Source: an uncultured bacterium (GTDB taxonomy: Bacteria > Fidelibacterota > Marinisomatia > Marinisomatales > UBA1611). From it: 64,000 nt of DNA. Shown here piece after piece: positions 1 through 64,000 of this stretch. Position 1 is the stretch's first letter. Each line of letters begins with the position of its first letter. Both the position numbers and the translations under genes were made by a program. The notes under the pieces were generated by a model. It was given only the letters and a program-made list of their open reading frames with translations, was not told the origin of the DNA and searched no databases. Where the stretch lies: the NCBI GenBank assembly GCA_964525185.1, contig CAZGFQ010000006.1, positions 3,573 to 67,572 on the forward strand. Reading direction: 5' to 3'.

Positions 1-402
1 TAAACTATGTATTGCCTTGCCTAATTCCTGCCGAACAATGGGAATCATGCCATATTTTTTTACAATAGCTCCATACAGCGGATACTTTAATTGTTCATAC
101 GCACCTACACCAGTCACATAATGACGACAAGTCGCTCCTAACATAAAATGGTCAAACATAGATTCATGATTTATCATATATAAATAAGGTTCCCCAGATG
201 ATGAAGGCGGAGTTCCTTTTGTTGTTAAATATTGCCCTGCTGATAAAAGCACTATTTTACACATGGGTCTTAAATAATAATGTAAATGCCTTTTTGGCAG
301 TATCATAATTAATATATAAAGTATTGATCCTGTTATTAGGAATGTGGTCATGAACAATGGCCATATAAATATGGATATAATTGTTTTAAATAATCCAGTC
401 AT
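1..402 (-). CDS. 1-acyl-sn-glycerol-3-phosphate acyltransferase family protein (N-terminal part; gene runs off the window start)
   Basis: Absent from the ORF track because there is no stop in the window. My minus-strand translation from ATG 402-400 reads MTGLFKTIISIFIWPLFMTTFLITGSILYILIM...GEPYLYMINHESMFDHFMLGATCRHYVTGVGAYEQLKYPLYGAIVKKYGMIPIVRQELGKAIHSL. It shows an N-terminal TM helix followed by the NHxSxxD (HX4D) acyltransferase motif. It overlaps the mutY 3' end by 17 nt. Confidence 0.6.
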   Translation of the reverse strand, partial: MTGLFKTIISIFIWPLFMTTFLITGSILYILIMILPKRHLHYYLRPMCKIVLLSAGQYLTTKGTPPSSSGEPYLYMINHESMFDHFMLGATCRHYVTGVGAYEQLKYPLYGAIVKKYGMIPIVRQELGKAIHSL

Positions 403-1456
403 TTTGATCTAATATTTTAAATAGTTTATGATTAGCCGCAGGAAATGGGTATTGCTTTATTTCTTTTGGAGTAATCCAAGTATTTGGTAGTTCTGTTTTG
501 GGTGTTTGCCCGTCTATAAAACAATGGAATACATTTAAATCAATCGAAAAATGACTAAATATATGTTTCACTACACCAGCTTTACTGTGTATGATTGGAT
601 CTACATCACACTCTTCTTTCAATTCTCGTTTTAAGGCATCTTCAATAGATTCACCTTTTTCTACTTTTCCTCCTGGAAATTCCCATAAGCCACCTAATAA
701 ACTTTTTTGTTTTCGTTTTTGAATAAAAAATTTATCCTGATCCCAAATGAGCCCCGCTGCCACATTGTAATGAGGTGATTTTTTCTTTTTTATCTTTTCT
801 GGGTACAATTCCGGATTGCCAGAATTCATCGCCGAACATATGGTGTTTAATGGACAGTTTTCACATTTAGGCTTTTTTGGCGTACAAATCAATGAACCTA
901 AATCCATTAAAGCTTGATTAAAGTCTCCTGGTCTGTGTTGATCAATTTCATTTTGTAAATAATTTTTTATCCGTACTTGAGCGTGTTGACCCATTTTTTT
1001 TCGACCTAAAATTCGAGAGGTAACACGACGAATATTTCCATCAATTGTTGGTATAGGTTTATTAAATGCAATGGACATAACAGCCGCGGCTGTATATGGC
1101 CCTACACCAGGAAGGGATAAAAAATCACTATAATTACTAGGTATTTTTCCATCATAATTATTCATTACAATTTGTGTGGCCTTATGAAAATTCCTACATC
1201 GAGAATAATACCCTAATCCTTCCCACAATTTTAAAATATTTTGCTCAGTTGCATTTGCAACATCTTTTAATGTGGGGAATTTATGTATCCATCGATTAAA
1301 GTATGGAATAACTGTGTCGACCTGAGTTTGTTGAAGCATTATTTCTGACAGCCATGTAATATATGGATTATTTACATCCCTAAATGGTAAATCGCGTTTA
1401 TGTTCATCATACCAAGATAATATATTTTCTTTGAATAACATATTTGTATTATACAA
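386..1456 (-). CDS. mutY: A/G-specific adenine DNA glycosylase MutY
   Basis: HhH-GPD region (WLSEIMLQQTQV, GLGYYSR), a 4-Cys Fe-S loop (CTPKKPKCENCPLNTIC) and a C-terminal NUDIX-like domain (GGLWEFPGGKVEKGES). Confidence 0.9.
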   Translation of the reverse strand: MYNTNMLFKENILSWYDEHKRDLPFRDVNNPYITWLSEIMLQQTQVDTVIPYFNRWIHKFPTLKDVANATEQNILKLWEGLGYYSRCRNFHKATQIVMNNYDGKIPSNYSDFLSLPGVGPYTAAAVMSIAFNKPIPTIDGNIRRVTSRILGRKKMGQHAQVRIKNYLQNEIDQHRPGDFNQALMDLGSLICTPKKPKCENCPLNTICSAMNSGNPELYPEKIKKKKSPHYNVAAGLIWDQDKFFIQKRKQKSLLGGLWEFPGGKVEKGESIEDALKRELKEECDVDPIIHSKAGVVKHIFSHFSIDLNVFHCFIDGQTPKTELPNTWITPKEIKQYPFPAANHKLFKILDQNDWII

Positions 1457-1883
1457 TTTTATTTTTATCTAAAATGTATTTAGATAACGTCCATTGAAAT
1501 GATGACAGGATTTCTCTTACTTCATCTCGATCATCCTCAGAAATTGTTAACTCTATTTTTTCTCCCAATGCGTCAATATTCAATTCAACTTCCTCTTGAA
1601 TTCTCGTTCCAACCTCAGTTAATCGCACAAGCATGACGCGCCTATCATATGGGTCTTTTTCTTTTTCTACCCACCTTTTTTTTATTAGCCCATCAACCAT
1701 ACGTGTAGCTGTACTGTTATCAATACCTAAAGTGTGTGAAAAAGCGGACATATCTATTCCACGATCGGGTATAATTGAAATGGCTAGCGCTTGTGGGAGA
1801 GAAAGAGAAGTAGACGCTATTTCAGTACGGTATAATCCCTGAAGGTTTAGTAAAAACGATTTTAATAATTCCCCAAATTCCAT
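1449..1883 (-). CDS. MarR-family winged-helix transcriptional regulator
   Basis: 144 aa with a typical MarR core (LSLPQALAISII...STATRMVDGLIKKRWVEKEKDPYDRRVMLVRLTEVG). Overlaps the mutY start by 8 nt. Confidence 0.75.
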   Translation of the reverse strand: MEFGELLKSFLLNLQGLYRTEIASTSLSLPQALAISIIPDRGIDMSAFSHTLGIDNSTATRMVDGLIKKRWVEKEKDPYDRRVMLVRLTEVGTRIQEEVELNIDALGEKIELTISEDDRDEVREILSSFQWTLSKYILDKNKIV

Positions 1884-1900
1884 ATTTGTATATTACAAAT
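1884..1900. promoter_or_regulatory. Perfect 7+3+7 inverted repeat ATTTGTA-TAT-TACAAAT abutting the marR-like start codon (candidate operator)
   Basis: Read directly from the sequence. It lies in the 40-nt gap between the lipase stop (1924) and the MarR-like ATG (1883). Confidence 0.3.
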
Positions 1901-1923
1901 ACTTATTCCATATTCAAAGAAAT

Positions 1924-3129
1924 CTAATCAAATGGTAAATTCACTAACCTTTTTGCATGATTAATATATAATGATTTTGCTTTATTCCATTCTTCGGGCG
2001 ATAGTGTATGTCCAATCACACTCCAATGGTCTAAATCGTATGGTCCCAATGTATACCACTGCCCGGGGATCAATAAATCATTTTCTTGATATTCAATAAT
2101 GGGGTCTGGTCCATTTACTCCCGTTTTTGGCCCTGTCATAGAAATTGTATTAACAACACCGTCGTTATTAAACCATGTTGAATCTGTAGATGATCCGTCT
2201 TTCCAATAAGAAATTGCAGATCCTAATATTTTTGCCCTTGGTCGAGTTAAGAGAGTAGCGTCCTGTCTAGGGAGATAGAAACCCGTTAATGTGTCTAAAT
2301 ATGTAGCTGTTGTTTGAAATGAAAAATAATAAACATTTGGATCCACAATTAGAGATCCATTTAATTCTTTTGCACCTTCCAAACTTAAATCCCATGCGCA
2401 AATATTTTTGGTTCCCCACGCAGGGTGATCTTTCATTCTTCGCCGATATGATGACCATGTTTCATTATCTCCTCTTGTAAACCCCCATTGTTCTAAGTCA
2501 AAATTATAAAAGCCAGACCCAACCACATCTGCAATCCCAATAATATTTTGAAGATACGGAAATGTTTTGGTCATAATATTAGCTAAGGTTGTGCCATCAT
2601 GCGGTGTAGAAACACTTGAAATGGATGCAATCCACCCATTTTGTTCAATGCCAAGTAATTCGCTATTTTCAGGTATAATATTCACAGTATCAGAAAAAAC
2701 AACCTGAGACAATTGATATTGTAACATTCGAATTGTTTGTCCGCCCATACTGTGCCCTACTAAATGGACCGGATGATTTTCGTCCCATTCTGGGTATATA
2801 CCGTCATACTTTTTCCCAGGTTTTTGGATAATTCCATATTTATTGGCATGTGCTTCACCATAATCAACTTCTCCGCCTTTTAATTGAGTATAAACTTCAA
2901 TGGCGCGCTCCCAATTAGATGACACGGGGCCTACTGAAACAGTAAATACTTTATAGCCTTCTTCTTCTAGTAATGCTTCTAAATCATGTTGGCCACCCCA
3001 ATATTTATAACCGCCTAATTCTTCCGGTCCCCACCCTAAAAATCCGTGAACCAAAACAATGGGATAATTATTTTCTGCTTTTAGGAATACAGTCGAAAGA
3101 GCAAATAAAAGAATGAATATTTTCTTCAA
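1924..3129 (-). CDS. Secreted triacylglycerol lipase (alpha/beta hydrolase, Staphylococcus/Geobacillus-type family I.5/I.6-like)
   Basis: Signal peptide, oxyanion motif PIVLVHGFLGWG and nucleophile elbow HLVGHSMGGQTIR. Confidence 0.8.
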   Translation of the reverse strand: MKKIFILLFALSTVFLKAENNYPIVLVHGFLGWGPEELGGYKYWGGQHDLEALLEEEGYKVFTVSVGPVSSNWERAIEVYTQLKGGEVDYGEAHANKYGIIQKPGKKYDGIYPEWDENHPVHLVGHSMGGQTIRMLQYQLSQVVFSDTVNIIPENSELLGIEQNGWIASISSVSTPHDGTTLANIMTKTFPYLQNIIGIADVVGSGFYNFDLEQWGFTRGDNETWSSYRRRMKDHPAWGTKNICAWDLSLEGAKELNGSLIVDPNVYYFSFQTTATYLDTLTGFYLPRQDATLLTRPRAKILGSAISYWKDGSSTDSTWFNNDGVVNTISMTGPKTGVNGPDPIIEYQENDLLIPGQWYTLGPYDLDHWSVIGHTLSPEEWNKAKSLYINHAKRLVNLPFD

Positions 3130-4037
3130 AATTTTCCTCCAAATTCAATGCCATTGACCCATCCTCCTGTGCCATAAAAATATGACCCAATTCCAATACT
3201 AAAATCTTTTCCGGAATAACTTAAACCAAACCCTGTCCCGCTAATTGCGCTTTGTGAAACTGATTGTTGAATATTTTGATTCTTTCTTTCTGATGAAGTT
3301 CCCAATCGAATTTGTATTCCATTGGTTAGTTTAAATTCGCCAGACAAAATAACATTTAATTCATCTGTCTGAAATGAATATGGCGCTTCTAACATAATTT
3401 GCAAGGGCAAGTGCGCCAACTTTTTAGAAAGACTAATGGCGGCACGAAACGGAAGCGTTTCTTTATATTCTGTGTAGCTTGATAAAGGAAGGCCGACATT
3501 TTCTACATTTAATCCAACAGAAGATTGAATGCGTTGAATATCTAGTAAAATACCTCCATTGAAAGCAATAGCTAAAGATGAATAATTATATAATTGGCTA
3601 TAAAAAAGTGATGAACTCGCGCCCCATCTAATTGGAATATTTGAAATCTTTTTACTAATGGACCCTGTAATCATTGTTTCGCCAGATTGATATTTTCCCG
3701 TTTCATTAGCGTTTTCATCATATCCATCAAATATTCCGAAAGATTGATGCCTAAAGCTTAAGCTCTTATTCAACTTTTCCGATGGAAACAAAATAGAAAA
3801 TGATTTCAAACGAATATCCGCCGGGAATTGAATTAAACTTGCTTGGAATTGTCGCTGACTTTCATATGAAAGAACTGCCGGATTAAGACGATCACCTTCT
3901 GCACCATATAATATTCTTCCGCCGCCAGCCAATGCAATCGTGGGTGTATGCGACCAGGTTAATAATCCCGGATAAGAAATATTTCCAAAAACACAGGTTA
4001 ATCCCAGCGCAAATATTGTAATTATTTTTTTCATCAT
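3126..4037 (-). CDS. Outer-membrane beta-barrel protein, possibly PorV/PorQ-like
   Basis: Signal peptide, alternating beta-strand pattern and terminal Phe (GIEFGGKF). The N-terminal ALAGGGRILYGAEGDRLNPAVLS resembles the AMGGA...NPAG motif of the two PorV/PorQ-like proteins further along. Has 4-nt overlaps with priA (upstream) and the lipase (downstream). Confidence 0.4.
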   Translation of the reverse strand: MMKKIITIFALGLTCVFGNISYPGLLTWSHTPTIALAGGGRILYGAEGDRLNPAVLSYESQRQFQASLIQFPADIRLKSFSILFPSEKLNKSLSFRHQSFGIFDGYDENANETGKYQSGETMITGSISKKISNIPIRWGASSSLFYSQLYNYSSLAIAFNGGILLDIQRIQSSVGLNVENVGLPLSSYTEYKETLPFRAAISLSKKLAHLPLQIMLEAPYSFQTDELNVILSGEFKLTNGIQIRLGTSSERKNQNIQQSVSQSAISGTGFGLSYSGKDFSIGIGSYFYGTGGWVNGIEFGGKF

Positions 4038-6265
4038 AGTAAACTTAGCGGATTTACATTAACACTCATTTTTATATGGTTGGATTTCATTTGTGTTTCA
4101 AAAAAGTTTTTTTCTAAAAAGGAATGTAATTTATTTCCGTTCGGGTCCAATTCTCTTGATATCTTAAAAACGATTTGAGCCCTATAATTCCCTCTAAGTT
4201 TTTCAAAATAACATGGCGCAGGTCCTAATACATCCAATCCTTTAAATCTTCCTTTTAGCTTTTGCGTCATTTTAACAGAAGAATTTTCAACTAATTTTTG
4301 ATTTTGACCTGTAAAAACAACCTTTGCTATCCAACTAAACGGGGGATAGTTCAGCTCTTTTCTTTCGCTCATAATTATATTATAATATGCTTTTAAGTCG
4401 AGTTTTGCGGCTTTTTTAATAACTGGGTTTTCGCTATTATATGTCTGGATGACAACTTCACCAAGTTTAGATCCTCTTCCCGCTCTTCCTGATGCTTGAT
4501 AAATTAATTGAAATATCCTTTCTCCAGCGCGAAAATCTGGTAAATGAAGCCCCACATCTGCGTTAATAATTCCAACTAAAGTAGCATTGCCAAAATCTAA
4601 TCCTTTAGCAATCATTTGAGTGCCAAGTAAAATATCAATTTCGCCTTTTTCAAATGACTGTAGTATAGCTGTTATTTTTGCACCTGATTTTGTTGTATCT
4701 AGATCTAATCGCTTTATATTTGCTTTCGGAAATGTTTCTACAAGAATATCTTCCACGCGCTGTGTCCCTGTCCCGAAAAATTTCATATTTGGAGAATGGC
4801 ACAATTTGCAAGATTCACTTATTCCATCCGGTGAATATCCGCAATAATGACAAATGAGTTTTTTATTATTTCTGTGAAATGTTAATGATACATTGCAATG
4901 TTTACATGAAACAACTTCACCGCAATCGCCACACCTCATTACTGGAGAATAGCCACGTCTGTTTTGTAACAATATTACTTGTTCGCCTTTTCCGAGTCTA
5001 TCTTCTATTTTATCTTGAAGGAGTCCTGAAAGTATTAATCCATATTTCCCCGACTCTTCTTGATCTTTTATCATATCAACAATATGAGTTTGCGGATATT
5101 TTGCACCACCAAATCTTTTTGACAGGTGCAATAAATCTAATTTACCTAATATTTGGTTATAATAACTTTCCAAACTTGGTGTTGCGCTTGCCAATACAAC
5201 AGCAGATTTTTCAAATCTCCCTCGAACTAACGCAACATCCCTGGCATGATATCGTGGTGCGGGTGCTTCTTGCTTAAAAGAACTTTCTTGTTCTTCGTCT
5301 ATCACAATGAGTCCCACGTTTTTTAATGGGGAAAAAATGGCACTTCGGGCACCAATAACAACTTTAAAAGTTCCACTACAAATTTCTTTCCAAGTCCAAG
5401 CCCTTTGTGCGGCTGTAAGCTTTGAATGCCATAATGCAACTTCTTCACCAAAAACAGATCGAAAACGACCAGCAATCTGAGGGGTTAAACTAATTTCGGG
5501 TAACAAAATAATTACAGTTTTCCCCGATTGAATCGCCTTCCGAGCGGCTTCAATATATATTTCAGTTTTTCCGCTCCCTGTAACACCATGTAACAAAAAG
5601 GGTTTGTATTTTTTATCAGAAATCGCTTTTGATATTTTATCAATTGTTTTTGTTTGTTCATTGTTAAACTTTATTTCTTTTTCGACTGGATCAAAAGAAA
5701 ACCCAGTAACATCGGGCGGTGAAATGATTTCCGACATTCTTACAAATCCTTTTGATTCCAGATTTCTACATATATCTAATGGATTGGAAACAAATTCATT
5801 TAAGGTACTTATTAATGTGCGTTTTTTAGAGTGAAAGAGGATTTCAGCTATTTTTTGTTGCGCTTTTGCTCTAATTGGTATTGACAATAAATCTTTTTCT
5901 AAAAATGAATCGCAAATTTCAACCATCCATTTTGTAGGTGGTTTATATTTTAGTGATAATGATGCTGGAAGTACACTTTTTGCAACTTGCCCTAAAGGCG
6001 TTAAATAATATTGACTCATCCATAAAATAACATTCCAAAGGTGTTTACTTAAAATGGGCCTACTATCTACAACATCCGAAATAGATTTAGTTTTTCCTTT
6101 AAAAGAATTTGTTTTTGAGACGCCTACTATAATCCCAACAACCACCCGTTTTCCAAAAGGTGTTTTGACACGTATACCTATTTCAATACTCTTCTGAAAT
6201 GGTTCAGGAACTTTATAGGTGAACGTCTGGTAACTAGATATTGGAAATGCTACTTGTACAAACAT
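4034..6265 (-). CDS. priA: Primosomal protein N' (replication restart helicase PriA)
   Basis: Walker A GVTGSGKTE, DEEQ box and a Cys-rich zinc region (CGDCGEVVSCKHCNVSLTFH...CHYCG). Confidence 0.9.
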   Translation of the reverse strand: MFVQVAFPISSYQTFTYKVPEPFQKSIEIGIRVKTPFGKRVVVGIIVGVSKTNSFKGKTKSISDVVDSRPILSKHLWNVILWMSQYYLTPLGQVAKSVLPASLSLKYKPPTKWMVEICDSFLEKDLLSIPIRAKAQQKIAEILFHSKKRTLISTLNEFVSNPLDICRNLESKGFVRMSEIISPPDVTGFSFDPVEKEIKFNNEQTKTIDKISKAISDKKYKPFLLHGVTGSGKTEIYIEAARKAIQSGKTVIILLPEISLTPQIAGRFRSVFGEEVALWHSKLTAAQRAWTWKEICSGTFKVVIGARSAIFSPLKNVGLIVIDEEQESSFKQEAPAPRYHARDVALVRGRFEKSAVVLASATPSLESYYNQILGKLDLLHLSKRFGGAKYPQTHIVDMIKDQEESGKYGLILSGLLQDKIEDRLGKGEQVILLQNRRGYSPVMRCGDCGEVVSCKHCNVSLTFHRNNKKLICHYCGYSPDGISESCKLCHSPNMKFFGTGTQRVEDILVETFPKANIKRLDLDTTKSGAKITAILQSFEKGEIDILLGTQMIAKGLDFGNATLVGIINADVGLHLPDFRAGERIFQLIYQASGRAGRGSKLGEVVIQTYNSENPVIKKAAKLDLKAYYNIIMSERKELNYPPFSWIAKVVFTGQNQKLVENSSVKMTQKLKGRFKGLDVLGPAPCYFEKLRGNYRAQIVFKISRELDPNGNKLHSFLEKNFFETQMKSNHIKMSVNVNPLSLL

Positions 6266-6334
6266 GGTTAAAATTGTTGAAAGTTTGGACAGTAATGAAA
6301 GAAAAACGTTTGAATATTTATATTTATTTTAAGT

Positions 6335-6368
6335 AAAAAAAAAGCCTCCATATAAGGAGGCTTTTTTT
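6335..6368 (-). terminator. Rho-independent (bidirectional) terminator after rplI
   Basis: A9-GCCTCC-ATATAA-GGAGGC-T7. On the minus strand the hairpin is followed by a 9-U run, 15 nt after the rplI stop. Confidence 0.85.
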
Positions 6369-6382
6369 GCAATGAATTCATT

Positions 6383-6826
6383 TTATGTTGTAATAACATA
6401 AACCTTAATTTCGCCACTTAACTCAGATGTGACCTTCACTGGAATTCGATAAATGCCTAAAGCTTTTATTGGCTCTTCTAAAAGAATATTATGTCTTTCA
6501 ACAGATAATCCTTTTTCTTCTAAACTTTTTTGAAGATCCATTGTTGTTACAGACCCAAACATTTTTTCATCATCACCAACTTGAACTTCAATTGTAATTT
6601 CAGCTTTATTTAATTCCGCCAACTGGCTTTCAAATGCAGCTGCTTCTCTTTTGATTCGAGATTTAACAACTTTTTTTCGTTCATCTGCAATTGCTCTGTT
6701 TTTCTTTGATGCTCGTAAGGCTAATCCTTCCGGAATAAGTTTATTCCTAGCATATCCAGGTTTTACCCGAATAATATCTCCTGCTTCACCTAAACTATCT
6801 ACATCATGTAATAATATAATTTCCAT
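6383..6826 (-). CDS. rplI: 50S ribosomal protein L9
   Basis: MEIILLHDVDSLGEAGDIIRVKPGYARNKLIPEGLA is a classic L9 N-terminus. Confidence 0.95.
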   Translation of the reverse strand: MEIILLHDVDSLGEAGDIIRVKPGYARNKLIPEGLALRASKKNRAIADERKKVVKSRIKREAAAFESQLAELNKAEITIEVQVGDDEKMFGSVTTMDLQKSLEEKGLSVERHNILLEEPIKALGIYRIPVKVTSELSGEIKVYVITT

Positions 6827-6840
6827 TTGTAAACCTCCCT

Positions 6841-7068
6841 TTATTCAACGCCAGTATCAGAAAACGGCATAAGACCAATCATTCTGGATTGTTTAATTGC
6901 TCTAACAAGTTTACGATGCATTTTTGCGCTTGTACCTGTTACGCGTCTTGGCATGATTTTCCCTTGATCGTTTACAAAACGACGGAGAAGTTTCACATCC
7001 TTGTAATCCACCTCTGAAACGTTGTTTTCTTTAAAATAACAATATTTTCTTCTTGATGTAAAAGCCAT
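6841..7068 (-). CDS. rpsR: 30S ribosomal protein S18
   Basis: 75 aa containing YKDVKLLRRFVNDQGKIMPRRVTGTSAKMHRKLVRAIKQSR. Confidence 0.95.
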   Translation of the reverse strand: MAFTSRRKYCYFKENNVSEVDYKDVKLLRRFVNDQGKIMPRRVTGTSAKMHRKLVRAIKQSRMIGLMPFSDTGVE

Positions 7069-7604
7069 TATTCGGTCTCCTTTTCTGTATCGTCTGATTC
7101 AGTCGTTTCGTCTGGTACTTCTTCGGTTTCAACAGTTTCTTCAGAAGTTTCTTTTTCTTCTTCTACCACATCATCAACGTCATTATCACTAGATTCAACT
7201 TCATCTGGTGTTGCTTCAGTTTCAACGGTTTCTTCTGGGATAGGTTTTTCTTCTTCTTTTTCTGTTGCTTTTCCTTCAGTTTTTTCAAAAACTGGAGCAT
7301 CAATCTTTGGCGGTTCAACTTCCAAGCGAGTTGTTAAATGACGTAATACGGATGTATTTAATTTCAGCCACGTATCAAATTCAGCCATCGCCCCTGTTTC
7401 TCCCCCTGCGTATTGCATTAGAATAAAAGTGCCATACTTTTGTTTTTGAATAGGATAAGCTAAACGTTTTTTACCCCAAACATGATGGTTAATTGTTTTT
7501 GATTTAGTTTTTTGTAATTCTACGCCAACTTCTGAAATAATTGTTTCTACTTTTTTATCTTCAAAGTTGGGATTTACGATATACAACGTTTCATAATATC
7601 TCAT
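7068..7604 (-). CDS. rpsF: 30S ribosomal protein S6 with a long acidic C-terminal tail
   Basis: MRYYETLYIVNPN is an S6 N-terminus. I prefer the second ATG (7604), which follows an AAGGA Shine-Dalgarno; the ORF-track start at 7628 overlaps hppA. The tail is E/D/T-rich and carries EETVETE twice. Confidence 0.9.
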   Translation of the reverse strand: MRYYETLYIVNPNFEDKKVETIISEVGVELQKTKSKTINHHVWGKKRLAYPIQKQKYGTFILMQYAGGETGAMAEFDTWLKLNTSVLRHLTTRLEVEPPKIDAPVFEKTEGKATEKEEEKPIPEETVETEATPDEVESSDNDVDDVVEEEKETSEETVETEEVPDETTESDDTEKETE

Positions 7605-7620
7605 TGTTTTTTTCCTTTCA

Positions 7621-9762
7621 CTAGGCAATCAATGGTGCAATTACCAATGATACCACAGACATTAATTTGATTAAAATATTTAGAGACGGTCCAGATGTAT
7701 CCTTAAAAGGATCGCCAACAGTATCGCCTACAACAGCTGCTTTATGAGCATCAGATCCCTTTTGGAGTTTTTCGCCAGAAACGTCCACACCTTCTTCAAT
7801 CATTTTTTTAGCATTATCCCATGCTCCTCCAGCATTGGATTGAAATATGGCCATCAAAACACCCGTCACTGTTACACCAGCAAGTAGTCCGCCTAACGTT
7901 TCTGCTCCAAACACAAAGCCCACAATCACAGGTGATGAAATGGCTAAAAGGCCAGGTAAAACCATTTCTTTAATCGCGGATTGAGTAGAAATTTCTACAC
8001 ATTTCCCATGTTCAGCTTTTCCTAATGCATCTTCATACATAGCTCGATCGTCTTCATCCCAATCGTTTTCACCTTTAAGATTCATAAGGTCTAAAGCTTT
8101 TTTTAATTCAGGGATATCTCGGAATTGGCGTCTAACTTCCTCAATCATTGCCATTGCTGCGCGTCCCACAGCCCCCATCGCCATTGATGAGAATAAAAAC
8201 GGTAACATTCCACCTACAAATAATCCCGCCATTACCATAGGATTTGAAATATCAATAGAATCAATACCTGTTTGAACCATAAAGGCTGCAAATAGTGCTA
8301 ACGCAGTAAGAGCAGCTGAACCAATAGCAAATCCTTTACCGATTGCAGCTGTTGTATTTCCAACCGCATCTAATTTGTCCGTTCGTTCACGAACTTCTGC
8401 TGGCAATTCCGCCATTTCAGCAATTCCGCCTGCATTATCAGAAATAGGACCATAAGCATCCACAGCAAGCTGAATTCCAGTGTTTGCTAACATTCCAAGT
8501 GCTGCCATTGCAATTCCATATAGTCCGGCAAAATGATGCGCACCCATTATACCAGCAGCTAAAATCATAATCGGTACAGCTGTTGATTGCATTCCAACGC
8601 CCAATCCTGCAATAATATTAGTAGCGGGGCCAGTTAAAGATTGTTTAACAATTGACAATACCGGTGAAGTTCCTGTTCCCGTATAATGTTCCGTAATAAG
8701 CCCAATACCTAAACCTGCAATTAAACCAATTACTGTGGCATAGAAAACTCCCATGCTTGTAAAAGTAATGCCACCTTGGACAAATGTTTCAGGAAGAAAT
8801 GATTGAATTAAAAAATAAATTGCTGCAATCATTATTGCAGAACTACCAAATTCACCTTGGTTTAATGCTTTTTGCGGGTCGCCACCTTCTTTAACAGACA
8901 CCATAAAAGTACCAATTATGGAAACTATAATTCCTGAAGCCGCAATAAATAGAGGTAATAAAACAAAATTAATATTAAAAACTCCAGCAGCTAAAATACT
9001 TGCCCCAAGCACCATTGAACCGACAATTGAACCTACGTAAGATTCAAATAAATCTGCACCCATTCCAGCTACATCACCTACATTATCTCCAACATTATCT
9101 GCAATCGTCGCAGGATTCAATGGATGATCTTCAGGTATACCAGCTTCAACTTTACCAACGAGGTCTGCACCAACATCAGCAGCTTTGGTATAAATTCCGC
9201 CTCCTACACGGGCAAATAATGCAATAGATGATGCGCCTAGAGAAAACCCTGAAATCACATTTAATACTATCTTTATATTAATTGCATCAGAACCAAAGTG
9301 GTTAGAGTAATAGATAAATAAACCGCCTAATCCAAGAACGCCTAATCCAACCACACTTAATCCCATGACAGAACCGCCAGTAAAGGCAACATTTAATGCT
9401 GTCGCTAAACTCGTTCTCGCAGCATGTGTGGTACGGTTATTTGCTTTTGTAGCCACTTTCATTCCTAAAAAGCCCGCTAAAGCAGAAGCAATAGCTCCCA
9501 CAATAAACGATAATGAGATTAACATACTAGAATCTTGTCTTCCAGCGTTTGCAAACCCAAGTAATACGGCTACAGCAATTACAAATATACTTAATACACG
9601 ATATTCAGCTTTTAAAAAAGCCATCGCACCATCAGCTATACTTGCACCAATTTGCTTCATTCGGTTAGTACCTTCATTTTGTTTGTTAATCCAGCTTGTT
9701 TTCCAAAATGAAAACAGCATGGCTAACGCACCTGCACCAACAACTAATAATAAATTATTCAT
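7621..9762 (-). CDS. hppA: Membrane-integral ion-pumping pyrophosphatase (K+-dependent type)
   Basis: Signature [55 protein letters not shown] and many TM helices. Ala in [13 protein letters not shown] marks the K+-dependent subfamily. Confidence 0.95.
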
Positions 9763-9783
9763 TAATACTTGATCCTTTGTTCA

Positions 9784-10338
9784 TTAGTTAAAATTATTCA
9801 TTGTTTTGTTTAAACCGTTTCTTAAAACTGACTCAGCAGCATCAGCCATTTCTACGACTATTTCATCTGCTAATACTGAATCCTTATTTTTGAATGGTTT
9901 AAGAACATATTTTTCAGAAGGCCTTATTTTTTCACCCTCAACTGCTATACCAAACCGAATACGAGGAAATTGGGTATTCCCTAATTGGTAAATAATAGAT
10001 TCCATCCCGCGATGACATCCATCTCCACCCTTAGGTCTAATTCGTATCGACCCCAACGGAAGATCAACATCATCTAAAATAATAAATAAATTAGATAAAT
10101 CTATTCCCCATCGTTTTACAACATCTTTAACGGGAATTCCACTTCCATTCATTCCGATTGTAGGCTTCACAAGCAAAAATTTTCTTTTTTTATCTTCCGC
10201 AAAAACATATTGACCTTGCCCTGGTTGAAAATTGATTTTCCAACGACGCGCAAGCTCATCCACAACCCAGAAACCTGCATTATGTTTCGTTTTTGAGTAT
10301 TCATGCCCTGTGTTACCTAGACCGACAAATGCGATCAT
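9784..10338 (-). CDS. pth: Peptidyl-tRNA hydrolase
   Basis: MIAFVGLGNTGHEYSKTKHNAGFWVVDE is a typical Pth N-terminus. Confidence 0.9.
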   Translation of the reverse strand: MIAFVGLGNTGHEYSKTKHNAGFWVVDELARRWKINFQPGQGQYVFAEDKKRKFLLVKPTIGMNGSGIPVKDVVKRWGIDLSNLFIILDDVDLPLGSIRIRPKGGDGCHRGMESIIYQLGNTQFPRIRFGIAVEGEKIRPSEKYVLKPFKNKDSVLADEIVVEMADAAESVLRNGLNKTMNNFN

Positions 10339-10340
10339 AA

Positions 10341-11012
10341 CTATTCAGTTTCATCTCCAGATGCATCATCGGAGGAAGCTTCTTCTGAGCCGCCATCGCT
10401 GGTTGTGTCACCATCTTCATCCATTTCATCTTCAAGATCAGTTTCAGGTTCTTCTTCAGCTGCGGGTGGATGAATTGAGGCAACATTAATATCATCACTT
10501 GTTACAATTTCAATATCATCATTTCCCGTACTTACATCGGCGATACTTAAACTAGCATTCAATTCAAGTTCTGATATATCAACTGTAATCTGTTCAGGAA
10601 CATCTGTTGGAAAACAATTAATTTCTACAGACATTAATTGTTGAGATAAAACACCCCCTTCTTTAACACCGATTGCTTCCCCTTCTAAAACTAGCGGAAC
10701 AGTAATACTGATTTTTTCTGATCTTCTTACACGCATAAGATCTAAATGAACCACATCATCTGTTACGGGGTGATACTGCATTTGCTTAATCATAGCAAAT
10801 TGTGTTTCTCCACCTGTTTCAATTTCAAAAATATGTTGACCAGAATGAAGCGCATGAAATAAATCTCCACTATCAATACTTAGATTTACATTTTCAGTCC
10901 CAGCGTAATACAAAATTGCTGGAACCTTGCCTTCGCGACGCATAGCTCTGGCAAATTTACCACCTGTTGTTGTTCGTTCTTTAATGTTTAGCTTGTAATA
11001 AGATGAAGCCAT
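10341..11012 (-). CDS. rplY: 50S ribosomal protein L25 / general stress protein Ctc, with acidic tail
   Basis: L25/Ctc core (REGKVPAILYY, YHPVTDDVVHLDL) plus a ~40-aa D/E/S-rich C-terminus. Confidence 0.85.
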   Translation of the reverse strand: MASSYYKLNIKERTTTGGKFARAMRREGKVPAILYYAGTENVNLSIDSGDLFHALHSGQHIFEIETGGETQFAMIKQMQYHPVTDDVVHLDLMRVRRSEKISITVPLVLEGEAIGVKEGGVLSQQLMSVEINCFPTDVPEQITVDISELELNASLSIADVSTGNDDIEIVTSDDINVASIHPPAAEEEPETDLEDEMDEDGDTTSDGGSEEASSDDASGDETE

Positions 11013-11028
11013 TTTTTTTATCTCCTAT

Positions 11029-11979
11029 TTAAAATTCGAAAAGGGCACTAACAGATTCACCATGATGAATCCTTCCTAGTGCTTCTCCAAAAACTTTTGA
11101 TACTGTTACTATTTCCATATTTGGTAATATTTTTTCATCTGGTAAAAATATAGTATCAGTTAATATTATTTTTTTTATTGGCGCGTTACTAAGTCTTTCA
11201 ATAGCTGGCCCAGATAAAACTCCATGGGTGGCTACTGCAGTTACACTTTTCGCACCTTCTTTCATTGCCGCTTCAGCTGCATTTGCAGTTGTTCCGGCTG
11301 TATCAATCATATCGTCTATGATTAAAACATCTAATCCCCTTAAATCTCCAATTAAATGACTGATTTTTGCTTGGTTGGGTTTAAATCGACGTTTGTCAAT
11401 AAGCGCAAAATTCATTCCAAATCGTTTTGCGTAAGATTGCCCCATGGGTGCAGACCCAATATCTGGCGCTAATACAACACTTTTTTCATAATTAAATCCT
11501 TGTGAAGATATAGCATCCAACAATACCATACGACTATACAAATGATCGAATGGAATAGTGGCAAATCCTTGAATCTGAGTTGAGTGTAAATCCATACTAA
11601 TAATTCTATCTGCTCCAAGAGTAGAAATGACATCTACCATTACCCTCGATGAAATTGGAACTCTAGGCTGATCTTTTCGATCCTGCCTTCCGTACCCAAA
11701 ATATGGAATTACAACCGTCACGCGTTCTGCTGAAGCACGGACTGCCGCATCAATCATAAGAAAAAGCTCCATTAGGTTTTCTGACGGTCCATTCGTGGAC
11801 TGAATCAGGAAAACATCTTTTCCTCTAATATTTTCTTCATAACGAACCCACAATTCTCCATCCGAAAATGTACGTATGGATATTTGGCCGAGATTATGCC
11901 CCATTGAGGATGCAATTTTCTCCGCTAAGACCAAATTACTACGGCCTGAAAAAAGTTTCATATTGTTTTGTGTTGTCAT
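11029..11979 (-). CDS. prs: Ribose-phosphate pyrophosphokinase
   Basis: DLHSTQIQGFATIPFDHLY and the PRPP-binding loop DVLIIDDMIDTAGT. Confidence 0.95.
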   Translation of the reverse strand: MTTQNNMKLFSGRSNLVLAEKIASSMGHNLGQISIRTFSDGELWVRYEENIRGKDVFLIQSTNGPSENLMELFLMIDAAVRASAERVTVVIPYFGYGRQDRKDQPRVPISSRVMVDVISTLGADRIISMDLHSTQIQGFATIPFDHLYSRMVLLDAISSQGFNYEKSVVLAPDIGSAPMGQSYAKRFGMNFALIDKRRFKPNQAKISHLIGDLRGLDVLIIDDMIDTAGTTANAAEAAMKEGAKSVTAVATHGVLSGPAIERLSNAPIKKIILTDTIFLPDEKILPNMEIVTVSKVFGEALGRIHHGESVSALFEF

Positions 11980-11984
11980 GATTG

Positions 11985-12055
11985 CTGGGGCGTAGGGAAT
12001 CGAACCCCAACTACCTGGACCAAAACCAGGTGTCCTACCGTTAGACGACGCCCCA
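11985..12055 (-). tRNA. tRNA-Gln (anticodon UUG)
   Basis: I folded the cloverleaf by hand. Acceptor TGGGGCG/CGCCCCA, anticodon stem CCTGG/CCAGG with loop TT-TTG-GT, T-arm TGGGG-TTCGATT-CCCTA. CCA is not encoded. Confidence 0.9.
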
Positions 12056-12073
12056 ATTAATTTTTGGGCTTAA

Positions 12074-12964
12074 TTACAACAATCTTTGTATAGGGTAAGT
12101 TAGAACGGTACGATATTCGGATGATATTTCTGACTCGGCTTTTATTGCATCGGCTTCCTCGTCAAAGATTCCGAACACAGTCGAGCCACTTCCCGACAGA
12201 CTGGTATATTTTGCTCCATAAGCTTGAATCAATTCCTTGATTCTACCAATCTCTGGATATGTTGGAATTACTACTAATTCAAAATCATTCTCAAAAAGCT
12301 CAAGAGGACTTTCATCCCCCTGAAAAAGGTTGGCGAAATTATGAGGATCCATTTCTCTGTCCAAGTGCTTTTTTATCTGTGTATACGCTTGAGATGTATC
12401 AATAGAAATGTCAGGGATCACAAGTAAATAAGTCCCATTAATGGTATTTTCAATGGGTGTTAATATTTCACCTATACCTTCCCCCAATTGGGTACCGCCT
12501 TGAATAAAAAAAGGTACATCCGCTCCAAGTGATTTCCCAAAACTCATTAATTCGCTTTCAGTAGCATTTAAGCCATATAAAGTATTTAACCCAGTTAAAA
12601 TAGTGGCAGCATTTGAAGAGCCTCCACCAAGACCCCCTCCTGCCGGTATATTTTTATTTAATTCAATAGTCACACCTGTGGGAATTTTATAATGGTCGGA
12701 AAATATATTCCATGCTTGCACACATAAATTTGAAGTATCATTCTTAAGCCAATCCACATTGGATGAGAATTCGCACCCTTGGGTTGTTTTGGTTAAAGAG
12801 ATAGTATCATAAAACGATATTTCTTGAAAAACAGATTGAATATTATGATAGCCATCAGAGCGTTTATTTACAATCCGAAGACCAATATTTACCTTCGCGT
12901 ATGATTTTAAAGTAAGTGATTTTTTCAACGAGATGATACTGTGGCAATACTTTGAACTGCCCAA
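12074..12964 (-). CDS. ispE: 4-diphosphocytidyl-2-C-methyl-D-erythritol kinase
   Basis: AKVNIGLRIV..RSDGYH and the GHMP kinase loop PAGGGLGGGSSNAA. The true start may be the TTG at 12928, which forms TTGA with the ispF stop. Confidence 0.9.
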   Translation of the reverse strand: MGSSKYCHSIISLKKSLTLKSYAKVNIGLRIVNKRSDGYHNIQSVFQEISFYDTISLTKTTQGCEFSSNVDWLKNDTSNLCVQAWNIFSDHYKIPTGVTIELNKNIPAGGGLGGGSSNAATILTGLNTLYGLNATESELMSFGKSLGADVPFFIQGGTQLGEGIGEILTPIENTINGTYLLVIPDISIDTSQAYTQIKKHLDREMDPHNFANLFQGDESPLELFENDFELVVIPTYPEIGRIKELIQAYGAKYTSLSGSGSTVFGIFDEEADAIKAESEISSEYRTVLTYPIQRLL

Positions 12965-13401
12965 CCTTTTCCTTCACCAATGTATCCTAAATAATCAGTT
13001 GTTGTTGCCTTGATTGATACTTGATTTTCATCAATCTGAAGTATGTATGATAATTTGTATTTCATTTCAGCTATAAAGCCTGAAATTTTGGGTTGTTGTA
13101 AAATAATTACACTATCAATATGGTTTATATCAAACCCAGCTTCATGGACTCTATTTGCCGTTTCGGTTAAAAAATGGCTACTCGCCACTCCCTTCCATGA
13201 AGTATCATCGCTTGGAAAGTATTGCCCAATATCACCCAAAGAAGCTGCTCCTAGTAATGCATCTACTATTGCATGAATAAGCGCATCACCATCTGAATGT
13301 CCTACAGACCCTTTTTGACTGGGTATTTCAACACCTCCAACAATGAGCTTTTCACCGTCTGCTAGCTGGTGGGCATCATATCCAATTCCGGTTCTAATCA
13401 T
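12925..13401 (-). CDS. ispF: 2-C-methyl-D-erythritol 2,4-cyclodiphosphate synthase
   Basis: MIRTGIGYDAHQL and GHSDGDALIHAIVDALLGA. Confidence 0.95.
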   Translation of the reverse strand: MIRTGIGYDAHQLADGEKLIVGGVEIPSQKGSVGHSDGDALIHAIVDALLGAASLGDIGQYFPSDDTSWKGVASSHFLTETANRVHEAGFDINHIDSVIILQQPKISGFIAEMKYKLSYILQIDENQVSIKATTTDYLGYIGEGKGWAVQSIATVSSR

Positions 13402-14096
13402 ACGTGTTCCCTATTCTCCATAATTTTGCTTGCTAATTCCCAGTCATCTTGTGTTGTGATTTTCATATTCCTAGGTGACCCTTCCACGATCCCAATATTA
13501 AAACCTGCATGCTCCATAATAGACGATTCATCGGTTCCAATAAAGTTGTTTTCATGAGCAAAATCAAATGCTTTTATTAATTTATCTTTGTGAAACGATT
13601 GAGGTGTTTGAGCTTGCCAGAGAATTGCGCGGTCCATAGTAGCTTGAATAGTCAATCCATCTGATTGTTTTATAGTGTCACTCGCAGGAATTGCAACTAT
13701 AGCACCATCCATAGATGTGCATTTATTTATACTATCCCTAATCATTGAATCTGTTACAAATGGTCTAGCCGCATCATGAATACATATACATTCAGAATCT
13801 TTCGAAGAAGCTTTGATTCCATTCATAACTGATTCCTGTCTCAATTTTCCTCCATCAATTACTTTTATTTTTCTTGTTGGAAATATAGAAACAACTTCCC
13901 GTAATACCTGATGTCTTTCTGTTGATGGAACTACAAGAATGATTTCATCAATCCACCGAGAATTAATAAAGGGTCTTATGGTATAATAAAGAAGTGGACG
14001 ATTACCAAATAGTTTAAACTGCTTGGTTTCACCAAACCGTGAGCCGCTTCCTGCGGCTGGAATAATAGCGCAAACTTTAAATGGAGATTTAGACAC
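13398..14096 (-). CDS. ispD: 2-C-methyl-D-erythritol 4-phosphate cytidylyltransferase
   Basis: AIIPAAGSGSRFG nucleotide-binding loop, size 232 aa, and a 4-nt overlap with ispF. Confidence 0.9.
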   Translation of the reverse strand: MSKSPFKVCAIIPAAGSGSRFGETKQFKLFGNRPLLYYTIRPFINSRWIDEIILVVPSTERHQVLREVVSIFPTRKIKVIDGGKLRQESVMNGIKASSKDSECICIHDAARPFVTDSMIRDSINKCTSMDGAIVAIPASDTIKQSDGLTIQATMDRAILWQAQTPQSFHKDKLIKAFDFAHENNFIGTDESSIMEHAGFNIGIVEGSPRNMKITTQDDWELASKIMENREHV

Positions 14097-14098
14097 TA

Positions 14099-15151
14099 CT
14101 AAACTATTATCATCGAATCCCCATAACTGAGGAAACGATAATTATTTTTCTTCGCTTCGCGGTAAGCCTTCATCATTAAATCTCGATCTGAAAATGCGGA
14201 AACCATCATCATTAATGTAGATTTTGGCGTATGAAAATTTGTTATCATCCGGTCGACCATTTTAAAATCGTATGGAGGATAAATAAATTTATCTGTCCAA
14301 CCGCGCTTTGGCGATACTTGAAATCCCGATACAACAACCGTCTCTAGAGCTCGAACAGTAGAAGTTCCTACAGCTACAATTCGTCTATGTTTTTTTCGAG
14401 CTTCGTTAATAGCTAATGCTACTTTTGGTGATACTTCAAAATATTCCGAATCCATTTGGTGTCGATTTAAATCTTCTACCTGAACAGGTCGAAATGTACC
14501 CAACCCTATATGAAGAGTTATGTATTCTATTTTTACACCCTTCTTTTCTAATTTCTTTAGAAGGGGTGGTGTAAAGTGCAATCCTGCAGTTGGGGCAGCG
14601 ACTGCACCTCGCTCTTCTGCATAAACGGTTTGGTATCTCTTTTTATCAGATGTTTCTGCATCTCGGTTTATGTATGGTGGAAGGGGTGAAATACCAATTT
14701 TATCAATCATGCTATGGAGATCATCGCCATCATATTCAAAGCGCACTACACGTCCGCCAGAAACAGTATTGTCAATAACATCACATTGCATTTTTGGAGT
14801 AAACATTAATTTATTTCCAATTCGAACTTTTCTCGCTGGCTTTACCATTACCTCCCAAAGATCATTGGATAATTCACGTAATAGGAAAACTTCTACTTTA
14901 GCATCGGTTCTATCTTTTGTTGCAAACAATCGCGCTGGAAACACTTTTGTTTTATTTAGAATTAATAAATCATTTTTCTTTAAATAATCTACAACATTGG
15001 AAAATTTCTTATGCTCAATCGTTTTTTCTTCACGATTGACTACCATCATTTTTGCCTGATCTCTTTTCGTTTCTGGGTATTGGGCAATATATTTTTTTGG
15101 TAAAGCATAATCAAAATCAGCCAATTTATATTTTTTCTTTTTTTCTATCAT
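14099..15151 (-). CDS. queA: S-adenosylmethionine:tRNA ribosyltransferase-isomerase
   Basis: [15 protein letters not shown]-terminus, [11 protein letters not shown], and C-terminal [12 protein letters not shown]. Confidence 0.9.
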
Positions 15152-16176
15152 TCGAATAACCTCTGTTGTTCTTTTTTTATTGTTTTTCCTAATAATTTGA
15201 AAGCAGACTCTTGCGCTAACCTTCCTCTTGATGTTCGTTGTAAAAACCCATTTTTAATTAAAAAAGGTTCATACACATCTTCTATTGTGTTTGGATCTTC
15301 TCCGATAGCAACCGCCAACGACTTAACACCGACAGGGCCTCCGTCAAACTTATCGATAAGTATTTCAAGAATTTTCCTATCCATATCATCAAGCCCAATT
15401 TCGTCAATCCCTAATGTATCTAATGCTCCTTTTGCGACACTCATATCAATTTTACCATTTGCTTTAACTTGAGCAAAATCTCTTGTTCTTCTTAAAATAC
15501 GGTTAGCCACTCGGGGAGTTCCTCTACTTCTTCTTGCAAGCTCCATGGCACCATCATCGTCGATTTCTACTTCTAAAATATCAGCAGATCGATTAATAAT
15601 ATGAAATAAATCTTCAGGTTCGTAATAGTTTAATCTCAATACGACACCAAATCTATCACGCAAAGGTGATGTTAAATTTCCTAATCGTGTGGTAGCTCCA
15701 ATAAGGGTAAAAGGTTCAATACTTAACTGAACACTTCTAGCGCTTGGACCTTTATCTATCATAATATCAATCGAAAAATCTTCCATCGCTGAATAAAGAT
15801 ATTCTTCAACCACACTATTAAGGCGGTGTATTTCGTCAATAAAAAAAACATCTCTATGGCCAAGGTTTGTAATCATCCCCGCCAAATCGCCAGCTCGTTC
15901 TAAGACTGGGCCGGATGCTTGTTTAATATTGGCATTCAATTCCTTAGATATAATATTAGCCAAAGTTGTTTTTCCAAGTCCGGGAGGCCCAAATAATAAT
16001 ACATGATCTAAAGCATCGCCGCGATTATTTGCAGCTTCTATGTATAACTTAAGATTGTCTACCAAATCTTTTTGACCGATAAATTCATCAAAGCAAGATG
16101 GGCGGAGTGATTTCTCTATAACAAGGTCATCATCAAATGGGGTTGGGTCTGTAATATGTATTTCTGTCACAATCAA
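15148..16176 (-). CDS. ruvB: Holliday junction branch-migration helicase RuvB
   Basis: Walker [10 protein letters not shown], Walker B FFIDEIHR and [13 protein letters not shown]. Confidence 0.95.
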
Positions 16177-16261
16177 ATAATCAATAATCGATCAAAATCC
16201 AGTCTTGAAGATACAAAATTGCTCAAGGGGGTTGTCAAGAGGGGAAGAATTTATTTTTTAA

Positions 16262-17422
16262 TTATATTTTTGATAAAGATTGATCAATATCGTCGATAAG
16301 ATCATCGGAGATTTCAATGCCAACAGAAAATCGGATTAAAGTTTCGCTAATGCCTAAACTTTCCCGTTCGTTTTGTGTCATTCCAATATGGGAACTTACT
16401 GCTGGTCTTGTAATTAATGAGTCCACCCCACCAAGGCTTGGCGCATCAGTTGGTAAAGTTAAATTAGAAATAAAATCATCAGAATTTTTAACAGTCCCAT
16501 CTAAAACAAAACTCATCATTCCTCCAAAACCATCAAATAAAGTTGATGCAATTTGATGATTAGGGTGAGACTTTAAACCAGGATAGTTTACTTGGCTCAC
16601 TTTTGGATGCAACTCTAGATATTTCGCAATTTTAAGCGCATTTTCATTTTGTCTTTCTACGCGAAGAGACAAAGTTTTCATACCGCGATGTAATAAAAAA
16701 CATGCATGAGGGTCTAAACTCCCGCCATAATGATCTAAATGAAATTTTATTTTATCAATAATATCACAGCTTCCAATTACAGCACCCGCAACAATATCCG
16801 AATGACCATTTAAATATTTTGACCCACTATGAATAGAAATATCAAACCCCCACTCAATCGGCCGAAAGTTAACAGGGCTTGCAAATGTGTTGTCAATAAT
16901 TGATATAAGATTATTGCTTCTTGCAAACTTAGTAATTGCTTCTAAATCTGCAACTTGTAAAAGTGGGTTCGACATGGTTTCAACATAAATTAATTGAGTA
17001 TTCTCTTTAATTGCACTTTTCCAAGTATCTGGTTTATTTCCATTAATAAAATCAAAAGTTATTCCTCTTCGAGGAAAGTCTTTACTCATTAATGTATGGG
17101 TACCACCATAAAGGCAATCTTGCGCAAGAAAATGGTCTCCTTTAGACAACAAGGAATATAATGTTGTTGATATAGCAGCCATCCCGCTTGCTGTTACAAT
17201 TGCATCTTCCCCATTCTCGATTGAAGCTAATTTTTCATGTAGTACAACTTGATTTGGGGTATTGTTAAGTCGAATATATCGGACATCGTGGTAACTAGTT
17301 TCGCCTGCAGATTCAAATGTAGATGACTGAAAGATTGGCATACTAACTGAACCGAGAATTTTCGGCTTTGGTTCGCCACCATGAATCAATTTAGTATCAA
17401 TTGGTTTCTTCTTAGCTGCCAT
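16262..17422 (-). CDS. Cys/Met-metabolism PLP-dependent enzyme (cystathionine gamma-synthase / beta-lyase / methionine gamma-lyase family)
   Basis: PLP-lysine motif HSGSKYLNGHSD, plus family-typical PIFQSSTF and SLGGVDSLI. Confidence 0.8.
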   Translation of the reverse strand: MAAKKKPIDTKLIHGGEPKPKILGSVSMPIFQSSTFESAGETSYHDVRYIRLNNTPNQVVLHEKLASIENGEDAIVTASGMAAISTTLYSLLSKGDHFLAQDCLYGGTHTLMSKDFPRRGITFDFINGNKPDTWKSAIKENTQLIYVETMSNPLLQVADLEAITKFARSNNLISIIDNTFASPVNFRPIEWGFDISIHSGSKYLNGHSDIVAGAVIGSCDIIDKIKFHLDHYGGSLDPHACFLLHRGMKTLSLRVERQNENALKIAKYLELHPKVSQVNYPGLKSHPNHQIASTLFDGFGGMMSFVLDGTVKNSDDFISNLTLPTDAPSLGGVDSLITRPAVSSHIGMTQNERESLGISETLIRFSVGIEISDDLIDDIDQSLSKI

Positions 17423-17487
17423 TTTGTTTCTTTTGAGTTTTTTGAATCACACTTATTTAAGGTATTTATGGTTTTACCTGTTTTAGT

Positions 17488-19797
17488 TTAAAAAATATTA
17501 AAAACAGATTTAGCATTTTCTAATCTTTCATTGCGTTCGTTTGCAAATCGAGTTATTGCTTTCCATTGCCACTCCGCTGATAAATGAGCCTCATCAATCA
17601 CTTCATCTAGCGTTCCCCCTGAACGCCATCGATCATCCCAATCAGCAGAAATTGAATATTCTTTTACAATTGGATATTTTGCCCAATTATTCATATTCCC
17701 AATACTTGTATTTGTAATTATCATTGCATCTACCCATTCAGTGTCTGAAATGACAGAATTTTTATATTCATTTGATTGCATTTCAAATAATCCATATGAT
17801 AAAACAGCTACAATTTTCACATTGGGCCCATCTTCGGCAAATTGACTCAATAAAGTTAACAATTCATCAATAGCCTTTGTGCCTCGAATAAATACAACTC
17901 CTTTATGTGGGCGATTATTATCATAATTTCTAATAATGTATGCGCCTTTTGCTGCATCAAAATGACTTGCCATACCTAATGCTTCTCTATTGGGTATTTC
18001 CACACCAGGCCGTGTCAAATGAAGAGCAATAATTGGTATGTCAGCTGCTAAAGCTGCACCCAACATTGCAGGAACTTCATTATACTCATATGGATGCAAA
18101 TTAAGAACATGTCCCTTTGGAAATAATTGAGTTACGCCAGGAGAAAATATTCCAAAATGGGTTCTACTATCTTCAGCTGTTTCCGGGCCACTATGTCCAG
18201 CTACCCAAATTGTTTTACCAACTTTTAACTGAGAATCTTGAGCAACCTGACTAAATAAGCGATAAGCTCCATATTTCAAATACGAAAAAGAACCATATGT
18301 GCTAGAAGCGGTATAAAAACCATTAAAATCATCAAACCCATCGTCAGAAAAGTTTACCGAACTGATTCCAACATTAATCCCTGCATTTGCAAATTCCGTA
18401 ATCCCTTGTGGCATTAAGGAGCCTTTTGGATTGTTATCGCGATGATACATACCAGAGTCTGGAGTATTGCCGTATCCTTTAGAAAAACCTGCAATATTAG
18501 TTGATCCAGCCAAATCCGCAGAATTCACAAGAAATAATGGGCGCCCATATTTTTCCTGTGTATAAGAATTTATCCAGGAACCAAAATCTCCAAACCCGGC
18601 TCTGTTAGGGGCTGTTTCACCAGATTTTTTATAAAAAGGATAATTTTTATAATCAAACAATACAGGATCATTTAAGGGGTTTTCCTTGAATTGATTATCA
18701 TCTTCTAACTCCACATTATCGCCTAACTCAATTAGTCGATCTGCTAGATAATCGAGTAAGCCTTCTTGTTTATCGAATAAGGATAAAACTGATTGGAGCA
18801 CATCGGCCATTTGGCTTTTATTTGTTTCATAATCTACTTCAGCTGTATCACCTTGGTGAGGAATTTCAATTCCATATTTTTTTGAATAATTTGATTTTGT
18901 TTCCCAAAATTCAGATGAATTTCTTTTATGTGGTGCTCCGTGACTGGGTGCATCAAATTTGCCGTACCCACGACCTTTTCTCATTTTCATATATATCATT
19001 TTAGGTTGATGTGGATTATCATTATCCATTAACCGGCAATAGGCGCTCATAAGTTCTTCCCAATTTTCACCATCTTCAACACCTTCAACAGCCCAACCAT
19101 ATGGCTCAAACCAATCGCGAGGTGTTCCTGCCATTACATCGCTAAAGGGGCGACCATCAATTCCAAAATCATTCCAATCCACAAGTGTTATGAAGTTGCC
19201 TAATCCTAAGCCATATGCAGAATTTTTTGTTTCATGAATCACACCTGGAGTTAAACCACCTTCTCCTTCAATTGTAAATACCTTAACCTGATTCATACCC
19301 GCGTATTTCAAAGCAAATGCTTGCCCCGCTGCAATAGGAAACCCGTGCCCACTTGGTCCAGTATTTGATTTAAAAAATAATGTTTTTCCTTCCATTTCCG
19401 CATGCCCTGGAAGCCCGCCCCTGCGACGCAACGTTAATACATCTTCCCATGTAAGGGTGAATTTTTCTCCTAGCGGATTTAAATATTTATCATCTCCGGT
19501 TTGTTGATATTTTCTACGTAACGCTTCATTAAACACAGCTAGGGTAGCATATACAACTGGGTTGGCATGTCCAGCACTTAATATAAATCTATCTCCATAT
19601 CGCTTACCCGGATTTCGAATATCCCACGACATAGCTCCAGATAATAGTGTTGAAACTAGCGCATACACTTTTGATCGACTTCCGCCCGGGTGCCCACTTT
19701 GACTCAAATTCAACATAACATCAATATGTTGATCAATCATATCTTTAATGGATTCCCAATATTTAAAATCGGGTTTTAATTCATAAAGCGTTTTCAT
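17488..19797 (-). CDS. Transketolase-family ThDP enzyme (long, divergent form)
   Basis: SGHPGGSRS, SAGHANPVVY, a GEGGLTPG...WNDFGIDG ThDP/metal motif (GDG changed to GEG), SADLAGSTN and AEDSRTHF. It is 769 aa versus about 660 aa for canonical Tkt. Confidence 0.65.
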   Translation of the reverse strand: MKTLYELKPDFKYWESIKDMIDQHIDVMLNLSQSGHPGGSRSKVYALVSTLLSGAMSWDIRNPGKRYGDRFILSAGHANPVVYATLAVFNEALRRKYQQTGDDKYLNPLGEKFTLTWEDVLTLRRRGGLPGHAEMEGKTLFFKSNTGPSGHGFPIAAGQAFALKYAGMNQVKVFTIEGEGGLTPGVIHETKNSAYGLGLGNFITLVDWNDFGIDGRPFSDVMAGTPRDWFEPYGWAVEGVEDGENWEELMSAYCRLMDNDNPHQPKMIYMKMRKGRGYGKFDAPSHGAPHKRNSSEFWETKSNYSKKYGIEIPHQGDTAEVDYETNKSQMADVLQSVLSLFDKQEGLLDYLADRLIELGDNVELEDDNQFKENPLNDPVLFDYKNYPFYKKSGETAPNRAGFGDFGSWINSYTQEKYGRPLFLVNSADLAGSTNIAGFSKGYGNTPDSGMYHRDNNPKGSLMPQGITEFANAGINVGISSVNFSDDGFDDFNGFYTASSTYGSFSYLKYGAYRLFSQVAQDSQLKVGKTIWVAGHSGPETAEDSRTHFGIFSPGVTQLFPKGHVLNLHPYEYNEVPAMLGAALAADIPIIALHLTRPGVEIPNREALGMASHFDAAKGAYIIRNYDNNRPHKGVVFIRGTKAIDELLTLLSQFAEDGPNVKIVAVLSYGLFEMQSNEYKNSVISDTEWVDAMIITNTSIGNMNNWAKYPIVKEYSISADWDDRWRSGGTLDEVIDEAHLSAEWQWKAITRFANERNERLENAKSVFNIF

Positions 19798-22637
19798 TAT
19801 TTCTTTCCTTTTTCTTTGAATAGTTTGTTTAAATAGTGTCCTGTATAAGAATTTTTAACTTTAGCAACTTGTTCGGGTGTTCCCACGGCTAAAACAGTCC
19901 CTCCTTCATCACCTCCCTCAGGGCCAAGATCTATAATCCAATCAGCTGTTTTAATTACATCTAAATTATGTTCAATGACAACGACCGTATTCCCCCGGTC
20001 TACTAATTTTTGCAATACATTTAAAAGCATTCTAATATCTTCAAAATGTAAACCGGTTGTCGGTTCATCAAGGATATAGAAAGTTTTTGATGTGCTTGTT
20101 TTTGATAATTCTGTTGCCAATTTAACGCGTTGAGCCTCACCACCGGATAGGGTTGTTGCTTGTTGCCCTAAATGGATATACCCCAAACCAACCTCATTTA
20201 AAGTGGTTAATTTTTTCTTTATTGGAGGAATATGCTCAAAAAAGCCCAACGCCTCTGAAACGGACATTTCCAATACTTCGGCAATAGATTTTCCTCTATA
20301 TTTAATTTCTAATGTTTCGCGGTTATACCTTTTGCCATTACAAACTTCACAAGTCACATAAACATCCGGGAGAAAATTCATTTCTATTTTTATTATACCA
20401 TCTCCTTCGCAAGATGCACAGCGACCACCTTTTACGTTAAATGAGAATCGTCCTGGCTTATATCCCCGAATTTTTGCTTCCGACAATTTGGCAAATAAGT
20501 CTCGAATATGTGTAAATAAGCCCGTATAGGTAGCAGGGTTTGATCGGGGAGTTCTTCCAATTGGCCTTTGATCTATATCAACGACTTTATCAATATATTT
20601 TATACCATCGATTGTTTCATACGAAAGAGGATATTGGCGAGAATTTGTAATATGTTTAGCTAAAGCAGGATAAAGAGTTTCATTTACTAGTGTACTTTTC
20701 CCGCTTCCAGAAACACCTGTAACAACCACAAATCGACTTAAAGGAAATTTAACATTTATCTTTTTTAGATTATTCCCCGTTGCTCCATTTAATGTTAAAT
20801 AATAAGATTCACACCTTCTTCTATTTGATGGAATAGGTATTTTCTTTTTTCCCGATAAATACTTTCCAGTAAGAGATTTTTTACTTTTTAATAAATCAGT
20901 CGGTGACCCAGAAAATGTAATTTCACCACCATAAATTCCTGCTCCGGGCCCTAAATCTATCACATGATCCGCTTCTAGCATTGTTTCTTCGTCATGCTCC
21001 ACAACTAAAATTGAATTTCCAATATCTCTTAATGTTTTCAATGTATTTAATAATCTATTGTTATCTCGTGGGTGTAAGCCGATGGATGGTTCATCTAATA
21101 TATATAATACACCCATTAGTTGAGACCCAATTTGAGTTGCCAATCTAATTCGCTGTGCTTCTCCACCCGATAATGTAGTTGCCGAACGATCTAGTGTTAA
21201 ATAGTTTAGCCCAACATTTACCAAAAACCCTAAACGCTGTTTTAATTCTTTGATTATTTGGTCTGCAATTGTTTGGTGCATTTTTGATAATTCAATGTTC
21301 TCAAAAAAAGCATGAATATCTTTAATCGATCTTGATGATAAATCACCTAAAGTAATGTTATTCACCTTTACGCCTAAAGATTCTTTTTTTAGCCGACTCC
21401 CTTTACATTCTGAACATGGGCGCATGCTCATAAATTGTTCAATCCATTCTCGTATTCCGGCAGATTTAGTTTGTTTATAGCGACGAATTAAGTTTGGAAT
21501 TGCTCCTTCCCACCCGCCAGTATACGTCCCAGACCACCGTTCAGATGAGTATGACATTTCAAATTTTTCTTTACCGGTACCAAATAGAAGAATTTGTCTA
21601 ATAGCTGGATCTAGCTTTATCCAAGGAGTTGTAAAATTAAATTCATAATGTTTAGCTAAACTTTTTAATATGCTCCCATACCAATTGCCTCTAGGCTGTT
21701 CACCTAACGGAGCAATACCTCCTTGAATTAATGATTTTGTTTTATCTGGAACTATTAGCTCTGGATCCACTTCCATATGCGACCCAAGTCCATCACATTT
21801 TGGACATGCACCATATGGCGAATTAAAAGAAAACATTCTTGGCACCATTTCTTCCATACTTACTTCACAATCTGGGCATGCAAAATGTTCGCTAAAAATA
21901 TGTTCCTTATTTGGTAATTCATGAACCACTATAAGACCGCTACCTATCTTAAGAGCAAGTTCTACAGATTCGGTTAATCTGTCTTGTATTTTATCCTTAA
22001 TTTGAATTCGATCTACAACTACTTCGATTGTATGTTTTTTATTTTTATTAAGAATAATTTTATCATCTACGGAATAAACATCACCGTCTACGCGTACACG
22101 AAGAAAACCCTCCCTTCGAACCTCGTCTAAGACTCCCTTGTGCTCTCCTTTTCGTCCGCGGACTAGAGGAGCTAGGATGTGTAATTTAGTATTCTCAGAA
22201 AATTTAGAAACAGTATCAACAATTTGTTGAACTGTTTGCTTTTGAATGGGTTTACTGCATTTCCAACAATGAGGAATTCCAATATGAGCATAAAGGAGGC
22301 GAAGATAATCGTGGATTTCTGTTACTGTCCCAACCGTTGAGCGCGGGTTTCGAGCTGTCGCTTTTTGTTCTATTGAGATGGCTGGTGATAAACCTTCTAT
22401 AGTATCCATATCTGGTTTTTCCATCAGCCCAAGGAATTGTCGCGCATATGAAGAAAGCGACTCTACATATCGACGCTGACCTTCCGCATAAATGGTGTCA
22501 AAAGCTAAGGACGATTTACCTGATCCTGATAATCCCGTAATAACAACTAACTTATCCCGAGGAATTTCAACATTAATGTTTTTTAGGTTATGTTGGCGTG
22601 CGCCTTTAATTATAAGTTTATTGTTTAGTATGCCCAT
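19797..22637 (-). CDS. uvrA: Excinuclease ABC subunit A
   Basis: Two ABC modules (GLSGSGKSS and GVSGSGKST; LSGGEAQR twice) and zinc-finger Cys pairs. Confidence 0.95.
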
Positions 22638-22696
22638 TTCTTAGTCAAATTGACCTGAAATTTAAGCCTTTTCGATTTATGAACAGATAAACATTT

Positions 22697-22710
22697 GTTG
22701 AATATTCAAC
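22697..22710. promoter_or_regulatory. Perfect 14-bp palindrome GTTGAATATTCAAC about 60 nt upstream of uvrA (candidate operator)
   Basis: Read directly from the sequence. It lies in the 188-nt gap between the uvrA start (22637) and the end of the preceding operon (22826). Confidence 0.3.
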
Positions 22711-22825
22711 GGTTTTTCTTAACTTAAGAATTGAGAAAATAATTTAAAACAACTATGGCCCTTATTCAGTAATTCAAACGCAATATAATTTGAATGTTTA
22801 AGTTTGGAACGTCTTATAAAAAGAA

Positions 22826-23407
22826 TTAAAACCCTAATTGGTAAAATATTTTTTCTCCACCCTTCATTTTGGGCGAGCAAACCAATTCTACTTCTTTGGG
22901 TAGTTTTTTGAAATCATACACTAATTCGGCAATAACAGATTTATTCTTAGCCATTCCGAACGAAACGGTATTTCTTCCTTCAAATGGATTTAATTCAGCT
23001 TTATTTTCTCCTGCGCCAATTAATTTAATTTGCGTCATAGCAGAAAAATCAAATGGCTTTTTTCCTGAATTAGTTATCTTCATTTTAAGCGTTACTTGAT
23101 TTCCATTTTTTTTAGCGCTAATTAATTTATATTTTACATTTTCTGCAATTTGCTCCGCGCCAATTGGGAGAGAGACCCGCCCATCATTTAACGCATTTAC
23201 GGGGATATAAAACTCAATAGTTGCTTTAACATATTTTCCTGATTTGTCTAATTTCAATTTTGTAACCTGTGTGCCGCTAGCTAAGGACCCAATTGAAGAA
23301 TTTTCGTTAGCATTAATATATATGTCAGAGCCCGACTTTAGTGTCGTTGATTGCCCCAATAATATTCCCCCAACTAATATAATCGCTAACCAGAGCATTT
23401 TCTTCAT
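22826..23407 (-). CDS. Periplasmic/secreted hypothetical protein (SH3-like N-terminal half, Ig-like C-terminal half)
   Basis: Signal peptide MKKMLWLAIILVGGILLG. The start overlaps the motB stop (TAATG). Domain guesses rest on pattern only (GTQVTKLKLDKSGKYVKATIEF; VTLKMKITNSGKKPFDFS). Confidence 0.5.
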   Translation of the reverse strand: MKKMLWLAIILVGGILLGQSTTLKSGSDIYINANENSSIGSLASGTQVTKLKLDKSGKYVKATIEFYIPVNALNDGRVSLPIGAEQIAENVKYKLISAKKNGNQVTLKMKITNSGKKPFDFSAMTQIKLIGAGENKAELNPFEGRNTVSFGMAKNKSVIAELVYDFKKLPKEVELVCSPKMKGGEKIFYQLGF

Positions 23408-24132
23408 TATAAGGTTTCTCCATTTACTTTTTCTTTAATAAAGGCATCTAAATATATTTCAACTCTCCTATTTTTCCCGCGCGCATCTTGTAGGGCAACT
23501 GTATTCTTTATTCCTCCGGTTTCGATGACAGGTCTAAATTCTCCATATCCCATTGCTGAAAAGAATTTTTCATCTAATTGCGCATATTTACTTAACAAAC
23601 GAACCAAGTTTAAAGATCGAGCGGATGATAGCTCCCAATTGCTAGGAAAAGCTGCTCGTTTGGGAAGCGGCAAATCATCTGTATGGCCTTCACACCTTAT
23701 TTCTACATTTAATAATTCATCCCGTTTTTCAATTAAATCTAATAACCCAGCATAACCTTCGTCAGTGTATACATTCAGCACTTTGGATGTCCTAATAATA
23801 CCCCCAATCTGAATCAATAAAGGGTAAACCCTAGGATCAACATCAGCTGACATAGATTTAAATAATTTCCCGCGCATTGTAATTTTTATCCCTTTGGTTA
23901 CGCGATCAACTTGAACGTAGGACGATGATACGTTTTCAGCTAATTCTTCATATGTTTCATCTAGTAATTTATTTATAACACGATCGATATGCTTTTCCGC
24001 ATCATTCAATATCACTAACAACATAATGAAAAATGTAAGAAGAAGTGTGACTAAATCAGCAAAAGTGAGTGCCCAGGCTGTGGATTTTGCCTTACGCTCA
24101 TTGAGAGTTATTTCTTTTTTTACTTGAAGCAA
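23407..24132 (-). CDS. motB: MotB/PomB-like stator protein with OmpA-like peptidoglycan-binding domain
   Basis: Single TM helix carrying the conserved Asp (WALTFADLVTLLLTFF) and a C-terminal OmpA-like motif (NRRVEIYL). Confidence 0.75.
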   Translation of the reverse strand: MLQVKKEITLNERKAKSTAWALTFADLVTLLLTFFIMLLVILNDAEKHIDRVINKLLDETYEELAENVSSSYVQVDRVTKGIKITMRGKLFKSMSADVDPRVYPLLIQIGGIIRTSKVLNVYTDEGYAGLLDLIEKRDELLNVEIRCEGHTDDLPLPKRAAFPSNWELSSARSLNLVRLLSKYAQLDEKFFSAMGYGEFRPVIETGGIKNTVALQDARGKNRRVEIYLDAFIKEKVNGETL

Positions 24133-24140
24133 GTGTCTGC

Positions 24141-24938
24141 TTATTCGGTGCGTAAATTAGATGGAATGAAGGTCATCAGTTTTTCACGTATTAAAATTGG
24201 ATGTTCCTTCGAATGAAGGCTGATGATACCTTCAACAATAATATTTTTCATCATTAATTCATCCTCTGATTTGCGTTTTAATTTCCCACCAATTGGTAGA
24301 AAAATTAAATTCGCAAATAAGACACCATAAAATGTGGTAATTAGAGCAAGCCCCATGCCTCCTAAAAGCTCAGCAAATTTTGCCGCAACATCAAAGTTTA
24401 ATGTTTCATCTCCTGAACCGCCAAAATTATTCATCATTACAATTAAGCCAAGAACTGTTCCAAGCATTCCAAAGGCAGGCGCATAAGAACCCATATATAA
24501 GAATATTTCTTGGCCAGAAATGTGGCGACTCATAATATTGCTCATTTCCATTCTTAAATAATCTCTAAGTCTGGCTGAATCACGCTCATTGATTGCAAGT
24601 TCAATGCCTTTTCTAAGGAATTTGCTCTCAATTTGGTCAAGCTCTCCTTCTAAAGAAAGAATACCATCTTTTCGAGCTTTTTCAGCTTTTTGGACTAATT
24701 GTTCGATGGTTTGGATATAATCGAATCGCTCTTTTATAAATACATTTTTTAATATACTTCCAACACCTAAAAAAACTTTTAGTGGATAATTAACCAATGT
24801 TGCAGCGATGGTTCCACCTAAAACCAATAAAACTGAATTCACATTTAAAAACCAATAAAGTTCGCCTCCGCCATTAATGATTCCGACAATTATAACGCCG
24901 AAACCTGCTGTGAGGCCTATTGCAGTACCTAAATCCAT
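24141..24938 (-). CDS. motA: MotA/PomA-like proton(ion)-channel stator protein
   Basis: Four-TM layout with a ~100-aa cytoplasmic loop. Also YAPAFGMLGTVLGLI and ALITTFYGVLFANLIFLPIGGKL, which closely resemble PomA/MotA TM3-TM4. Confidence 0.75.
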   Translation of the reverse strand: MDLGTAIGLTAGFGVIIVGIINGGGELYWFLNVNSVLLVLGGTIAATLVNYPLKVFLGVGSILKNVFIKERFDYIQTIEQLVQKAEKARKDGILSLEGELDQIESKFLRKGIELAINERDSARLRDYLRMEMSNIMSRHISGQEIFLYMGSYAPAFGMLGTVLGLIVMMNNFGGSGDETLNFDVAAKFAELLGGMGLALITTFYGVLFANLIFLPIGGKLKRKSEDELMMKNIIVEGIISLHSKEHPILIREKLMTFIPSNLRTE

Positions 24939-25026
24939 ATTATCCTAAAGTTTATTTATTGTGTGGGAAAAGAAGGCTATCCGCCTGTCTTATCATCATA
25001 AATCTTATTGAAAATTAATTTTCGAT

Positions 25027-25854
25027 TCAATCTTTTTTCTTATGATGATGAAGCGATTTGCTTCCTTCAAATAAGGTGTCTTTTTCTTCTTGGGTTAATT
25101 TGTCAAATCCAACCTGATTAATTTTTTCTAGAATACGATTAATATCCATTTCCATTTTATGGCGCTTGTTTATTGTTTTTTCATGTTGATGAATTTTATA
25201 CTCTAATACCTGTTTTCGTATAGCGAATATGGCATCTTTCCATCTAAAGTTTGACCGTAAAATAATAAATCCAATCACCATTCCTGATAAATGTGTCATA
25301 TGGCTAATATTAGACGTATTTCCAAGAGATGAGAAAAAAGCAATTGCTCCAATACTTATAACAAACCACACAGATTTAATGGGCAATATACCATAAAGAT
25401 AGATGGTTCTATTTGGATACATAAGCCCATATGCTAATAAAACACCATATACTGCGCCACTTGCTCCAACAACAGGTATAATTGAATTAAAATTAAGAAT
25501 AAATGTAACCAAACCTGAGCCGACACCTGTCATGAAATAATATTTTAAAAAACGCTCTTTCCCCCACACCTTTTCCAATTCTGTTCCAAACATCCAAAGA
25601 ACAAACATATTAATAAGTACATGCCAAATACCTCCATGAAAAAACAAATATGTAAAAGGTTGCCAAATCATGAACTGAGACCAAACAGATTTTGGAACAA
25701 GACCAAAAAGCTGAAAAAACATTATTGATTGTCCCGATAAAGTTTGAAAAAAAAAGATTACAAAATTAACGGTCACTAATAATTTGATAGCATCCGTAAA
25801 TATTTTCGGTTTGAAAGACAAGCCTCCTGAAGGTGATTGGAATTGGTATCTCAT
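25027..25854 (-). CDS. Rhomboid-family intramembrane serine protease
   Basis: WHVLINM (H/N), catalytic GASGAVYG, and a downstream His in HLSGM. Has an extra ~70-aa charged C-terminal tail. Confidence 0.85.
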   Translation of the reverse strand: MRYQFQSPSGGLSFKPKIFTDAIKLLVTVNFVIFFFQTLSGQSIMFFQLFGLVPKSVWSQFMIWQPFTYLFFHGGIWHVLINMFVLWMFGTELEKVWGKERFLKYYFMTGVGSGLVTFILNFNSIIPVVGASGAVYGVLLAYGLMYPNRTIYLYGILPIKSVWFVISIGAIAFFSSLGNTSNISHMTHLSGMVIGFIILRSNFRWKDAIFAIRKQVLEYKIHQHEKTINKRHKMEMDINRILEKINQVGFDKLTQEEKDTLFEGSKSLHHHKKKD

Positions 25855-26072
25855 GGTTTCTCAAAATTAATGAAATTTCACACTTTAAAGTACTCATTGA
25901 TAAAAAAGTTCATTAATAATTACCTGTCCAAAAAAAATGAAAAGGGTGATCACTATCGCTAATCTATAAATTAGAATAAAAAGGATTTATTACAATCGTT
26001 CCGAAAGGTAATAGATTAATCAAAAAGTAGGTTTAAAATTGGTCCCTTACTGAATGAACAAATGGAACTATT

Positions 26073-26570
26073 TTGAAAAACTTTAATCCTCTGAATTTTT
26101 ATCCACAAGATGAATTAAGCCAAACTTTAAACGAAAGCGCTCTGTCTATTGGCGGAAAAAATTATTTTTTACAACTCTTAGAAGCTGTACGGGATGCGCA
26201 ACCGCATCCACTCTTAGCTAAAAATGCAGAATTTAAATTTTTGGTTGGATCCGTAAAATGGTCAAAGCCAATATTTAGAGAAAAATATACTTTATTTAAA
26301 CAAGTTAGATTAAATAATAAGGATGGTAATATTTTTCCTAAAAAAGGAATAAAGGGGTATAAAAGTATTTTAAATCTTCTTCGAACTTTGAAACCAATTA
26401 CCTTTACGGTTCAACCTAAAAATAAAAAAGACGGAAATGGATTTACATTTCAACCATTGATAATTGTGGATGATAATACGACAGAAATAAATCCGCTTTT
26501 TGAAGCACTTTTTTTTGCTCCCGTTTATCAGGTTAAAAAAAGTTTAACATCAAAGAAAAAATCCAATTGA
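26073..26570 (+). CDS. Hypothetical protein (basic, no recognised domain)
   Basis: 165-aa TTG-initiated ORF and the only long ORF in this interval. I recognise no motif. Confidence 0.4.
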   Translation: MKNFNPLNFYPQDELSQTLNESALSIGGKNYFLQLLEAVRDAQPHPLLAKNAEFKFLVGSVKWSKPIFREKYTLFKQVRLNNKDGNIFPKKGIKGYKSILNLLRTLKPITFTVQPKNKKDGNGFTFQPLIIVDDNTTEINPLFEALFFAPVYQVKKSLTSKKKSN

Positions 26571-26704
26571 ATCGATAACCATGCTTTATATACTCGAACC
26601 AAAATCAATTCTAGCGCGAAGTATCCAATCCCATTTTCTAAAGGTGACGTGGAAATAGCTTGGACTCAACCCATTATTATACAAAATTATAAAAGAGAAT
26701 AATT

Positions 26705-27949
26705 GTGGACCAATATTTCTTTACAAATGACGCCACTGTATTCGGTATTTTAATTGGTATTTTATCATTCATTTTTACTACATCTAAAAGTAATCATCCG
26801 TTTTGGAAAAAGTTTTATACATTTGTACCAACCCTGCTCCTGTGTTACTTTATTCCATCCTTATTTAATTCGTTTGGTGTTTTTTCTGGTGAACATTCAA
26901 ACCTCTATTTTGTAGCATCTAGGTATCTACTTCCTACCAGTCTCGTTCTGCTTACAATTAGTATAGATTTACCAAGCATTTTGAAGTTAGGGCCCAAAGC
27001 ATTAATCATGTTTTTCACAGGGACTGTGGGTATAATTATCGGGGGTCCATTAGCCATATATATTATTTCATTTATTGCTCCCGACATTGTGGATGGCGCT
27101 GGACCTGAAGCCGTTTGGCGCGGACTAACTACGGTTGCTGGAAGTTGGATTGGTGGAGGTGCAAATCAAGTAGCCATGAAAGAAGTTTTTGATGTGGGCA
27201 ATCATATATTTTCTGCAATGATTGCTGTCGATGTTATCATAGCTAATATATGGATGGCCTTCTTGCTTTATGGTGCTGGAATTCAACTGAAATTAGATCG
27301 GTGGCTTCAAGCAGATACATCAGCTCTTGTTGAACTAAAAGAAAAGATAGAAATCTATCGCGCACAAATAATTCGATTACCAGATTTGACAGATACTATG
27401 ATGGTAATGAGTGTTGGCTTTGGCGTCACTGCTCTTGCTCATTTTGGCGCAGATATAATAGCGCCATGGATTTCAACTTTTGCTCCTGAATTAGAAAAGT
27501 TCAGCCTTACATCAAGTTTCTTTTGGTTGATTGTGTTAGCCACAACAATGGCTCTAGGTTTATCATTTACAAAAGTTCGCAATTTGGAAGGCGTTGGAGC
27601 ATCTAGATATGGAAGCTTGTTTTTATATATTTTAGTTGCAACCATTGGAATGAAAATGGATTTATTAGCTATTTTCGACTATCCAGGTTTATTCCTCGTG
27701 GGATTTGTTTGGATGGCAATTCATGCAACGTTACTCATTGGTGTCGCGAAGTGGATTAAGGCACCCTTCTTTTTTATGGCTGTTGGAAGCCAGGCAAATG
27801 TGGGAGGCGCTGCATCAGCGCCTATCGTTGCATCCGCATTTCATCCATCTTTAGCGCCAGTTGGTGTTTTGTTGGCTGTTTTGGGTTATGGGGTTGGCAC
27901 TTATGGTGCTTGGTTGTGTGGCGTCATTATGCAAATTGCTGCAAATTAA
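26705..27949 (+). CDS. Polytopic inner-membrane protein, putative transporter (reminiscent of DUF819/YjcL-type)
   Basis: GTG start and about 10-12 hydrophobic helices. The family assignment is from memory only (GSWIGGGANQVAM). Confidence 0.5.
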   Translation: MDQYFFTNDATVFGILIGILSFIFTTSKSNHPFWKKFYTFVPTLLLCYFIPSLFNSFGVFSGEHSNLYFVASRYLLPTSLVLLTISIDLPSILKLGPKALIMFFTGTVGIIIGGPLAIYIISFIAPDIVDGAGPEAVWRGLTTVAGSWIGGGANQVAMKEVFDVGNHIFSAMIAVDVIIANIWMAFLLYGAGIQLKLDRWLQADTSALVELKEKIEIYRAQIIRLPDLTDTMMVMSVGFGVTALAHFGADIIAPWISTFAPELEKFSLTSSFFWLIVLATTMALGLSFTKVRNLEGVGASRYGSLFLYILVATIGMKMDLLAIFDYPGLFLVGFVWMAIHATLLIGVAKWIKAPFFFMAVGSQANVGGAASAPIVASAFHPSLAPVGVLLAVLGYGVGTYGAWLCGVIMQIAAN

Positions 27950-27973
27950 TCATTTATTAATCTATAAAAATTT

Positions 27974-28822
27974 TTATTTGGCGATTAATCTGCTCCTAAT
28001 ATAATTCAGTGGATTTAAAATTGGAGACATCGCGCTTAAGTCCGCTTCTGGAACTACAAGTTGTGGCATAATAATTTGTTCAACTTTTAATGAATTAATT
28101 TTTAACAAATGGTAGGCAGCGCTTATGTATAAATCTCTCGGAAAAACCCCTTTTATTTGATCAAATCCGTATTGGTTAAGCCCGTCGCGTATGATGGTAG
28201 AACAACTGCGGGTAAATATATTAAACCCAGAATATGCTTCTGGTTCTTTAGGCTTAGGTGGTGTTGATCGAATAACATTTAACTGATGTTTGTAAATATT
28301 TCCTAATTTTTCTACATCAATTCCTTCTATCCGCAATACATGAATTGTGCGCATAAAATTTCGTCCGAATTTGTCATAATACGGTAATCCATCTTCTGAT
28401 ATTTCGTATTTACCATTATTGGGTGACGGAGCAAATTCGCCGAGTGCCGGACGGTAAAAAAATTCTTCTTCTGTTATAATTTCATTTTCATTCATTAAAT
28501 GAGAAAAATTAAAAATTTCTCCATTTACATTGATGGCGCTATGGCCTAATGTGGATGTTAAATATTTGACCAATCGTTGCGCATAATAAATTTCAACATA
28601 TGGTTCTGTTGATTTTGGTTTATCTGGCCAAATAATTACAATCGGTTGGTTTTTTTCATAGTCACGCTCTGGCAGCAGGCGCGCGAAAACAAACTGACCA
28701 TCCCAATGATCTAAATAACCATCCCATATTGGGTGATTTGAAAAATAATTAACCCCATCATTGCCCTCTATAAATGGATGGCCATCGTTACGGCGAAGAA
28801 TTCCTTTAATTATTGTATTCAT
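27974..28822 (-). CDS. Hypothetical protein with His...Cys motif pair (possible permuted papain-like hydrolase)
   Basis: 282 aa. The start overlaps the recO stop by 1 nt. Motifs LGHSAINVNGEIFNFS and YSGFNIFTRSCSTIIRDGL. Confidence 0.5.
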   Translation of the reverse strand: MNTIIKGILRRNDGHPFIEGNDGVNYFSNHPIWDGYLDHWDGQFVFARLLPERDYEKNQPIVIIWPDKPKSTEPYVEIYYAQRLVKYLTSTLGHSAINVNGEIFNFSHLMNENEIITEEEFFYRPALGEFAPSPNNGKYEISEDGLPYYDKFGRNFMRTIHVLRIEGIDVEKLGNIYKHQLNVIRSTPPKPKEPEAYSGFNIFTRSCSTIIRDGLNQYGFDQIKGVFPRDLYISAAYHLLKINSLKVEQIIMPQLVVPEADLSAMSPILNPLNYIRSRLIAK

Positions 28823-29508
28823 TATGATAATATTTGTTTTAATACGTTTAAAGATTTTAATTGGCCTAATGTATCAAAATGATAAAATAGGTTTGCTCTA
28901 ATATAATTAGAAATAACTCGATTATCTTTTGGAAGAACTTCTATGTTATCAATAAGCGATATTTCCTCTTTCATTAATGATTCTATAATTGATCTGCTTT
29001 TTGGTCCTTCATTTGGATCTGGCAACATGAGTCCTGGCAATTCGCGTTGATCTAAATCAGGTCTAAAACCTAAGTGAGATAATAAAGCTAATTCATAATA
29101 CCAAAATAATGTATTTAGATTATTTTTTTCTTTATTAAAAGAACGAAAAACGTCAATTAATACTTTAAATAATTCTGGATGTGGGTCCTCGTCGGATAAT
29201 GTTTTATCCGTCATTTCAATTATTGAAAGCGCAAATGTAATTCGCTTGAGATCATTTTGAATATTTGGCCATGTTTCTATAAAACTTCTTTTTGATATGA
29301 TATGAAGATTTCTTGATTCTTTATAATTAAAAATGAGCTCAATGTGACTCATAGGTTGAAACAGTGCTGCGCTACTTGATTTTTTTGCACGAGCCCCTTT
29401 TATAATAAAGCTCATTTTTCCTTTTTCAAGGGTAAAACAACGCGCAATTAAACTTGTATCGCCATATGGAAAAGACTTTAAAACAATGGCAGGAGTTTGA
29501 ATAATCAT
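28822..29508 (-). CDS. recO: DNA repair protein RecO
   Basis: MIIQTPAIVLKSFPYGDTSLIARCFT is a RecO OB-fold N-terminus; size 228 aa. Confidence 0.85.
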   Translation of the reverse strand: MIIQTPAIVLKSFPYGDTSLIARCFTLEKGKMSFIIKGARAKKSSSAALFQPMSHIELIFNYKESRNLHIISKRSFIETWPNIQNDLKRITFALSIIEMTDKTLSDEDPHPELFKVLIDVFRSFNKEKNNLNTLFWYYELALLSHLGFRPDLDQRELPGLMLPDPNEGPKSRSIIESLMKEEISLIDNIEVLPKDNRVISNYIRANLFYHFDTLGQLKSLNVLKQILS

Positions 29509-29539
29509 TGGTATGACTTATTCATAATACTGAATGTTG

Positions 29540-31006
29540 TTAGTATGCTTTTGCGTAAACAACCTCGTGCATTGCAGGCTTCCCGGAATAAATACACGTT
29601 AATCCTTCAGGATTTTCATCTAATGGAATGCATCGTATAGTTGCTTTTGTTTCACTTTTAATGGTTGCTTCAGTTTCATCGCTTCCATCCCAGCCACATT
29701 TTACAAATCCGCCTTTAATTATTTGTTCTTTAAAGGCATCATAATTATCTACAGTATAAGTATGTTTATTTTGGAATTGTAACGCTTGCGAAAAAAGTCC
29801 ATTTTGAATTTCGTCTAATAAATGGGGAATAGATGAAATAGCCTCATCTAAAGATAGTACACTTTTTTCACCTGTGTCTCTTCTCGCTAAAACGGCTTTC
29901 CCGTTTTCAATATCTCTTGGCCCAACTTCTAAACGGAGAGGAACGCCTTTCAATTCCCATTCGTTAAATTTAAAACCAGGAGAATTATCTGTCCAATCTT
30001 CATAAAAACGAACATTTTTTTCTGTTAAAGATTTACGAATAGGGTCTAAATATTTTTTTACAGCTATTTGCTGTTCGTCATTTTTTGCGATAGGTATAAT
30101 AACAACTTGTATGGGAGCAATTTTTGGAGGAAGACGCAGCCCTTTATCATCTCCATGTGTTAAAATAACGGCACCAACTAATCGGGTACTGACGCCCCAA
30201 CTAGTCGCATAGACTAATTCTTCCCGATTGTCTTTTGTTTGAAATGTAACATTAAAGGCTTTTGCAAAATTTTGCCCTAAATTATGAGATGTTCCTGCTT
30301 GCAATGCTCGTTTATCTCCCATCATAGCTTCAATACAGTATGTTTTATCTGCACCAGCAAATTTTTCAGACTCTGTTTTGACTCCTGTTATTACAGGCAT
30401 CGCTAAATAATCTTCAGCTAATTGTCGATACAACTCTAAAATATCTAATGTTTCTTTCTGGGCTTCCTCTGCTGTAGCGTGAGCTGTGTGCCCTTCTTGC
30501 CATAAAAATTCCGATGTTCGTAAAAATAATCGAGTCCGCATTTCCCATCGAACAACATTCGCCCATTGATTAATTAATAACGGTAAATCGCGGTAAGATT
30601 GGATCCACTTTTTATACATGGACCAAATGACTGTTTCAGATGTGGGTCGAACAATAACTTCTTCTTCAAGTTTGGATTCTGGGTCCACAACAACGCCATG
30701 CTCAGGATCTGATTTTAGGCGTGTATGTGTTACCACAGCACATTCTTTAGCAAATCCTTCAACATGTTCTGCTTCTTGAGCTAAAAATGATTTTGGAATA
30801 AATAAGGGGAAATATGCATTAACATGCCCTGTTTCCTTTATCATTTTATCAAAAATATCTTTTATATTATCCCAGAGCTGGAAGCCATATGGTTTAATAA
30901 CCATTGTCCCTTTTACAGGTCCGTGCTCTGCGAGACCCGCTTTTGAAACAACTGCATTATACCAGGTTGAAAATTCTGTATCTCTTGAAGGTAATCCTTT
31001 ACTCAT
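29540..31006 (-). CDS. proS: Prolyl-tRNA synthetase (archaeal/eukaryote-like type)
   Basis: [34 protein letters not shown] plus class II motifs. At 488 aa it lacks the bacterial INS editing domain. Confidence 0.9.
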
Positions 31007-31150
31007 TGGTTCTCTCTTTATGATTTATAGACTTTAAAATTACCGGCGATCAGTGGGATGACCAATCATTTTAACCTCATTCAAAAAAATTAAAATTCAT
31101 TTTGAATTTAATTCTTGAGAGTCCACCAATAAGCATTTATTTTCTTCCCC

Positions 31151-32776
31151 GTGTTCTTATTCAATCGCTTTATTCTCACTTCACTCTTAATCTTAACAAC
31201 CACAACATTGATGGGAAAAACGCTCATAACAAATGGCCATTTTTACGGACTTCCAAACGTATCGTCCATCTCATGTGAAAAGGGTCGTATAACTTCTCTT
31301 AATCCTGATGAATTTCAGATCTATAATAATAGAATAGATTTAAATGGTGGCTGGGCATATCCCGGCTTCATTGATGGACATATGCATCTTGCTGGATTGG
31401 GTTGGTCTCTTGAAACATTAAACCTTGTTGGAACACCCAATAAACAGTCCATTTTATCCATCGTTGAAAAAGCAGCCTTAAAAACACCAGCGGGATACTG
31501 GATTCAAGGACGCGGGTGGGATCAAAATGATTGGCCAATTACATTTTATCCTACAGCAAATGATTTAGATCAAGTTTCGCCAGATCATCCGGTTGTATTG
31601 AGGCGAATCGACGGCCATGCTATTTGGGCAAATTCGCGAGCCATGGAAATAGCTGGAATATCAAATGAAATAATTGCGCCAAAGGGTGGGAAAATATTAT
31701 ATGATGAATCAAATAATCCAACAGGTGTCTTTATAGACAATGCGATGGATTTAATTACCGCGTTTATTCCAAAATCTACAAAAATTGATAAGTACCGACA
31801 AATAGCTAAAGCACAATTATTATTAAATTCACTTGGAATTACATCTATTCATGATGCTGGGACAGGTATCGAAGATATTGGAGCAATAGAGCAATTGATC
31901 GGTGAAAAGAATCTTTCAGTTCGTGTTTTCGCTATGTTAAATAATATTCCGGATGATTATGATTCATACTTGAAAAAAGGATCTACAGTTCAAACTCCAT
32001 TTTTAACAATTAGAACATTAAAGGTATTTATGGATGGTGCTTTAGGTTCAAGAGGAGCGGCATTATTAGAGCCTTATTCGGATGATTCAAACCAATCCGG
32101 ATTATTGTTTATGGACAAAAGTGCTCTTAGTTCGATTGTTGAAAAATTTAATAAAGCTGGGTTTCAAGTAAACACTCACGGAATTGGTGATAGAGCCATT
32201 CGAACCATATTAGACGCATATGAAGAATCTGGGAAAAAAGAAATGCGTAATCGTATCGAACATGCTCAAATTGTTCATCCGGATGATCTAAAGCGGTTTA
32301 AAGGGTTGGGTGTTATACCGGCAATGCAAGCAATCCACTGCACAAGTGATATGCCCTGGATACATGAACGATTAGGAGAAGAAAGATTGGACCGAGCTTA
32401 CCCTTGGCAATCTTTTTCTCAATTAGGTATTCCTATCTCTGGCGGTTCAGATGCACCTGTCGAATATCCTGACCCAATGGCTGGAATATATGCTGCAATT
32501 ACTCGTCAAAATTCATTGGGTCTTCCTGAAGGTGGATGGCAACCACAAGAGCGACTAACTCTTAAACAGGCTATTCAAATGTATACTGAATGGCCGGCGT
32601 TTGCATCCTTTGAAGAAAATGATAAGGGGAAAATTGAAGTGGGTTATTATGCTGATTTTACTGTATTAGACCAACCGCTTTCTGATAAAAATCCAAAAAT
32701 GATTTTAGAGACTAAAGTGATTCAAACAATTGTAAATGGAAACATAGTTTACCAATCTGACAATGAAACAAAATGA
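31151..32776 (+). CDS. Secreted metal-dependent amidohydrolase (Amidohydro_3-like)
   Basis: GTG start, signal peptide and the GFIDGHMHL metal-binding motif. Later His and Asp residues match the amidohydrolase fold. Confidence 0.75.
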   Translation: MFLFNRFILTSLLILTTTTLMGKTLITNGHFYGLPNVSSISCEKGRITSLNPDEFQIYNNRIDLNGGWAYPGFIDGHMHLAGLGWSLETLNLVGTPNKQSILSIVEKAALKTPAGYWIQGRGWDQNDWPITFYPTANDLDQVSPDHPVVLRRIDGHAIWANSRAMEIAGISNEIIAPKGGKILYDESNNPTGVFIDNAMDLITAFIPKSTKIDKYRQIAKAQLLLNSLGITSIHDAGTGIEDIGAIEQLIGEKNLSVRVFAMLNNIPDDYDSYLKKGSTVQTPFLTIRTLKVFMDGALGSRGAALLEPYSDDSNQSGLLFMDKSALSSIVEKFNKAGFQVNTHGIGDRAIRTILDAYEESGKKEMRNRIEHAQIVHPDDLKRFKGLGVIPAMQAIHCTSDMPWIHERLGEERLDRAYPWQSFSQLGIPISGGSDAPVEYPDPMAGIYAAITRQNSLGLPEGGWQPQERLTLKQAIQMYTEWPAFASFEENDKGKIEVGYYADFTVLDQPLSDKNPKMILETKVIQTIVNGNIVYQSDNETK

Positions 32777-33509
32777 ACAAAAAAGAATTCGTTCTTTAAT
32801 CCAAAAGAAATATCGAGAAAAGTTTGGGCAATTTCAAATTGAAGGATTACGCCTTGTAGAATCGGCTATCCTATCACAACCAAATAATGTTGAATTATAC
32901 TGGACAGAATCCTTTGAAGGCCATCATCCAATATTTGTAAATACCGTCATGGAAAAAGGGGTTGGCGTAACGCGTGTAACTGATAAAGAAATTCAATCCA
33001 TTTCACACACAGAAACGCCATCTGGTATTGTGGGTGTTTGCAAAAAACCTGAATTATCTCAACTCGATTTATCGCTAAAAAATAATTGGATATATCTTGA
33101 TAATATATCGGACCCTGGAAATCTTGGAACAATTATTCGTACAGCAACATGGTTTAATATAAACCATATTGCTCTTTCTCTTGGGTGCGTTGATCCGTAT
33201 AATCCAAAAACGGTACGAAGCGGTATGGGTTCACACTTTGATGTAAATATTTACTCAAGCCAAGAATTGACATTATTTAATACTGCGGGCTATCAAATAA
33301 TCGGGGCAGATATGTCCGGAGAAAATTTACGGACAGCTAAAATAACAAAACCGTGGACATTGGTCTTGGGAGGAGAGGCGCATGGGTTACAACATAAAGT
33401 TATTAATCAATGCGATAAAATGCTTTCAATTCCAAAATCAGGTAAAGGAGAATCATTAAATGTTGCTTCTGCATGTTCTATTATTTTATATGAATTATCA
33501 AATTCTTGA
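32763..33509 (+). CDS. TrmH/SpoU-family RNA 2'-O-methyltransferase
   Basis: SpoU motifs NLGTIIRTA, LVLGGEAHGL and IPKSGKGESLNVASACSIILYE. Confidence 0.85.
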   Translation: MKQNEQKRIRSLIQKKYREKFGQFQIEGLRLVESAILSQPNNVELYWTESFEGHHPIFVNTVMEKGVGVTRVTDKEIQSISHTETPSGIVGVCKKPELSQLDLSLKNNWIYLDNISDPGNLGTIIRTATWFNINHIALSLGCVDPYNPKTVRSGMGSHFDVNIYSSQELTLFNTAGYQIIGADMSGENLRTAKITKPWTLVLGGEAHGLQHKVINQCDKMLSIPKSGKGESLNVASACSIILYELSNS

Positions 33510-33584
33510 TCATTCTTTCATCGTTTAGTTTTAACTGATTGCGACGTAAATTTTGGGACATGAAAAAAAAGGATTCAGACTCTT

Positions 33585-34379
33585 GTGAACCAATCTCTGA
33601 CAGTACGCAGCGCCTTTGGCATTGTTTTTCTTTCGGTCCTAACCGCTTTTGTTCTTGGCGGTCTGGTCATGTGGATTGCTTTATCTAATCCTGATTCTGA
33701 TCAATCATTTTTAACTTATATTTCGTTTTTTATTGGGCAGGGATCCATGTTGCTGCCTTTATTTTATTATTTAAAAACCAGAAAACAATCTTTTGTATAT
33801 AGTTTACGGCTAAATCCTGTATCACCGCATATTATAATTCATTCCATCGTTTTGGCGATTGGATTTAGTATTATAAGTGATGAGTTAGGGCGAATAATCA
33901 ATCTTATTGTTCCCACACCAGATTATATTATAGACATCGATACTATTCTTATGCCAGATAACCCGCTGGGGTTTATCATGATGGTATTTGTATTAACAAT
34001 TATAGCTCCCGTTGGAGAAGAATTATTATTTAGAGGTTTTTTACAAAAATTTTTAGAAGACCATTGGAAAGATATTACACGGGCAGTTTTGGTTACAAGT
34101 TTATTTTTTGCCTTGATTCATTTGAACCCTTTTTGGGCAATACAGATATATATATTAGGCGTTGTTCTTGGATACGTTGCTTGGCGTACACAATCTGTTT
34201 ACCCAAGTTTAGTTTTTCACGGAGTCATTAATGGAATGGCGCTTCTAATTGGAGTTGGTCCTGAAACAGAACTCACCTTTTATATTTGGAATGGGCATGT
34301 GGCTTTGTGGGTTTTAGTTCCTGCTCTATTTTTGGTTTACCTTGGATTAAAAGGGATTAATCGGCAGCGGAGTACATAA
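33585..34379 (+). CDS. CPBP-family (CAAX) intramembrane glutamic protease
   Basis: EELLFRG, FALIHL and HGVINGM motifs within TM helices. Confidence 0.85.
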   Translation: MNQSLTVRSAFGIVFLSVLTAFVLGGLVMWIALSNPDSDQSFLTYISFFIGQGSMLLPLFYYLKTRKQSFVYSLRLNPVSPHIIIHSIVLAIGFSIISDELGRIINLIVPTPDYIIDIDTILMPDNPLGFIMMVFVLTIIAPVGEELLFRGFLQKFLEDHWKDITRAVLVTSLFFALIHLNPFWAIQIYILGVVLGYVAWRTQSVYPSLVFHGVINGMALLIGVGPETELTFYIWNGHVALWVLVPALFLVYLGLKGINRQRST

Positions 34380-35749
34380 TGAAAACAGAATTATTTGAGC
34401 ACGAAATAACGCTTCTTAGGGATACGTTTCGAAGACTACTTCGGAGACATGCACGTACAAACCTTGTAAAATTAATTCAAAAAACGCATACAGCAGATTT
34501 AGCTGTCATTTTTAGATATTTTTCTGAAGTTGAGCAAGAACAAGTTTTTAATTTGATGCGAGATGATGAAAGTACAGCAGAATTTTTAAGCGCATTAGAT
34601 GAATCAATTTTATCTAATATTTTAGAAAGAGAACAATCTGAACGTATCGCTATGATTGTTAGAGAGGCAGGATCCAACGATCAAGGCAATATTCTTAATT
34701 CATTATCTGAAGAAAAGACTCAATCCGTTTTAGAATTATTGCGCAGGGATGAACAGGAAGAAATTGAAGAAATATTAGCTTACCCTGAAGATAGTGCTGG
34801 ATCATTAATGTCAACTGATGTTTTTGCTCTTCATCAAGATTCAACATCTAGAGCAGCTTTAAAAGCCCTTCAAGATCAAGATGAAGCTGAAATGGCTTTC
34901 TATATATATGTTACAGATGATGATGAAAGATTGGTCGGCGTAATTAGTTTAAGAACGTTAGCCATTACTCATCCTGAAACACTATTAAGTGATATTATGA
35001 TAAAAAGTGTTCATATGGTTCGCGCAGAAACCGATCAAGAAGATGTAGCACAACTGGTAGCACAATATAATTATTTGGCTGTTCCTGTTGTAGATGGGGA
35101 TACACGATTATTGGGGATTGTAACCGTTGATGATGTTGTTGATGTTATTCGGGAAGAGGCTACGGAAGATTTTCTCCAAATGGCGGGTGCGGGTAAAGAT
35201 AGAGAAATTCTGAATAAATCAAGCTGGGATAATGCTAAAGCTAGACTCCCTTGGTTGTTTGCTAGTTGGTTGGGCGGAATTTTAGCCGCAACCGTAATTG
35301 GTGTTTATGAGGATGTTCTTCAAAGTACCATTGCCCTTGCTGCATTTATTCCCGTCATTATGGGTATGGGTGGAAACATTGGAACACAATCTTCAACCAT
35401 TGTTGTGCGAGGAATTGCTACAGGGCGTGTTGATTTTGGTAGTGAATTTAAAATTATCATGAAAGAAGTGACTGTTGGTTTTATTCTAGGCGGATTATAT
35501 GGAATTCTACTAGGCTTATTTGCCATGTTTCGATTCATTGATGCGCCTGCATATTTAGGTTTAGTTGTTGGTCTAAGTATTGGATTATCTATGTTGGTTG
35601 CTGCCGCGGTCGGCACGATTATTCCGCTTTTTCTAAGAAAAGTAGACATTGATCCAGCAATTGCTACAGGGCCATTTGTGACAACAAGTGTTGATATTGT
35701 TGGTGTATTGCTCTATTTCGTTATTGCTACTTCATTTTTAAATCTATAA
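34379..35749 (+). CDS. mgtE: Magnesium transporter MgtE
   Basis: MgtE N-domain, a CBS pair and a C-terminal TM domain with GMGGNIGTQSSTIVVRG. Confidence 0.9.
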   Translation: MKTELFEHEITLLRDTFRRLLRRHARTNLVKLIQKTHTADLAVIFRYFSEVEQEQVFNLMRDDESTAEFLSALDESILSNILEREQSERIAMIVREAGSNDQGNILNSLSEEKTQSVLELLRRDEQEEIEEILAYPEDSAGSLMSTDVFALHQDSTSRAALKALQDQDEAEMAFYIYVTDDDERLVGVISLRTLAITHPETLLSDIMIKSVHMVRAETDQEDVAQLVAQYNYLAVPVVDGDTRLLGIVTVDDVVDVIREEATEDFLQMAGAGKDREILNKSSWDNAKARLPWLFASWLGGILAATVIGVYEDVLQSTIALAAFIPVIMGMGGNIGTQSSTIVVRGIATGRVDFGSEFKIIMKEVTVGFILGGLYGILLGLFAMFRFIDAPAYLGLVVGLSIGLSMLVAAAVGTIIPLFLRKVDIDPAIATGPFVTTSVDIVGVLLYFVIATSFLNL

Positions 35750-35762
35750 CTAAGACGAAAGT

Positions 35763-36854
35763 ATGAGTTTCTTTCTTTTTTTATCTTTGGCGGTTTATGC
35801 TGGTTATATATTCTATATAATTATTGGTTTATTTCGATATGAAGATAAAAGTTATAATGAATTACCACATAAATCTGTATCAATTGTAATAGCTGCACGG
35901 AATGAAGAAAATAATCTAGAATCACTTTTGAATGATATTGTTCTTCAAGATTATCCGTTAGACTTGTTAGATGTATCTATTATTGATGATCGATCTACAG
36001 ACAAAACATGGGATATTATAACGAGTTTTTCTAGAAAATATACCTTTATTAAGGGGTTACAAATTCAAGAATTGTCTGAAGAAATGACACCTAAAAAGAA
36101 TGCCCTTACAAAAGCTATTGAATCAACATCTGGAGAAATAATTGTTACAACAGATGCAGACTGTAGGGTTCAAAAAACTTGGGTCTCTTCTATGGTTAAT
36201 TCTTTGAGCGATAATTACTCTATTTCAATTGGATATTCACAAACAGACATTTCGTCGGATTCTCTATTCCATCGTTTGCAGAATATGGATTTTTTAGGAA
36301 TTATGGCTGCGAATGCGGGTGCGGCTGGCTGGGGAAACTATTGGTCAGGTTCTGGGCAAAATCTTGCTTATTTACGATCTGCTTTTGAAGAAATAGGTGG
36401 TTTTAACCCCGTTCATTATCGTATTTCTGGAGATGATATGTATTTGGTTCAATCTATATCCAAAACGGGGACAGCTACTTTTAATATTGATTTAGCGGGT
36501 GCTGTTAAAACAACCCCCACGGAAACATTAGAACAATTTGTTAATCAGCGATCTCGTTGGGCCTCAAACTCTCGACGAATGTCAGAAGGATCTTACTCTT
36601 TTTTTCTTTTCTTAGTAGCTGCTTTTTTAAGTAATGTATTTATTCTTATATCTTTTATTTTCGGATCTGGGCCTTTTTTCTTAGCATTCTTAATAAAATT
36701 TTTATTCGAAGGCGGTGTGCTCTTTTTGGGAGGGCAATTGTTTAAAACAACCACCCCATTTTATGTTTATATATTATGGTCTCTCGTTCAACCCTTCTAT
36801 ATCCCCGCAATAGCAATAATGGGATTGAATGATAAGTTTAGCTGGAAGTCTTAA
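35763..36854 (+). CDS. Membrane-embedded family-2 glycosyltransferase of the processive type
   Basis: VSIVIAARNEE, DDRSTD, TDADC and the QRSRW (QxxRW) motif, flanked by N- and C-terminal TM helices. Confidence 0.8.
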   Translation: MSFFLFLSLAVYAGYIFYIIIGLFRYEDKSYNELPHKSVSIVIAARNEENNLESLLNDIVLQDYPLDLLDVSIIDDRSTDKTWDIITSFSRKYTFIKGLQIQELSEEMTPKKNALTKAIESTSGEIIVTTDADCRVQKTWVSSMVNSLSDNYSISIGYSQTDISSDSLFHRLQNMDFLGIMAANAGAAGWGNYWSGSGQNLAYLRSAFEEIGGFNPVHYRISGDDMYLVQSISKTGTATFNIDLAGAVKTTPTETLEQFVNQRSRWASNSRRMSEGSYSFFLFLVAAFLSNVFILISFIFGSGPFFLAFLIKFLFEGGVLFLGGQLFKTTTPFYVYILWSLVQPFYIPAIAIMGLNDKFSWKS

Positions 36855-37542
36855 AGTGAAATTTATCATTATTCTGGCGTTTACATCTATTCTTTCAGCT
36901 CATCAGTACATTGTTTCAATTTTTGGAATTCCGATTGTGGATGTTAAAATGAGTCAAAATAATGCCACGTCTCTTTCGTTTGAAACAAAAACGGTAGGTA
37001 TCTTTAACACCCTTTGGCCCACAAACAATAAATATTCTGTTGTATTCGATTCAACCACATTTGGCATACAATCATATGAAAAAGATATAAATCAGGGTGA
37101 ATTTAACCAGTCTCTTTCTGCTGATTATAATTATAAAACGCAAACTTTAGACTATAAAGATGGACCTTCTATTTCTCTGGATAATTCATGTAAAACAATT
37201 TTAACTTTGTTAGCTTGGGTTCAAAACCCACCATCTAAACGAATTGATGCAAAATGGTTACCCATGGAACATGAAGGTGATTTATACGAATTTCGTCTCC
37301 TTTTAGCTGATACACCCTATGTGCATGTTTTGGACGACTCTACTTTAACCGATCATTATCGATTAGATTTGAAATTAAAAGAATCTGGAAAATTCCTTGA
37401 TAGAACCGATTATTTTATGGAAAATATTGTTATGCCTGGGATGGTAAAACAATTATGGATAGAACATGAATACCCTTACCGAATTATACAAGCATCTGTT
37501 TCTGTATGGAATTTGGATGTAAAGGCATTGCTAAATGAGTAA
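36829..37542 (+). CDS. Secreted hypothetical protein
   Basis: The likely true start is the GTG at 36856, just after the GT2 stop, which gives the signal peptide (M)KFIIILAFTSILSAHQ. I recognise no motif. Confidence 0.5.
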   Translation: MISLAGSLKVKFIIILAFTSILSAHQYIVSIFGIPIVDVKMSQNNATSLSFETKTVGIFNTLWPTNNKYSVVFDSTTFGIQSYEKDINQGEFNQSLSADYNYKTQTLDYKDGPSISLDNSCKTILTLLAWVQNPPSKRIDAKWLPMEHEGDLYEFRLLLADTPYVHVLDDSTLTDHYRLDLKLKESGKFLDRTDYFMENIVMPGMVKQLWIEHEYPYRIIQASVSVWNLDVKALLNE

Positions 37543-37918
37543 AATATCATCTATTAAGAATCACAAAAGACAAATCCTAATCTGGATTATTATATTAATT
37601 GCAATTGTTTTAGCTCTCCGTTCGGGGATTGATGAAAAAATTGTCGTATTTGTTACATTGGTATTGGGGGTATTTACGCAAATATTTGCTGGATTAGGTG
37701 CATTAATTGCGCTTGTCCCATTTGTGGGGCCACTAATTATAAAAATATTAACCATTCCCATTTTTTGGGTTTTAAATGCTATGGGATATGTTGTGTCTGG
37801 TGTTGCTATTAAAAAAGGATATGCTCAAGAATTAGCAAAAAGTCGAATCGTTACATTGGGATTATTAATTGGAATCATCATTGGCTATATCATTGGCCAT
37901 ATTGTTCCGCTAAGGTAG
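37535..37918 (+). CDS. Small integral membrane protein, hypothetical
   Basis: 127 aa with about 4 hydrophobic helices. Overlaps the upstream gene by 8 nt. Confidence 0.5.
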   Translation: MSKISSIKNHKRQILIWIIILIAIVLALRSGIDEKIVVFVTLVLGVFTQIFAGLGALIALVPFVGPLIIKILTIPIFWVLNAMGYVVSGVAIKKGYAQELAKSRIVTLGLLIGIIIGYIIGHIVPLR

Positions 37919-37924
37919 AAAAAA

Positions 37925-38347
37925 ATGAAATTACTATTACTTCAAGGACCGAATTTAAATCTATTAGGTGTGAAAGCAACTGAATCAAGCAATACACTCA
38001 CATTAGACAAATTAAATCGTTCTATAAAAAAACATCTCCATATGAAGAATGTTGAATTAAAAATCTTACAAACACATAAAACATTTCAGGCAATCAATTT
38101 TATTCAACGGAATCGAAATTGGGCAGACGGTTTAATATTTATCCCAACATCTTGGGCTAAATATGAATGGTCAATTTTAGAAACAATCCAATTAACTAAA
38201 ATAAAAATGATTCAAGTAAAATTTAAACATCCATTTTCCTTTTCCGGTTCTGACGACAAATCTATATTTGATTCTATCGCAGATGAAACTTTTATAGAAT
38301 TACCCAATGAAGCATGTCATCATGCATTTGATTATTTTTTAAAATGA
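37925..38347 (+). CDS. Type II 3-dehydroquinase (AroQ)-like protein lacking the catalytic residues
   Basis: The N-terminus MKLLLLQGPNLNLLG matches AroQ. The RxxxxYG lid, NPGA, HTS and H(I/L)SN motifs are replaced by VKATESSNT, IPTS, AKYEWS and KFKHP. Confidence 0.6.
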   Translation: MKLLLLQGPNLNLLGVKATESSNTLTLDKLNRSIKKHLHMKNVELKILQTHKTFQAINFIQRNRNWADGLIFIPTSWAKYEWSILETIQLTKIKMIQVKFKHPFSFSGSDDKSIFDSIADETFIELPNEACHHAFDYFLK

Positions 38348-39084
38348 AAATAGCCTTATTTATTCTTTTATCATTTTCCTCAATTTTTAGCCAACAGGAT
38401 TTTGGGGAAGATCCTTTGAATTCTCCCATGCATGTTTTTTCTCTTCCTCGTCAAATCGCACATCAAAAAAGCAAAGCACCTGGAAGGCCAACATTAGCTC
38501 ATTTTGATTCACTTGAGTTATTACTTCCCTGTCGTGGTGTTCCTGTCCCAAAAAGGGCATCTCGATTGCCAAATGCTCCTCGCACTTATAGAAGTGGGAC
38601 TCACCGCGGGATAGACTTTTTTGCAAACTGGGGAACATCAATATTTGCGCCAGCTGACGGTGTCGTTGTGCGAGCAGATCATCATTATAAAGAAGTGCCT
38701 CCCAAATTTCGTATTGACTTGTTAGAAGAAAGCGCTCAAGTTGGACAAACACCTTCCGATGTTTTTCATAATATTTTATTGGGAAAAGCTGTCTTTTTAG
38801 ATCATGGGTTTGATCTCGTTCCTGGATATCGTGTTATTACAATTTATGCTCATCTGTCTACCATCGATAAAGAAATTGTCCCGGGAGCGCGTGTGGACCG
38901 TGGGGATTTTCTCGGAAGAAGTGGAAATACAGGTACAAAAGATTCAACACTTGGAACACGTGCCGGTGCTCATCTTCACTGGGAATTAATTCTACAAGAT
39001 GCAAACGGGGAATATTATTTGGGGCAAGGATTCCCGTATAGCGATTTGTATAATATGTTAAATCGTATTTTTGTTACGGAGTAA
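38344..39084 (+). CDS. M23-family metallopeptidase
   Basis: Signal peptide plus HRGIDF and HLHWEL zinc-ligand motifs. Confidence 0.85.
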   Translation: MKIALFILLSFSSIFSQQDFGEDPLNSPMHVFSLPRQIAHQKSKAPGRPTLAHFDSLELLLPCRGVPVPKRASRLPNAPRTYRSGTHRGIDFFANWGTSIFAPADGVVVRADHHYKEVPPKFRIDLLEESAQVGQTPSDVFHNILLGKAVFLDHGFDLVPGYRVITIYAHLSTIDKEIVPGARVDRGDFLGRSGNTGTKDSTLGTRAGAHLHWELILQDANGEYYLGQGFPYSDLYNMLNRIFVTE

Positions 39085-40348
39085 TATATTTTGGATTTAA
39101 CCAAATATCATTAGATGTTAAAATTCTGTTTGATAAAATATCAAACGTTAACCCTTTTTCCGCTTTTAGTTTTTGACTAAGTATTAAGTTCAGAATTTCT
39201 ACCTGCTCCGTCTTTTCTAATTCTCTATTCAATATTTCTTTTGACACATATTCATTAGCAATGGATTCTTTCACGCCTAAGTGCCGATGAATAATATCTT
39301 CAAACGTTTTTAAAATTGAATATCTATTATAAATCGGTGAACCATATATTGCTTTAACAAGTCGAGCTTCATTTAAAAACCATGTTAAATATTTTGGTTC
39401 TCCATTTAAACTTCCAATCGGTAAGGCAAAGGCTACTTTATTTAAATACGAAATAGATATATTTTGATTCAATTCAAGCTTAATAGCTTGCGTCACTTTA
39501 AATAAACTATCGATAGCGTCATGAGAAAAAGTAAAATTATATTTTTTAATTAATGCTTTTTCCGCCTTCTCTTTTTGAATCCGATATTCAGGTGTTTTTC
39601 CAGATTTGATTAAATGGATAATTGACTTTTTTGCATCATCAAAGGGTGGCTGGGGAGCTGATTTTGTTCCATAAACACGAATTAAGTGATAGCCAAATGG
39701 GGATTCAAATGGGCCAACAATTGTTCGCGGTGATGCATTCCATGCTTCATATAAAACTTCTGGAAGCATATTTCCCCAAAAAATGAATCCTAAATCTCCA
39801 CCTTCAACTTTCATTAAAGGATCATCTGTGTAAAAACGTGCCGCTTTTTCAAAATCCAATTCGCCACTTTCTATTCTTGATACAATATTGTTTGCTATAG
39901 TCAGTGCTTCTTCTTTCGTTCGGGTTGTTTTTGTTTTATGACCCCAGCGGTGAGAAATTAAAATATGTCTCATACCCACTGTTTTATGAAGCTTTTGATA
40001 AGCATCGTGGACAACACTATCAGATAATGTGTTTACCCAAATAACTTTGCTAAATAGGGAATCTATTGATATTTGATGTTTTTTGATCTCAACTTGCGTT
40101 TGAACATATTTACGGTTTTGTAAATCTGCATCATAACCTTCTTTTAGAAGAATTTCATTAACAGCGCATTGCTTTAATGCCATTTCTCGTTCATTTGATG
40201 GCATTGAATTAAAAGTCTTTTTTGGTGATGTTCTATATAGTGCATCTTCAAAAACTGATTCGCCGTTGATCGTTAAAACCGACTCTTTTTTTGACGAGCA
40301 GGAAAAGAATAATAAAAATATAAATGAATTAATTAGGATTTTTTTCAT
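39074..40348 (-). CDS. Periplasmic parvulin-type peptidyl-prolyl isomerase (SurA/PpiD-like), probable lipoprotein
   Basis: Lipobox-like LLFFSC, and a parvulin core (MRHILI, GGDLGFI, GPFESPFGYHLIRV). Has an 11-nt convergent overlap with the M23 gene. Confidence 0.8.
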   Translation of the reverse strand: MKKILINSFIFLLFFSCSSKKESVLTINGESVFEDALYRTSPKKTFNSMPSNEREMALKQCAVNEILLKEGYDADLQNRKYVQTQVEIKKHQISIDSLFSKVIWVNTLSDSVVHDAYQKLHKTVGMRHILISHRWGHKTKTTRTKEEALTIANNIVSRIESGELDFEKAARFYTDDPLMKVEGGDLGFIFWGNMLPEVLYEAWNASPRTIVGPFESPFGYHLIRVYGTKSAPQPPFDDAKKSIIHLIKSGKTPEYRIQKEKAEKALIKKYNFTFSHDAIDSLFKVTQAIKLELNQNISISYLNKVAFALPIGSLNGEPKYLTWFLNEARLVKAIYGSPIYNRYSILKTFEDIIHRHLGVKESIANEYVSKEILNRELEKTEQVEILNLILSQKLKAEKGLTFDILSNRILTSNDIWLNPKYITP

Positions 40349-40400
40349 CGCGGAAATTAAAGGAAAACAATAATGTGAAAAATGAGAAAAGGGTTAAAAT

Positions 40401-40430
40401 AAAAAGGGGCAAGTTTCCTTGCCCCTTTTT
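40401..40430 (-). terminator. Rho-independent (bidirectional) terminator after the 797-aa gene
   Basis: AAAAA-GGGGCAAG-TTTC-CTTGCCCC-TTTTT, 22 nt downstream of the stop at 40452. Confidence 0.85.
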
Positions 40431-40451
40431 AGGTTCATCAAATGAATGATC

Positions 40452-42812
40452 TTATTTCAAGAGCATCATTTTCCCTGTTAAGGACTGTTGACCAGCTTCT
40501 ACTTGATAGATGTAGAGACCAGAAGCAACGGATTGACCAAAGTTGTTTGTTCCGTTCCAAGAAACCATGTTGGTTCCTGAAGCGAGATTACCACTTTGGA
40601 TTGTTGCAATTTCTTCACCTAATACGGAGAAGATTCTTACAGTCACATCAGAACGTACATTCAAGTTGAATGCAATGTTCGTTGTTGGGTTGAATGGGTT
40701 TGGATAGTTACCGAGTAACTCAAAAGATTGAGCTAATGGGTTCGTATCTTCATCACCGACAGATGCCCACACGTCAGCCCATACTACAGCTGATTGTAAA
40801 GGACCAAATCCTTGAATACCTGTCCACACATATCCTGAATCAGCATCTGTCGCATTTGTTGCTAACGGATCAAAGCCAAAGAAAACAGATTTACTTCCAT
40901 TATCGTGTGCTTTATAAGGTCCTGTAGCCATTAATTCAGCATCATCTGAAAGAACACCATTAGAATCAAGAACTGTGGAATAAGCGTTGAAAGAGTTGCT
41001 GAAACCATCAACAACATCTACAGCGTCTAGCCAGTTGTCAATCCCTAATTCATAATTAGGATCATAGTTAAGATCTAATGAGTCAGCTAAGAAAGCATGA
41101 AGTGCACCAGAAATAGCATCGCCTTCAATAGCTTCTAAACGAGATACACCACCTTGGTCGCCACTTGCACCATAATTAATATCATTATAGTCAGCATCAA
41201 TACCAAGAACATCATATTGGAAATCACCTTCAACATAGTCAAGATTCGTCCAACTAGATTGTGCGCCTAACCATTCATCGCCTGCGAGAATGTAGTTTTT
41301 ATCACCTTCAGCAAACCATGGAGCAACAGCTTCACTGTTAATTACAGCTGGGCCACCGCCACTCATTTCAATCACTGATTCGTATGCTGCTAAAAGGTCG
41401 CCAGTAGCTGCACCATAATTAGCACCATCCCAGAAATCGAATGGGTGTGTTAAACCATACATATAGTATCCAGCAATAAACGAACCATATTCTGCACTAT
41501 TATAGAAAAATAGTGTTGGTTGTGTTGCTTGAAAAATACTGTAATACCATTGGGTTGTTTCAGTTTCATTACCTTCAACATCTGTTGCAGTAATCCACCA
41601 ATAGATTTCAGTTCCTGCTTCCATTCCTGGAATTTCAGCAGAATATGTATCACCATCAGCTGTCATATCAAATGTTTGATATGCGTGAGATGGCATTGGA
41701 TATACATGCAATGTTGCACTTGCAACACCAGCAGCACCACCAGATGGGTTATCATCCGTGATTGTAGCTGATACTGGGCGAGCATCATTAGACATTGTTG
41801 TATAAAGAGGTGTAGCACCGCTAATAGCTGGAGCACGATCACCTGTTAGTTCAACCGCTAAATTATAGCGAATGAGCCAATGGCGAATATGCCAACCACC
41901 GTTACCGGATGTACCACCACAACCTGCATAAAACTTCATGAAAGCCCATGGAGAAACAACGCCGTTACCTTCTGCATAGAAGAAACCAGTTGCTTCATCG
42001 TCTCCGCCACCTTCACCGGTGTAAGAAACCATAATACCAACCCATTCACCTTGCAACAATTCTGGTTCAGAACCAAAATCAGCAAAATTAATCCAATGGT
42101 CAGTAATTCCATCCACAGCATAGTCACCGTGTGTAGCAGGTGTCATTGTTACAGCTGTAACACCGTCTGGCCATACAAGACCCATTACAGGAACTCCGGG
42201 AGGTCCAAAACCTGCCTCGCTACCTAATGGATCTGTTGCGCCTTCTGCAACAGCGTTAGCACCATCTTGACAAATACTGACTGTTCCGCCAGATGTGTAT
42301 TCTGTACCTTCAATAGAAACAGAACCATCTTCAGCCATATCATATCCACCAATCCAACCGTCACCATCAACAGCATCACTGCTATAAGCAGTTTCGCCAT
42401 CAGCGGTTACTGGATAAGAAAGTCTATGGACAGAAACGGTAAATTCCTGATCGCCAGTACCCCACTCATAAATGGGAATATTTACGCCCTTAAGGGTCGC
42501 ATCTGCTGGTAATTGATACATCATTAACATAGCGTCGCCAGGAGATTGGATAAATTGTCCACCCCATCCTACTTGGCTATCATATGACATTGTATCAGCT
42601 GTACCACGGTTGAAACTCTGGGTGTATTCCTTACGAGGAAGTACAATCGGTCCCGTTAAAGCATCTGCTTCACCTGTTGAGCCGTTCTCTGAATAATGTA
42701 GTCCTAAATGGCTTCCAGCACGGTCAACCGAACCAGATTTTGCTCCTTCTGCAGAAAGAGTCCATGTTAGGACGAGCATTACGCTTAAGAACTTTATCAC
42801 ATTCTTACTCAT
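40452..42812 (-). CDS. Secreted protein with T9SS (Por-type) C-terminal sorting domain; N-terminal region of unknown function
   Basis: I prefer the ATG at 42812 (MSKNVIKFLSVMLVLTW), which follows AAGGAG. The C-terminus YPNPFNPTTNIAFNL...VRIFSVLGEEI...SGLYIYQVEAG...GKMMLLK is a typical CTD. Confidence 0.8.
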   Translation of the reverse strand: MSKNVIKFLSVMLVLTWTLSAEGAKSGSVDRAGSHLGLHYSENGSTGEADALTGPIVLPRKEYTQSFNRGTADTMSYDSQVGWGGQFIQSPGDAMLMMYQLPADATLKGVNIPIYEWGTGDQEFTVSVHRLSYPVTADGETAYSSDAVDGDGWIGGYDMAEDGSVSIEGTEYTSGGTVSICQDGANAVAEGATDPLGSEAGFGPPGVPVMGLVWPDGVTAVTMTPATHGDYAVDGITDHWINFADFGSEPELLQGEWVGIMVSYTGEGGGDDEATGFFYAEGNGVVSPWAFMKFYAGCGGTSGNGGWHIRHWLIRYNLAVELTGDRAPAISGATPLYTTMSNDARPVSATITDDNPSGGAAGVASATLHVYPMPSHAYQTFDMTADGDTYSAEIPGMEAGTEIYWWITATDVEGNETETTQWYYSIFQATQPTLFFYNSAEYGSFIAGYYMYGLTHPFDFWDGANYGAATGDLLAAYESVIEMSGGGPAVINSEAVAPWFAEGDKNYILAGDEWLGAQSSWTNLDYVEGDFQYDVLGIDADYNDINYGASGDQGGVSRLEAIEGDAISGALHAFLADSLDLNYDPNYELGIDNWLDAVDVVDGFSNSFNAYSTVLDSNGVLSDDAELMATGPYKAHDNGSKSVFFGFDPLATNATDADSGYVWTGIQGFGPLQSAVVWADVWASVGDEDTNPLAQSFELLGNYPNPFNPTTNIAFNLNVRSDVTVRIFSVLGEEIATIQSGNLASGTNMVSWNGTNNFGQSVASGLYIYQVEAGQQSLTGKMMLLK

Positions 42813-42906
42813 TTTAACTCCTTTGTTTGTTTTTCTTGCTTGCAAGCAACAATAAATGGGAATACAATCTGTATTTTACTCCACCTATTGCGCCTTCTAC
42901 CTTCGT

Positions 42907-44007
42907 TTAAAAGGCGAAGTTTAAAGATAACCAGCTTACTCCACTGAAAAATTCAGCAGATCTGTATGCATAGTCTACGGATAAACCTACACCTAATAGT
43001 TTGGAAAAGTCCAGTCCAAATCCAAATGACGGACCCCAGATAAAATCTTCAGTTTTTTGTTCCCAAACAACATCTTCGCTATCATCGGTTGTACCTTCAA
43101 TACCGTCATCACCAAAGGGTTCTGGATCTTGGGCGAAAGCCATTCCGCCACGGAGATAAAGCATTCCCATGGTTTTAACTTCTGCGCCAAAGCGATATTC
43201 ATCGAATGAAAAATTGTTATTTAAAAAGGATGCTGCTAATGTAACATCATTTCCAGAAAAGGATTTATTGTATGCTGCTCCCATTTCAAATGTTGTGGGC
43301 ATTTCAAATTGAGATGTTCCAATTTGACGAGGCTCATTAGGCGTTCCTGGATCAGTACCTTCTGGTTGATGAAATTCGTCTAAGTCAGATCCGCTGAATT
43401 TCATATTTGTTCCTAGATTTCTAATGGATGCCCCAAGCTGAATATTATTAATATTGTATTGAACACCTGCGTCCACTGCAAATCCTGTTGCCGTTTCTCG
43501 CATAATGGATTCATTCACAATTTTAAATTCAGTTCCAAATCGAATCCGATCCGTTACGCGACGCGCATACATTGCGCCCAATGTAAAGAATCTCGGTGAA
43601 TACATTTCACCTGTTCCGTCAGGTTGATAACTTGTAGTAACAGGAATATCGCCAAAATTAAATGACTTTAAAGATACACCAAACATATTGGCACCTACAG
43701 ATGTGGCAACAATACCATAAGACATATCAATATCAGCAATCCAATTACTTTGAGAAAACATTGCTTCCCCATTTCCTTCCATACCACCTAAACCAGCAAT
43801 GTTCCAGTGAGCTGCCTCTACACCTGTAATACCAGCTACATAAGCACCAGACATTGCAGTTCCTCTAGAACCGAGAGGCATTAATAATTCCTGAGCGCCC
43901 GCTGTTCCACGGCGAGCTTTACTCCCCGCTTCTACTGCTGTGCTCAGAAAAAAGATCCCGAGCAAAAGCCCTATAGACACATATTTGTAATAAATAGATT
44001 TATACAT
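42907..44007 (-). CDS. PorV/PorQ-family-like outer-membrane beta-barrel (module A)
   Basis: Signal peptide, then GTAGAQELLMPLGSRGTAMSGAYVAGITGVEAAHWNIAGLG (compare the family motif ...aamGGA...NPAG). Also a beta-strand pattern and terminal LNFAF. Paralogous to 57814-58890. Confidence 0.65.
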   Translation of the reverse strand: MYKSIYYKYVSIGLLLGIFFLSTAVEAGSKARRGTAGAQELLMPLGSRGTAMSGAYVAGITGVEAAHWNIAGLGGMEGNGEAMFSQSNWIADIDMSYGIVATSVGANMFGVSLKSFNFGDIPVTTSYQPDGTGEMYSPRFFTLGAMYARRVTDRIRFGTEFKIVNESIMRETATGFAVDAGVQYNINNIQLGASIRNLGTNMKFSGSDLDEFHQPEGTDPGTPNEPRQIGTSQFEMPTTFEMGAAYNKSFSGNDVTLAASFLNNNFSFDEYRFGAEVKTMGMLYLRGGMAFAQDPEPFGDDGIEGTTDDSEDVVWEQKTEDFIWGPSFGFGLDFSKLLGVGLSVDYAYRSAEFFSGVSWLSLNFAF

Positions 44008-44022
44008 TCTATCCTCCGATGC

Positions 44023-47000
44023 TTAAAATAAGTCCAGCCGCTCTTCAGGCTGGAAGATTGCAAGTTTCAAAATTTTCTCTCCAATGGCAGAACCATTCTC
44101 ATCTGTGACGGTGATATATGCAATATATACACCACTTGCTACAGGAATACCATTGCTATTTCTCAAATCCCAAACAGCCCGGTTACCACCCGCGGCATTT
44201 TCACTTTCAACGCTATGGTCAAATCGTGTAACCAAATCTCCAGAAATGGTATAAATCCGAATTGTAGATGTACCTACACCTAAATGTGTAAAATAAACCA
44301 TTCTACCCTGAGGGTTACCCTCTTCTGGATTTTGTCCAAAATATGGATTGGGGAATACATTGATTTTTTCAATATCGAGTGAAACGTCTGCACTTGATGC
44401 TGTACCAATTGGAGTAAATTGATATTCGTCTACCCCTTGTACCAATGGATTATCAAATACAATTTCGATTTGATCGCCGCCTTGCCATACAGTATTGTTC
44501 CGATCGAAATTCAGTACCCAACCTGTTTGATCTGCATTATTTTGCGGATGAATAGGTGAAACAGAACTTGCATTATAATCTGTATATACAGGTACATATT
44601 GGAAGTTTGCTGAAAAAGCCCAATGGCTTACCGTTTCATCTTCATTAAATATAGCACCTTCAATTAAGCTAGACGGTTTTGATGCTCCAGCAACCTGGTA
44701 AGTCAAAACATTGATTTGTCTTTCTTCTCCGCCTTCAACATCCCATAATTCAAATGGAATCATAATTGTATCAGGATCCACATTCCCGCGTAACGATTGA
44801 ATATTTGCGTAAGAAGCGATAGATCCATTTTCCGTAAATCGTAATTCTAAATCGCGTTGCTTATCTGCTACACCAGGGACGCCATTCGCAGGTGAAAAAC
44901 CAGCATTTGCACCATAAGCATCAAATAAGAAATTCATATAATCTGCCCAAGCACTAAACCCGCCAGACCCTAACCCTGAAAAAGCAAGTGCAGAATTAAC
45001 TGTATCTGCCACCGTTTCTGTTGCGCTAGAATAATCGTTCACATCCCACAAACCATCTTGGAATGTTAAAATAAATCCATCTGTAATAGTATTATTAATA
45101 TAAACACCGTCAGGGTCAATTCCGCCATTTGCATCTTTTAAGATGGCAAAGTAGTCTTGTGTAATTGGGAATAGCGTATCTTCAGCAACGACTTCTCCAC
45201 CACTAGATAAAACCCATTTAGACCTAGTGCTGTCTGCTTCTTCAACTGTAACACTATATAATTCACCCGTTAATAAATATGGGTCAACCACATTTGGATA
45301 AATGGATGTTCCTGCTGTGCCGGACGTATGTGAATATTCCACATTTTCATTATTACCAATAGCTAATTCTGTTCCAACTCCTGGTGGATTTGGAATAGCG
45401 GTATACGAATAAATAGGACTTTCAATAACGCGTTTCGCTGCTTCTGGGTCATACGCATAAGCTGTAACAGCAAAATAATATTCACGATAATTAATTAATA
45501 ATCCACCATCTACATAATCTTGATCAATTTCAATAAAGTGATCAATACCAGTATCGGTACCAAACTGAGATGGGAATTCTAATAATTCTCCAGTAGCATC
45601 ATCTAAACCTTGATCAATGATTAATTTAATATCATCCACTAAATCATATGTGGTAATTCGCTTCCATGGACCTACAGCAGATTCACCTTGGTAAATATTA
45701 TACCCTTGGAATCCATATCCAGCACATGAATATTCTTCAACTTTTTCTGCAATACCTTCAAATGATAAAACTACTTTTCGATCCATTTGAGACACTTCTA
45801 CTTCTGGAGCTGGAGGTGAACACACATTAAAGTTTGCATCAAAAGCACCTTGAGCAAAATTATCATAGTATTTCATTTTTGTAATAGACTTTTGCCAATC
45901 GCCACTTGCTGCAATTATGATAGAACCTACAACTTCTGCTGTGTCGCCTACATTAAAAGTAAATGGACCTGATGTCATCATATAACGACGATCACCTTCG
46001 GTATGATCTAAATCACCAGCCCCCGTAACCGGGTTTCCTGCATGGCGGAATAAGGTAGGTTCACCTGTACCTGGATCAACAAATTGTTCTCCTGTTTCAC
46101 CGTTTCTACCATTCATGTAATTTAGAGCTTCTTCGGCTGTCTCGGGGTCACCCGCTGTTGGATCACTATTTGTATATTTAGCAAAAGATGTAAGGCCGAG
46201 TCTTTTCTTACCGTTAAAGGTTTTTACAAAATAACTAGAATCTTGCGACCATGTTAATATAGATGCAGTATCTCCTTCAGAGTCCACTAGAGGTCCCTGA
46301 AAGAAGTCCGCACCGGCAGCTGGAACACCAGCACCGTATAACATATCTGCACCAGCATTATATGTATATCCAACACTCAATAAAGTATCACAACCGACTA
46401 AATCGTCACTTGCATCGCCAACATCATCATCATGCCACATAGATACATAAACACTATCTAAATCATCTGTACCTTTGTTAATAGCCACCCAGCGAACAAA
46501 AAGAATATTTCCTAGGGCGCCTGCTTGGTTAAAACCAAAAACAGATGTTTGAACTTCAACACCCATAGGAACCGTTCCCCATAAGTTTTGATGTGTTGCG
46601 GCATCACCATCATTCATAACATACCAATGAAACATGTCTCCTAAAATATCAGGATAATCACCATCTTGTATGTTATATACACCATCACCGTTTGCATCTA
46701 TCCACGGAGCCCCATCTTCTGCGGGCCAATTTTCAAAATCACTTGTAGGAAATGATTTTGTTGCTGGCTCAGTAAATATATTAGCACCATCAATTTTCGT
46801 AATGGGTAATGAAGCACTCATAGCGCTATAAGTGGCATAATCATTTTCAAGAAAAGCATCTAGTTCCGCACGATGAATTTGATAAATATGTCCATCGCTC
46901 GTACCGGACATATTCCCCGGCACAAATTCCGCAGAATATTCTGATGCAGCAGAACGCACATCATCCGTATATGGCGTTGTATCATCTTCATCCGACAAGG

Positions 47001-47313
47001 AAGGATCGTTTGGTCTTGATTTTGCACTTATCATCCAAAGACCAGATTGAAAAATAGCAAATTTGCCACTCCCCTTTGGCCATTCAGTTCCAGAACTTCC
47101 CGTTACGTGATAACTTGATACGTCGCCATGATTACCATGTACAGTGGAAATATTATTTCCATCCCATAAAACGTGTTCAATTACACCCGAGTTAGGAAAC
47201 ATAGATTTGAACAATCCGTTCGCATGGTCTGGGTCTCCTACTTTATTTGTTGGTTCTGCAGCCATTAGCATTGTGCCCATAGCCAACAGAAGAATTATTT
47301 TTTTAATTTGCAT
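44023..47313 (-). CDS. ~1100-aa secreted protein: unknown N-terminal domain, FN3-like middle domain, T9SS/FlgD-Ig-like C-terminal domain (module A)
   Basis: I prefer the ATG at 47313 (MQIKKIILLLAMGTMLMA), which follows AGGAGA. FN3-like PPAPEVEVSQMDRKVVLSFEG...FQGYNIYQGES. CTD INVFPNPYFG...IRIYTISGDLV...WDLRNSNGIPVASGVYIAYITV. Paralogous to 54518-57817. Confidence 0.75.
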   Translation of the reverse strand: MQIKKIILLLAMGTMLMAAEPTNKVGDPDHANGLFKSMFPNSGVIEHVLWDGNNISTVHGNHGDVSSYHVTGSSGTEWPKGSGKFAIFQSGLWMISAKSRPNDPSLSDEDDTTPYTDDVRSAASEYSAEFVPGNMSGTSDGHIYQIHRAELDAFLENDYATYSAMSASLPITKIDGANIFTEPATKSFPTSDFENWPAEDGAPWIDANGDGVYNIQDGDYPDILGDMFHWYVMNDGDAATHQNLWGTVPMGVEVQTSVFGFNQAGALGNILFVRWVAINKGTDDLDSVYVSMWHDDDVGDASDDLVGCDTLLSVGYTYNAGADMLYGAGVPAAGADFFQGPLVDSEGDTASILTWSQDSSYFVKTFNGKKRLGLTSFAKYTNSDPTAGDPETAEEALNYMNGRNGETGEQFVDPGTGEPTLFRHAGNPVTGAGDLDHTEGDRRYMMTSGPFTFNVGDTAEVVGSIIIAASGDWQKSITKMKYYDNFAQGAFDANFNVCSPPAPEVEVSQMDRKVVLSFEGIAEKVEEYSCAGYGFQGYNIYQGESAVGPWKRITTYDLVDDIKLIIDQGLDDATGELLEFPSQFGTDTGIDHFIEIDQDYVDGGLLINYREYYFAVTAYAYDPEAAKRVIESPIYSYTAIPNPPGVGTELAIGNNENVEYSHTSGTAGTSIYPNVVDPYLLTGELYSVTVEEADSTRSKWVLSSGGEVVAEDTLFPITQDYFAILKDANGGIDPDGVYINNTITDGFILTFQDGLWDVNDYSSATETVADTVNSALAFSGLGSGGFSAWADYMNFLFDAYGANAGFSPANGVPGVADKQRDLELRFTENGSIASYANIQSLRGNVDPDTIMIPFELWDVEGGEERQINVLTYQVAGASKPSSLIEGAIFNEDETVSHWAFSANFQYVPVYTDYNASSVSPIHPQNNADQTGWVLNFDRNNTVWQGGDQIEIVFDNPLVQGVDEYQFTPIGTASSADVSLDIEKINVFPNPYFGQNPEEGNPQGRMVYFTHLGVGTSTIRIYTISGDLVTRFDHSVESENAAGGNRAVWDLRNSNGIPVASGVYIAYITVTDENGSAIGEKILKLAIFQPEERLDLF

Positions 47314-47345
47314 TGTATTATATCTCCTATTTTCCTGACTCATCA

Positions 47346-50300
47346 TTATAAATCAATCCTGAAACCAATTCGTACTTGTCTTGGTTCTTCCCAATTATAA
47401 GGATTTGACAGTTTGGAATTATAAAGGTTAGCGGCTTGTTCCTGTGTCGCTGTTCCATTAAAAGCAGCAGTTGTCATCCAATTAACACCTTCATCTGTTC
47501 CAAGCCAACCATCATTATCAGCTTGACCAGTTGCGGGATAAATTGTACTTACATTTCTGAAATCTAAGAGGTTTTTCACCCAGACAAAGAATTTCATATT
47601 GTATTTACCAAAACTCAAACCTTTGTCCACTTTTAAATCTACATTCATAGACCAAGGCATATTTGCTGAATTAAATGCAGCAGTAGGTCGGTAAGAAATT
47701 CCACCTGTTAAAACTTCTGTGTCTACTTGGACTGGAGTGTACGGAAGACCACTACCAAATCTCATTAATAAATTCATACCAAATAATGGTAATCTAGAAC
47801 GAGCTCCTGTGCGGTAATCAAGCGCTAGATTTCCAGTGTGGCGCTGATCAAAATCAAGAGGTGAAACATAGGTTAAATTATTACCACCTTGCCAAGCAAT
47901 ACGATAATTACCACCTGCGCTTGACCCTGTACCCCCCGCATACTGTAGAGTGTAATTCGCATCAAGCATTAAATTACTTACTCTCCGAGTTTTTAATGAT
48001 AAGCTTAATCCTTTAACTGTACCATAATCCCCATTCACATATAGAGCATATCCAACGGGACGTGCAGCAATATTTCGAATTTGAGGGTAACCTGTCATTT
48101 GTTTGTAAAAAACGGTAGCATCAATACTTATATCAGACGAAACCATTTGTTTAAAACCAATTTCGTATTGTGTGTTTTCTTGTGGTTGTAAATCTGGGTT
48201 TGCGGAAATAGTGAAATTCCCTTGGCTCAAATTTTGAACAAATCGAATATAACTTACAAACAAACGATTATTTTCAGGCTGTTGGAAATATTTTCCATAC
48301 TGTGCGTGAAATACCGTTTTATCTGAAATTGGGAATGCCATACCAACACGCGGGCTAATTAATGATCTTGGTTCTGCATCAATACGGTGTGGACGACCTG
48401 TTTCATCTTCCGATGTGGGGTCCCAATAAATATATTCAGCGGGATCTAATATGCCATTTTCATCCGCATCTTTTGCATAAACTGTTTCAGCAATTTGATT
48501 GTTATCATCAATAACAATATTATTTGCTCCACCTGTTTCAGGGTTGAAAATTTGGTTCGCTGGGTCGAAATAATCATAACGTAATCCTAAATTCAAAACT
48601 AAATCGTTTAACTCAATTTTGTCTCGAAGATAAAATGCTCTGCTATTAGGGCGACGCGCATCATCTTGACCTGAGTTTACTTCTTCTTCACCTGTAATAT
48701 TGTATCCAATATTTTCAGCATAAGCAGATGCATACGCTTGATGTTTATAATTACCAAAATAATCATCATAATCTGAATCGCCATCGCCGTCATAATCATC
48801 ATTTTTCCAGGAATCAGTATCATCTTGAGTATAATCTAAGACGCCATCTTGACCCATAGTGACAGACAGTGCGGAATCTAAAACGACACCATTTGAATCA
48901 GTATCAGTTGCAACCCATTCATAATTCCAAATATCTTGAGTTCCTGAATATGGCGCATTTACTGAAAAATAGTTTGTAACAGAACGAGAGCGGCTCAACC
49001 TATAATAACGAATCATACTATTTGTTATTTCAAATCCTGCTTTCAATTCGTGATTATTATACTGCCACGTCAATGAACCGGTAAATGCATCTCTAGAAGT
49101 GTTGCGTTTTGTATAATTACTTCCGTCTGCGCTTGTATATCCAGCTTTAGTATAGTTTGCTAATTCTAAATCTGGAGTTGGCATTTTTGCATTTCCGTTA
49201 TATAGTGGGTTGATATAATTCATATCGTCATACCGCATTTCGTTATAATGCCAAAATGCTGTTGAGTCCCACGCCCAATATACACTTGTATCTTGAGCCC
49301 ACGATTGTGAACCAATATCTACCGTATCGAAATTCCAATAATCATAATCATAAACACCTAAAATATTATCATTAGAGTCAGTGACCACATATTGATAAAC
49401 AGGATCACTAGTATAATCATACATTTTACCTGAATTAATATAAGGAACTTCCAGTCCAGATAATGTTCCGTCTTCATAAGTAAATTGACCATAACTTTGA
49501 TCAAAAACAGGATCATAATACTTATACGAATCTTCCGAGTGACTGTATTGCACATTAAAAAACATATTTTTAAATGCAGGAATAGCGCCACTCAAATTAC
49601 CATAGTAAGATAAAAACCCATTGTCTGATTTATTAAATCTATTTATCCAATCGCCTGTGCCAACTTTATTGGATGTGCTATTTGGGCTATACATATCGAA
49701 CAAGGAGCGTGAATGACTATAATTAGATCGCTCACTATTAAATGATGACCCACCTATTTTTAATTTCCAGGGTAATTTAAACTTTGGCTGAAAATCAATA
49801 AGGACGTTACCGGCAATACTTGATTTTTCAATCCAGTTATTTGGCTTAGGCCCCCATCTATATTCTACATCGTCAGCTGAAATATCGCGATAATCTGGCG
49901 CGTCGTATTCGCCATTACCGTTATTATCTGTATATACTTCTGCGGGAGTATCAATGCCCTCATCGTAAACACCGTTTGCATCTTTATCAATAAAATCATC
50001 CCAAATGGTATTCCCATTTGCGTCAATATAATTATCACCAACATCAGGCCGGCCTGCAGCATCAAGTTCGCCTGTATAATAAGGGATTGTTGCATTTGTT
50101 GGGCTTGCATCTGCTAAACTAGATTGTTCAACAGAAAGGAAGTATCGTAACCAGTTTAATCCTGGAACGGGTCCACCTAAAGCAAATGAACCTAATTGGT
50201 ACCCGTAAGAATAAGCGAATGGTTTATCTACTGATGCATCGGGAGAACCAAAATCTTTAATACCTTCAACGGTAATATCTAAATCAGATCCACCTGTTTT

Positions 50301-50990
50301 TGTTGTTGTTTTAACAATACCAGAATTAGCGGATCCATATTCAGCTCCAAACCCACCTGACTGAAATGATACTTCTTCTAAACTTAAATTTGGCACGTCA
50401 CCTGCGCGACCACTTGTATAAGCATTGTTAACATAAACACCATCCACGTAAAAGCCAACTTCATCTGTACGGCCACCGCGAATATGGAGATTACCACTTG
50501 CATCTGTAACAACACCTGTTTGAAGCGCAACAACGTCAGCATAACCTCGTACGTTCATATTTTGAATGTCTTCTGAGCGAACAACGCGAACTTCATTTGT
50601 AGCATTTATTTCAATAAGTGGTTTATCGGCAACAACAACAACTTCTTCGCCCTCTAGTGCTTCAGAAGCAAGTTTAGTTTCAAAAAGATTTGTGGTTAAG
50701 TCTGACGTAACCCGAACTTGTTCGATAGTAACTGCGCGATATCCGATAAAGCTAAACTTTACATCGTAAAGTCCCGGGGAAACATTTAAAATAACAAACG
50801 ACCCCGTTTCCGTTGTTGCAGCACCATAAGAAGATCCAGCAAGCATAACATTTACGCCTGGCAATGGACTGCCATTTTCTTTATCCACAACTGTCCCTAC
50901 AACTTTACCAACGTCACCTGCAAATAGGTGGCTGGTTAATAGCAGAAACAAAACAGCTTTTACGTGGAAAACTCTTTTTAAAGTATCCAT
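47346..50990 (-). CDS. SusC-like TonB-dependent outer-membrane receptor (CarboxypepD_reg + plug + large barrel) (module A)
   Basis: Signal peptide, then GKVVGTVVDKENGSPLPGVNVMLAG...GSFVILNVSPGLYDVKFSFIGY (carboxypeptidase-regulatory-like). Plug region IRGGRTDEVGFYVDGVYVNN...FGAEYGSANSGIV. Long beta-barrel with acidic DxDxDG-type inserts. Confidence 0.8.
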   Translation of the reverse strand: MDTLKRVFHVKAVLFLLLTSHLFAGDVGKVVGTVVDKENGSPLPGVNVMLAGSSYGAATTETGSFVILNVSPGLYDVKFSFIGYRAVTIEQVRVTSDLTTNLFETKLASEALEGEEVVVVADKPLIEINATNEVRVVRSEDIQNMNVRGYADVVALQTGVVTDASGNLHIRGGRTDEVGFYVDGVYVNNAYTSGRAGDVPNLSLEEVSFQSGGFGAEYGSANSGIVKTTTKTGGSDLDITVEGIKDFGSPDASVDKPFAYSYGYQLGSFALGGPVPGLNWLRYFLSVEQSSLADASPTNATIPYYTGELDAAGRPDVGDNYIDANGNTIWDDFIDKDANGVYDEGIDTPAEVYTDNNGNGEYDAPDYRDISADDVEYRWGPKPNNWIEKSSIAGNVLIDFQPKFKLPWKLKIGGSSFNSERSNYSHSRSLFDMYSPNSTSNKVGTGDWINRFNKSDNGFLSYYGNLSGAIPAFKNMFFNVQYSHSEDSYKYYDPVFDQSYGQFTYEDGTLSGLEVPYINSGKMYDYTSDPVYQYVVTDSNDNILGVYDYDYWNFDTVDIGSQSWAQDTSVYWAWDSTAFWHYNEMRYDDMNYINPLYNGNAKMPTPDLELANYTKAGYTSADGSNYTKRNTSRDAFTGSLTWQYNNHELKAGFEITNSMIRYYRLSRSRSVTNYFSVNAPYSGTQDIWNYEWVATDTDSNGVVLDSALSVTMGQDGVLDYTQDDTDSWKNDDYDGDGDSDYDDYFGNYKHQAYASAYAENIGYNITGEEEVNSGQDDARRPNSRAFYLRDKIELNDLVLNLGLRYDYFDPANQIFNPETGGANNIVIDDNNQIAETVYAKDADENGILDPAEYIYWDPTSEDETGRPHRIDAEPRSLISPRVGMAFPISDKTVFHAQYGKYFQQPENNRLFVSYIRFVQNLSQGNFTISANPDLQPQENTQYEIGFKQMVSSDISIDATVFYKQMTGYPQIRNIAARPVGYALYVNGDYGTVKGLSLSLKTRRVSNLMLDANYTLQYAGGTGSSAGGNYRIAWQGGNNLTYVSPLDFDQRHTGNLALDYRTGARSRLPLFGMNLLMRFGSGLPYTPVQVDTEVLTGGISYRPTAAFNSANMPWSMNVDLKVDKGLSFGKYNMKFFVWVKNLLDFRNVSTIYPATGQADNDGWLGTDEGVNWMTTAAFNGTATQEQAANLYNSKLSNPYNWEEPRQVRIGFRIDL

Positions 50991-51221
50991 AAGTAACTCC
51001 TGACTAACTAATCAATGTGTAAAATATTAAAAACCTCGGCTTTTTGGGGTGTAACTAACCCTAGAGCGGAAGGGAATATGTAACATTTTTTCAAATGATT
51101 CAAGAAAAAACAAGATAAATATGCCTTTTGAAAATATAGAACTTTTCCCTTGATACAACCACACCTAATGCTCTACCTTTACCTTTATTTTCAACCTGCG
51201 TTATTCTGGAGGAAGCGCTTT

Positions 51222-54200
51222 ATGAAAAAAACATTATTCTATTTCATTATTGTATCTTTCCTGTTTGCTGGTGATACTGGGAAACTCAAGGGGATTATTA
51301 CTGACCTTACGTCCGGAGATCCGCTGATTGGCGTGAATATCGTTTTAAAAAATACAACAATGGGAACCGCATCCAGTCAAAATGGTGACTATTCCATTAT
51401 TTTTATACCTGCTGCAAAATACACGGTTTCTGTATCATACATTGGCTACAAAACAATTATTGTTCAGGATGTAATTATTAATGCAAACCATACTACGCAA
51501 TTGAATTTCAAAATGGATATATCTGCGGTTGATGGTGAAGAAATAACCGTGGAAGCAGAAAGACCAATTATTGTTCGAGATCAAACAGCAACAACCATTA
51601 CGATGGAAGAAGAAAAGTTGGAAAATATGCCTATCAACTCCTTTGAAGATGCCATGACAACAATGGCTGGGGTTATTGAAAATGATAATTCAGAAAGTGG
51701 GATTCATTTTAGGGGCGGGCGTACTGGAGAGGTTACTTTCCTTGTGGATGGTTTTGTTGTTGAAGATGCGCTATATGGGGAAATGGGTATGGATGTTTCT
51801 CGAAGTGCCATTTCTGAATTATCTGTAATTACTGGCGCCTTCAATGCAGAGTACGGGGAAGCTATGAGCGGTGTTGTAAATATTGTAACAAAAGAAGGTC
51901 GTTCAGATTATTCGTGGAGTCTTCGCGGTGTTTCCGATAACTTTTTTAACAACGAAATTAATGACTGGGATCAATCTCGAATTGAGGGAACTTTCAGTGG
52001 CCCCCTTCTATTTTTCAAGCCAAATATTGCAACTTTTTTTGTTTCTGCAGATCGTTTAAATACACGAACATCTCTTTGGAAAAATAAATTACCTTTCAAT
52101 GTATGGAAAGATGTAAATGATGACGGTATTGATGGAAATTGGCTCGATTTGAATGAAGATGGTATTGAGGATGAAAATGAAGTCGATACATTGGCGATGG
52201 CTGATATTAATTTAGATGGTATCCCAGATCTACTTTCAGAGGGTAATATTGAAGAGTCGGGCGCTTATCGTATTCGAGATCGTTACAATGCTAAGCTAGT
52301 CTTGCGTCCCATTTCAAAATTAAAACTTACCATAGGGTACAATAAATTTTCTGAAGAATCTCAATCTTTTTCTATGAGTTATAGACAGCTACCCGATCGA
52401 AGTGGAATTGATTTTGACCTTTCGACTGATTTACAAATAAAAGCAAGCTATGCTGTTTCAGAGGATATGTATATCACCGCTCGTTACCAAGACCATAAAA
52501 CAGAATCATGGTATGGCTATGAAACATTATTATCCGAGAATCATGAACTAGAAAGTAAAATAATAAATATTCCTAAAGGATGGGAAGGATACACGCCCGA
52601 AACAGTTCCTGCTGGAGAAGATTACTTATGGTTGGGATATTATGCTGAACCTTATGCAGACATGAATGGTGATGGTGTTTGGAGTATTTATTCAACTGAA
52701 TGGTGGAATGATGAGAATGGAAATGGTATCTGGGATAATGATGAACCCTATAGCGACTGGAATAATGATAGTTCGTGGAATGTCTTTAATTGGGAAGATG
52801 AAAACGGTAATGATGCTTGGGATGCCGGAGAAGCTATTCTTTCTGATGAATATTGGGATATTCAATCGGGCGCAACATCCACAAATCCTGAAAATTATGA
52901 CTGGGGCGTTGATGCGCGATTAAGAGAGGGCGACGCATATGATAATACATCAAACTATGAATTTTACGGGCGCTACAATATTTATAACATTTATGGAGAT
53001 TCGATAAGAGAGGGTGTTTCCACAATGCATGATTATACGTGGTATAAATCTAACTATAAAAGTTGGGGTGGAGATATTACTTGGCAAATTAATAAACAAC
53101 ACCAATTAAAGGCGGGGTTTGAACAAAAAAAATATGATTTAGCTCGATTTGCGGCGTACGGAATTGGAGGTGGATATTTTGGCAATTCCGGCGATCCGTC
53201 CTTCATTATGTATGAGCATCAACCTGAATCTCAAAGTTGGTATATCCAAGATAAAATTGAATATAATGATGTGGTCGTTAATATCGGGATTAGAATGGAT
53301 CAGTTAGACCCAAAAAGTCACTACCCAGACCCAACTCAAGAATTGGGGTATTATTATTCTGATGGTGGCGAAACTGTATGGATTGAACCGAGTGATGTCG
53401 GTTCTCTAACTGTCGAAAATTCTGAAAATTTGGAATGGGGTTACTTAAATCGAGATGATAATGGAAATATCACAGGTGGAACGCCAGCACCCGATGCTGA
53501 AATTAAAAGTCAATTTAGCCCAAGGTTAGGTATTGGGTACCCCATAACGGATAAAGTTGCTTTTCATTTTTCGTATGGACACTTTTACCAGTTTCCAGAC
53601 TTGTACTATATGTATAATTATGGGAACCAAGAAGGAAATAACATTGCAGCTCCGGGGTGGTCTGGCAATGCAAATTCCATGGCTCAAAATAATAATTTAT
53701 ATGGGAATAATTTATTTCCATTTCCATATAATTTATCCGATTGGTATATCCCGGAAGTTGGGAGTCCAAATGTAAGCCCTCAGAGATCTGTGCAGTATGA
53801 AATGGGGCTAAGAACCTGGATTGGAGAACATTATGTATTAAGCTCCACTTTATATTATAAAGATTTGTTTGATTATGCCGCTTCTCGGATTTATGATGCC
53901 GACCCACAACAATATGCAGTTTATGAAAATATGGATTATGCAAATTCCCGAGGATTTGAAATTTCTCTAGAAAAACTATTTTCAAATAATTATAGTTGGT
54001 ACATCAATTATGCTATGGCCCGCGCGGAAGGTAATGCGCCTAACTCATCTTACCATTGGGATGTGGCTTATTTGGAATCCGTCTACGGGTGGCGTGATTA
54101 TAATCGCACATTTACGATGGACTGGGACCAAACACATACTATAAACATCGGGATTGATTATCAACATCCAAAAGGGTTTGGAATAAATGTATTAGGAAAT

Positions 54201-54515
54201 ATTGGAAGTGGGTTGCCTTACACACCTACAGACTCCAGAGGGCGCCCAATTGATGAACCAAATTCAGGTCGAATGCCGCCTACTGCAAATTTCAATATGA
54301 AAGCATTTTACGATTTGCCGGTTAAAAAAACAAAAGCACGATTATTTATGGATATTACAAATGTGTTTAATTATCAAAATGTGCTTCGCGTCTTCGGAAA
54401 TTCAGGACAACCTGATGTAAATCTAAATCCCAATATTTCCCCTATGTATCTATGGCGTCCATACTATTACAGTTCGCCTAGACATATTGAAGTTGGCTTA
54501 AGTGTAGGAATGTAA
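51222..54515 (+). CDS. SusC-like TonB-dependent outer-membrane receptor (module B, paralog of 47346-50990)
   Basis: I prefer the ATG at 51222 (MKKTLFYFIIVSFLFA), 8 nt after GGAGGA. The ORF-track TTG at 51150 has no Shine-Dalgarno. Same domain order: GKLKGIITDLTSGDPLIGVNIVLKN..., FRGGRTGEVTFLVDGFVVED, FNAEYGEAMSGVVN. Confidence 0.8.
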   Translation: MKKTLFYFIIVSFLFAGDTGKLKGIITDLTSGDPLIGVNIVLKNTTMGTASSQNGDYSIIFIPAAKYTVSVSYIGYKTIIVQDVIINANHTTQLNFKMDISAVDGEEITVEAERPIIVRDQTATTITMEEEKLENMPINSFEDAMTTMAGVIENDNSESGIHFRGGRTGEVTFLVDGFVVEDALYGEMGMDVSRSAISELSVITGAFNAEYGEAMSGVVNIVTKEGRSDYSWSLRGVSDNFFNNEINDWDQSRIEGTFSGPLLFFKPNIATFFVSADRLNTRTSLWKNKLPFNVWKDVNDDGIDGNWLDLNEDGIEDENEVDTLAMADINLDGIPDLLSEGNIEESGAYRIRDRYNAKLVLRPISKLKLTIGYNKFSEESQSFSMSYRQLPDRSGIDFDLSTDLQIKASYAVSEDMYITARYQDHKTESWYGYETLLSENHELESKIINIPKGWEGYTPETVPAGEDYLWLGYYAEPYADMNGDGVWSIYSTEWWNDENGNGIWDNDEPYSDWNNDSSWNVFNWEDENGNDAWDAGEAILSDEYWDIQSGATSTNPENYDWGVDARLREGDAYDNTSNYEFYGRYNIYNIYGDSIREGVSTMHDYTWYKSNYKSWGGDITWQINKQHQLKAGFEQKKYDLARFAAYGIGGGYFGNSGDPSFIMYEHQPESQSWYIQDKIEYNDVVVNIGIRMDQLDPKSHYPDPTQELGYYYSDGGETVWIEPSDVGSLTVENSENLEWGYLNRDDNGNITGGTPAPDAEIKSQFSPRLGIGYPITDKVAFHFSYGHFYQFPDLYYMYNYGNQEGNNIAAPGWSGNANSMAQNNNLYGNNLFPFPYNLSDWYIPEVGSPNVSPQRSVQYEMGLRTWIGEHYVLSSTLYYKDLFDYAASRIYDADPQQYAVYENMDYANSRGFEISLEKLFSNNYSWYINYAMARAEGNAPNSSYHWDVAYLESVYGWRDYNRTFTMDWDQTHTINIGIDYQHPKGFGINVLGNIGSGLPYTPTDSRGRPIDEPNSGRMPPTANFNMKAFYDLPVKKTKARLFMDITNVFNYQNVLRVFGNSGQPDVNLNPNISPMYLWRPYYYSSPRHIEVGLSVGM

Positions 54516-54517
54516 AC

Positions 54518-57500
54518 ATGAAAAAATATTTAATAATTACCTTATTACTTAATATTGCAATCCATGCGGGTAACCCAACAACTGGGCTTTCTAAACGTGA
54601 ATATTATAATCAATTTATAGCCCCTTCAAAAGGACGAGCTCCTCTTGGTAGACCCGCAGCATATGACGACAGAAAGCGAAGTGTTCTTGATAAAGGAAAT
54701 ATGGTTTTACGTTTATCGAATGCCGCAATTTATGGATATGATCGCTGGGGATTAAACCATGAATTCCCCGCTGGAAGCATGATAACAAATGGGTGTTGTA
54801 CATACTATTGGACACAAGCACCCATGGTGGGTGCATTAAAAAATGGTGTCCCATCTGTCTCTGTGGGTGTTCGGGGTTCTGTACGAGATTCGGAAGAAGA
54901 GTTTGAACCGTTACCGGGTTATGATGCTGGATATAGTGACACAGATCAAAATATTGGAATTGCTTTCAGCGATATGGAGCAATCTTGGCCAGATCGATGG
55001 CCTATTGAAGCGGATCCAACAGGAACGTTTGCATCCGTTTTGTATGATGCAAACGGCAATGTTGAAGATACGCTTTATTTCCCTGGCGTGGAGCCGGCGT
55101 TAGGGCCGGAAGGATTCCCGGATGCTCCATGCGGATTGGGTGTTCAAGCTGACAGAGAAGCTTATTTTGTTGTAACTGATAATGACCCAACAGATGGAAA
55201 TACTTACGCAAGCAACAATGGCGTTGGTCCACTAAATGTACGTATCGATACTTGGGTATTAAATTATGCAAATACCTTTGGGAATGATGGACTTATATTT
55301 ATTCAGAAAATGACAAATGTGGGTAATGATACCTTAAGGGATTTATACTTTGGAATCGCTGGAGATCCAGATGCGCCAGAACAAGGAAGCGCGGAATGGA
55401 CTGATGATTTATGTATGCTCATTTCTGCAGATGATCCTCACATTGCAGAAAAATTATCTGACACTACGGATGCACATTTATTAGAAAATTTAGCCATTGT
55501 TTGGGATCCGGATGATGAATCATCGGGGTTTGTGTCATCTGGACTTGGGTGGATTGGACTCAAATTTCTTGAATGTACAAAATACAATATGGATGGTTCA
55601 ATTCAATCATATGATATTTCAACTTTTTATACATACGAATACAGTGAAGATTCCCAAAGCGACAATGATGCATATAATATTCAAATGAGTCATGGAATAC
55701 AAGAACCACATAATATTGAACCGCCTTCTAATGATTTATTCCAAAAACCTTATTCTTACGGCCCTGATATAACGTGGATTGTTGCTGCGGGCGGACCAGA
55801 ACAAGTAACAGCAGATGGCGATACTATTCCAGAAATGGCTGTGGCGCCGGGAGAATATGTCATTTTTACTTTTGCTGATTTTATGGGAATTAATGAAGCG
55901 GATTTATTAAGGAATGCAAAAGTTTTTCAATCCTTATATGATAACAATTGCGCCAGTCCACAACCACCACAACCTCCAGTTGTACATGCCGTTCCGCAAG
56001 ATGGAAAAGTTGCTCTATTCTGGGATAATCGCAGTGAAAATTCTATCGATCCTGTAACAGGAAATAATGCATTCCAAGGATATCGTGTTTATAGAAGTTC
56101 TGATCGGGGAAATACCTGGGGCTCAGTGGTAACAGATTTTAATGGCAACCCAACTGATTTTTATAAACCGCTGGCTATTTTTGATAAAATGGACGGACTC
56201 AATGGAGCCTATGCAATGTCTGACCCATTAATTTATTATAATCTCGGAAATGACGACGGATTACGTTATTCGTTTATTGATCAAGATTTGGTAAATGGTT
56301 ATGAATATTGGTATTCCATTTCTGCTTATGATGGACCTGACGATTGGTCTGGAGCCCGTGTGGACCCCATGGAAAATGCTAAAGTAAAGAATGCATTTAT
56401 AGATGGAGATAATACCATTTCAATTGTTCCGCAAGGCAAGTCCCTTGGGCATGAAATTGGAGATAAAAATGTAATACATACGGGTATAGCAAAAGCTACT
56501 TTGAGTGCGGTGGATGCAGAAGCATTTGTCTTTGATTTTTTAGGTGAAGTAGAAGTAGAAGAGTCCGATTTTGTAAGTAAGGGCTATTCGTATTCCGTTG
56601 ACTTTTATGATGATGGAATATCTATAGATTCTACCGATGATGATATGGCAAACTGGGATACAACGTATTTTTCATATTGGACATTAACAAACTCAACAAC
56701 AGGAGAAACTATTATAGATCAAGATTCCGATGTAGAATCAGGTAAAATGAAATATGTTATTGATGGTTTTATCCCCGTCTTCAACAATGCATCGTTTACC
56801 ATTTCTGGAGCAGACACTGTTATTCATACTGTTTTAGATAGTCTTGCATCAAACCTTGCTTTTACAGGTGGTGGAGCATCTGGGGCTGCCAACCCATCTT
56901 GGGGTGGTTTTGTTGACTATTTATATAATAATTATCCTGCATCCGCTGGATTTTCTCCACCATCCGATATTATTAGCTATAAAGAATTGGGTGTTGATCT
57001 ACAAATTAGATTTACAGAATCGGGGTCCATTGCATCATACTATAATTTAAATATTCTGAGAGGAAATGCTGACCCAGATACTATACAACTTCCCATCGAA
57101 ATATGGGATACAGAAAATAACCAACGACTTAACTTAGCTGTTTATCAGGTTGCTGGGAATTCAAAGCCAGTTCCTCCGTGGGTACCAGACAGTTCAATTG
57201 TGGTTGATTCTGTTTTCACAAATTCTGACACCACGCTTGATTCGTCTTGGGCTCATTATTACTCCCTGTCTACTAATTTGCAATTAGTTCCAATTCATGA
57301 TGAGTATATTGGTTCATCCAATACATATCACTTTGCAGAAGATGCCGGTCTTATGGGGTGGGTCTTGAATTTCAACACAAGTAATTTACGTTTTAATTAT
57401 GGCGATATATTAGATATTGTATTCCCAAACCCTATTGTTCCGGGAGAAGATCAATACATAATTCAAACTACAGCAGATGGTACCTCGTCAGATTTAGATT

Positions 57501-57817
57501 TAAGTGAAATTTTAGTTGTTCCAAATCCGTATGTTGTCACATCTGCTTACGAATATATTCAATATCAAAAAGAAATTCAGTTTACCCGCCTTCCTGAAGA
57601 ATGTATGATTCGTATTTACAATTCAGCGGGGGAATTGGTTCAGGTGATTAACCATGAAGTCGGTAGTCCTGGGTATCGAGGGTCTAGTATTGAAGCTTGG
57701 GATTTACGAACATATAATAATCAAGATGTAGCTTTTGGAGTATATATATTCCATGTAGTTTCTGGAGGATTTGAAAATGGGAAGGAACATATTGGAAAGT
57801 TTGCGGTGATCAAATGA
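54518..57817 (+). CDS. ~1100-aa secreted protein with FN3-like and T9SS/FlgD-Ig-like C-terminal domains (module B)
   Basis: Signal peptide. PPVVHAVPQDGKVALFWDN...FQGYRVYRSSDRGNTW (FN3-like). IRFTESGSIASYYNLNILRGNADPDTIQLPIEIWD matches LRFTENGSIASYANIQSLRGNVDPDTIMIPFELWD in module A. CTD ILVVPNPYVV...IRIYNSAGELV...WDLRTYNNQDVAFGVYIFHVV...GKFAVIK. Confidence 0.75.
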   Translation: MKKYLIITLLLNIAIHAGNPTTGLSKREYYNQFIAPSKGRAPLGRPAAYDDRKRSVLDKGNMVLRLSNAAIYGYDRWGLNHEFPAGSMITNGCCTYYWTQAPMVGALKNGVPSVSVGVRGSVRDSEEEFEPLPGYDAGYSDTDQNIGIAFSDMEQSWPDRWPIEADPTGTFASVLYDANGNVEDTLYFPGVEPALGPEGFPDAPCGLGVQADREAYFVVTDNDPTDGNTYASNNGVGPLNVRIDTWVLNYANTFGNDGLIFIQKMTNVGNDTLRDLYFGIAGDPDAPEQGSAEWTDDLCMLISADDPHIAEKLSDTTDAHLLENLAIVWDPDDESSGFVSSGLGWIGLKFLECTKYNMDGSIQSYDISTFYTYEYSEDSQSDNDAYNIQMSHGIQEPHNIEPPSNDLFQKPYSYGPDITWIVAAGGPEQVTADGDTIPEMAVAPGEYVIFTFADFMGINEADLLRNAKVFQSLYDNNCASPQPPQPPVVHAVPQDGKVALFWDNRSENSIDPVTGNNAFQGYRVYRSSDRGNTWGSVVTDFNGNPTDFYKPLAIFDKMDGLNGAYAMSDPLIYYNLGNDDGLRYSFIDQDLVNGYEYWYSISAYDGPDDWSGARVDPMENAKVKNAFIDGDNTISIVPQGKSLGHEIGDKNVIHTGIAKATLSAVDAEAFVFDFLGEVEVEESDFVSKGYSYSVDFYDDGISIDSTDDDMANWDTTYFSYWTLTNSTTGETIIDQDSDVESGKMKYVIDGFIPVFNNASFTISGADTVIHTVLDSLASNLAFTGGGASGAANPSWGGFVDYLYNNYPASAGFSPPSDIISYKELGVDLQIRFTESGSIASYYNLNILRGNADPDTIQLPIEIWDTENNQRLNLAVYQVAGNSKPVPPWVPDSSIVVDSVFTNSDTTLDSSWAHYYSLSTNLQLVPIHDEYIGSSNTYHFAEDAGLMGWVLNFNTSNLRFNYGDILDIVFPNPIVPGEDQYIIQTTADGTSSDLDLSEILVVPNPYVVTSAYEYIQYQKEIQFTRLPEECMIRIYNSAGELVQVINHEVGSPGYRGSSIEAWDLRTYNNQDVAFGVYIFHVVSGGFENGKEHIGKFAVIK

Positions 57818-58890
57818 AGAAACTTTTATTTATCTTAACAACATTTGCAATTTTAAATGGGCAATTCGACAATGCATCAACATCGGCAGCTAACTTTTTG
57901 AAGGTTGAAGTAGGCGGACAAGCAGCAGCAATGGGAGGTGCATTCACAGCACAAGTCAGTGATGTGTCTGCCTTATTTTGGAATCCTGCTGGAATAACCG
58001 GTATCGGCAAATCAGAAGTAATGATAAGTCAAACAGAATGGATTGGAGATATTAATCATAATTTTCTTGCTGCCGCTGTTAAATTTGGCCGACAAGGGTA
58101 TCTTGGATTAAGTATTAATCAAATGGCTTATGGTGAAATGACTCGAACGACGGAGTTTTCCCCTGAAGGAGAAGGTACATTTACCGCTAATGATTTGTCC
58201 CTTGGGTTAGCCTATGGCACACAAATCAGTGATAAATTTTCCACAGGAATTCAATTCAAAATCATTAGAGAAACAATTTCCTTTTCCAGCGCCAATGCGG
58301 TAGCTGTTGATGTGGGTTCTCAATATACAACATCATTTTCTGGATTAAAAATTGGAATGGCCATTACTAATTTTGGTTCAAAAATGACCCTAACCGGAAC
58401 GGATCAAAAAGTGGATATTGATGCATATGAAGATTTAAATGGTAACCCAGATGTGATTGCTCGACTTGGTACAGAACAATGGTCACTCCCAATGACATTT
58501 AAAGTTGGGCTCTCCTTTTCCCCCATTGGTCCAGATGCGATCATAAAACAAGAAAAAGTGAGCTTTATTATTAATACAGAATACAGTGACCCAAGAGATT
58601 TTAATCCTATTTATATGGCTGGCGCAGAATTGACAATAATGAAGCTTCTTTATCTTAGAGCTGGTGTTAAAAATACTTTTTTGAGATATCCAGATGATTT
58701 AGATGATGAATCAGATAAAGCAATGTCAGACTATGAAAAAGGTGAATACATTAATCGATTTTCTATGGGATTTGGGTTGTCCTCAAAGAATTTTCCATTT
58801 ATACCTTATCACTTAAATCTCGATTATGCCTACTCAGATTTAGGGTTGCTTGGCTGGGTTCCGAGACTAACAATAAAGATTAATTTCTGA
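57814..58890 (+). CDS. PorV/PorQ-family-like outer-membrane beta-barrel (module B)
   Basis: ATGA overlap with the upstream gene. SAANFLKVEVGGQAAAMGGAFTAQVSDVSALFWNPAGI is the family-typical N-terminal motif. Terminal TIKINF. Confidence 0.7.
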   Translation: MKKLLFILTTFAILNGQFDNASTSAANFLKVEVGGQAAAMGGAFTAQVSDVSALFWNPAGITGIGKSEVMISQTEWIGDINHNFLAAAVKFGRQGYLGLSINQMAYGEMTRTTEFSPEGEGTFTANDLSLGLAYGTQISDKFSTGIQFKIIRETISFSSANAVAVDVGSQYTTSFSGLKIGMAITNFGSKMTLTGTDQKVDIDAYEDLNGNPDVIARLGTEQWSLPMTFKVGLSFSPIGPDAIIKQEKVSFIINTEYSDPRDFNPIYMAGAELTIMKLLYLRAGVKNTFLRYPDDLDDESDKAMSDYEKGEYINRFSMGFGLSSKNFPFIPYHLNLDYAYSDLGLLGWVPRLTIKINF

Positions 58891-58893
58891 CAA

Positions 58894-61341
58894 TTATTTT
58901 AATAACGATATTTTCTTTGTTACTGTATTTGAATAATTACTCATTAAGGCTATATATATCCCAGACGGAACTAATTTGTCTTTTGAGTCAATTCCACTCC
59001 AAATAAAAGAATTTATTCCGCTTTTTGCTCTAATTGTTGTATTAAATATTTCTTCTCCTGAAATTGAAAATATTGAAAATTTTATTTCATTTGACTCTTT
59101 CGAAATAAACTGGATTTTCGTGCTAGAGTTAAATGGGTTTGGGTAGATTTGATGTATCATTAAACTTTGCAACAAGGTTGGGTGAATCTTAGCTGTCCCT
59201 GTTGTGCTCTCCATAAAAAAATAATTTGTATTTCCTGTTAATAAAATTTGTCCTTCCGATAATTTTGATAGAGAGTGGTGATTGACATATGTTGGGAGAG
59301 GCGCTGTATTGCTCCATTGGTTTGTCGATGGATCATATATTTCACAGTTGACTCCACTCCCTGTTATTAAAACAGTACCATCATTTAATCCAATAGTTCT
59401 ATGCCCATACCGATAGTCCCCGATCATTTCTTCTGTTTGGGTTAACTCGTTTGTTGTTGGGTCATAAATTTCCCCAAATTCAGAGTTTCCAGTAATTAAT
59501 ACTCTGCCATCATTCAATAATTCAACCTGGGGGGATCTCCGATTATATAACATTGTACCTACAACTGTCCATGTATTTTCATTAGGATCAAATAATTCAA
59601 CTTCAGGTATTTCAACACCCCACGCCTTTGAACCACCAACAACAAGAACTCTACCATCGTTTATTCGTATTGCAGCATGATTTCCACGAGATTCGTTTAA
59701 CGGAGCAACATCTATAAATGAATTCGATTGTTCATCAAATAATTCACAGCTTGATAATGATGTTTCTCCGTGAGGCGATACATTAAAACCACCAATAATT
59801 AAAATATTTCCATCTAATAGTTTGGTGGCTGTATGATTTGCTCTGGGAGTCAATAAAGTATCCATAAATACCCAATTATTGTCATCAATATCATATCGCT
59901 CAACACATACTATACTGCCGTATTCCGTTTCTCCACCCACTACCAATATGTCGCCATTATTCAATTTTGTCGATGTGTGTCCATACTTTGAATCATTTAA
60001 GGAATCGATAATAGTCCAAGAATAATCAATAACATCAAATATTTCACATTGATTTATGAGTTGCATGACATTATTTGTTAAGATTCGACCTCCTGCAACC
60101 AAAACATCTCCTGTTTCTAAAACAGTCGCGGTATGGTGTGTCCTTGGTTTATTCATTTCTGGTAAAATATTCCAACTATTATCTAATGTAACAACAGATC
60201 TTTCTCTTGTTTTTGTTGGTGCTTGGACCTTATTGGAATGAAAAGACTCCTTTCCGTTCGTGTGAACGGATGTTACATAGTATCTTGCTTTATTGTTTGC
60301 AAATTTCATATTAGCTATATCTATTTGAAAATCAAGATATTCACTCTCATCAGATGAAATAAAATCAATTTTTTCATAATTATTACAATGTAGATCGCTT
60401 TCACTTAATGCTCTATATATATTATACCCGATTAAATTGGGATCATTAATTAGTGACCATTGTAATAATGGGTGGTTCTGAACATTCGTCCAAATTAAGT
60501 TTGATGGAGCCGATAAAATAATTTCTACATCACTTAATATTTGATAAAAACTAAAGCTAGAGTGAATTTTCTCAAACTGACCAAAGGTAAAATGATTCAA
60601 ACATTCCAGGTTTGTATAAGACATAATATTTTCAGTGTCGGGGTTATATGGATCTTCATCAACAACATCACCGCTGTCGTTAAAGTCATAACAAACCAAA
60701 GGAATGTAATCACAATTTCCGTCGACGCACTCTCCGTGGTGTAAATCTGGATCAGCGGGCGTATCACACACACAATCTCCGGCAATGCTACAATTATTCC
60801 CAATCGGGTCTTCAATTTCAATTGAAAAATCGTGCGTGTGTAATAATCCGAGTGCATGCCCTATTTCATGAGAAATAACGTGCGATCCAAGCCACTCGCT
60901 ACCTATTACCACATTTTGACTAGGGATAGACCCTGTATCACCAGCGCCGCTTGGCCCAAGCAAATATATATCAATTGCATTTACATGTGAATATGAATTT
61001 TTTAAAGATTGGAAAGAGCCCGGTGTATTATTATAATAATTACTGTTTCTAATAATTTGCCTACCTACTTCAACGAATGAAATATTTCCATCATTAAAGT
61101 CATTATTTATAAATGTTAAATACTCATTAATATTTTCATTTGATACTACACTTGGCCCAATATCTGGATATATATGGTGAAAAAATATGGCTATTTCTCG
61201 ATTAGGGAATTGGTCCCCATAATTTTGAGTTTCTATACAATAATCTGGAATATCGGCGGTGTTAATACATTCTAAATTGTTTGAGTATACATTATTAAAT
61301 AGGGGTGGAATCAATATCGCTATATAAAAGAATCGACTCAT
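58894..61341 (-). CDS. Multidomain secreted protein: M43 (pappalysin/ulilysin-like) zinc metalloprotease + 7-blade Kelch-type beta-propeller + T9SS C-terminal sorting domain
   Basis: HEIGHALGLLHTH with a downstream CVCDTPADPD. Seven repeats of the type PRTHHTATVLETGDVLVAGG. C-terminus IYPNPFNSSTKIQF...SGIYIALMSN...KKISLLK. Confidence 0.75.
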   Translation of the reverse strand: MSRFFYIAILIPPLFNNVYSNNLECINTADIPDYCIETQNYGDQFPNREIAIFFHHIYPDIGPSVVSNENINEYLTFINNDFNDGNISFVEVGRQIIRNSNYYNNTPGSFQSLKNSYSHVNAIDIYLLGPSGAGDTGSIPSQNVVIGSEWLGSHVISHEIGHALGLLHTHDFSIEIEDPIGNNCSIAGDCVCDTPADPDLHHGECVDGNCDYIPLVCYDFNDSGDVVDEDPYNPDTENIMSYTNLECLNHFTFGQFEKIHSSFSFYQILSDVEIILSAPSNLIWTNVQNHPLLQWSLINDPNLIGYNIYRALSESDLHCNNYEKIDFISSDESEYLDFQIDIANMKFANNKARYYVTSVHTNGKESFHSNKVQAPTKTRERSVVTLDNSWNILPEMNKPRTHHTATVLETGDVLVAGGRILTNNVMQLINQCEIFDVIDYSWTIIDSLNDSKYGHTSTKLNNGDILVVGGETEYGSIVCVERYDIDDNNWVFMDTLLTPRANHTATKLLDGNILIIGGFNVSPHGETSLSSCELFDEQSNSFIDVAPLNESRGNHAAIRINDGRVLVVGGSKAWGVEIPEVELFDPNENTWTVVGTMLYNRRSPQVELLNDGRVLITGNSEFGEIYDPTTNELTQTEEMIGDYRYGHRTIGLNDGTVLITGSGVNCEIYDPSTNQWSNTAPLPTYVNHHSLSKLSEGQILLTGNTNYFFMESTTGTAKIHPTLLQSLMIHQIYPNPFNSSTKIQFISKESNEIKFSIFSISGEEIFNTTIRAKSGINSFIWSGIDSKDKLVPSGIYIALMSNYSNTVTKKISLLK

Positions 61342-61393
61342 TGCAAAACAAGTTTATTCGAATTAAATGTTATTAACAATCCGATTAGCAAAA

Positions 61394-62185
61394 TCACTTT
61401 CGAGTCCACGCCCACTGGAAATCCATAAACGGAATCCACGTTTCGGCCATGGGTAAATAGGGAAGTAAGTGTGTATCTATTCCAAATGGATATTCTCCAT
61501 GGACTACCTTATACCCTAAAGATATCCGGAAGCGGTCGCTTCTATTCCAACTCATCATTCCTTTATGTTCTAAAGCAAAAGACCCCTCCATTCCGGGAAG
61601 AAGATGAATATCCATATCTAACAAATAACGAATTTTTTCCGTGACTTTTCCTGCAAAATCAATACCTGTTCTTATTCCATAACCACTGTATAATGGCGCA
61701 AATCTGTGATAAGCTAATGGTAGATCTATGGTTGATCCTTTAGAAAGTTTTTCTGCGGCTAATCCAAGTGATACGCCTAGTTTAAATGTAATATTATATG
61801 GTTTTTGGTATCCCCAAGTGAATAATAATTCATTATAAATAATGGCTGCAGCGGGGAAAGTAAACTCAGGAGAAATAATACCTCCCGTCCCTTCTCTTGC
61901 CAACATATTCAGCAAAGGAGTTGGATATAAAATTGAGTGTCGAGATGATATATCAAATTTCCACCAAATATTTCGTGTTTTTTTTAGGCTCACATTGGGC
62001 ATTACAAAGAAATATACAGGATGAATGGACCACTCTTTATCGCCAGAAACACCAATCCTTAATGGTTGAAATAATCCAATTTCTACTCGTTTTTCTGGCA
62101 ATACATTCGCAGAATAAGATGACCAATTTTCGGTTTTACCAAAAAGTGATGATAATGCTATAGTTAGAATGAGTATATTTTTCAC
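61394..62185 (-). CDS. Hypothetical outer-membrane protein (probable beta-barrel)
   Basis: Signal peptide MKNILILTIALSSLFG and an amphipathic beta-strand pattern. I recognise no family. Overlaps the EEP gene by 4 nt. Confidence 0.45.
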   Translation of the reverse strand: MKNILILTIALSSLFGKTENWSSYSANVLPEKRVEIGLFQPLRIGVSGDKEWSIHPVYFFVMPNVSLKKTRNIWWKFDISSRHSILYPTPLLNMLAREGTGGIISPEFTFPAAAIIYNELLFTWGYQKPYNITFKLGVSLGLAAEKLSKGSTIDLPLAYHRFAPLYSGYGIRTGIDFAGKVTEKIRYLLDMDIHLLPGMEGSFALEHKGMMSWNRSDRFRISLGYKVVHGEYPFGIDTHLLPYLPMAETWIPFMDFQWAWTRK

Positions 62186-63315
62186 GGCAGTTTTAATATG
62201 GCAGATACAGCCATGTGATCCGATATATATTTATAATCTTGGTGTGTTTGATCCGAACCGGATTTCCAACCGTTAGAAATATTTGTAAATAAATAATCTA
62301 ATTTTCGATCGTAGTATGTTCCATTTCTATCGCTCGTGCTTGGAGCGTGTGTAAAATATGCCGGTTCGTTGTTTAAATAATCTTCCAATAAAATGGCCGG
62401 TTCATATGCATCATATAAAGGTTGAAGAATCATGGGTTCATTTTCAAAATTTTCAAAATAACTGCCATCTTTATGTTGTGGTTCATTTCCTGCCTGGTGA
62501 TACTGATCTCCTTCACACATATCCTCTAAACAAAAATCTGTAGAATCCGCACCCGGAGGCAATGAGTTTAAGTCACCACCCGTAACAAATAGAGCACCAT
62601 CAGTTGTTAAAGATTCTAAAGTTTCCAAATATGTATCAATATGTTTTTGCTTTGTGTCGTCTGTAGCAAATGCTGTTGCATGAATATTAACAGCATAAAA
62701 ATTGTCCATTCCCGGGACCAGTATTTGTGTTTTAAGAATACTTCTTCTTAAATAAAAGTATTGCACAATTGCTGCCTGATTTTCCATTAATGGGAGCTTG
62801 ATTCGTTCATAGTTACTTAATGGCCATTTTGATAAAATAACATTTCCCATATCCATTCGGCCAATGCCATCGCTGGGGATAAATTGTGAATTCCAAATGG
62901 TGGCATATACACCATAATTCATGTTTGTGTTGTCTAATAAATATTGAACTTGATCTATATAATTCGTCCGCTTTGAAGAGCGGTCCATTTCTTGAAGCAA
63001 CAGAATATCTATATCTTCCCTATTCATTCTATCCACAACAGAATCTAAATTTGTGTTAACTTCAATTTCGGTTAAAACAACGCGATCACCACAAGCATCT
63101 CCGAAAAATGGAATACGCCCACATCCAAAACGAATGTTCCAAGTCATGACCTTTATTTCATTTTCATGTGGCGCACCCACATCATTAATTATTTGAGATT
63201 CATAATAAATTGCATCTTCTACATCATTGTGCGTTTCTACAATGGGATCGCATCCCTGCAGTAGGAATACTCCTAATAATATAAAAAATAATCTATGTTG
63301 TCTTGCTGAATGCAT
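62182..63315 (-). CDS. Endonuclease/exonuclease/phosphatase (EEP)-family lipoprotein
   Basis: Lipobox LLQGC, plus EEP motifs VMTWNIRFG, DILLLQE, NIHATAF, GGDLNS and SDHMAV. Confidence 0.8.
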   Translation of the reverse strand: MHSARQHRLFFILLGVFLLQGCDPIVETHNDVEDAIYYESQIINDVGAPHENEIKVMTWNIRFGCGRIPFFGDACGDRVVLTEIEVNTNLDSVVDRMNREDIDILLLQEMDRSSKRTNYIDQVQYLLDNTNMNYGVYATIWNSQFIPSDGIGRMDMGNVILSKWPLSNYERIKLPLMENQAAIVQYFYLRRSILKTQILVPGMDNFYAVNIHATAFATDDTKQKHIDTYLETLESLTTDGALFVTGGDLNSLPPGADSTDFCLEDMCEGDQYHQAGNEPQHKDGSYFENFENEPMILQPLYDAYEPAILLEDYLNNEPAYFTHAPSTSDRNGTYYDRKLDYLFTNISNGWKSGSDQTHQDYKYISDHMAVSAILKLP

Positions 63316-63656
63316 TATAATAAGGCTAATACATTTTCCGGTGGTCGACCCATGGCCGCTTTTTCCCCCTTAACAACTATGGGACGTTCAATGATTTTTG
63401 GGAATTGATTCATCGCTTTAAAAAGATTGGAATCATCATTTAATACTTCTTTTATATTATTTTCTTTAAAGTCGCTCTCCCCTTTTCTAATAAATTCTGA
63501 AGGGCGCATCTTTAATTTCGTAGATATTGATTCCAATTCTTCTACGGTGGGTATATTTTTTAAATATTCTATAATAGTGGGTTCAACGCCATTGTCACGC
63601 AACAGCTGCAGAGTTTTTCTGCTCTTCCCTCACCTTGGGTTATGATATATAATCAT
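63315..63656 (-). CDS. arsC: ArsC-family (glutaredoxin-coupled arsenate reductase-like) protein with in-frame TGA at the catalytic Cys position: probable selenoprotein
   Basis: My extension of the 95-aa ORF starts at ATG 63656 (after AAGGA) and reads MIIYHNPR-[TGA 63632-63630]-GKSRKTLQLLRDNGVEPTIIEYLKN..., compared with R773 ArsC IYHNPACGTSRNTLEMIRNSGTEPTIILYLEN. The Arg triad is conserved (FIRKG, ERPIVV, GRPPE). Confidence 0.7.
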
Positions 63657-64000
63657 GATTTCCTTACTTTTATTAATTCTTCCTTATGGAATAATACGCA
63701 TAAAATACATGTAAAACATATTTGAATTAAACCCCGATATCCAATTACTTAATCATTATTAATCCGGCGGATGATAGTCGCCTGCCTGTTCTTAGTTGAG
63801 CGCAGACAGGTAAGTAATTTTGATTTTATTGCCTTATATATCCCACTTTTAGATGGGGATTTGTGGGGGTTGATAAAAAATAAAAGAAAATTAAAATTAC
63901 GATTAACTCTCGCTGAAGTAATAATTAAAAAATGTTAAACCTAATTCCATACAATAATAACTAATACCAATATATTTTATACATTTAATTGTTTTGTCTT

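What the first reader, a model, noticed from the sequence alone, without database searches (positions are those of the whole stretch)
42907..58890. Two mirror-image paralogous three-gene modules: SusC-like receptor + ~1100-aa T9SS-CTD protein + PorV/PorQ-like barrel, with no SusD
Two gene triplets lie back to back around a 231-nt spacer.

- Minus strand: 50990->47346 (1214-aa receptor), 47313->44023 (about 1100 aa), 44007->42907 (366-aa barrel).
- Plus strand: 51222->54515 (receptor), 54518->57817 (1099 aa), 57814->58890 (358-aa barrel).

Each positional pair is clearly homologous. The receptors share GDVGKVVGTVVDKENGSPLPGVNVML versus GDTGKLKGIITDLTSGDPLIGVNIVL. The large proteins share LRFTENGSIASYANIQSLRGNVDPDTIMIPFELWD versus IRFTESGSIASYYNLNILRGNADPDTIQLPIEIWD. 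The barrels share the AMxGA...W-N-x-A-G N-terminal motif. Gene junctions are 2-32 nt gaps or an ATGA overlap, so each triplet looks like one operon.

In characterised Bacteroidota systems, a CarboxypepD_reg-type SusC receptor pairs with a SusD lipoprotein. Here there is no SusD-like gene. The invariant partner is instead a giant protein carrying a type IX secretion C-terminal domain, and a PorV/PorQ-type barrel is hard-wired into each operon. PorV/PorQ is the family that binds, shuttles or anchors CTD cargo.

This suggests an uptake machine whose surface-exposed binding or processing subunit is delivered and anchored through the T9SS route. I know of no described system with this composition.
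Basis: partly seen in the sequence, partly recalled or inferred. Interest (0 to 1): 0.82.

Follow-up and report, generated by a model that had tools for sequence, protein, structure and literature searches.

The report
TonB receptor operon with T9SS-anchored partner
Two back-to-back copies of a three-gene operon (a TonB-dependent outer-membrane receptor, a ~1,100-residue surface protein with a type IX secretion tail, and its own PorV/PorQ-type barrel) sit in a marine Marinimicrobia genome; this triplet is strictly conserved across many relatives of the Bacteroidota, I found no description of it, and it probably replaces the SusD lipoprotein with a secreted, barrel-tethered partner.

Summary
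Two divergent triplets flank a 231-nt spacer, and each positional pair is homologous: receptors 27-35% identical, large proteins 32% over about 630 aa, barrels 30%.

- **Barrels:** both pass the NCBIfam PorV/PorQ family cut-off. Neither reaches the specific PorV, PorQ or PorV2 models.
- **Receptors:** both have CarboxypepD_reg + Plug + TonB barrel with a TonB-box-like motif. They fail the SusC/RagA model, so "SusC-like" holds for architecture only.
- **Large proteins:** no Pfam domain and no lipobox. The models are all-beta. The C-terminal domains are divergent type A domains closest to those of PorZ and PorU, which are retained and barrel-bound.

The order receptor, large protein, barrel holds in all 79 genome loci found, wherever the contig allowed. 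It also holds in 5 metagenome places for 5 distant relatives, and in 3 of 3 look-ups started from the barrel. The lineages include Marinimicrobia, KSB1, Kryptoniota, Calditrichota, Ignavibacteriales and Rhodothermales. No SusD or other gene is conserved alongside. The large-protein family has 1,554 50%-identity clusters at E<1e-30.

Best reading (inferred, about 0.55): a TonB-dependent uptake unit whose surface partner is exported by the T9SS and held by its own barrel. Eight paper searches found no description. I rate it a new variant of known kinds.

The parts
47346..50990 (-). Receptor of the minus module (1214 aa): signal peptide, CarboxypepD_reg N-terminal extension, Plug, 22-strand-type TonB-dependent barrel with D/N-rich loop inserts
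   Evidence: Pfam hits PF13715/PF13620, PF07715, PF00593 and PF25183 are all above cut-off. The SusC model TIGR04056 gives no hit. There are five DxDxDG-like motifs.
50622..50648 (-). TonB-box-like motif EEVVVVADK (residues 115-123), directly after the CarboxypepD_reg domain
   Evidence: Read from the sequence. It resembles classical TonB boxes such as DTLVVTA and ETITVTA (my own knowledge). Not tested.
44023..47346 (-). Large protein of the minus module (1107 aa from the first ATG; probable start 47313). It has a Sec signal peptide without a lipobox, a family-variable N-terminal ~450 aa, a conserved C-terminal chassis and a C-terminal domain (CTD).
   Evidence: No Pfam family. It matches the plus-type profile only at positions 417-1044. 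Homologs occur in Marinimicrobia, KSB1, Melioribacteraceae and Ignavibacteriaceae, and NCBI names some of them 'T9SS type A sorting domain-containing protein'.
44026..44349 (-). Divergent T9SS type A C-terminal domain of the minus-module large protein
   Evidence: NCBIfam on the isolated domain: PorZ CTD 30.4 bits, PorU CTD 27.1 bits, generic TIGR04183 22.1 bits against a cut-off of 23. FlgD_ig gives 20.7 bits.
42907..44007 (-). PorV/PorQ-family outer-membrane barrel of the minus module (366 aa)
   Evidence: NF033709 PorV_fam gives 127.5 bits against a cut-off of 90. PorV2 (69.7), PorQ (53.3) and PorV (42.6) are all far below their equivalog cut-offs.
50991..51221 (.). 231-nt divergent spacer between the two operons
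   Evidence: Sequence. No Rfam family matches. Sigma-70-type promoter matches are no more frequent than in shuffles.
51222..54515 (+). Receptor of the plus module (1097 aa): CarboxypepD_reg, Plug, TonB-dependent barrel, D/N-rich loop inserts
   Evidence: Pfam hits above cut-off. TIGR04056 gives 64.6 bits against a cut-off of 368, on the N-terminal 208 positions only. In the PDB only the N-terminal domain matches.
51537..51563 (+). TonB-box-like motif EEITVEAER (residues 106-114)
   Evidence: Read from the sequence. Not tested.
54518..57817 (+). Large protein of the plus module (1099 aa): signal peptide without a lipobox, conserved N-domain (28-480), FN3-like domain (481-645), variable middle (646-995) and CTD (996-1099)
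   Evidence: No Pfam or NCBIfam family. The full-length AlphaFold2 model is all-beta (pLDDT 72). Foldseek finds FN3 arrays and the PorZ CTD. The N-domain model weakly resembles beta-supersandwich domains.
57503..57814 (+). Divergent T9SS type A C-terminal domain of the plus-module large protein
   Evidence: Foldseek match to the PorZ CTD 5m11: 120 columns, rmsd 4.7, 23% identity, probability 1.00. NCBIfam: PorZ 26.2 bits, PorU 23.7 bits, TIGR04183 14.3 bits.
57814..58890 (+). PorV/PorQ-family outer-membrane barrel of the plus module (358 aa)
   Evidence: NF033709 gives 176.9 bits against a cut-off of 90. PorQ gives 110 (cut-off 220), PorV2 75 and PorV 68.5. The best PDB sequence match is PorV 6h3i_F, E 2.8e-6.
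40452..42845 (-). Possible fourth gene of the minus module: a 797-aa protein with a canonical T9SS type A CTD, 61 nt downstream of the barrel on the same strand
   Evidence: PF18962 gives 29.6 bits and TIGR04183 35.8 bits, both above cut-off. It is 54% identical to the gene that follows the barrel in the related locus L084. The body has no known domain.

Best explanation
Each triplet is one operon that builds a TonB-dependent nutrient-uptake unit at the cell surface.

1. The receptor is the energised import channel. It has a plug, a TonB-box-like motif and a CarboxypepD_reg N-terminal extension.
2. The ~1,100-aa protein is exported by Sec and then across the outer membrane by the organism's type IX secretion system, using its C-terminal domain.
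3. That C-terminal domain is not cleaved and transferred to lipopolysaccharide. It stays on the protein and binds the co-encoded PorV/PorQ-family barrel, as PorZ stays bound to PorQ and PorU to PorV. The barrel therefore acts as a dedicated shuttle and anchor.
4. The tethered, highly acidic, all-beta protein captures or presents a polymeric substrate to the neighbouring receptor. This is the role that SusD-type or other surface lipoproteins play in Bacteroidia. Its variable N-terminal and middle regions set the specificity of each paralogous module.

What is shown: the domain and family assignments, and the strict three-gene linkage across phyla. What is inferred: export by the T9SS, retention of the C-terminal domain on the barrel, contact with the receptor, and substrate capture.
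For: **Family assignments**
- Both barrels pass the PorV/PorQ family cut-off. The best solved relative is PorV.
- Both receptors have Plug, TonB barrel and CarboxypepD_reg, plus TonB-box-like motifs.
- The large proteins have signal peptides without a lipobox cysteine.
- Their C-terminal domains match the PorZ domain in structure.
- In sequence, those domains match PorZ and PorU more strongly than the generic model. In distant relatives, 15 of 41 hit the PorZ model against 6 of 41 for TIGR04183.

**Published precedent**
- The PorU and PorZ C-terminal domains are retained and bound to PorV and PorQ. The same review proposes that cognate PorV-like barrels protect such domains from cleavage (PMC10202324).
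- Dedicated, adjacently encoded shuttles are shown experimentally for type B cargo (PMC12618676).

**Gene linkage**
- The order receptor, large protein, barrel holds in 79 of 79 genome loci. The receptor was found in 78 and the barrel in 74. All six misses are explained by contig ends.
- It also holds in 5 metagenome places for 5 distant relatives.
- It holds in 3 of 3 look-ups started from barrel homologs.
- No other gene is conserved with the triplet.

**Resemblance to uptake loci**
- The modules are multi-copy and divergent. There are two here, tandem copies occur in L081/L082 and L088, and two loci come from one MAG (L005 and L024).
- The large-protein family has 1,554 50%-identity clusters at E<1e-30.
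- The N-terminal head varies between the two module types. This pattern is typical of nutrient-uptake loci, not of single-copy secretion machinery.
- Flanking genes are often degradative. They include an M14 carboxypeptidase, an amidohydrolase, GH2, S9/esterase, M20 and S51 peptidases, and other T9SS cargo.
- One locus has a Reg_prop/Y_Y_Y sensor kinase directly upstream.

**No enzyme signature in the large protein**
- No catalytic fold or motif was found.

**T9SS in the organism**
- Two neighbouring genes carry canonical above-threshold type A C-terminal domains, so the organism evidently uses a T9SS.
Against: - No physical interaction, localisation, expression or substrate was tested. A multimer model could not be run.
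- The large-protein C-terminal domains fall below the curated type A cut-offs.
- The structure models are of only moderate to low confidence (pLDDT 72 and 63), and the N-domain fold matches have TM-scores of only 0.2-0.37. "Non-catalytic binding protein" is therefore weakly based.
- The neighbouring 797-aa cargo protein's canonical domain hits the PorU model even more strongly (43.7 bits). Resemblance to PorU alone is therefore not specific.
- Core T9SS genes (SprA, PorKLMN) were not located in this genome. The window holds none among the ORFs scanned.
- Flanking genes give no consistent substrate class.
- Conserved synteny proves co-function, not the particular division of labour proposed.
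Confidence: 0.55

Rival explanations
1. Tethered enzyme variant. The architecture is as in the best explanation, but the large protein is a surface-anchored depolymerase of an unrecognised family (glycan- or protein-degrading). The receptor imports the products it releases.
For: - The N-domain is strongly conserved, with many invariant Asp, Glu, Arg and His residues.
- Weak fold matches are to domains found in glycoside hydrolases and phosphorylases.
- Degradative genes sit in the flanks.
Against: - The matched parts are the non-catalytic beta-sandwich domains of those enzymes. No (alpha/alpha)6, TIM-barrel or peptidase fold is present in the models.
- No HExxH motif was found, and no conserved GxSxG.
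- No Pfam or NCBIfam family was detected in 41 diverse members.
Confidence: 0.15
2. Surface coat or adhesin plus an independent importer. The large protein and its barrel form a cell-surface structural, S-layer-like or adhesive unit. The receptor is merely co-regulated and imports a small solute without help from the large protein.
For: - FN3-like and beta-sandwich arrays and a very acidic composition are typical of surface-layer and adhesin proteins.
- Type B adhesins with dedicated barrels are a known T9SS theme (PMC12618676).
Against: The receptor gene is invariably first in the operon across at least six phylum-level lineages, with tight or overlapping junctions. Mere co-regulation would be unlikely to survive that divergence. 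The many divergent paralogs also fit specificity diversification better than a coat.
Confidence: 0.15
3. Export or attachment device. The Oar-type receptor helps to secrete or assemble the large protein, as Oar does for PopC. Alternatively, the large protein and barrel form a PorZ/PorQ-like attachment-complex analogue that serves other T9SS cargo.
For: - The receptor has the Oar-subclass architecture, and Oar is required for protein export (PMC6434023).
- The C-terminal domain is closest to PorZ, and the plus-strand barrel's best specific match is PorQ.
- Canonical T9SS cargo genes lie next to both modules.
Against: - The large protein carries its own T9SS-type export domain, so a second exporter is unnecessary.
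- PorZ's beta-propellers and PorU's C25 peptidase domain are absent.
- The PorQ, PorV and PorZ equivalog cut-offs are missed by wide margins.
- Core machinery is normally single-copy, whereas these modules are multi-copy with a variable head domain.
Confidence: 0.1

Closest known systems
SusC/SusD (RagA/RagB) pairs of Bacteroidia polysaccharide and peptide utilisation loci
   Same: A TonB-dependent transporter with a CarboxypepD_reg N-terminal extension is encoded next to a surface-exposed partner. Many divergent paralogous modules occur per genome. Degradative enzymes and sensor regulators are sometimes nearby.
   Different: The receptor fails the SusC/RagA model TIGR04056. The partner is not a TPR-type SusD lipoprotein: it is a ~1,100-aa all-beta protein without a lipobox that carries a T9SS C-terminal domain. 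A third obligatory gene, a PorV/PorQ-family barrel, is present.
PorZ-PorQ and PorU-PorV pairs of the T9SS attachment complex (Porphyromonas gingivalis)
   Same: A PorV/PorQ-family barrel is paired with a protein whose C-terminal domain is retained and bound to the barrel (PMC10202324). The large-protein C-terminal domains are most similar to those of PorZ and PorU.
   Different: There are no PorZ beta-propellers and no PorU C25 peptidase domain. The equivalog cut-offs are not met. The modules are multi-copy and always follow a TonB-dependent receptor gene.
Type B cargo with adjacent cognate PorP/SprF-like shuttles (e.g. SprB-SprF, Flavobacterium johnsoniae)
   Same: The cargo gene and its dedicated outer-membrane barrel gene are adjacent. 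The barrel determines the secretion and final location of that cargo (PMC12618676).
   Different: Here the barrel belongs to the PorV/PorQ family, not PorP/SprF (PF11751 gives only 19.4 bits, below cut-off). The C-terminal domain is type A-like. A TonB-dependent receptor is part of the unit.
Slam-dependent surface lipoprotein plus TonB-dependent receptor clusters of Proteobacteria (TbpA/TbpB/Slam) - my own knowledge, not tested here
   Same: The logic is the same: receptor, surface-displayed capture protein, and a dedicated outer-membrane barrel that puts the capture protein on the surface, all encoded together.
   Different: The protein families are unrelated. The capture protein there is a lipoprotein, and no T9SS is involved.
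Oar subclass of TonB-dependent transporters (Myxococcus xanthus Oar)
   Same: The domain architecture is identical: CarboxypepD_reg N-terminal extension, Plug with TonB box, and barrel (PMC6434023). PF25183 also hits the minus-strand receptor.
   Different: Oar acts in export of PopC and has no linked T9SS cargo or PorV-like barrel. Sequence relatedness to Oar itself was not measured.

Membership tests
PorV/PorQ family (NCBIfam NF033709) | Whole-protein HMM score above the curated cut-off (90 bits) | tested here: met
   127.5 bits (minus barrel) and 176.9 bits (plus barrel), both aligned end to end.
PorV/PorQ family (NCBIfam NF033709) | Membership of a specific equivalog: PorV (NF033710, cut-off 250), PorQ (NF033711, cut-off 220) or PorV2 (NF052325, cut-off 325) | tested here: not met
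   The best scores are 110.3 (PorQ), 75.0 (PorV2) and 68.5 (PorV) for the plus barrel. For the minus barrel they are 69.7, 53.3 and 42.6. These barrels form a separate subfamily.
PorV/PorQ family (NCBIfam NF033709) | Binds the C-terminal domain of T9SS cargo | not testable with these tools
SusC/RagA TonB-linked outer membrane proteins (TIGR04056) | Whole-protein HMM score above the cut-off (368.25 bits) | tested here: not met
   64.6 bits for the plus receptor, on profile positions 2-208 only. No hit for the minus receptor.
SusC/RagA TonB-linked outer membrane proteins (TIGR04056) | An adjacent SusD/RagB-family lipoprotein gene | tested here: not met
   No SusD-like Pfam or NCBIfam hit in the triplet or flanks. 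No conserved fourth gene across the 79 loci.
TonB-dependent transporter | Plug domain (PF07715) plus TonB_dep_Rec barrel (PF00593) above the gathering scores | tested here: met
   Plug 38.4 and 38.7 bits; barrel 85.6 and 75.1 bits.
TonB-dependent transporter | A TonB box N-terminal to the plug | tested here: inconclusive
   The motifs EEVVVVADK and EEITVEAER are at the expected place. They were judged by eye only.
Oar subclass of TonB-dependent transporters | CarboxypepD_reg N-terminal extension + Plug + barrel architecture (PMC6434023) | tested here: met
   PF13620 and PF13715 are above cut-off in both receptors. SusC proteins share this architecture, so it does not discriminate between the two.
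T9SS type A C-terminal sorting domain (TIGR04183 / PF18962) | HMM score above the cut-off (23 / 27 bits) | tested here: not met
   TIGR04183 gives 17.8-22.1 bits (minus) and 14.3 bits (plus). PF18962 gives 12 bits (minus) and nothing for the plus protein. The neighbouring cargo genes score 35.8 and 36.1 bits.
T9SS type A C-terminal sorting domain (TIGR04183 / PF18962) | C-terminal beta-sandwich fold like solved C-terminal domains, ending at the protein's C-terminus | tested here: met
   Foldseek match to the PorZ domain 5m11: probability 1.00, 120 columns, rmsd 4.7, 23% identity. Profile hits to the C-terminal domain regions of the PorZ and PorU models. Some homologs are named T9SS type A sorting proteins by NCBI.
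SusD-like or surface lipoprotein partner | Lipoprotein signal peptide with a lipobox cysteine | tested here: not met
   The N-termini MKKYLIITLLLNIAIHAGNPTT and MQIKKIILLLAMGTMLMAAEPTN contain no cysteine.

The most novel reading that the evidence does not exclude
This triplet is a previously unrecognised, SusD-independent class of outer-membrane "utilisome". It is widespread in FCB lineages outside the Bacteroidia: Marinimicrobia/SAR406, KSB1, Calditrichota, Kryptoniota, Ignavibacteria and Rhodothermia. In it the type IX secretion system is used to build nutrient importers, not only to release enzymes or adhesins. A cargo protein with a non-cleaved PorZ-like C-terminal domain is docked on a private PorV/PorQ-type barrel and works as the substrate-capture lid or arm of a TonB-dependent transporter. 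If so, it would be a main route for uptake of high-molecular-weight organic matter by abundant deep-ocean bacteria.
Probability: 0.4. Interest if true: 0.85.

Novelty: new variant of a known kind. Interest (0 to 1): 0.72.

Why it matters
**For ocean carbon cycling.** Marinimicrobia (SAR406) are among the most abundant bacteria of the dark ocean, and how they take up complex organic matter is poorly understood. A conserved, multi-copy receptor module that lacks SusD would give concrete candidate genes for that uptake.

**For T9SS biology.** The finding would extend the idea of cognate PorV-like barrels that retain a C-terminal domain. That idea currently rests on PorZ/PorQ and PorU/PorV, two components of the secretion machine itself. 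Here it would apply to a very large family of ordinary cargo: 1,554 50%-identity clusters at E<1e-30. It would also tie the secretion system physically to TonB-dependent import.

**For annotation and experiments.**
- It gives annotators a rule for thousands of "hypothetical proteins".
- It points to cultured carriers, such as Roseithermus sacchariphilus, in which the model can be tested genetically.

Tried and rejected
- **Apparent receptor-large protein fusion.** A 1913-aa ORF in L003 would have been Rosetta-stone evidence for interaction. It is an artefact of a 100-N scaffold gap.
- **Spacer and regulatory signals.**
  - No riboswitch or other Rfam element lies in the spacer or anywhere in the region.
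  - Sigma-70 promoter and terminator matches are no more frequent than in shuffles.
  - Aligning the spacer with three relatives showed only closeness of relationship, not a discrete motif.
- **Catalytic motifs.** HExxH and HxxEH are absent from the large proteins. Single GxSxG matches are not conserved between the two paralogs.
- **PDB sequence searches.** The large proteins and the 797-aa neighbour gave nothing beyond a marginal hit to the PorU C-terminal domain.
- **Conserved extra gene.** A search for a conserved fourth gene or a hidden SusD found none across phyla. Flanking gene families differ between lineages.
- **Literature.** Eight searches found no description of the triplet. The held library is incomplete, so this is absence of evidence only.
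- **Not run.** Mirror-tree co-evolution analysis was considered and dropped, because shared operon inheritance would make it uninformative.

Full report
**1. The observation**

- Minus strand: 47346..50990 (1214 aa), 44023..47346 (1107 aa from the first ATG) and 42907..44007 (366 aa).
- Plus strand: 51222..54515 (1097 aa), 54518..57817 (1099 aa) and 57814..58890 (358 aa). A GGAGG lies 8 nt before the ATG at 51222.
- Junctions: a 2-nt gap and an ATGA overlap on the plus strand. On the minus strand, a 1-nt overlap (or a 32-nt gap) and a 15-nt gap. The spacer is 231 nt.

Each positional pair is homologous.
- Receptors: 35% and 27% identity in two blocks (E 8e-45 and 9e-46).
- Large proteins: 32% over 632 aa (1e-60).
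- Barrels: 30% over their full length (1e-38).

One refinement applies. The N-terminal ~450 residues of the two large proteins are not detectably related. A profile of the plus-type family matches the minus-type protein only from profile position 417 onward. Between the paralogs, the best-conserved parts are residues 826-995 (39%) and the C-terminal domain (37%).

**2. The parts**

*Barrels.*
- Both pass the NCBIfam PorV/PorQ family model NF033709 end to end, with 127.5 and 176.9 bits against a cut-off of 90.
- Both miss the equivalog models for PorV, PorQ and PorV2 by wide margins.
- The best solved relative of the plus-strand barrel is PorV (6h3i_F).
- They are therefore a separate subfamily of the PorV/PorQ family, not FadL or OprD.

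*Receptors.*
- Both have CarboxypepD_reg + Plug + TonB_dep_Rec.
- TonB-box-like motifs, EEVVVVADK and EEITVEAER, follow the N-terminal extension.
- D/N-rich loop inserts carry five DxDxDG-like motifs in each receptor.
- They are not SusC/RagA members. TIGR04056 gives 64.6 bits against a cut-off of 368 on the N-terminal part of one receptor, and nothing for the other.
- The Oar subclass of TonB-dependent transporters has the same architecture (PMC6434023).

*Large proteins.*
- They have Sec signal peptides without a lipobox cysteine.
- They have no Pfam family, a net charge of about -100, and no HExxH motif.
- A full-length AlphaFold2 model (pLDDT 72, pTM 0.56) is entirely beta-rich.
- Foldseek finds FN3 arrays and beta-sandwich domains. 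For the last ~100 residues it finds the C-terminal domain of PorZ: 5m11, probability 1.00, 23% identity.
- A separate N-domain model (pLDDT 63, pTM 0.70) resembles, weakly, the non-catalytic beta-supersandwich domains of GH94, GH116 and GH65 enzymes and of aldose epimerase (TM 0.2-0.37). No catalytic fold was recognised.
- The isolated C-terminal domains score best against the corresponding regions of the PorZ model (26-30 bits) and the PorU model (24-27 bits). They fall below the generic type A cut-off, with TIGR04183 at 14-22 bits against 23.
- By contrast, the two neighbouring cargo genes score about 36 bits on TIGR04183.
- PorZ and PorU are the two T9SS proteins whose C-terminal domains are retained and bound to PorQ and PorV (PMC10202324).

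**3. Context and spread**

Homolog names place the window in Marinimicrobia (Fidelibacterota, SAR406). The rest of the window is ordinary chromosome: uvrA, priA, ruvB, proS, a pyrophosphatase and similar genes.

A scan of one genome per species with the large-protein alignment returned 79 loci. The record titles name these lineages:
- Marinimicrobia
- KSB1
- Kryptoniota
- Calditrichota
- Ignavibacteriales
- Rhodothermales, including the cultured Roseithermus sacchariphilus
- assorted Bacteroidota MAGs

tblastn and ORF calling show receptor, large protein and barrel on one strand in every locus.
- The receptor was found in 78 loci and the barrel in 74. Every miss coincides with a contig end.
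- Clustering all flanking ORFs found no other gene shared across lineages, and so no SusD.
- Five more distant relatives gave 5 non-redundant metagenome places with the same order (L081 and L082 are the same locus). These include tandem copies and a Melioribacteraceae locus preceded by a Reg_prop/Y_Y_Y sensor kinase.
- Starting instead from barrel homologs, 3 of 3 look-ups gave the same triplet.

An exhaustive profile search counts 9,907 representatives at E<1e-3 and 1,554 at E<1e-30. Most share profile positions ~415-1039 and have different N-termini. Forty-one diverse members carry no Pfam or NCBIfam family except C-terminal domain hits. PorZ is the commonest of those, in 15 of 41 members.

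Flanking genes vary. They include an M14 carboxypeptidase, an amidohydrolase, GH2, S9/esterase, M20 and S51 peptidases, and other T9SS cargo.

**4. How it most likely works**

Shown:
- Three genes of assignable kinds are inherited as a unit, in fixed order and with tight junctions, across deep divergence.
- They exist in many divergent copies.

Inferred:
- The large protein is exported by the T9SS.
- Its PorZ-like C-terminal domain is retained and bound by the private PorV/PorQ-type barrel, which acts as shuttle and anchor.
- The tethered protein serves the adjacent TonB-dependent receptor as a substrate-capture subunit, or possibly a processing subunit. This replaces the SusD-type or other surface lipoproteins of Bacteroidia.
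- The variable head and middle regions would set specificity.

I put this at about 0.55. The rivals are:
- a tethered enzyme of unknown family (0.15)
- a surface coat or adhesin with an independently acting importer (0.15)
- an export or attachment device on the Oar/PopC or PorZ/PorQ model (0.10)

Against the last rival stand the multi-copy, head-variable nature of the modules and the absence of PorZ or PorU body domains.

**5. Comparison with known systems**

It works like a SusC/SusD pair but fails both membership tests: the SusC model and an adjacent SusD. Its cargo-barrel half resembles PorZ-PorQ and PorU-PorV, and also the adjacently encoded type B cargo and PorP/SprF shuttles (PMC12618676). 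It differs from these in barrel subfamily, in cargo body and in its obligatory link to a receptor. The logic also parallels the Slam, surface-lipoprotein and receptor clusters of Proteobacteria (my own knowledge, unrelated proteins).

**6. Novelty and verdict**

Eight full-text searches found no description of this triplet. The library is incomplete, so this is not proof.

Every component is of a known kind. The combination, and its scale outside the Bacteroidia, appear undescribed. I rate it a new variant of a known kind, with interest 0.72.

- The "SusC" label holds only for architecture.
- The C-terminal domain is divergent.
- The uptake role is untested.

**7. Limits**
- No multimer prediction, expression data or whole-genome census was possible.
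- Two fold libraries were unavailable.
- The structure models are of moderate to low confidence.
- Core T9SS genes were not located for this organism. The two canonical cargo genes in the window imply that a T9SS is present.

Noticed in passing
window 40452-42845 (-): A 797-aa protein with a canonical, above-threshold T9SS type A C-terminal domain lies 61 nt downstream of the minus-strand barrel on the same strand. It is 54% identical to the 804-aa gene that follows the barrel in the related locus L084. The minus-type module may therefore be a four-gene unit. The body of the protein has no Pfam or PDB match.
   Followed up: partly
window 58894-61341 (-): An 815-aa protein with Kelch repeats, weak M12/astacin-like peptidase hits and a canonical T9SS C-terminal domain converges on the end of the plus module. 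T9SS cargo genes also flank the triplet in L083, L084, L086 and L089.
   Followed up: partly
window 51222-54515 (+) and 47346-50990 (-), receptor residues ~290-340 and ~480-530 (plus), ~320-370 and ~700-745 (minus): Both receptors carry D/N-rich inserts with five DxDxDG-like (calcium-loop-like) motifs each. Distant members of the large-protein family have an IDNDxDG...DGIDNDxDW stretch. Whether these acidic loops mediate calcium-dependent contacts is unknown.
   Followed up: no
L085 1-4425 (Melioribacteraceae, GCA_016342755.1): A sensor kinase with Reg_prop/Y_Y_Y domains and two LuxR-type response regulators lie directly upstream of a triplet. This sensor type regulates polysaccharide utilisation loci in Bacteroides. 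A second receptor and a 464-aa unknown gene follow the barrel.
   Followed up: no
L081/L082 1-11665 and L088 2-9059: Modules occur in tandem: the barrel of one module sits upstream of the next receptor. This recalls arrays of paralogous uptake loci.
   Followed up: no
L003 845-6586: An apparent 1913-aa receptor-large protein fusion ORF is caused by a run of 100 N (a scaffold gap) that happens to stay in frame. It is not a real fusion.
   Followed up: yes
L078 (CALRIY020000042.1): A complete triplet sits on a contig of a MAG labelled Synechococcus sp. UW140. This is most likely a binning contaminant from an FCB-group organism.
   Followed up: no
window 11985-12055 (-): This is the only Rfam match in the window, a tRNA gene. 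The rest of the window is housekeeping chromosome (uvrA, priA, ruvB, queA, prs, proS, a membrane pyrophosphatase, mgtE).
   Followed up: partly
window 44033-44054 (-): A terminator-like hairpin followed by a T-run overlaps the last codons of the minus-strand large-protein gene, just before the barrel gene. Such matches were no more frequent than in shuffled sequence, so it may mean nothing.
   Followed up: no

Follow-up and report, generated by a model that had tools for sequence, protein, structure and literature searches.

Selenocysteine-containing (Sec) arsenate reductases were predicted in 2005 as the 'Arsenate reductase' or 'ArsC 1' family, characterized by a UxxS motif (Zhang, Fomenko and Gladyshev, PMC1088965), and the ArsC 1 selenoprotein family was predicted again in 2008 (Zhang and Gladyshev, PMC2398784). 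The family is covered in reviews (PMC9312934, PMC13188914) and maps to COG1393, pfam03960 and TIGR00014. Fourteen Sec-ArsC sequences were counted in the Sargasso Sea and 77 in GOS (PMC1088965, PMC2398784). The original prediction for the locus discussed here described such proteins as predicted from marine metagenomes and uncharacterised, in agreement with these sources (PMC1088965, PMC2398784, PMC13188914). In the literature that we searched, no paper assigns selenoproteins to Marinimicrobia, and none characterises a Sec-ArsC experimentally; the phylum is recorded merely as a carrier of an 'orphan' SelD. In three single-cell genomes of SAR406, SelD was described and classed as 'orphan', these genomes having shown no further trait of Se utilisation (Peng et al. 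2016). For the RNA element, the published bacterial SECIS (bSECIS) model has an apical loop of 3-9 nt, an upper stem of 4-16 bp, a G in the first two loop positions, a UGA-to-loop distance of 16-37 nt and an MFE <= -7.5 kcal/mol (PMC13188914).

The gene described here looks like a member of this already known ArsC 1 selenoprotein family. It was found on the minus strand of a 64-kb stretch of DNA (the whole stretch that was analysed, called the window below) from Candidatus Neomarinimicrobiota (Marinimicrobia/SAR406). Judged from its sequence and that of its relatives, the locus is very probably a genuine selenoprotein gene, encoding a 113-residue glutaredoxin-type ArsC in which Sec replaces the nucleophilic Cys. 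The frame, 113 codons long, translates as MIIYHNPR*GKSRKTLQLLRDNGVEP... and the features of the locus are the following.

63661..63665, minus strand: AAGGA, a Shine-Dalgarno-like motif 4 nt 5' of the ATG (direct sequence)
63654..63656, minus strand: ATG start of the full-length protein (direct sequence; upstream codons under purifying selection)
63315..63656, minus strand: full-length arsC-type CDS, 113 codons including the predicted Sec9 (Pfam, NCBIfam and PDB matches)
63630..63632, minus strand: in-frame UGA, predicted Sec9, at the position of R773 ArsC Cys12 (sequence and alignment)
63608..63622, minus strand: GCAG-AAAAACU-CUGC, the first hairpin originally proposed, which folds here and is not conserved
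63588..63606, minus strand: probable bacterial SECIS hairpin of 7 bp (conservation, covariation, RNAalifold)
63606-63600, minus strand: 5' arm of this hairpin, GCUGUUG (fold)
63599-63595, minus strand: its apical loop, CGUGA, beginning 30 nt past the UGA (fold)
63594-63588, minus strand: its 3' arm, CAAUGGC (fold)
63600..63602, minus strand: TTG, the Leu19 codon, taken as the start of a short 95-aa ORF (ORF listing)
63486..63488, minus strand: Arg57 codon AGA, equivalent to R773 Arg60 (ungapped 1JZW alignment)
63384..63386, minus strand: Arg91 codon CGT, equivalent to R773 Arg94 (ungapped 1JZW alignment)
63345..63347, minus strand: Arg104 codon CGA, equivalent to R773 Arg107 (ungapped 1JZW alignment)
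63317-63315, minus strand: TAA stop of arsC (direct sequence)
62182..63315, minus strand: gene of the endonuclease/exonuclease/phosphatase (EEP) family, 377 aa, downstream of arsC (PF03372)

The ORF listing holds a 95-aa TTG-initiated ORF (63315-63602) at this locus and nothing longer. The coordinates originally given for the AAGGA motif, the ATG, the TGA, the stop and the 95-aa ORF are all correct for the minus strand. An ATG stands 8 or 11 codons 5' of the TGA in the main Sec clade, and most of the 13 relatives displayed retain an AGGA-type motif 5' of the ATG. Pairwise comparison over codons -6 to -1 before the TGA gave 115 synonymous versus 9 non-synonymous differences. Because the codons 5' of the UGA show purifying selection, translation would begin at ATG 63656.

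With Cys put for Sec, the protein matched the Pfam ArsC model PF03960 (1.2e-16, 61.2 bits against a cut-off of 24) and scored above the equivalog cut-off of the NCBIfam model TIGR00014 (128 bits, cut-off 106.05). ArsC homologues in the PDB were matched at E=4e-26 to 1e-18, the nearest solved structures being 3F0I and 3RDW, uncharacterised 'arsenate reductase' entries from Vibrio and Yersinia. The score against the narrower model NF007456 (PRK10026) was far under the cut-off (82 versus 242 bits). Membership in the Spx/MgsR group was rejected, TIGR01617 giving 39.7 bits (below 75.05) and the Spx models falling far under their cut-offs. The protein aligns without gaps to R773 ArsC (1JZW/1I9D) at an offset of +3, which puts the UGA (U9) on the nucleophilic Cys12, as had been proposed, and R57, R91 and R104 on Arg60, Arg94 and Arg107, so that the three catalytic Arg are kept, also as proposed. 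R57 and R91 are invariant in the Sec-type alignment and R104 is at least 90% conserved. The UxxS motif is U9-G-K-S12.

More than 45 loci, the most distant at 58% amino acid identity, keep the TGA at the catalytic column. Among the genome loci, L001-L004 have TGA; they represent four Neomarinimicrobiota MAG species with 69-88% identity. The other 76 carry TGT/TGC at this column. After the metagenome scan the totals were 44 TGA loci (about 40 of them metagenomic) versus 113 homologue loci with TGT/TGC. Cys orthologues thus place Cys opposite the TGA and other genomes keep the TGA, both of which the original prediction had asked about. The third pattern it named, the scattered stops and frameshifts of a pseudogene, is absent: no extra stop or frameshift was seen among the 157 homologue ORFs recovered. 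The Sec forms make up a clade reaching 58% identity, the nearest true Cys homologue is 68% identical, and a TGC (Cys) variant, L161, is nested in the Sec clade. Sequencing error is excluded: both the TGA and the hairpin recur in three independent assemblies whose identity to the window is about 99.8%.

Two candidate SECIS hairpins had been proposed downstream of the UGA. Both fold, and only the second, at 63606-63588, is conserved. The first (63622-63608) was rejected as a SECIS: it is only 88% paired, and 8-9 of 29 sequences break two of its pairs; RNAalifold predicted its 4-bp stem in two of the five regions tried. For hairpin 63606-63588, 99.5% of cells are paired across 29 unique sequences, and RNAalifold predicts the helix. 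The variable pairs are 27:45 (AU/GU/GC), 30:42 (GC/GU/AU) and 29:43 (UG/UA), with double-sided compensatory change at two pairs. The downstream stem-loop is therefore conserved with covariation, as the original prediction would have it; the stem is largely invariant, so the covariation rests on these three variable pairs among related sequences. None of 500 shuffles reaches either its percentage of paired cells or its covariation score. Slid controls were mostly exceeded, the +3 slide scoring high too. Synonymous sites are frozen within the hairpin, the codons being TTG in 32/32, CGT in 32/32 and GAC in 34/34 sequences, whereas Arg elsewhere in the same gene uses AGA/AGG.

The Cys homologues provide a second comparison. 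The complete helix forms in 1 of 112 of them, and the CGUGA loop is missing from the two Cys forms that encode this very peptide, LQLLRDNG. The stretch encoding LLRDNG is partly self-complementary, and Cys forms typically make five of the seven pairs. The median MFE of the segment from the UGA to +50 was -13.8 for Sec forms versus -8.1 for Cys forms. In the window this segment reaches -12.7, the non-conserved first hairpin included, against the published criterion of <= -7.5 kcal/mol; on its own, hairpin 63606-63588 has -5.0 kcal/mol here, and its values in the clade range from -3.3 to -7.5. Single-sequence folds were unremarkable against shuffles (z = -0.7 and -1.3). Single-sequence folding was thus not decisive, and comparative analysis was used for this reason. 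In bSECIS terms the hairpin has a 5-nt loop, CGUGA, with G at position 2 followed by U, a 7-bp stem and a spacing of 30 nt. A larger fold, with an fdhF-like lower stem including the UGA, was absent in RNAalifold runs on four wider regions. A custom scan of both strands of the 64 kb returned this TGA as the sole one with open flanks and a bSECIS-type hairpin 14-37 nt downstream. The pattern is beyond chance, because no other TGA in the window passes this bSECIS-like scan. Finally, the hairpin of a second small Sec clade sits elsewhere, 17 nt from the UGA, and its loop likewise opens with CGUG.

The ATG of the EEP-family gene overlaps the arsC stop by 1 nt, and because of this overlap the two genes are probably co-transcribed. 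The arrangement recurs in L001 and L163-165 and is not found in L004, L161 or L162. Besides the EEP-family gene, the neighbours are amt, P-II, glnA, an AsnC-type regulator and a nitroreductase. The three relative neighbourhoods examined contain no ars genes (arsR, arsB/acr3, arsA/D) within ±10 kb. Association with ars genes is common for ArsC and is not strictly defining; given these surroundings, arsenate is a candidate for the physiological substrate. The scan for promoters and terminators around arsC gave nothing beyond shuffle expectation. A tRNA-Sec was detected neither in the window nor in 44 related loci. The scan for SelA, SelB and SelD domains, which found none, covered 40 ORFs of the window and left out the four of about 1100-1200 aa at 44023-57817. 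Similarly, no sel genes were found within ±10 kb of arsC in three relative neighbourhoods, located on a 1.5-Mb contig and on the ~77-79-kb contigs of the window's lineage. No second selenoprotein gene was detected in the gaps of the window, in the locus flanks or in a CGUG-loop scan, about 200 kb of related sequence in all. The TGA-joined ORF pair at 32763-34379 is a coincidence: a SpoU methylase and a CPBP protease with two TGA stops and a spacer between them. In the Rfam scan of the window, a tRNA-Gln was the sole match at the gathering threshold, and a PhotoRC-I match at E=3.4 in the permissive scan was put down to chance.

Gene callers mis-annotate this arsC, either as the 95-aa TTG-initiated ORF or by reading the UGA as Trp under code 4. 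This had been anticipated, and among the top 120 protein clusters about 50 have 'W' at the site and about 21 are 95-aa short forms (about 71 of TGA type together), the 95-aa database entries also beginning at the TTG position. The spurious Trp at the active site arises because short contigs were called under code 4. A reassigned code, with UGA read as Trp or Gly (code 4 or 25), would account for these Trp clusters, but its probability is close to nil: stop usage refutes it. TGA ends 13 of the 44 long ORFs in the window, among them ispF (12925-13401) and the 1099-aa gene, as the original prediction had observed, and several of these TGA stops form ATGA overlap junctions. Under code 11 the coding density reaches 93%, an in-frame TGA is found in no other gene of the 64-kb window, and the column is Cys in 113 homologues. 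It is highly unlikely, too, that the UGA is a true stop and that TTG 63602 gives rise, by internal initiation or reinitiation, to the functional product, a 95-aa piece of the ArsC fold without the nucleophile. Most gene callers do annotate this form, but it would be without beta-1, the P-loop-like HNPRU-GKS segment and the catalytic residue. The selection on the codons 5' of the TGA, together with the conserved ATG and SD-like motif there, also argues against it. Moreover, the TTG lies inside the 5' arm of the conserved hairpin with no SD-like sequence before it, and in P0101 and P0078 the equivalent start chosen by the caller is not even M-initiated.

A recent nonsense mutation or a pseudogene would be compatible with the single sequence alone, its fold z-scores being what they are, but the comparative data effectively refute this explanation, to which we attach only a minute probability. 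The TGA recurs in at least four named species and many metagenomes, purifying selection acts on both sides of it, the homologue ORFs recovered show no further stops or frameshifts, and independent assemblies agree. Sec recoding rather than recent nonsense mutation is thus supported, as first suggested, by the conserved TGA column, the Cys orthologues, the intact frames and the covarying stem-loop. SECIS-independent read-through, in which a near-cognate tRNA (Trp or Cys) would decode the UGA at low efficiency, possibly stimulated by the hairpin and with no Sec machinery, is distinctly unlikely. It is in keeping with the negative outcome of the searches for Sec machinery in the window, the 44 loci (tRNA-Sec) and the three ±10 kb neighbourhoods, with the 2016 classification of SAR406 SelD as 'orphan' (Peng et al. 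2016) and with the modest stability of hairpin 63606-63588. Cys is also viable at the site, since the TGC variant L161 sits within the Sec clade. Against this, Trp would be inactive as a catalytic nucleophile, and read-through to Cys predicts a quick change from TGA to TGT/TGC, yet the TGA persists to 58% identity. The G and U at loop positions 2-3 and the spacing follow the bSECIS rules, the second Sec clade begins the loop of its elsewhere-placed hairpin with CGUG too, and the published Sec-ArsC family has this UGA/Cys pair as its standard signature (PMC1088965, PMC2398784).

With the UGA taken as a Sec codon, the hairpin at 63606-63588 would recruit SelB-GTP-Sec-tRNASec through its CGUGA loop, 30 nt downstream, and Sec would be inserted in place of termination. 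The conservation of the hairpin and its agreement with the consensus are observed, and its binding by SelB is predicted. By homology, the Sec9 selenolate, held in an oxyanion pocket of Arg57, Arg91 and Arg104, would attack arsenate or a related oxyanion; glutathione and glutaredoxin would then resolve the adduct, as they do for R773 ArsC. The activity is accordingly predicted by analogy as GSH/Grx-dependent arsenate reduction. Sec, with its lower pKa and greater nucleophilicity, would promote turnover where arsenate is nanomolar, as in the ocean. Such an enzyme would connect the redox chemistry of arsenic or oxyanions with selenium use in Marinimicrobia, and a compact 19-nt SECIS supported by covariation would be suited to reporter systems.

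Marinimicrobia (SAR406) are among the most abundant deep-ocean phyla. Through mis-calling, function prediction and selenoproteome counts are wrong at this locus for an abundant ocean phylum. A broader proposal, to which we give about an even chance, is that Marinimicrobia are a genuine Sec-decoding lineage with a clade-specific minimal SECIS (7-bp stem, invariant CGUGA loop, 30 nt from the UGA), and that Sec-ArsC arose or moved its SECIS at least twice, because the CGUG-loop hairpin of the second clade lies 17 nt from the UGA. If so, the orphan SelD genes would be explained, and much of the 'ArsC 1' signal from the ocean could be assigned to its source organism.

Among the known systems, the R773/E. 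coli glutaredoxin-coupled ArsC shares the HNPxC/U-G-x-SR motif and the Arg triad. It differs in its nucleophile, Cys12 where Sec is predicted here, and in its length, 141 aa versus 113 aa; the gene described here also lies outside any ars operon. The Arsenate reductase 2 and Arsenate reductase-like selenoproteins (cd03032, NF041106) share the PF03960 ArsC/Spx thioredoxin-like fold superfamily, but they and Spx/MgsR have a UxxC/CxxC motif in contrast to the UxxS found here; membership in the UxxC 'ArsC-like' selenoproteins was rejected on the motif, UGKS. With the E. coli fdhF-type SECIS and the bSECISearch model, the hairpin has in common a coding-region stem-loop 3' of the UGA and a small GU loop. 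Its sequence does not resemble that of the fdhF SECIS, RNAalifold showed neither a conserved lower stem nor a bulged U, and taken singly the hairpin is weaker than the -7.5 kcal/mol of the bSECISearch model. The ArsC 1 family is the closest, sharing the fold family, the UxxS motif (U-G-K-S), Sec at the catalytic Cys column, the marine-metagenome habitat and a small-loop bSECIS with an apical G just past the UGA. We found no qualitative difference from this family. Sec-ArsC has been catalogued since 2005, and the locus opens no new question in this respect. The present analysis adds that a large Sec clade can be assigned to Neomarinimicrobiota MAGs, that its probable SECIS is supported by covariation and has an invariant CGUGA loop at +30 nt, and that a second small Sec clade carries its hairpin at +17 nt.

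The minus-strand arsC-type gene is laid out as the original prediction had placed it: reading out the sequence returned the same AAGGA, ATG and TGA coordinates. Its main features are the following.

63665-63661, minus strand: AAGGA motif
63656-63654, minus strand: ATG start
63632-63630, minus strand: in-frame TGA (codon 9)
63606-63588, minus strand: conserved helix GCUGUUG-CGUGA-CAAUGGC (alignment columns 27-33/39-45)
63317-63315, minus strand: TAA stop

The frame comprises 113 codons, translated as MIIYHNPR-(TGA)-GKSRKTLQLLRDNGVEP..., and the sole call in the ORF listing is indeed the 95-aa, TTG-initiated ORF at 63315-63602. With Cys substituted at the TGA, the protein matched Pfam ArsC (PF03960, 1.2e-16) and scored 128 bits against the NCBIfam model TIGR00014, "arsenate reductase (glutaredoxin)", exceeding its curated cut-off of 106.05 bits. 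An Spx/MgsR identity was rejected, the NCBIfam scores lying far under the cut-offs of those models. The protein aligns without gaps, at an offset of +3, to R773 ArsC (1JZW/1I9D). The TGA falls on the catalytic Cys12, as predicted, and the catalytic Arg triad is kept, R57, R91 and R104 being equivalent to Arg60, Arg94 and Arg107. Among solved structures, the nearest chains were the structural-genomics entries 3F0I and 3RDW.

Both expectations for the orthologues, Cys opposite the TGA and TGA retained in other genomes, were borne out. Scanning one genome for each species gave 80 loci; TGA occupies this column in all four nearest, from four Candidatus Neomarinimicrobiota MAG species (88, 85, 74 and 69% identity), and TGT or TGC in the remaining 76. 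Searching metagenomes with a Sec-type profile brought in another 80. Overall, TGA was found in the window and 44 loci and Cys codons in 113 loci. In a neighbor-joining tree the Sec forms fall into two groups: a main clade of 32 unique sequences (lowest internal identity 58%), whose nearest true Cys homologue is 68% identical, and a separate clade of three members (L121, L126 and L145:1501-1839), which in the metagenome scan are 53-58% identical to the window protein and carry U-G/S-K-S at the TGA site. The comparisons show the ArsC fold, all three residues of the Arg triad, and alternation of Sec and Cys at the nucleophile. A Cys variant, L161:190-540 (contig k141_1013909, 1474 bp), is nested within the Sec clade; it is identical to the homologue locus L089 over the displayed region save for TGA to TGC, and it keeps the full CGUGA hairpin. 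The explanation is either a sequencing error in that single contig or a real and very recent change from Sec to Cys, as a switch or a polymorphism, that has left a "fossil" SECIS.

Two downstream hairpins had been proposed as SECIS candidates. In a gap-free alignment of 29 unique main-clade sequences from the UGA to +66, the second (63606-63588) is conserved, with 99.5% of cells paired, but the first (63622-63608) reaches only 88% and is disrupted in 8-9 of the 29. Three pairs of the conserved helix vary yet stay paired: 27:45 (AU 18, GU 6, GC 4), 30:42 (GC 21, GU 6, AU 2) and 29:43 (UG 23, UA 6). Its percent paired and covariation score were reached by none of 500 shuffles. RNAalifold predicted it in all five regions tried, and a short 4-bp form of the first hairpin in just two of them. 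Synonymous sites in the hairpin core are frozen (Leu+10 TTG 32/32, Arg+11 CGT 32/32, Asp+12 GAC 34/34), in contrast to Arg at -1 and +4, encoded by AGA/AGG, and to the neighbouring codons for Pro, Ile and Leu, which are free to vary. All seven pairs form in only one of 112 unique Cys homologues. Two Cys forms share the identical LQLLRDNG peptide but lack the CGUGA loop because their Arg is AGG or AGA. The median fold from the UGA to +50 was -13.8 kcal/mol for Sec forms versus -8.1 for Cys forms, at similar GC content.

The conserved hairpin has SECIS geometry. The consensus bSECIS has an apical loop of 3-9 nt, a stem of 4-16 bp and a UGA-to-loop distance of 16-37 nt; a G lies within the first two positions of the loop, as a rule with G or U after it, and the MFE is <= -7.5 kcal/mol (PMC13188914). 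Here the loop is 5 nt, the stem 7 bp and the spacing 30 nt, with G then U at loop positions 2-3. Only the whole region reaches the energy threshold (-12.7 kcal/mol); the conserved hairpin by itself gives -5.0 kcal/mol in this sequence and between -3.3 and -7.5 among clade members. When both strands of the 64 kb were searched with a custom scan for TGA codons with an open frame on either side and a bSECIS-type hairpin, the arsC TGA was the sole one to pass. In the second Sec clade the hairpin lies nearer the UGA (+15 to +32, loop 17 nt away instead of 30). It reads AGAAGC-CGUGCA-GCUUCU and variants, with one compensatory A-U to G-C change, and its loop again starts with CGUG in the three sequences. 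The arrangement points either to an independent origin or to relocation of the SECIS, with a loop determinant in common.

We consider it very probable that the locus is a genuine Sec-encoding arsC. Pairwise comparison of main-clade sequences over codons -6 to -1 (IYHNPR) gives 115 synonymous codon differences against only 9 non-synonymous ones. Their ATG stands 8 or 11 codons 5' of the TGA, and in most relatives displayed an AGGA-type motif precedes it. These features indicate that the stretch 5' of the TGA is translated, and selection on both sides implies translation through the UGA. Near-cognate read-through of the UGA we regard as improbable. A true stop, with the product initiated at the internal TTG, is still less probable, and a pseudogene less so again; the purifying pattern and the upstream ATG with its AGGA-type motif are incompatible with both. 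Least probable is a reassigned code. TGA terminates 13 of 44 non-overlapping ORFs (>=150 aa, spanning 93% of the window), including ispF and the 1099-aa gene, as had been noted, and no other TGA-interrupted gene was found in the window; reassignment is therefore excluded. One apparent read-through fusion (32763-34379, plus strand) was rejected, inspection showing two genes that are unrelated and separated by 75 nt; the in-frame stops between them are two TGA codons, with neither TAA nor TAG.

32763-33509, plus strand: SpoU-family methyltransferase ORF
33585-34379, plus strand: CPBP/Rce1-like protease ORF, same frame

The arsC TGA is not an artefact: it recurs, with the same downstream sequence, in three assemblies made independently from other samples, whose identity to the window is ~99.8%.

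No tRNA-Sec was found within the 64-kb window and no SelA, SelB or SelD domain among its 40 ORFs scanned, nor was any of these genes found within ±10 kb of the gene on a 1.5-Mb contig (L162) and on the window lineage's ~77-79-kb contigs, no tRNA-Sec in the 44 Sec-type loci, and no second selenoprotein gene in the gene's flanks. SelD, classed as "orphan", has been reported in three SAR406 single-cell genomes (PMC5029168), and selA, selB and selD in the neighbouring phylum KSB1 (PMC9012183).

In the window and its relatives arsC is not within an ars operon, so arsenate is, by homology, its putative physiological substrate. Downstream, an endonuclease/exonuclease/phosphatase-family gene overlaps the arsC stop codon. 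Upstream, past the window's high end, relatives carry a nitrogen-assimilation cluster of amt, P-II, glnA, an AsnC/Lrp-type regulator and a nitroreductase (same-lineage loci L163:4998-9528 and L001:494-2744); on the 1.5-Mb contig, too, a nitroreductase gene is found, ~9 kb from the Sec-arsC. The ammonium transporter, a single 431-aa gene in L163 and L164, is called in two pieces (228 + 202 aa) at L165:7042-8336, probably through an assembly frameshift. Inside ORF 61394-62185 (263 aa, no Pfam match), L163 and L165 (99.8% identical) have ~100 nt against the window's ~330 nt at ~61450-61779, and both sides align. The gene is uncalled in these two and an intact ORF in L001; this unannotated gene differs between strains by an indel. 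A group of very large ORFs (797-1214 aa) occupies 40452-61341 and includes a TonB-dependent receptor according to the annotation of the relative L163; the Pfam scan covered the group apart from four ORFs at 44023-57817.

40452-42845: T9SS C-terminal sorting-domain protein
57814-58890: PorV-like gene
58894-61341: T9SS C-terminal sorting-domain protein, Kelch-repeat with N-terminal metalloprotease-like HExxH

Among the best 120 protein clusters, ~50 read NPRWGKSR (including P0001, P0007 and P0009-P0058), with Trp at the Sec position because of code-4 gene calling of TGA on short contigs. Several of these overrun the real stop (e.g., P0001, P0014 and P0017), and ~21 more clusters are 95-aa truncations. 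Trp at the Sec site is a systematic annotation artefact that hits selenoproteins on short metagenomic contigs.

In the proposed mechanism, SelB-GTP-Sec-tRNASec would bind the CGUGA hairpin, Sec would be inserted at codon 9, and its selenolate would attack arsenate. The Se-As adduct would next undergo glutathionylation, and glutaredoxin would resolve it, the route established for R773 ArsC. At the nanomolar arsenate concentrations of the ocean, Sec may bring a kinetic advantage.

The gene belongs to the selenoprotein family called "arsenate reductase", whose motif is UxxS, and is a member neither of "arsenate reductase 2/ArsC-like" (UxxC) nor of Spx. As stated in the original prediction, such proteins have been predicted from marine metagenomes: the Sargasso Sea data gave the first prediction (14 sequences; PMC1088965), and the family reappeared in the GOS data as "ArsC 1" (pfam03960), with 77 Sec sequences from 23 samples versus 784 Cys homologues (PMC2398784). 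Reviews of 2022 and 2026 list it under TIGR00014 and describe such families as functionally uncharacterised. The earlier reading was correct, and the locus is another member of a selenoprotein family already known, to which our analysis adds, incrementally, a large Sec clade attributed to Neomarinimicrobiota, a covariation-supported minimal candidate SECIS, a second SECIS placement and documentation of widespread mis-annotation.
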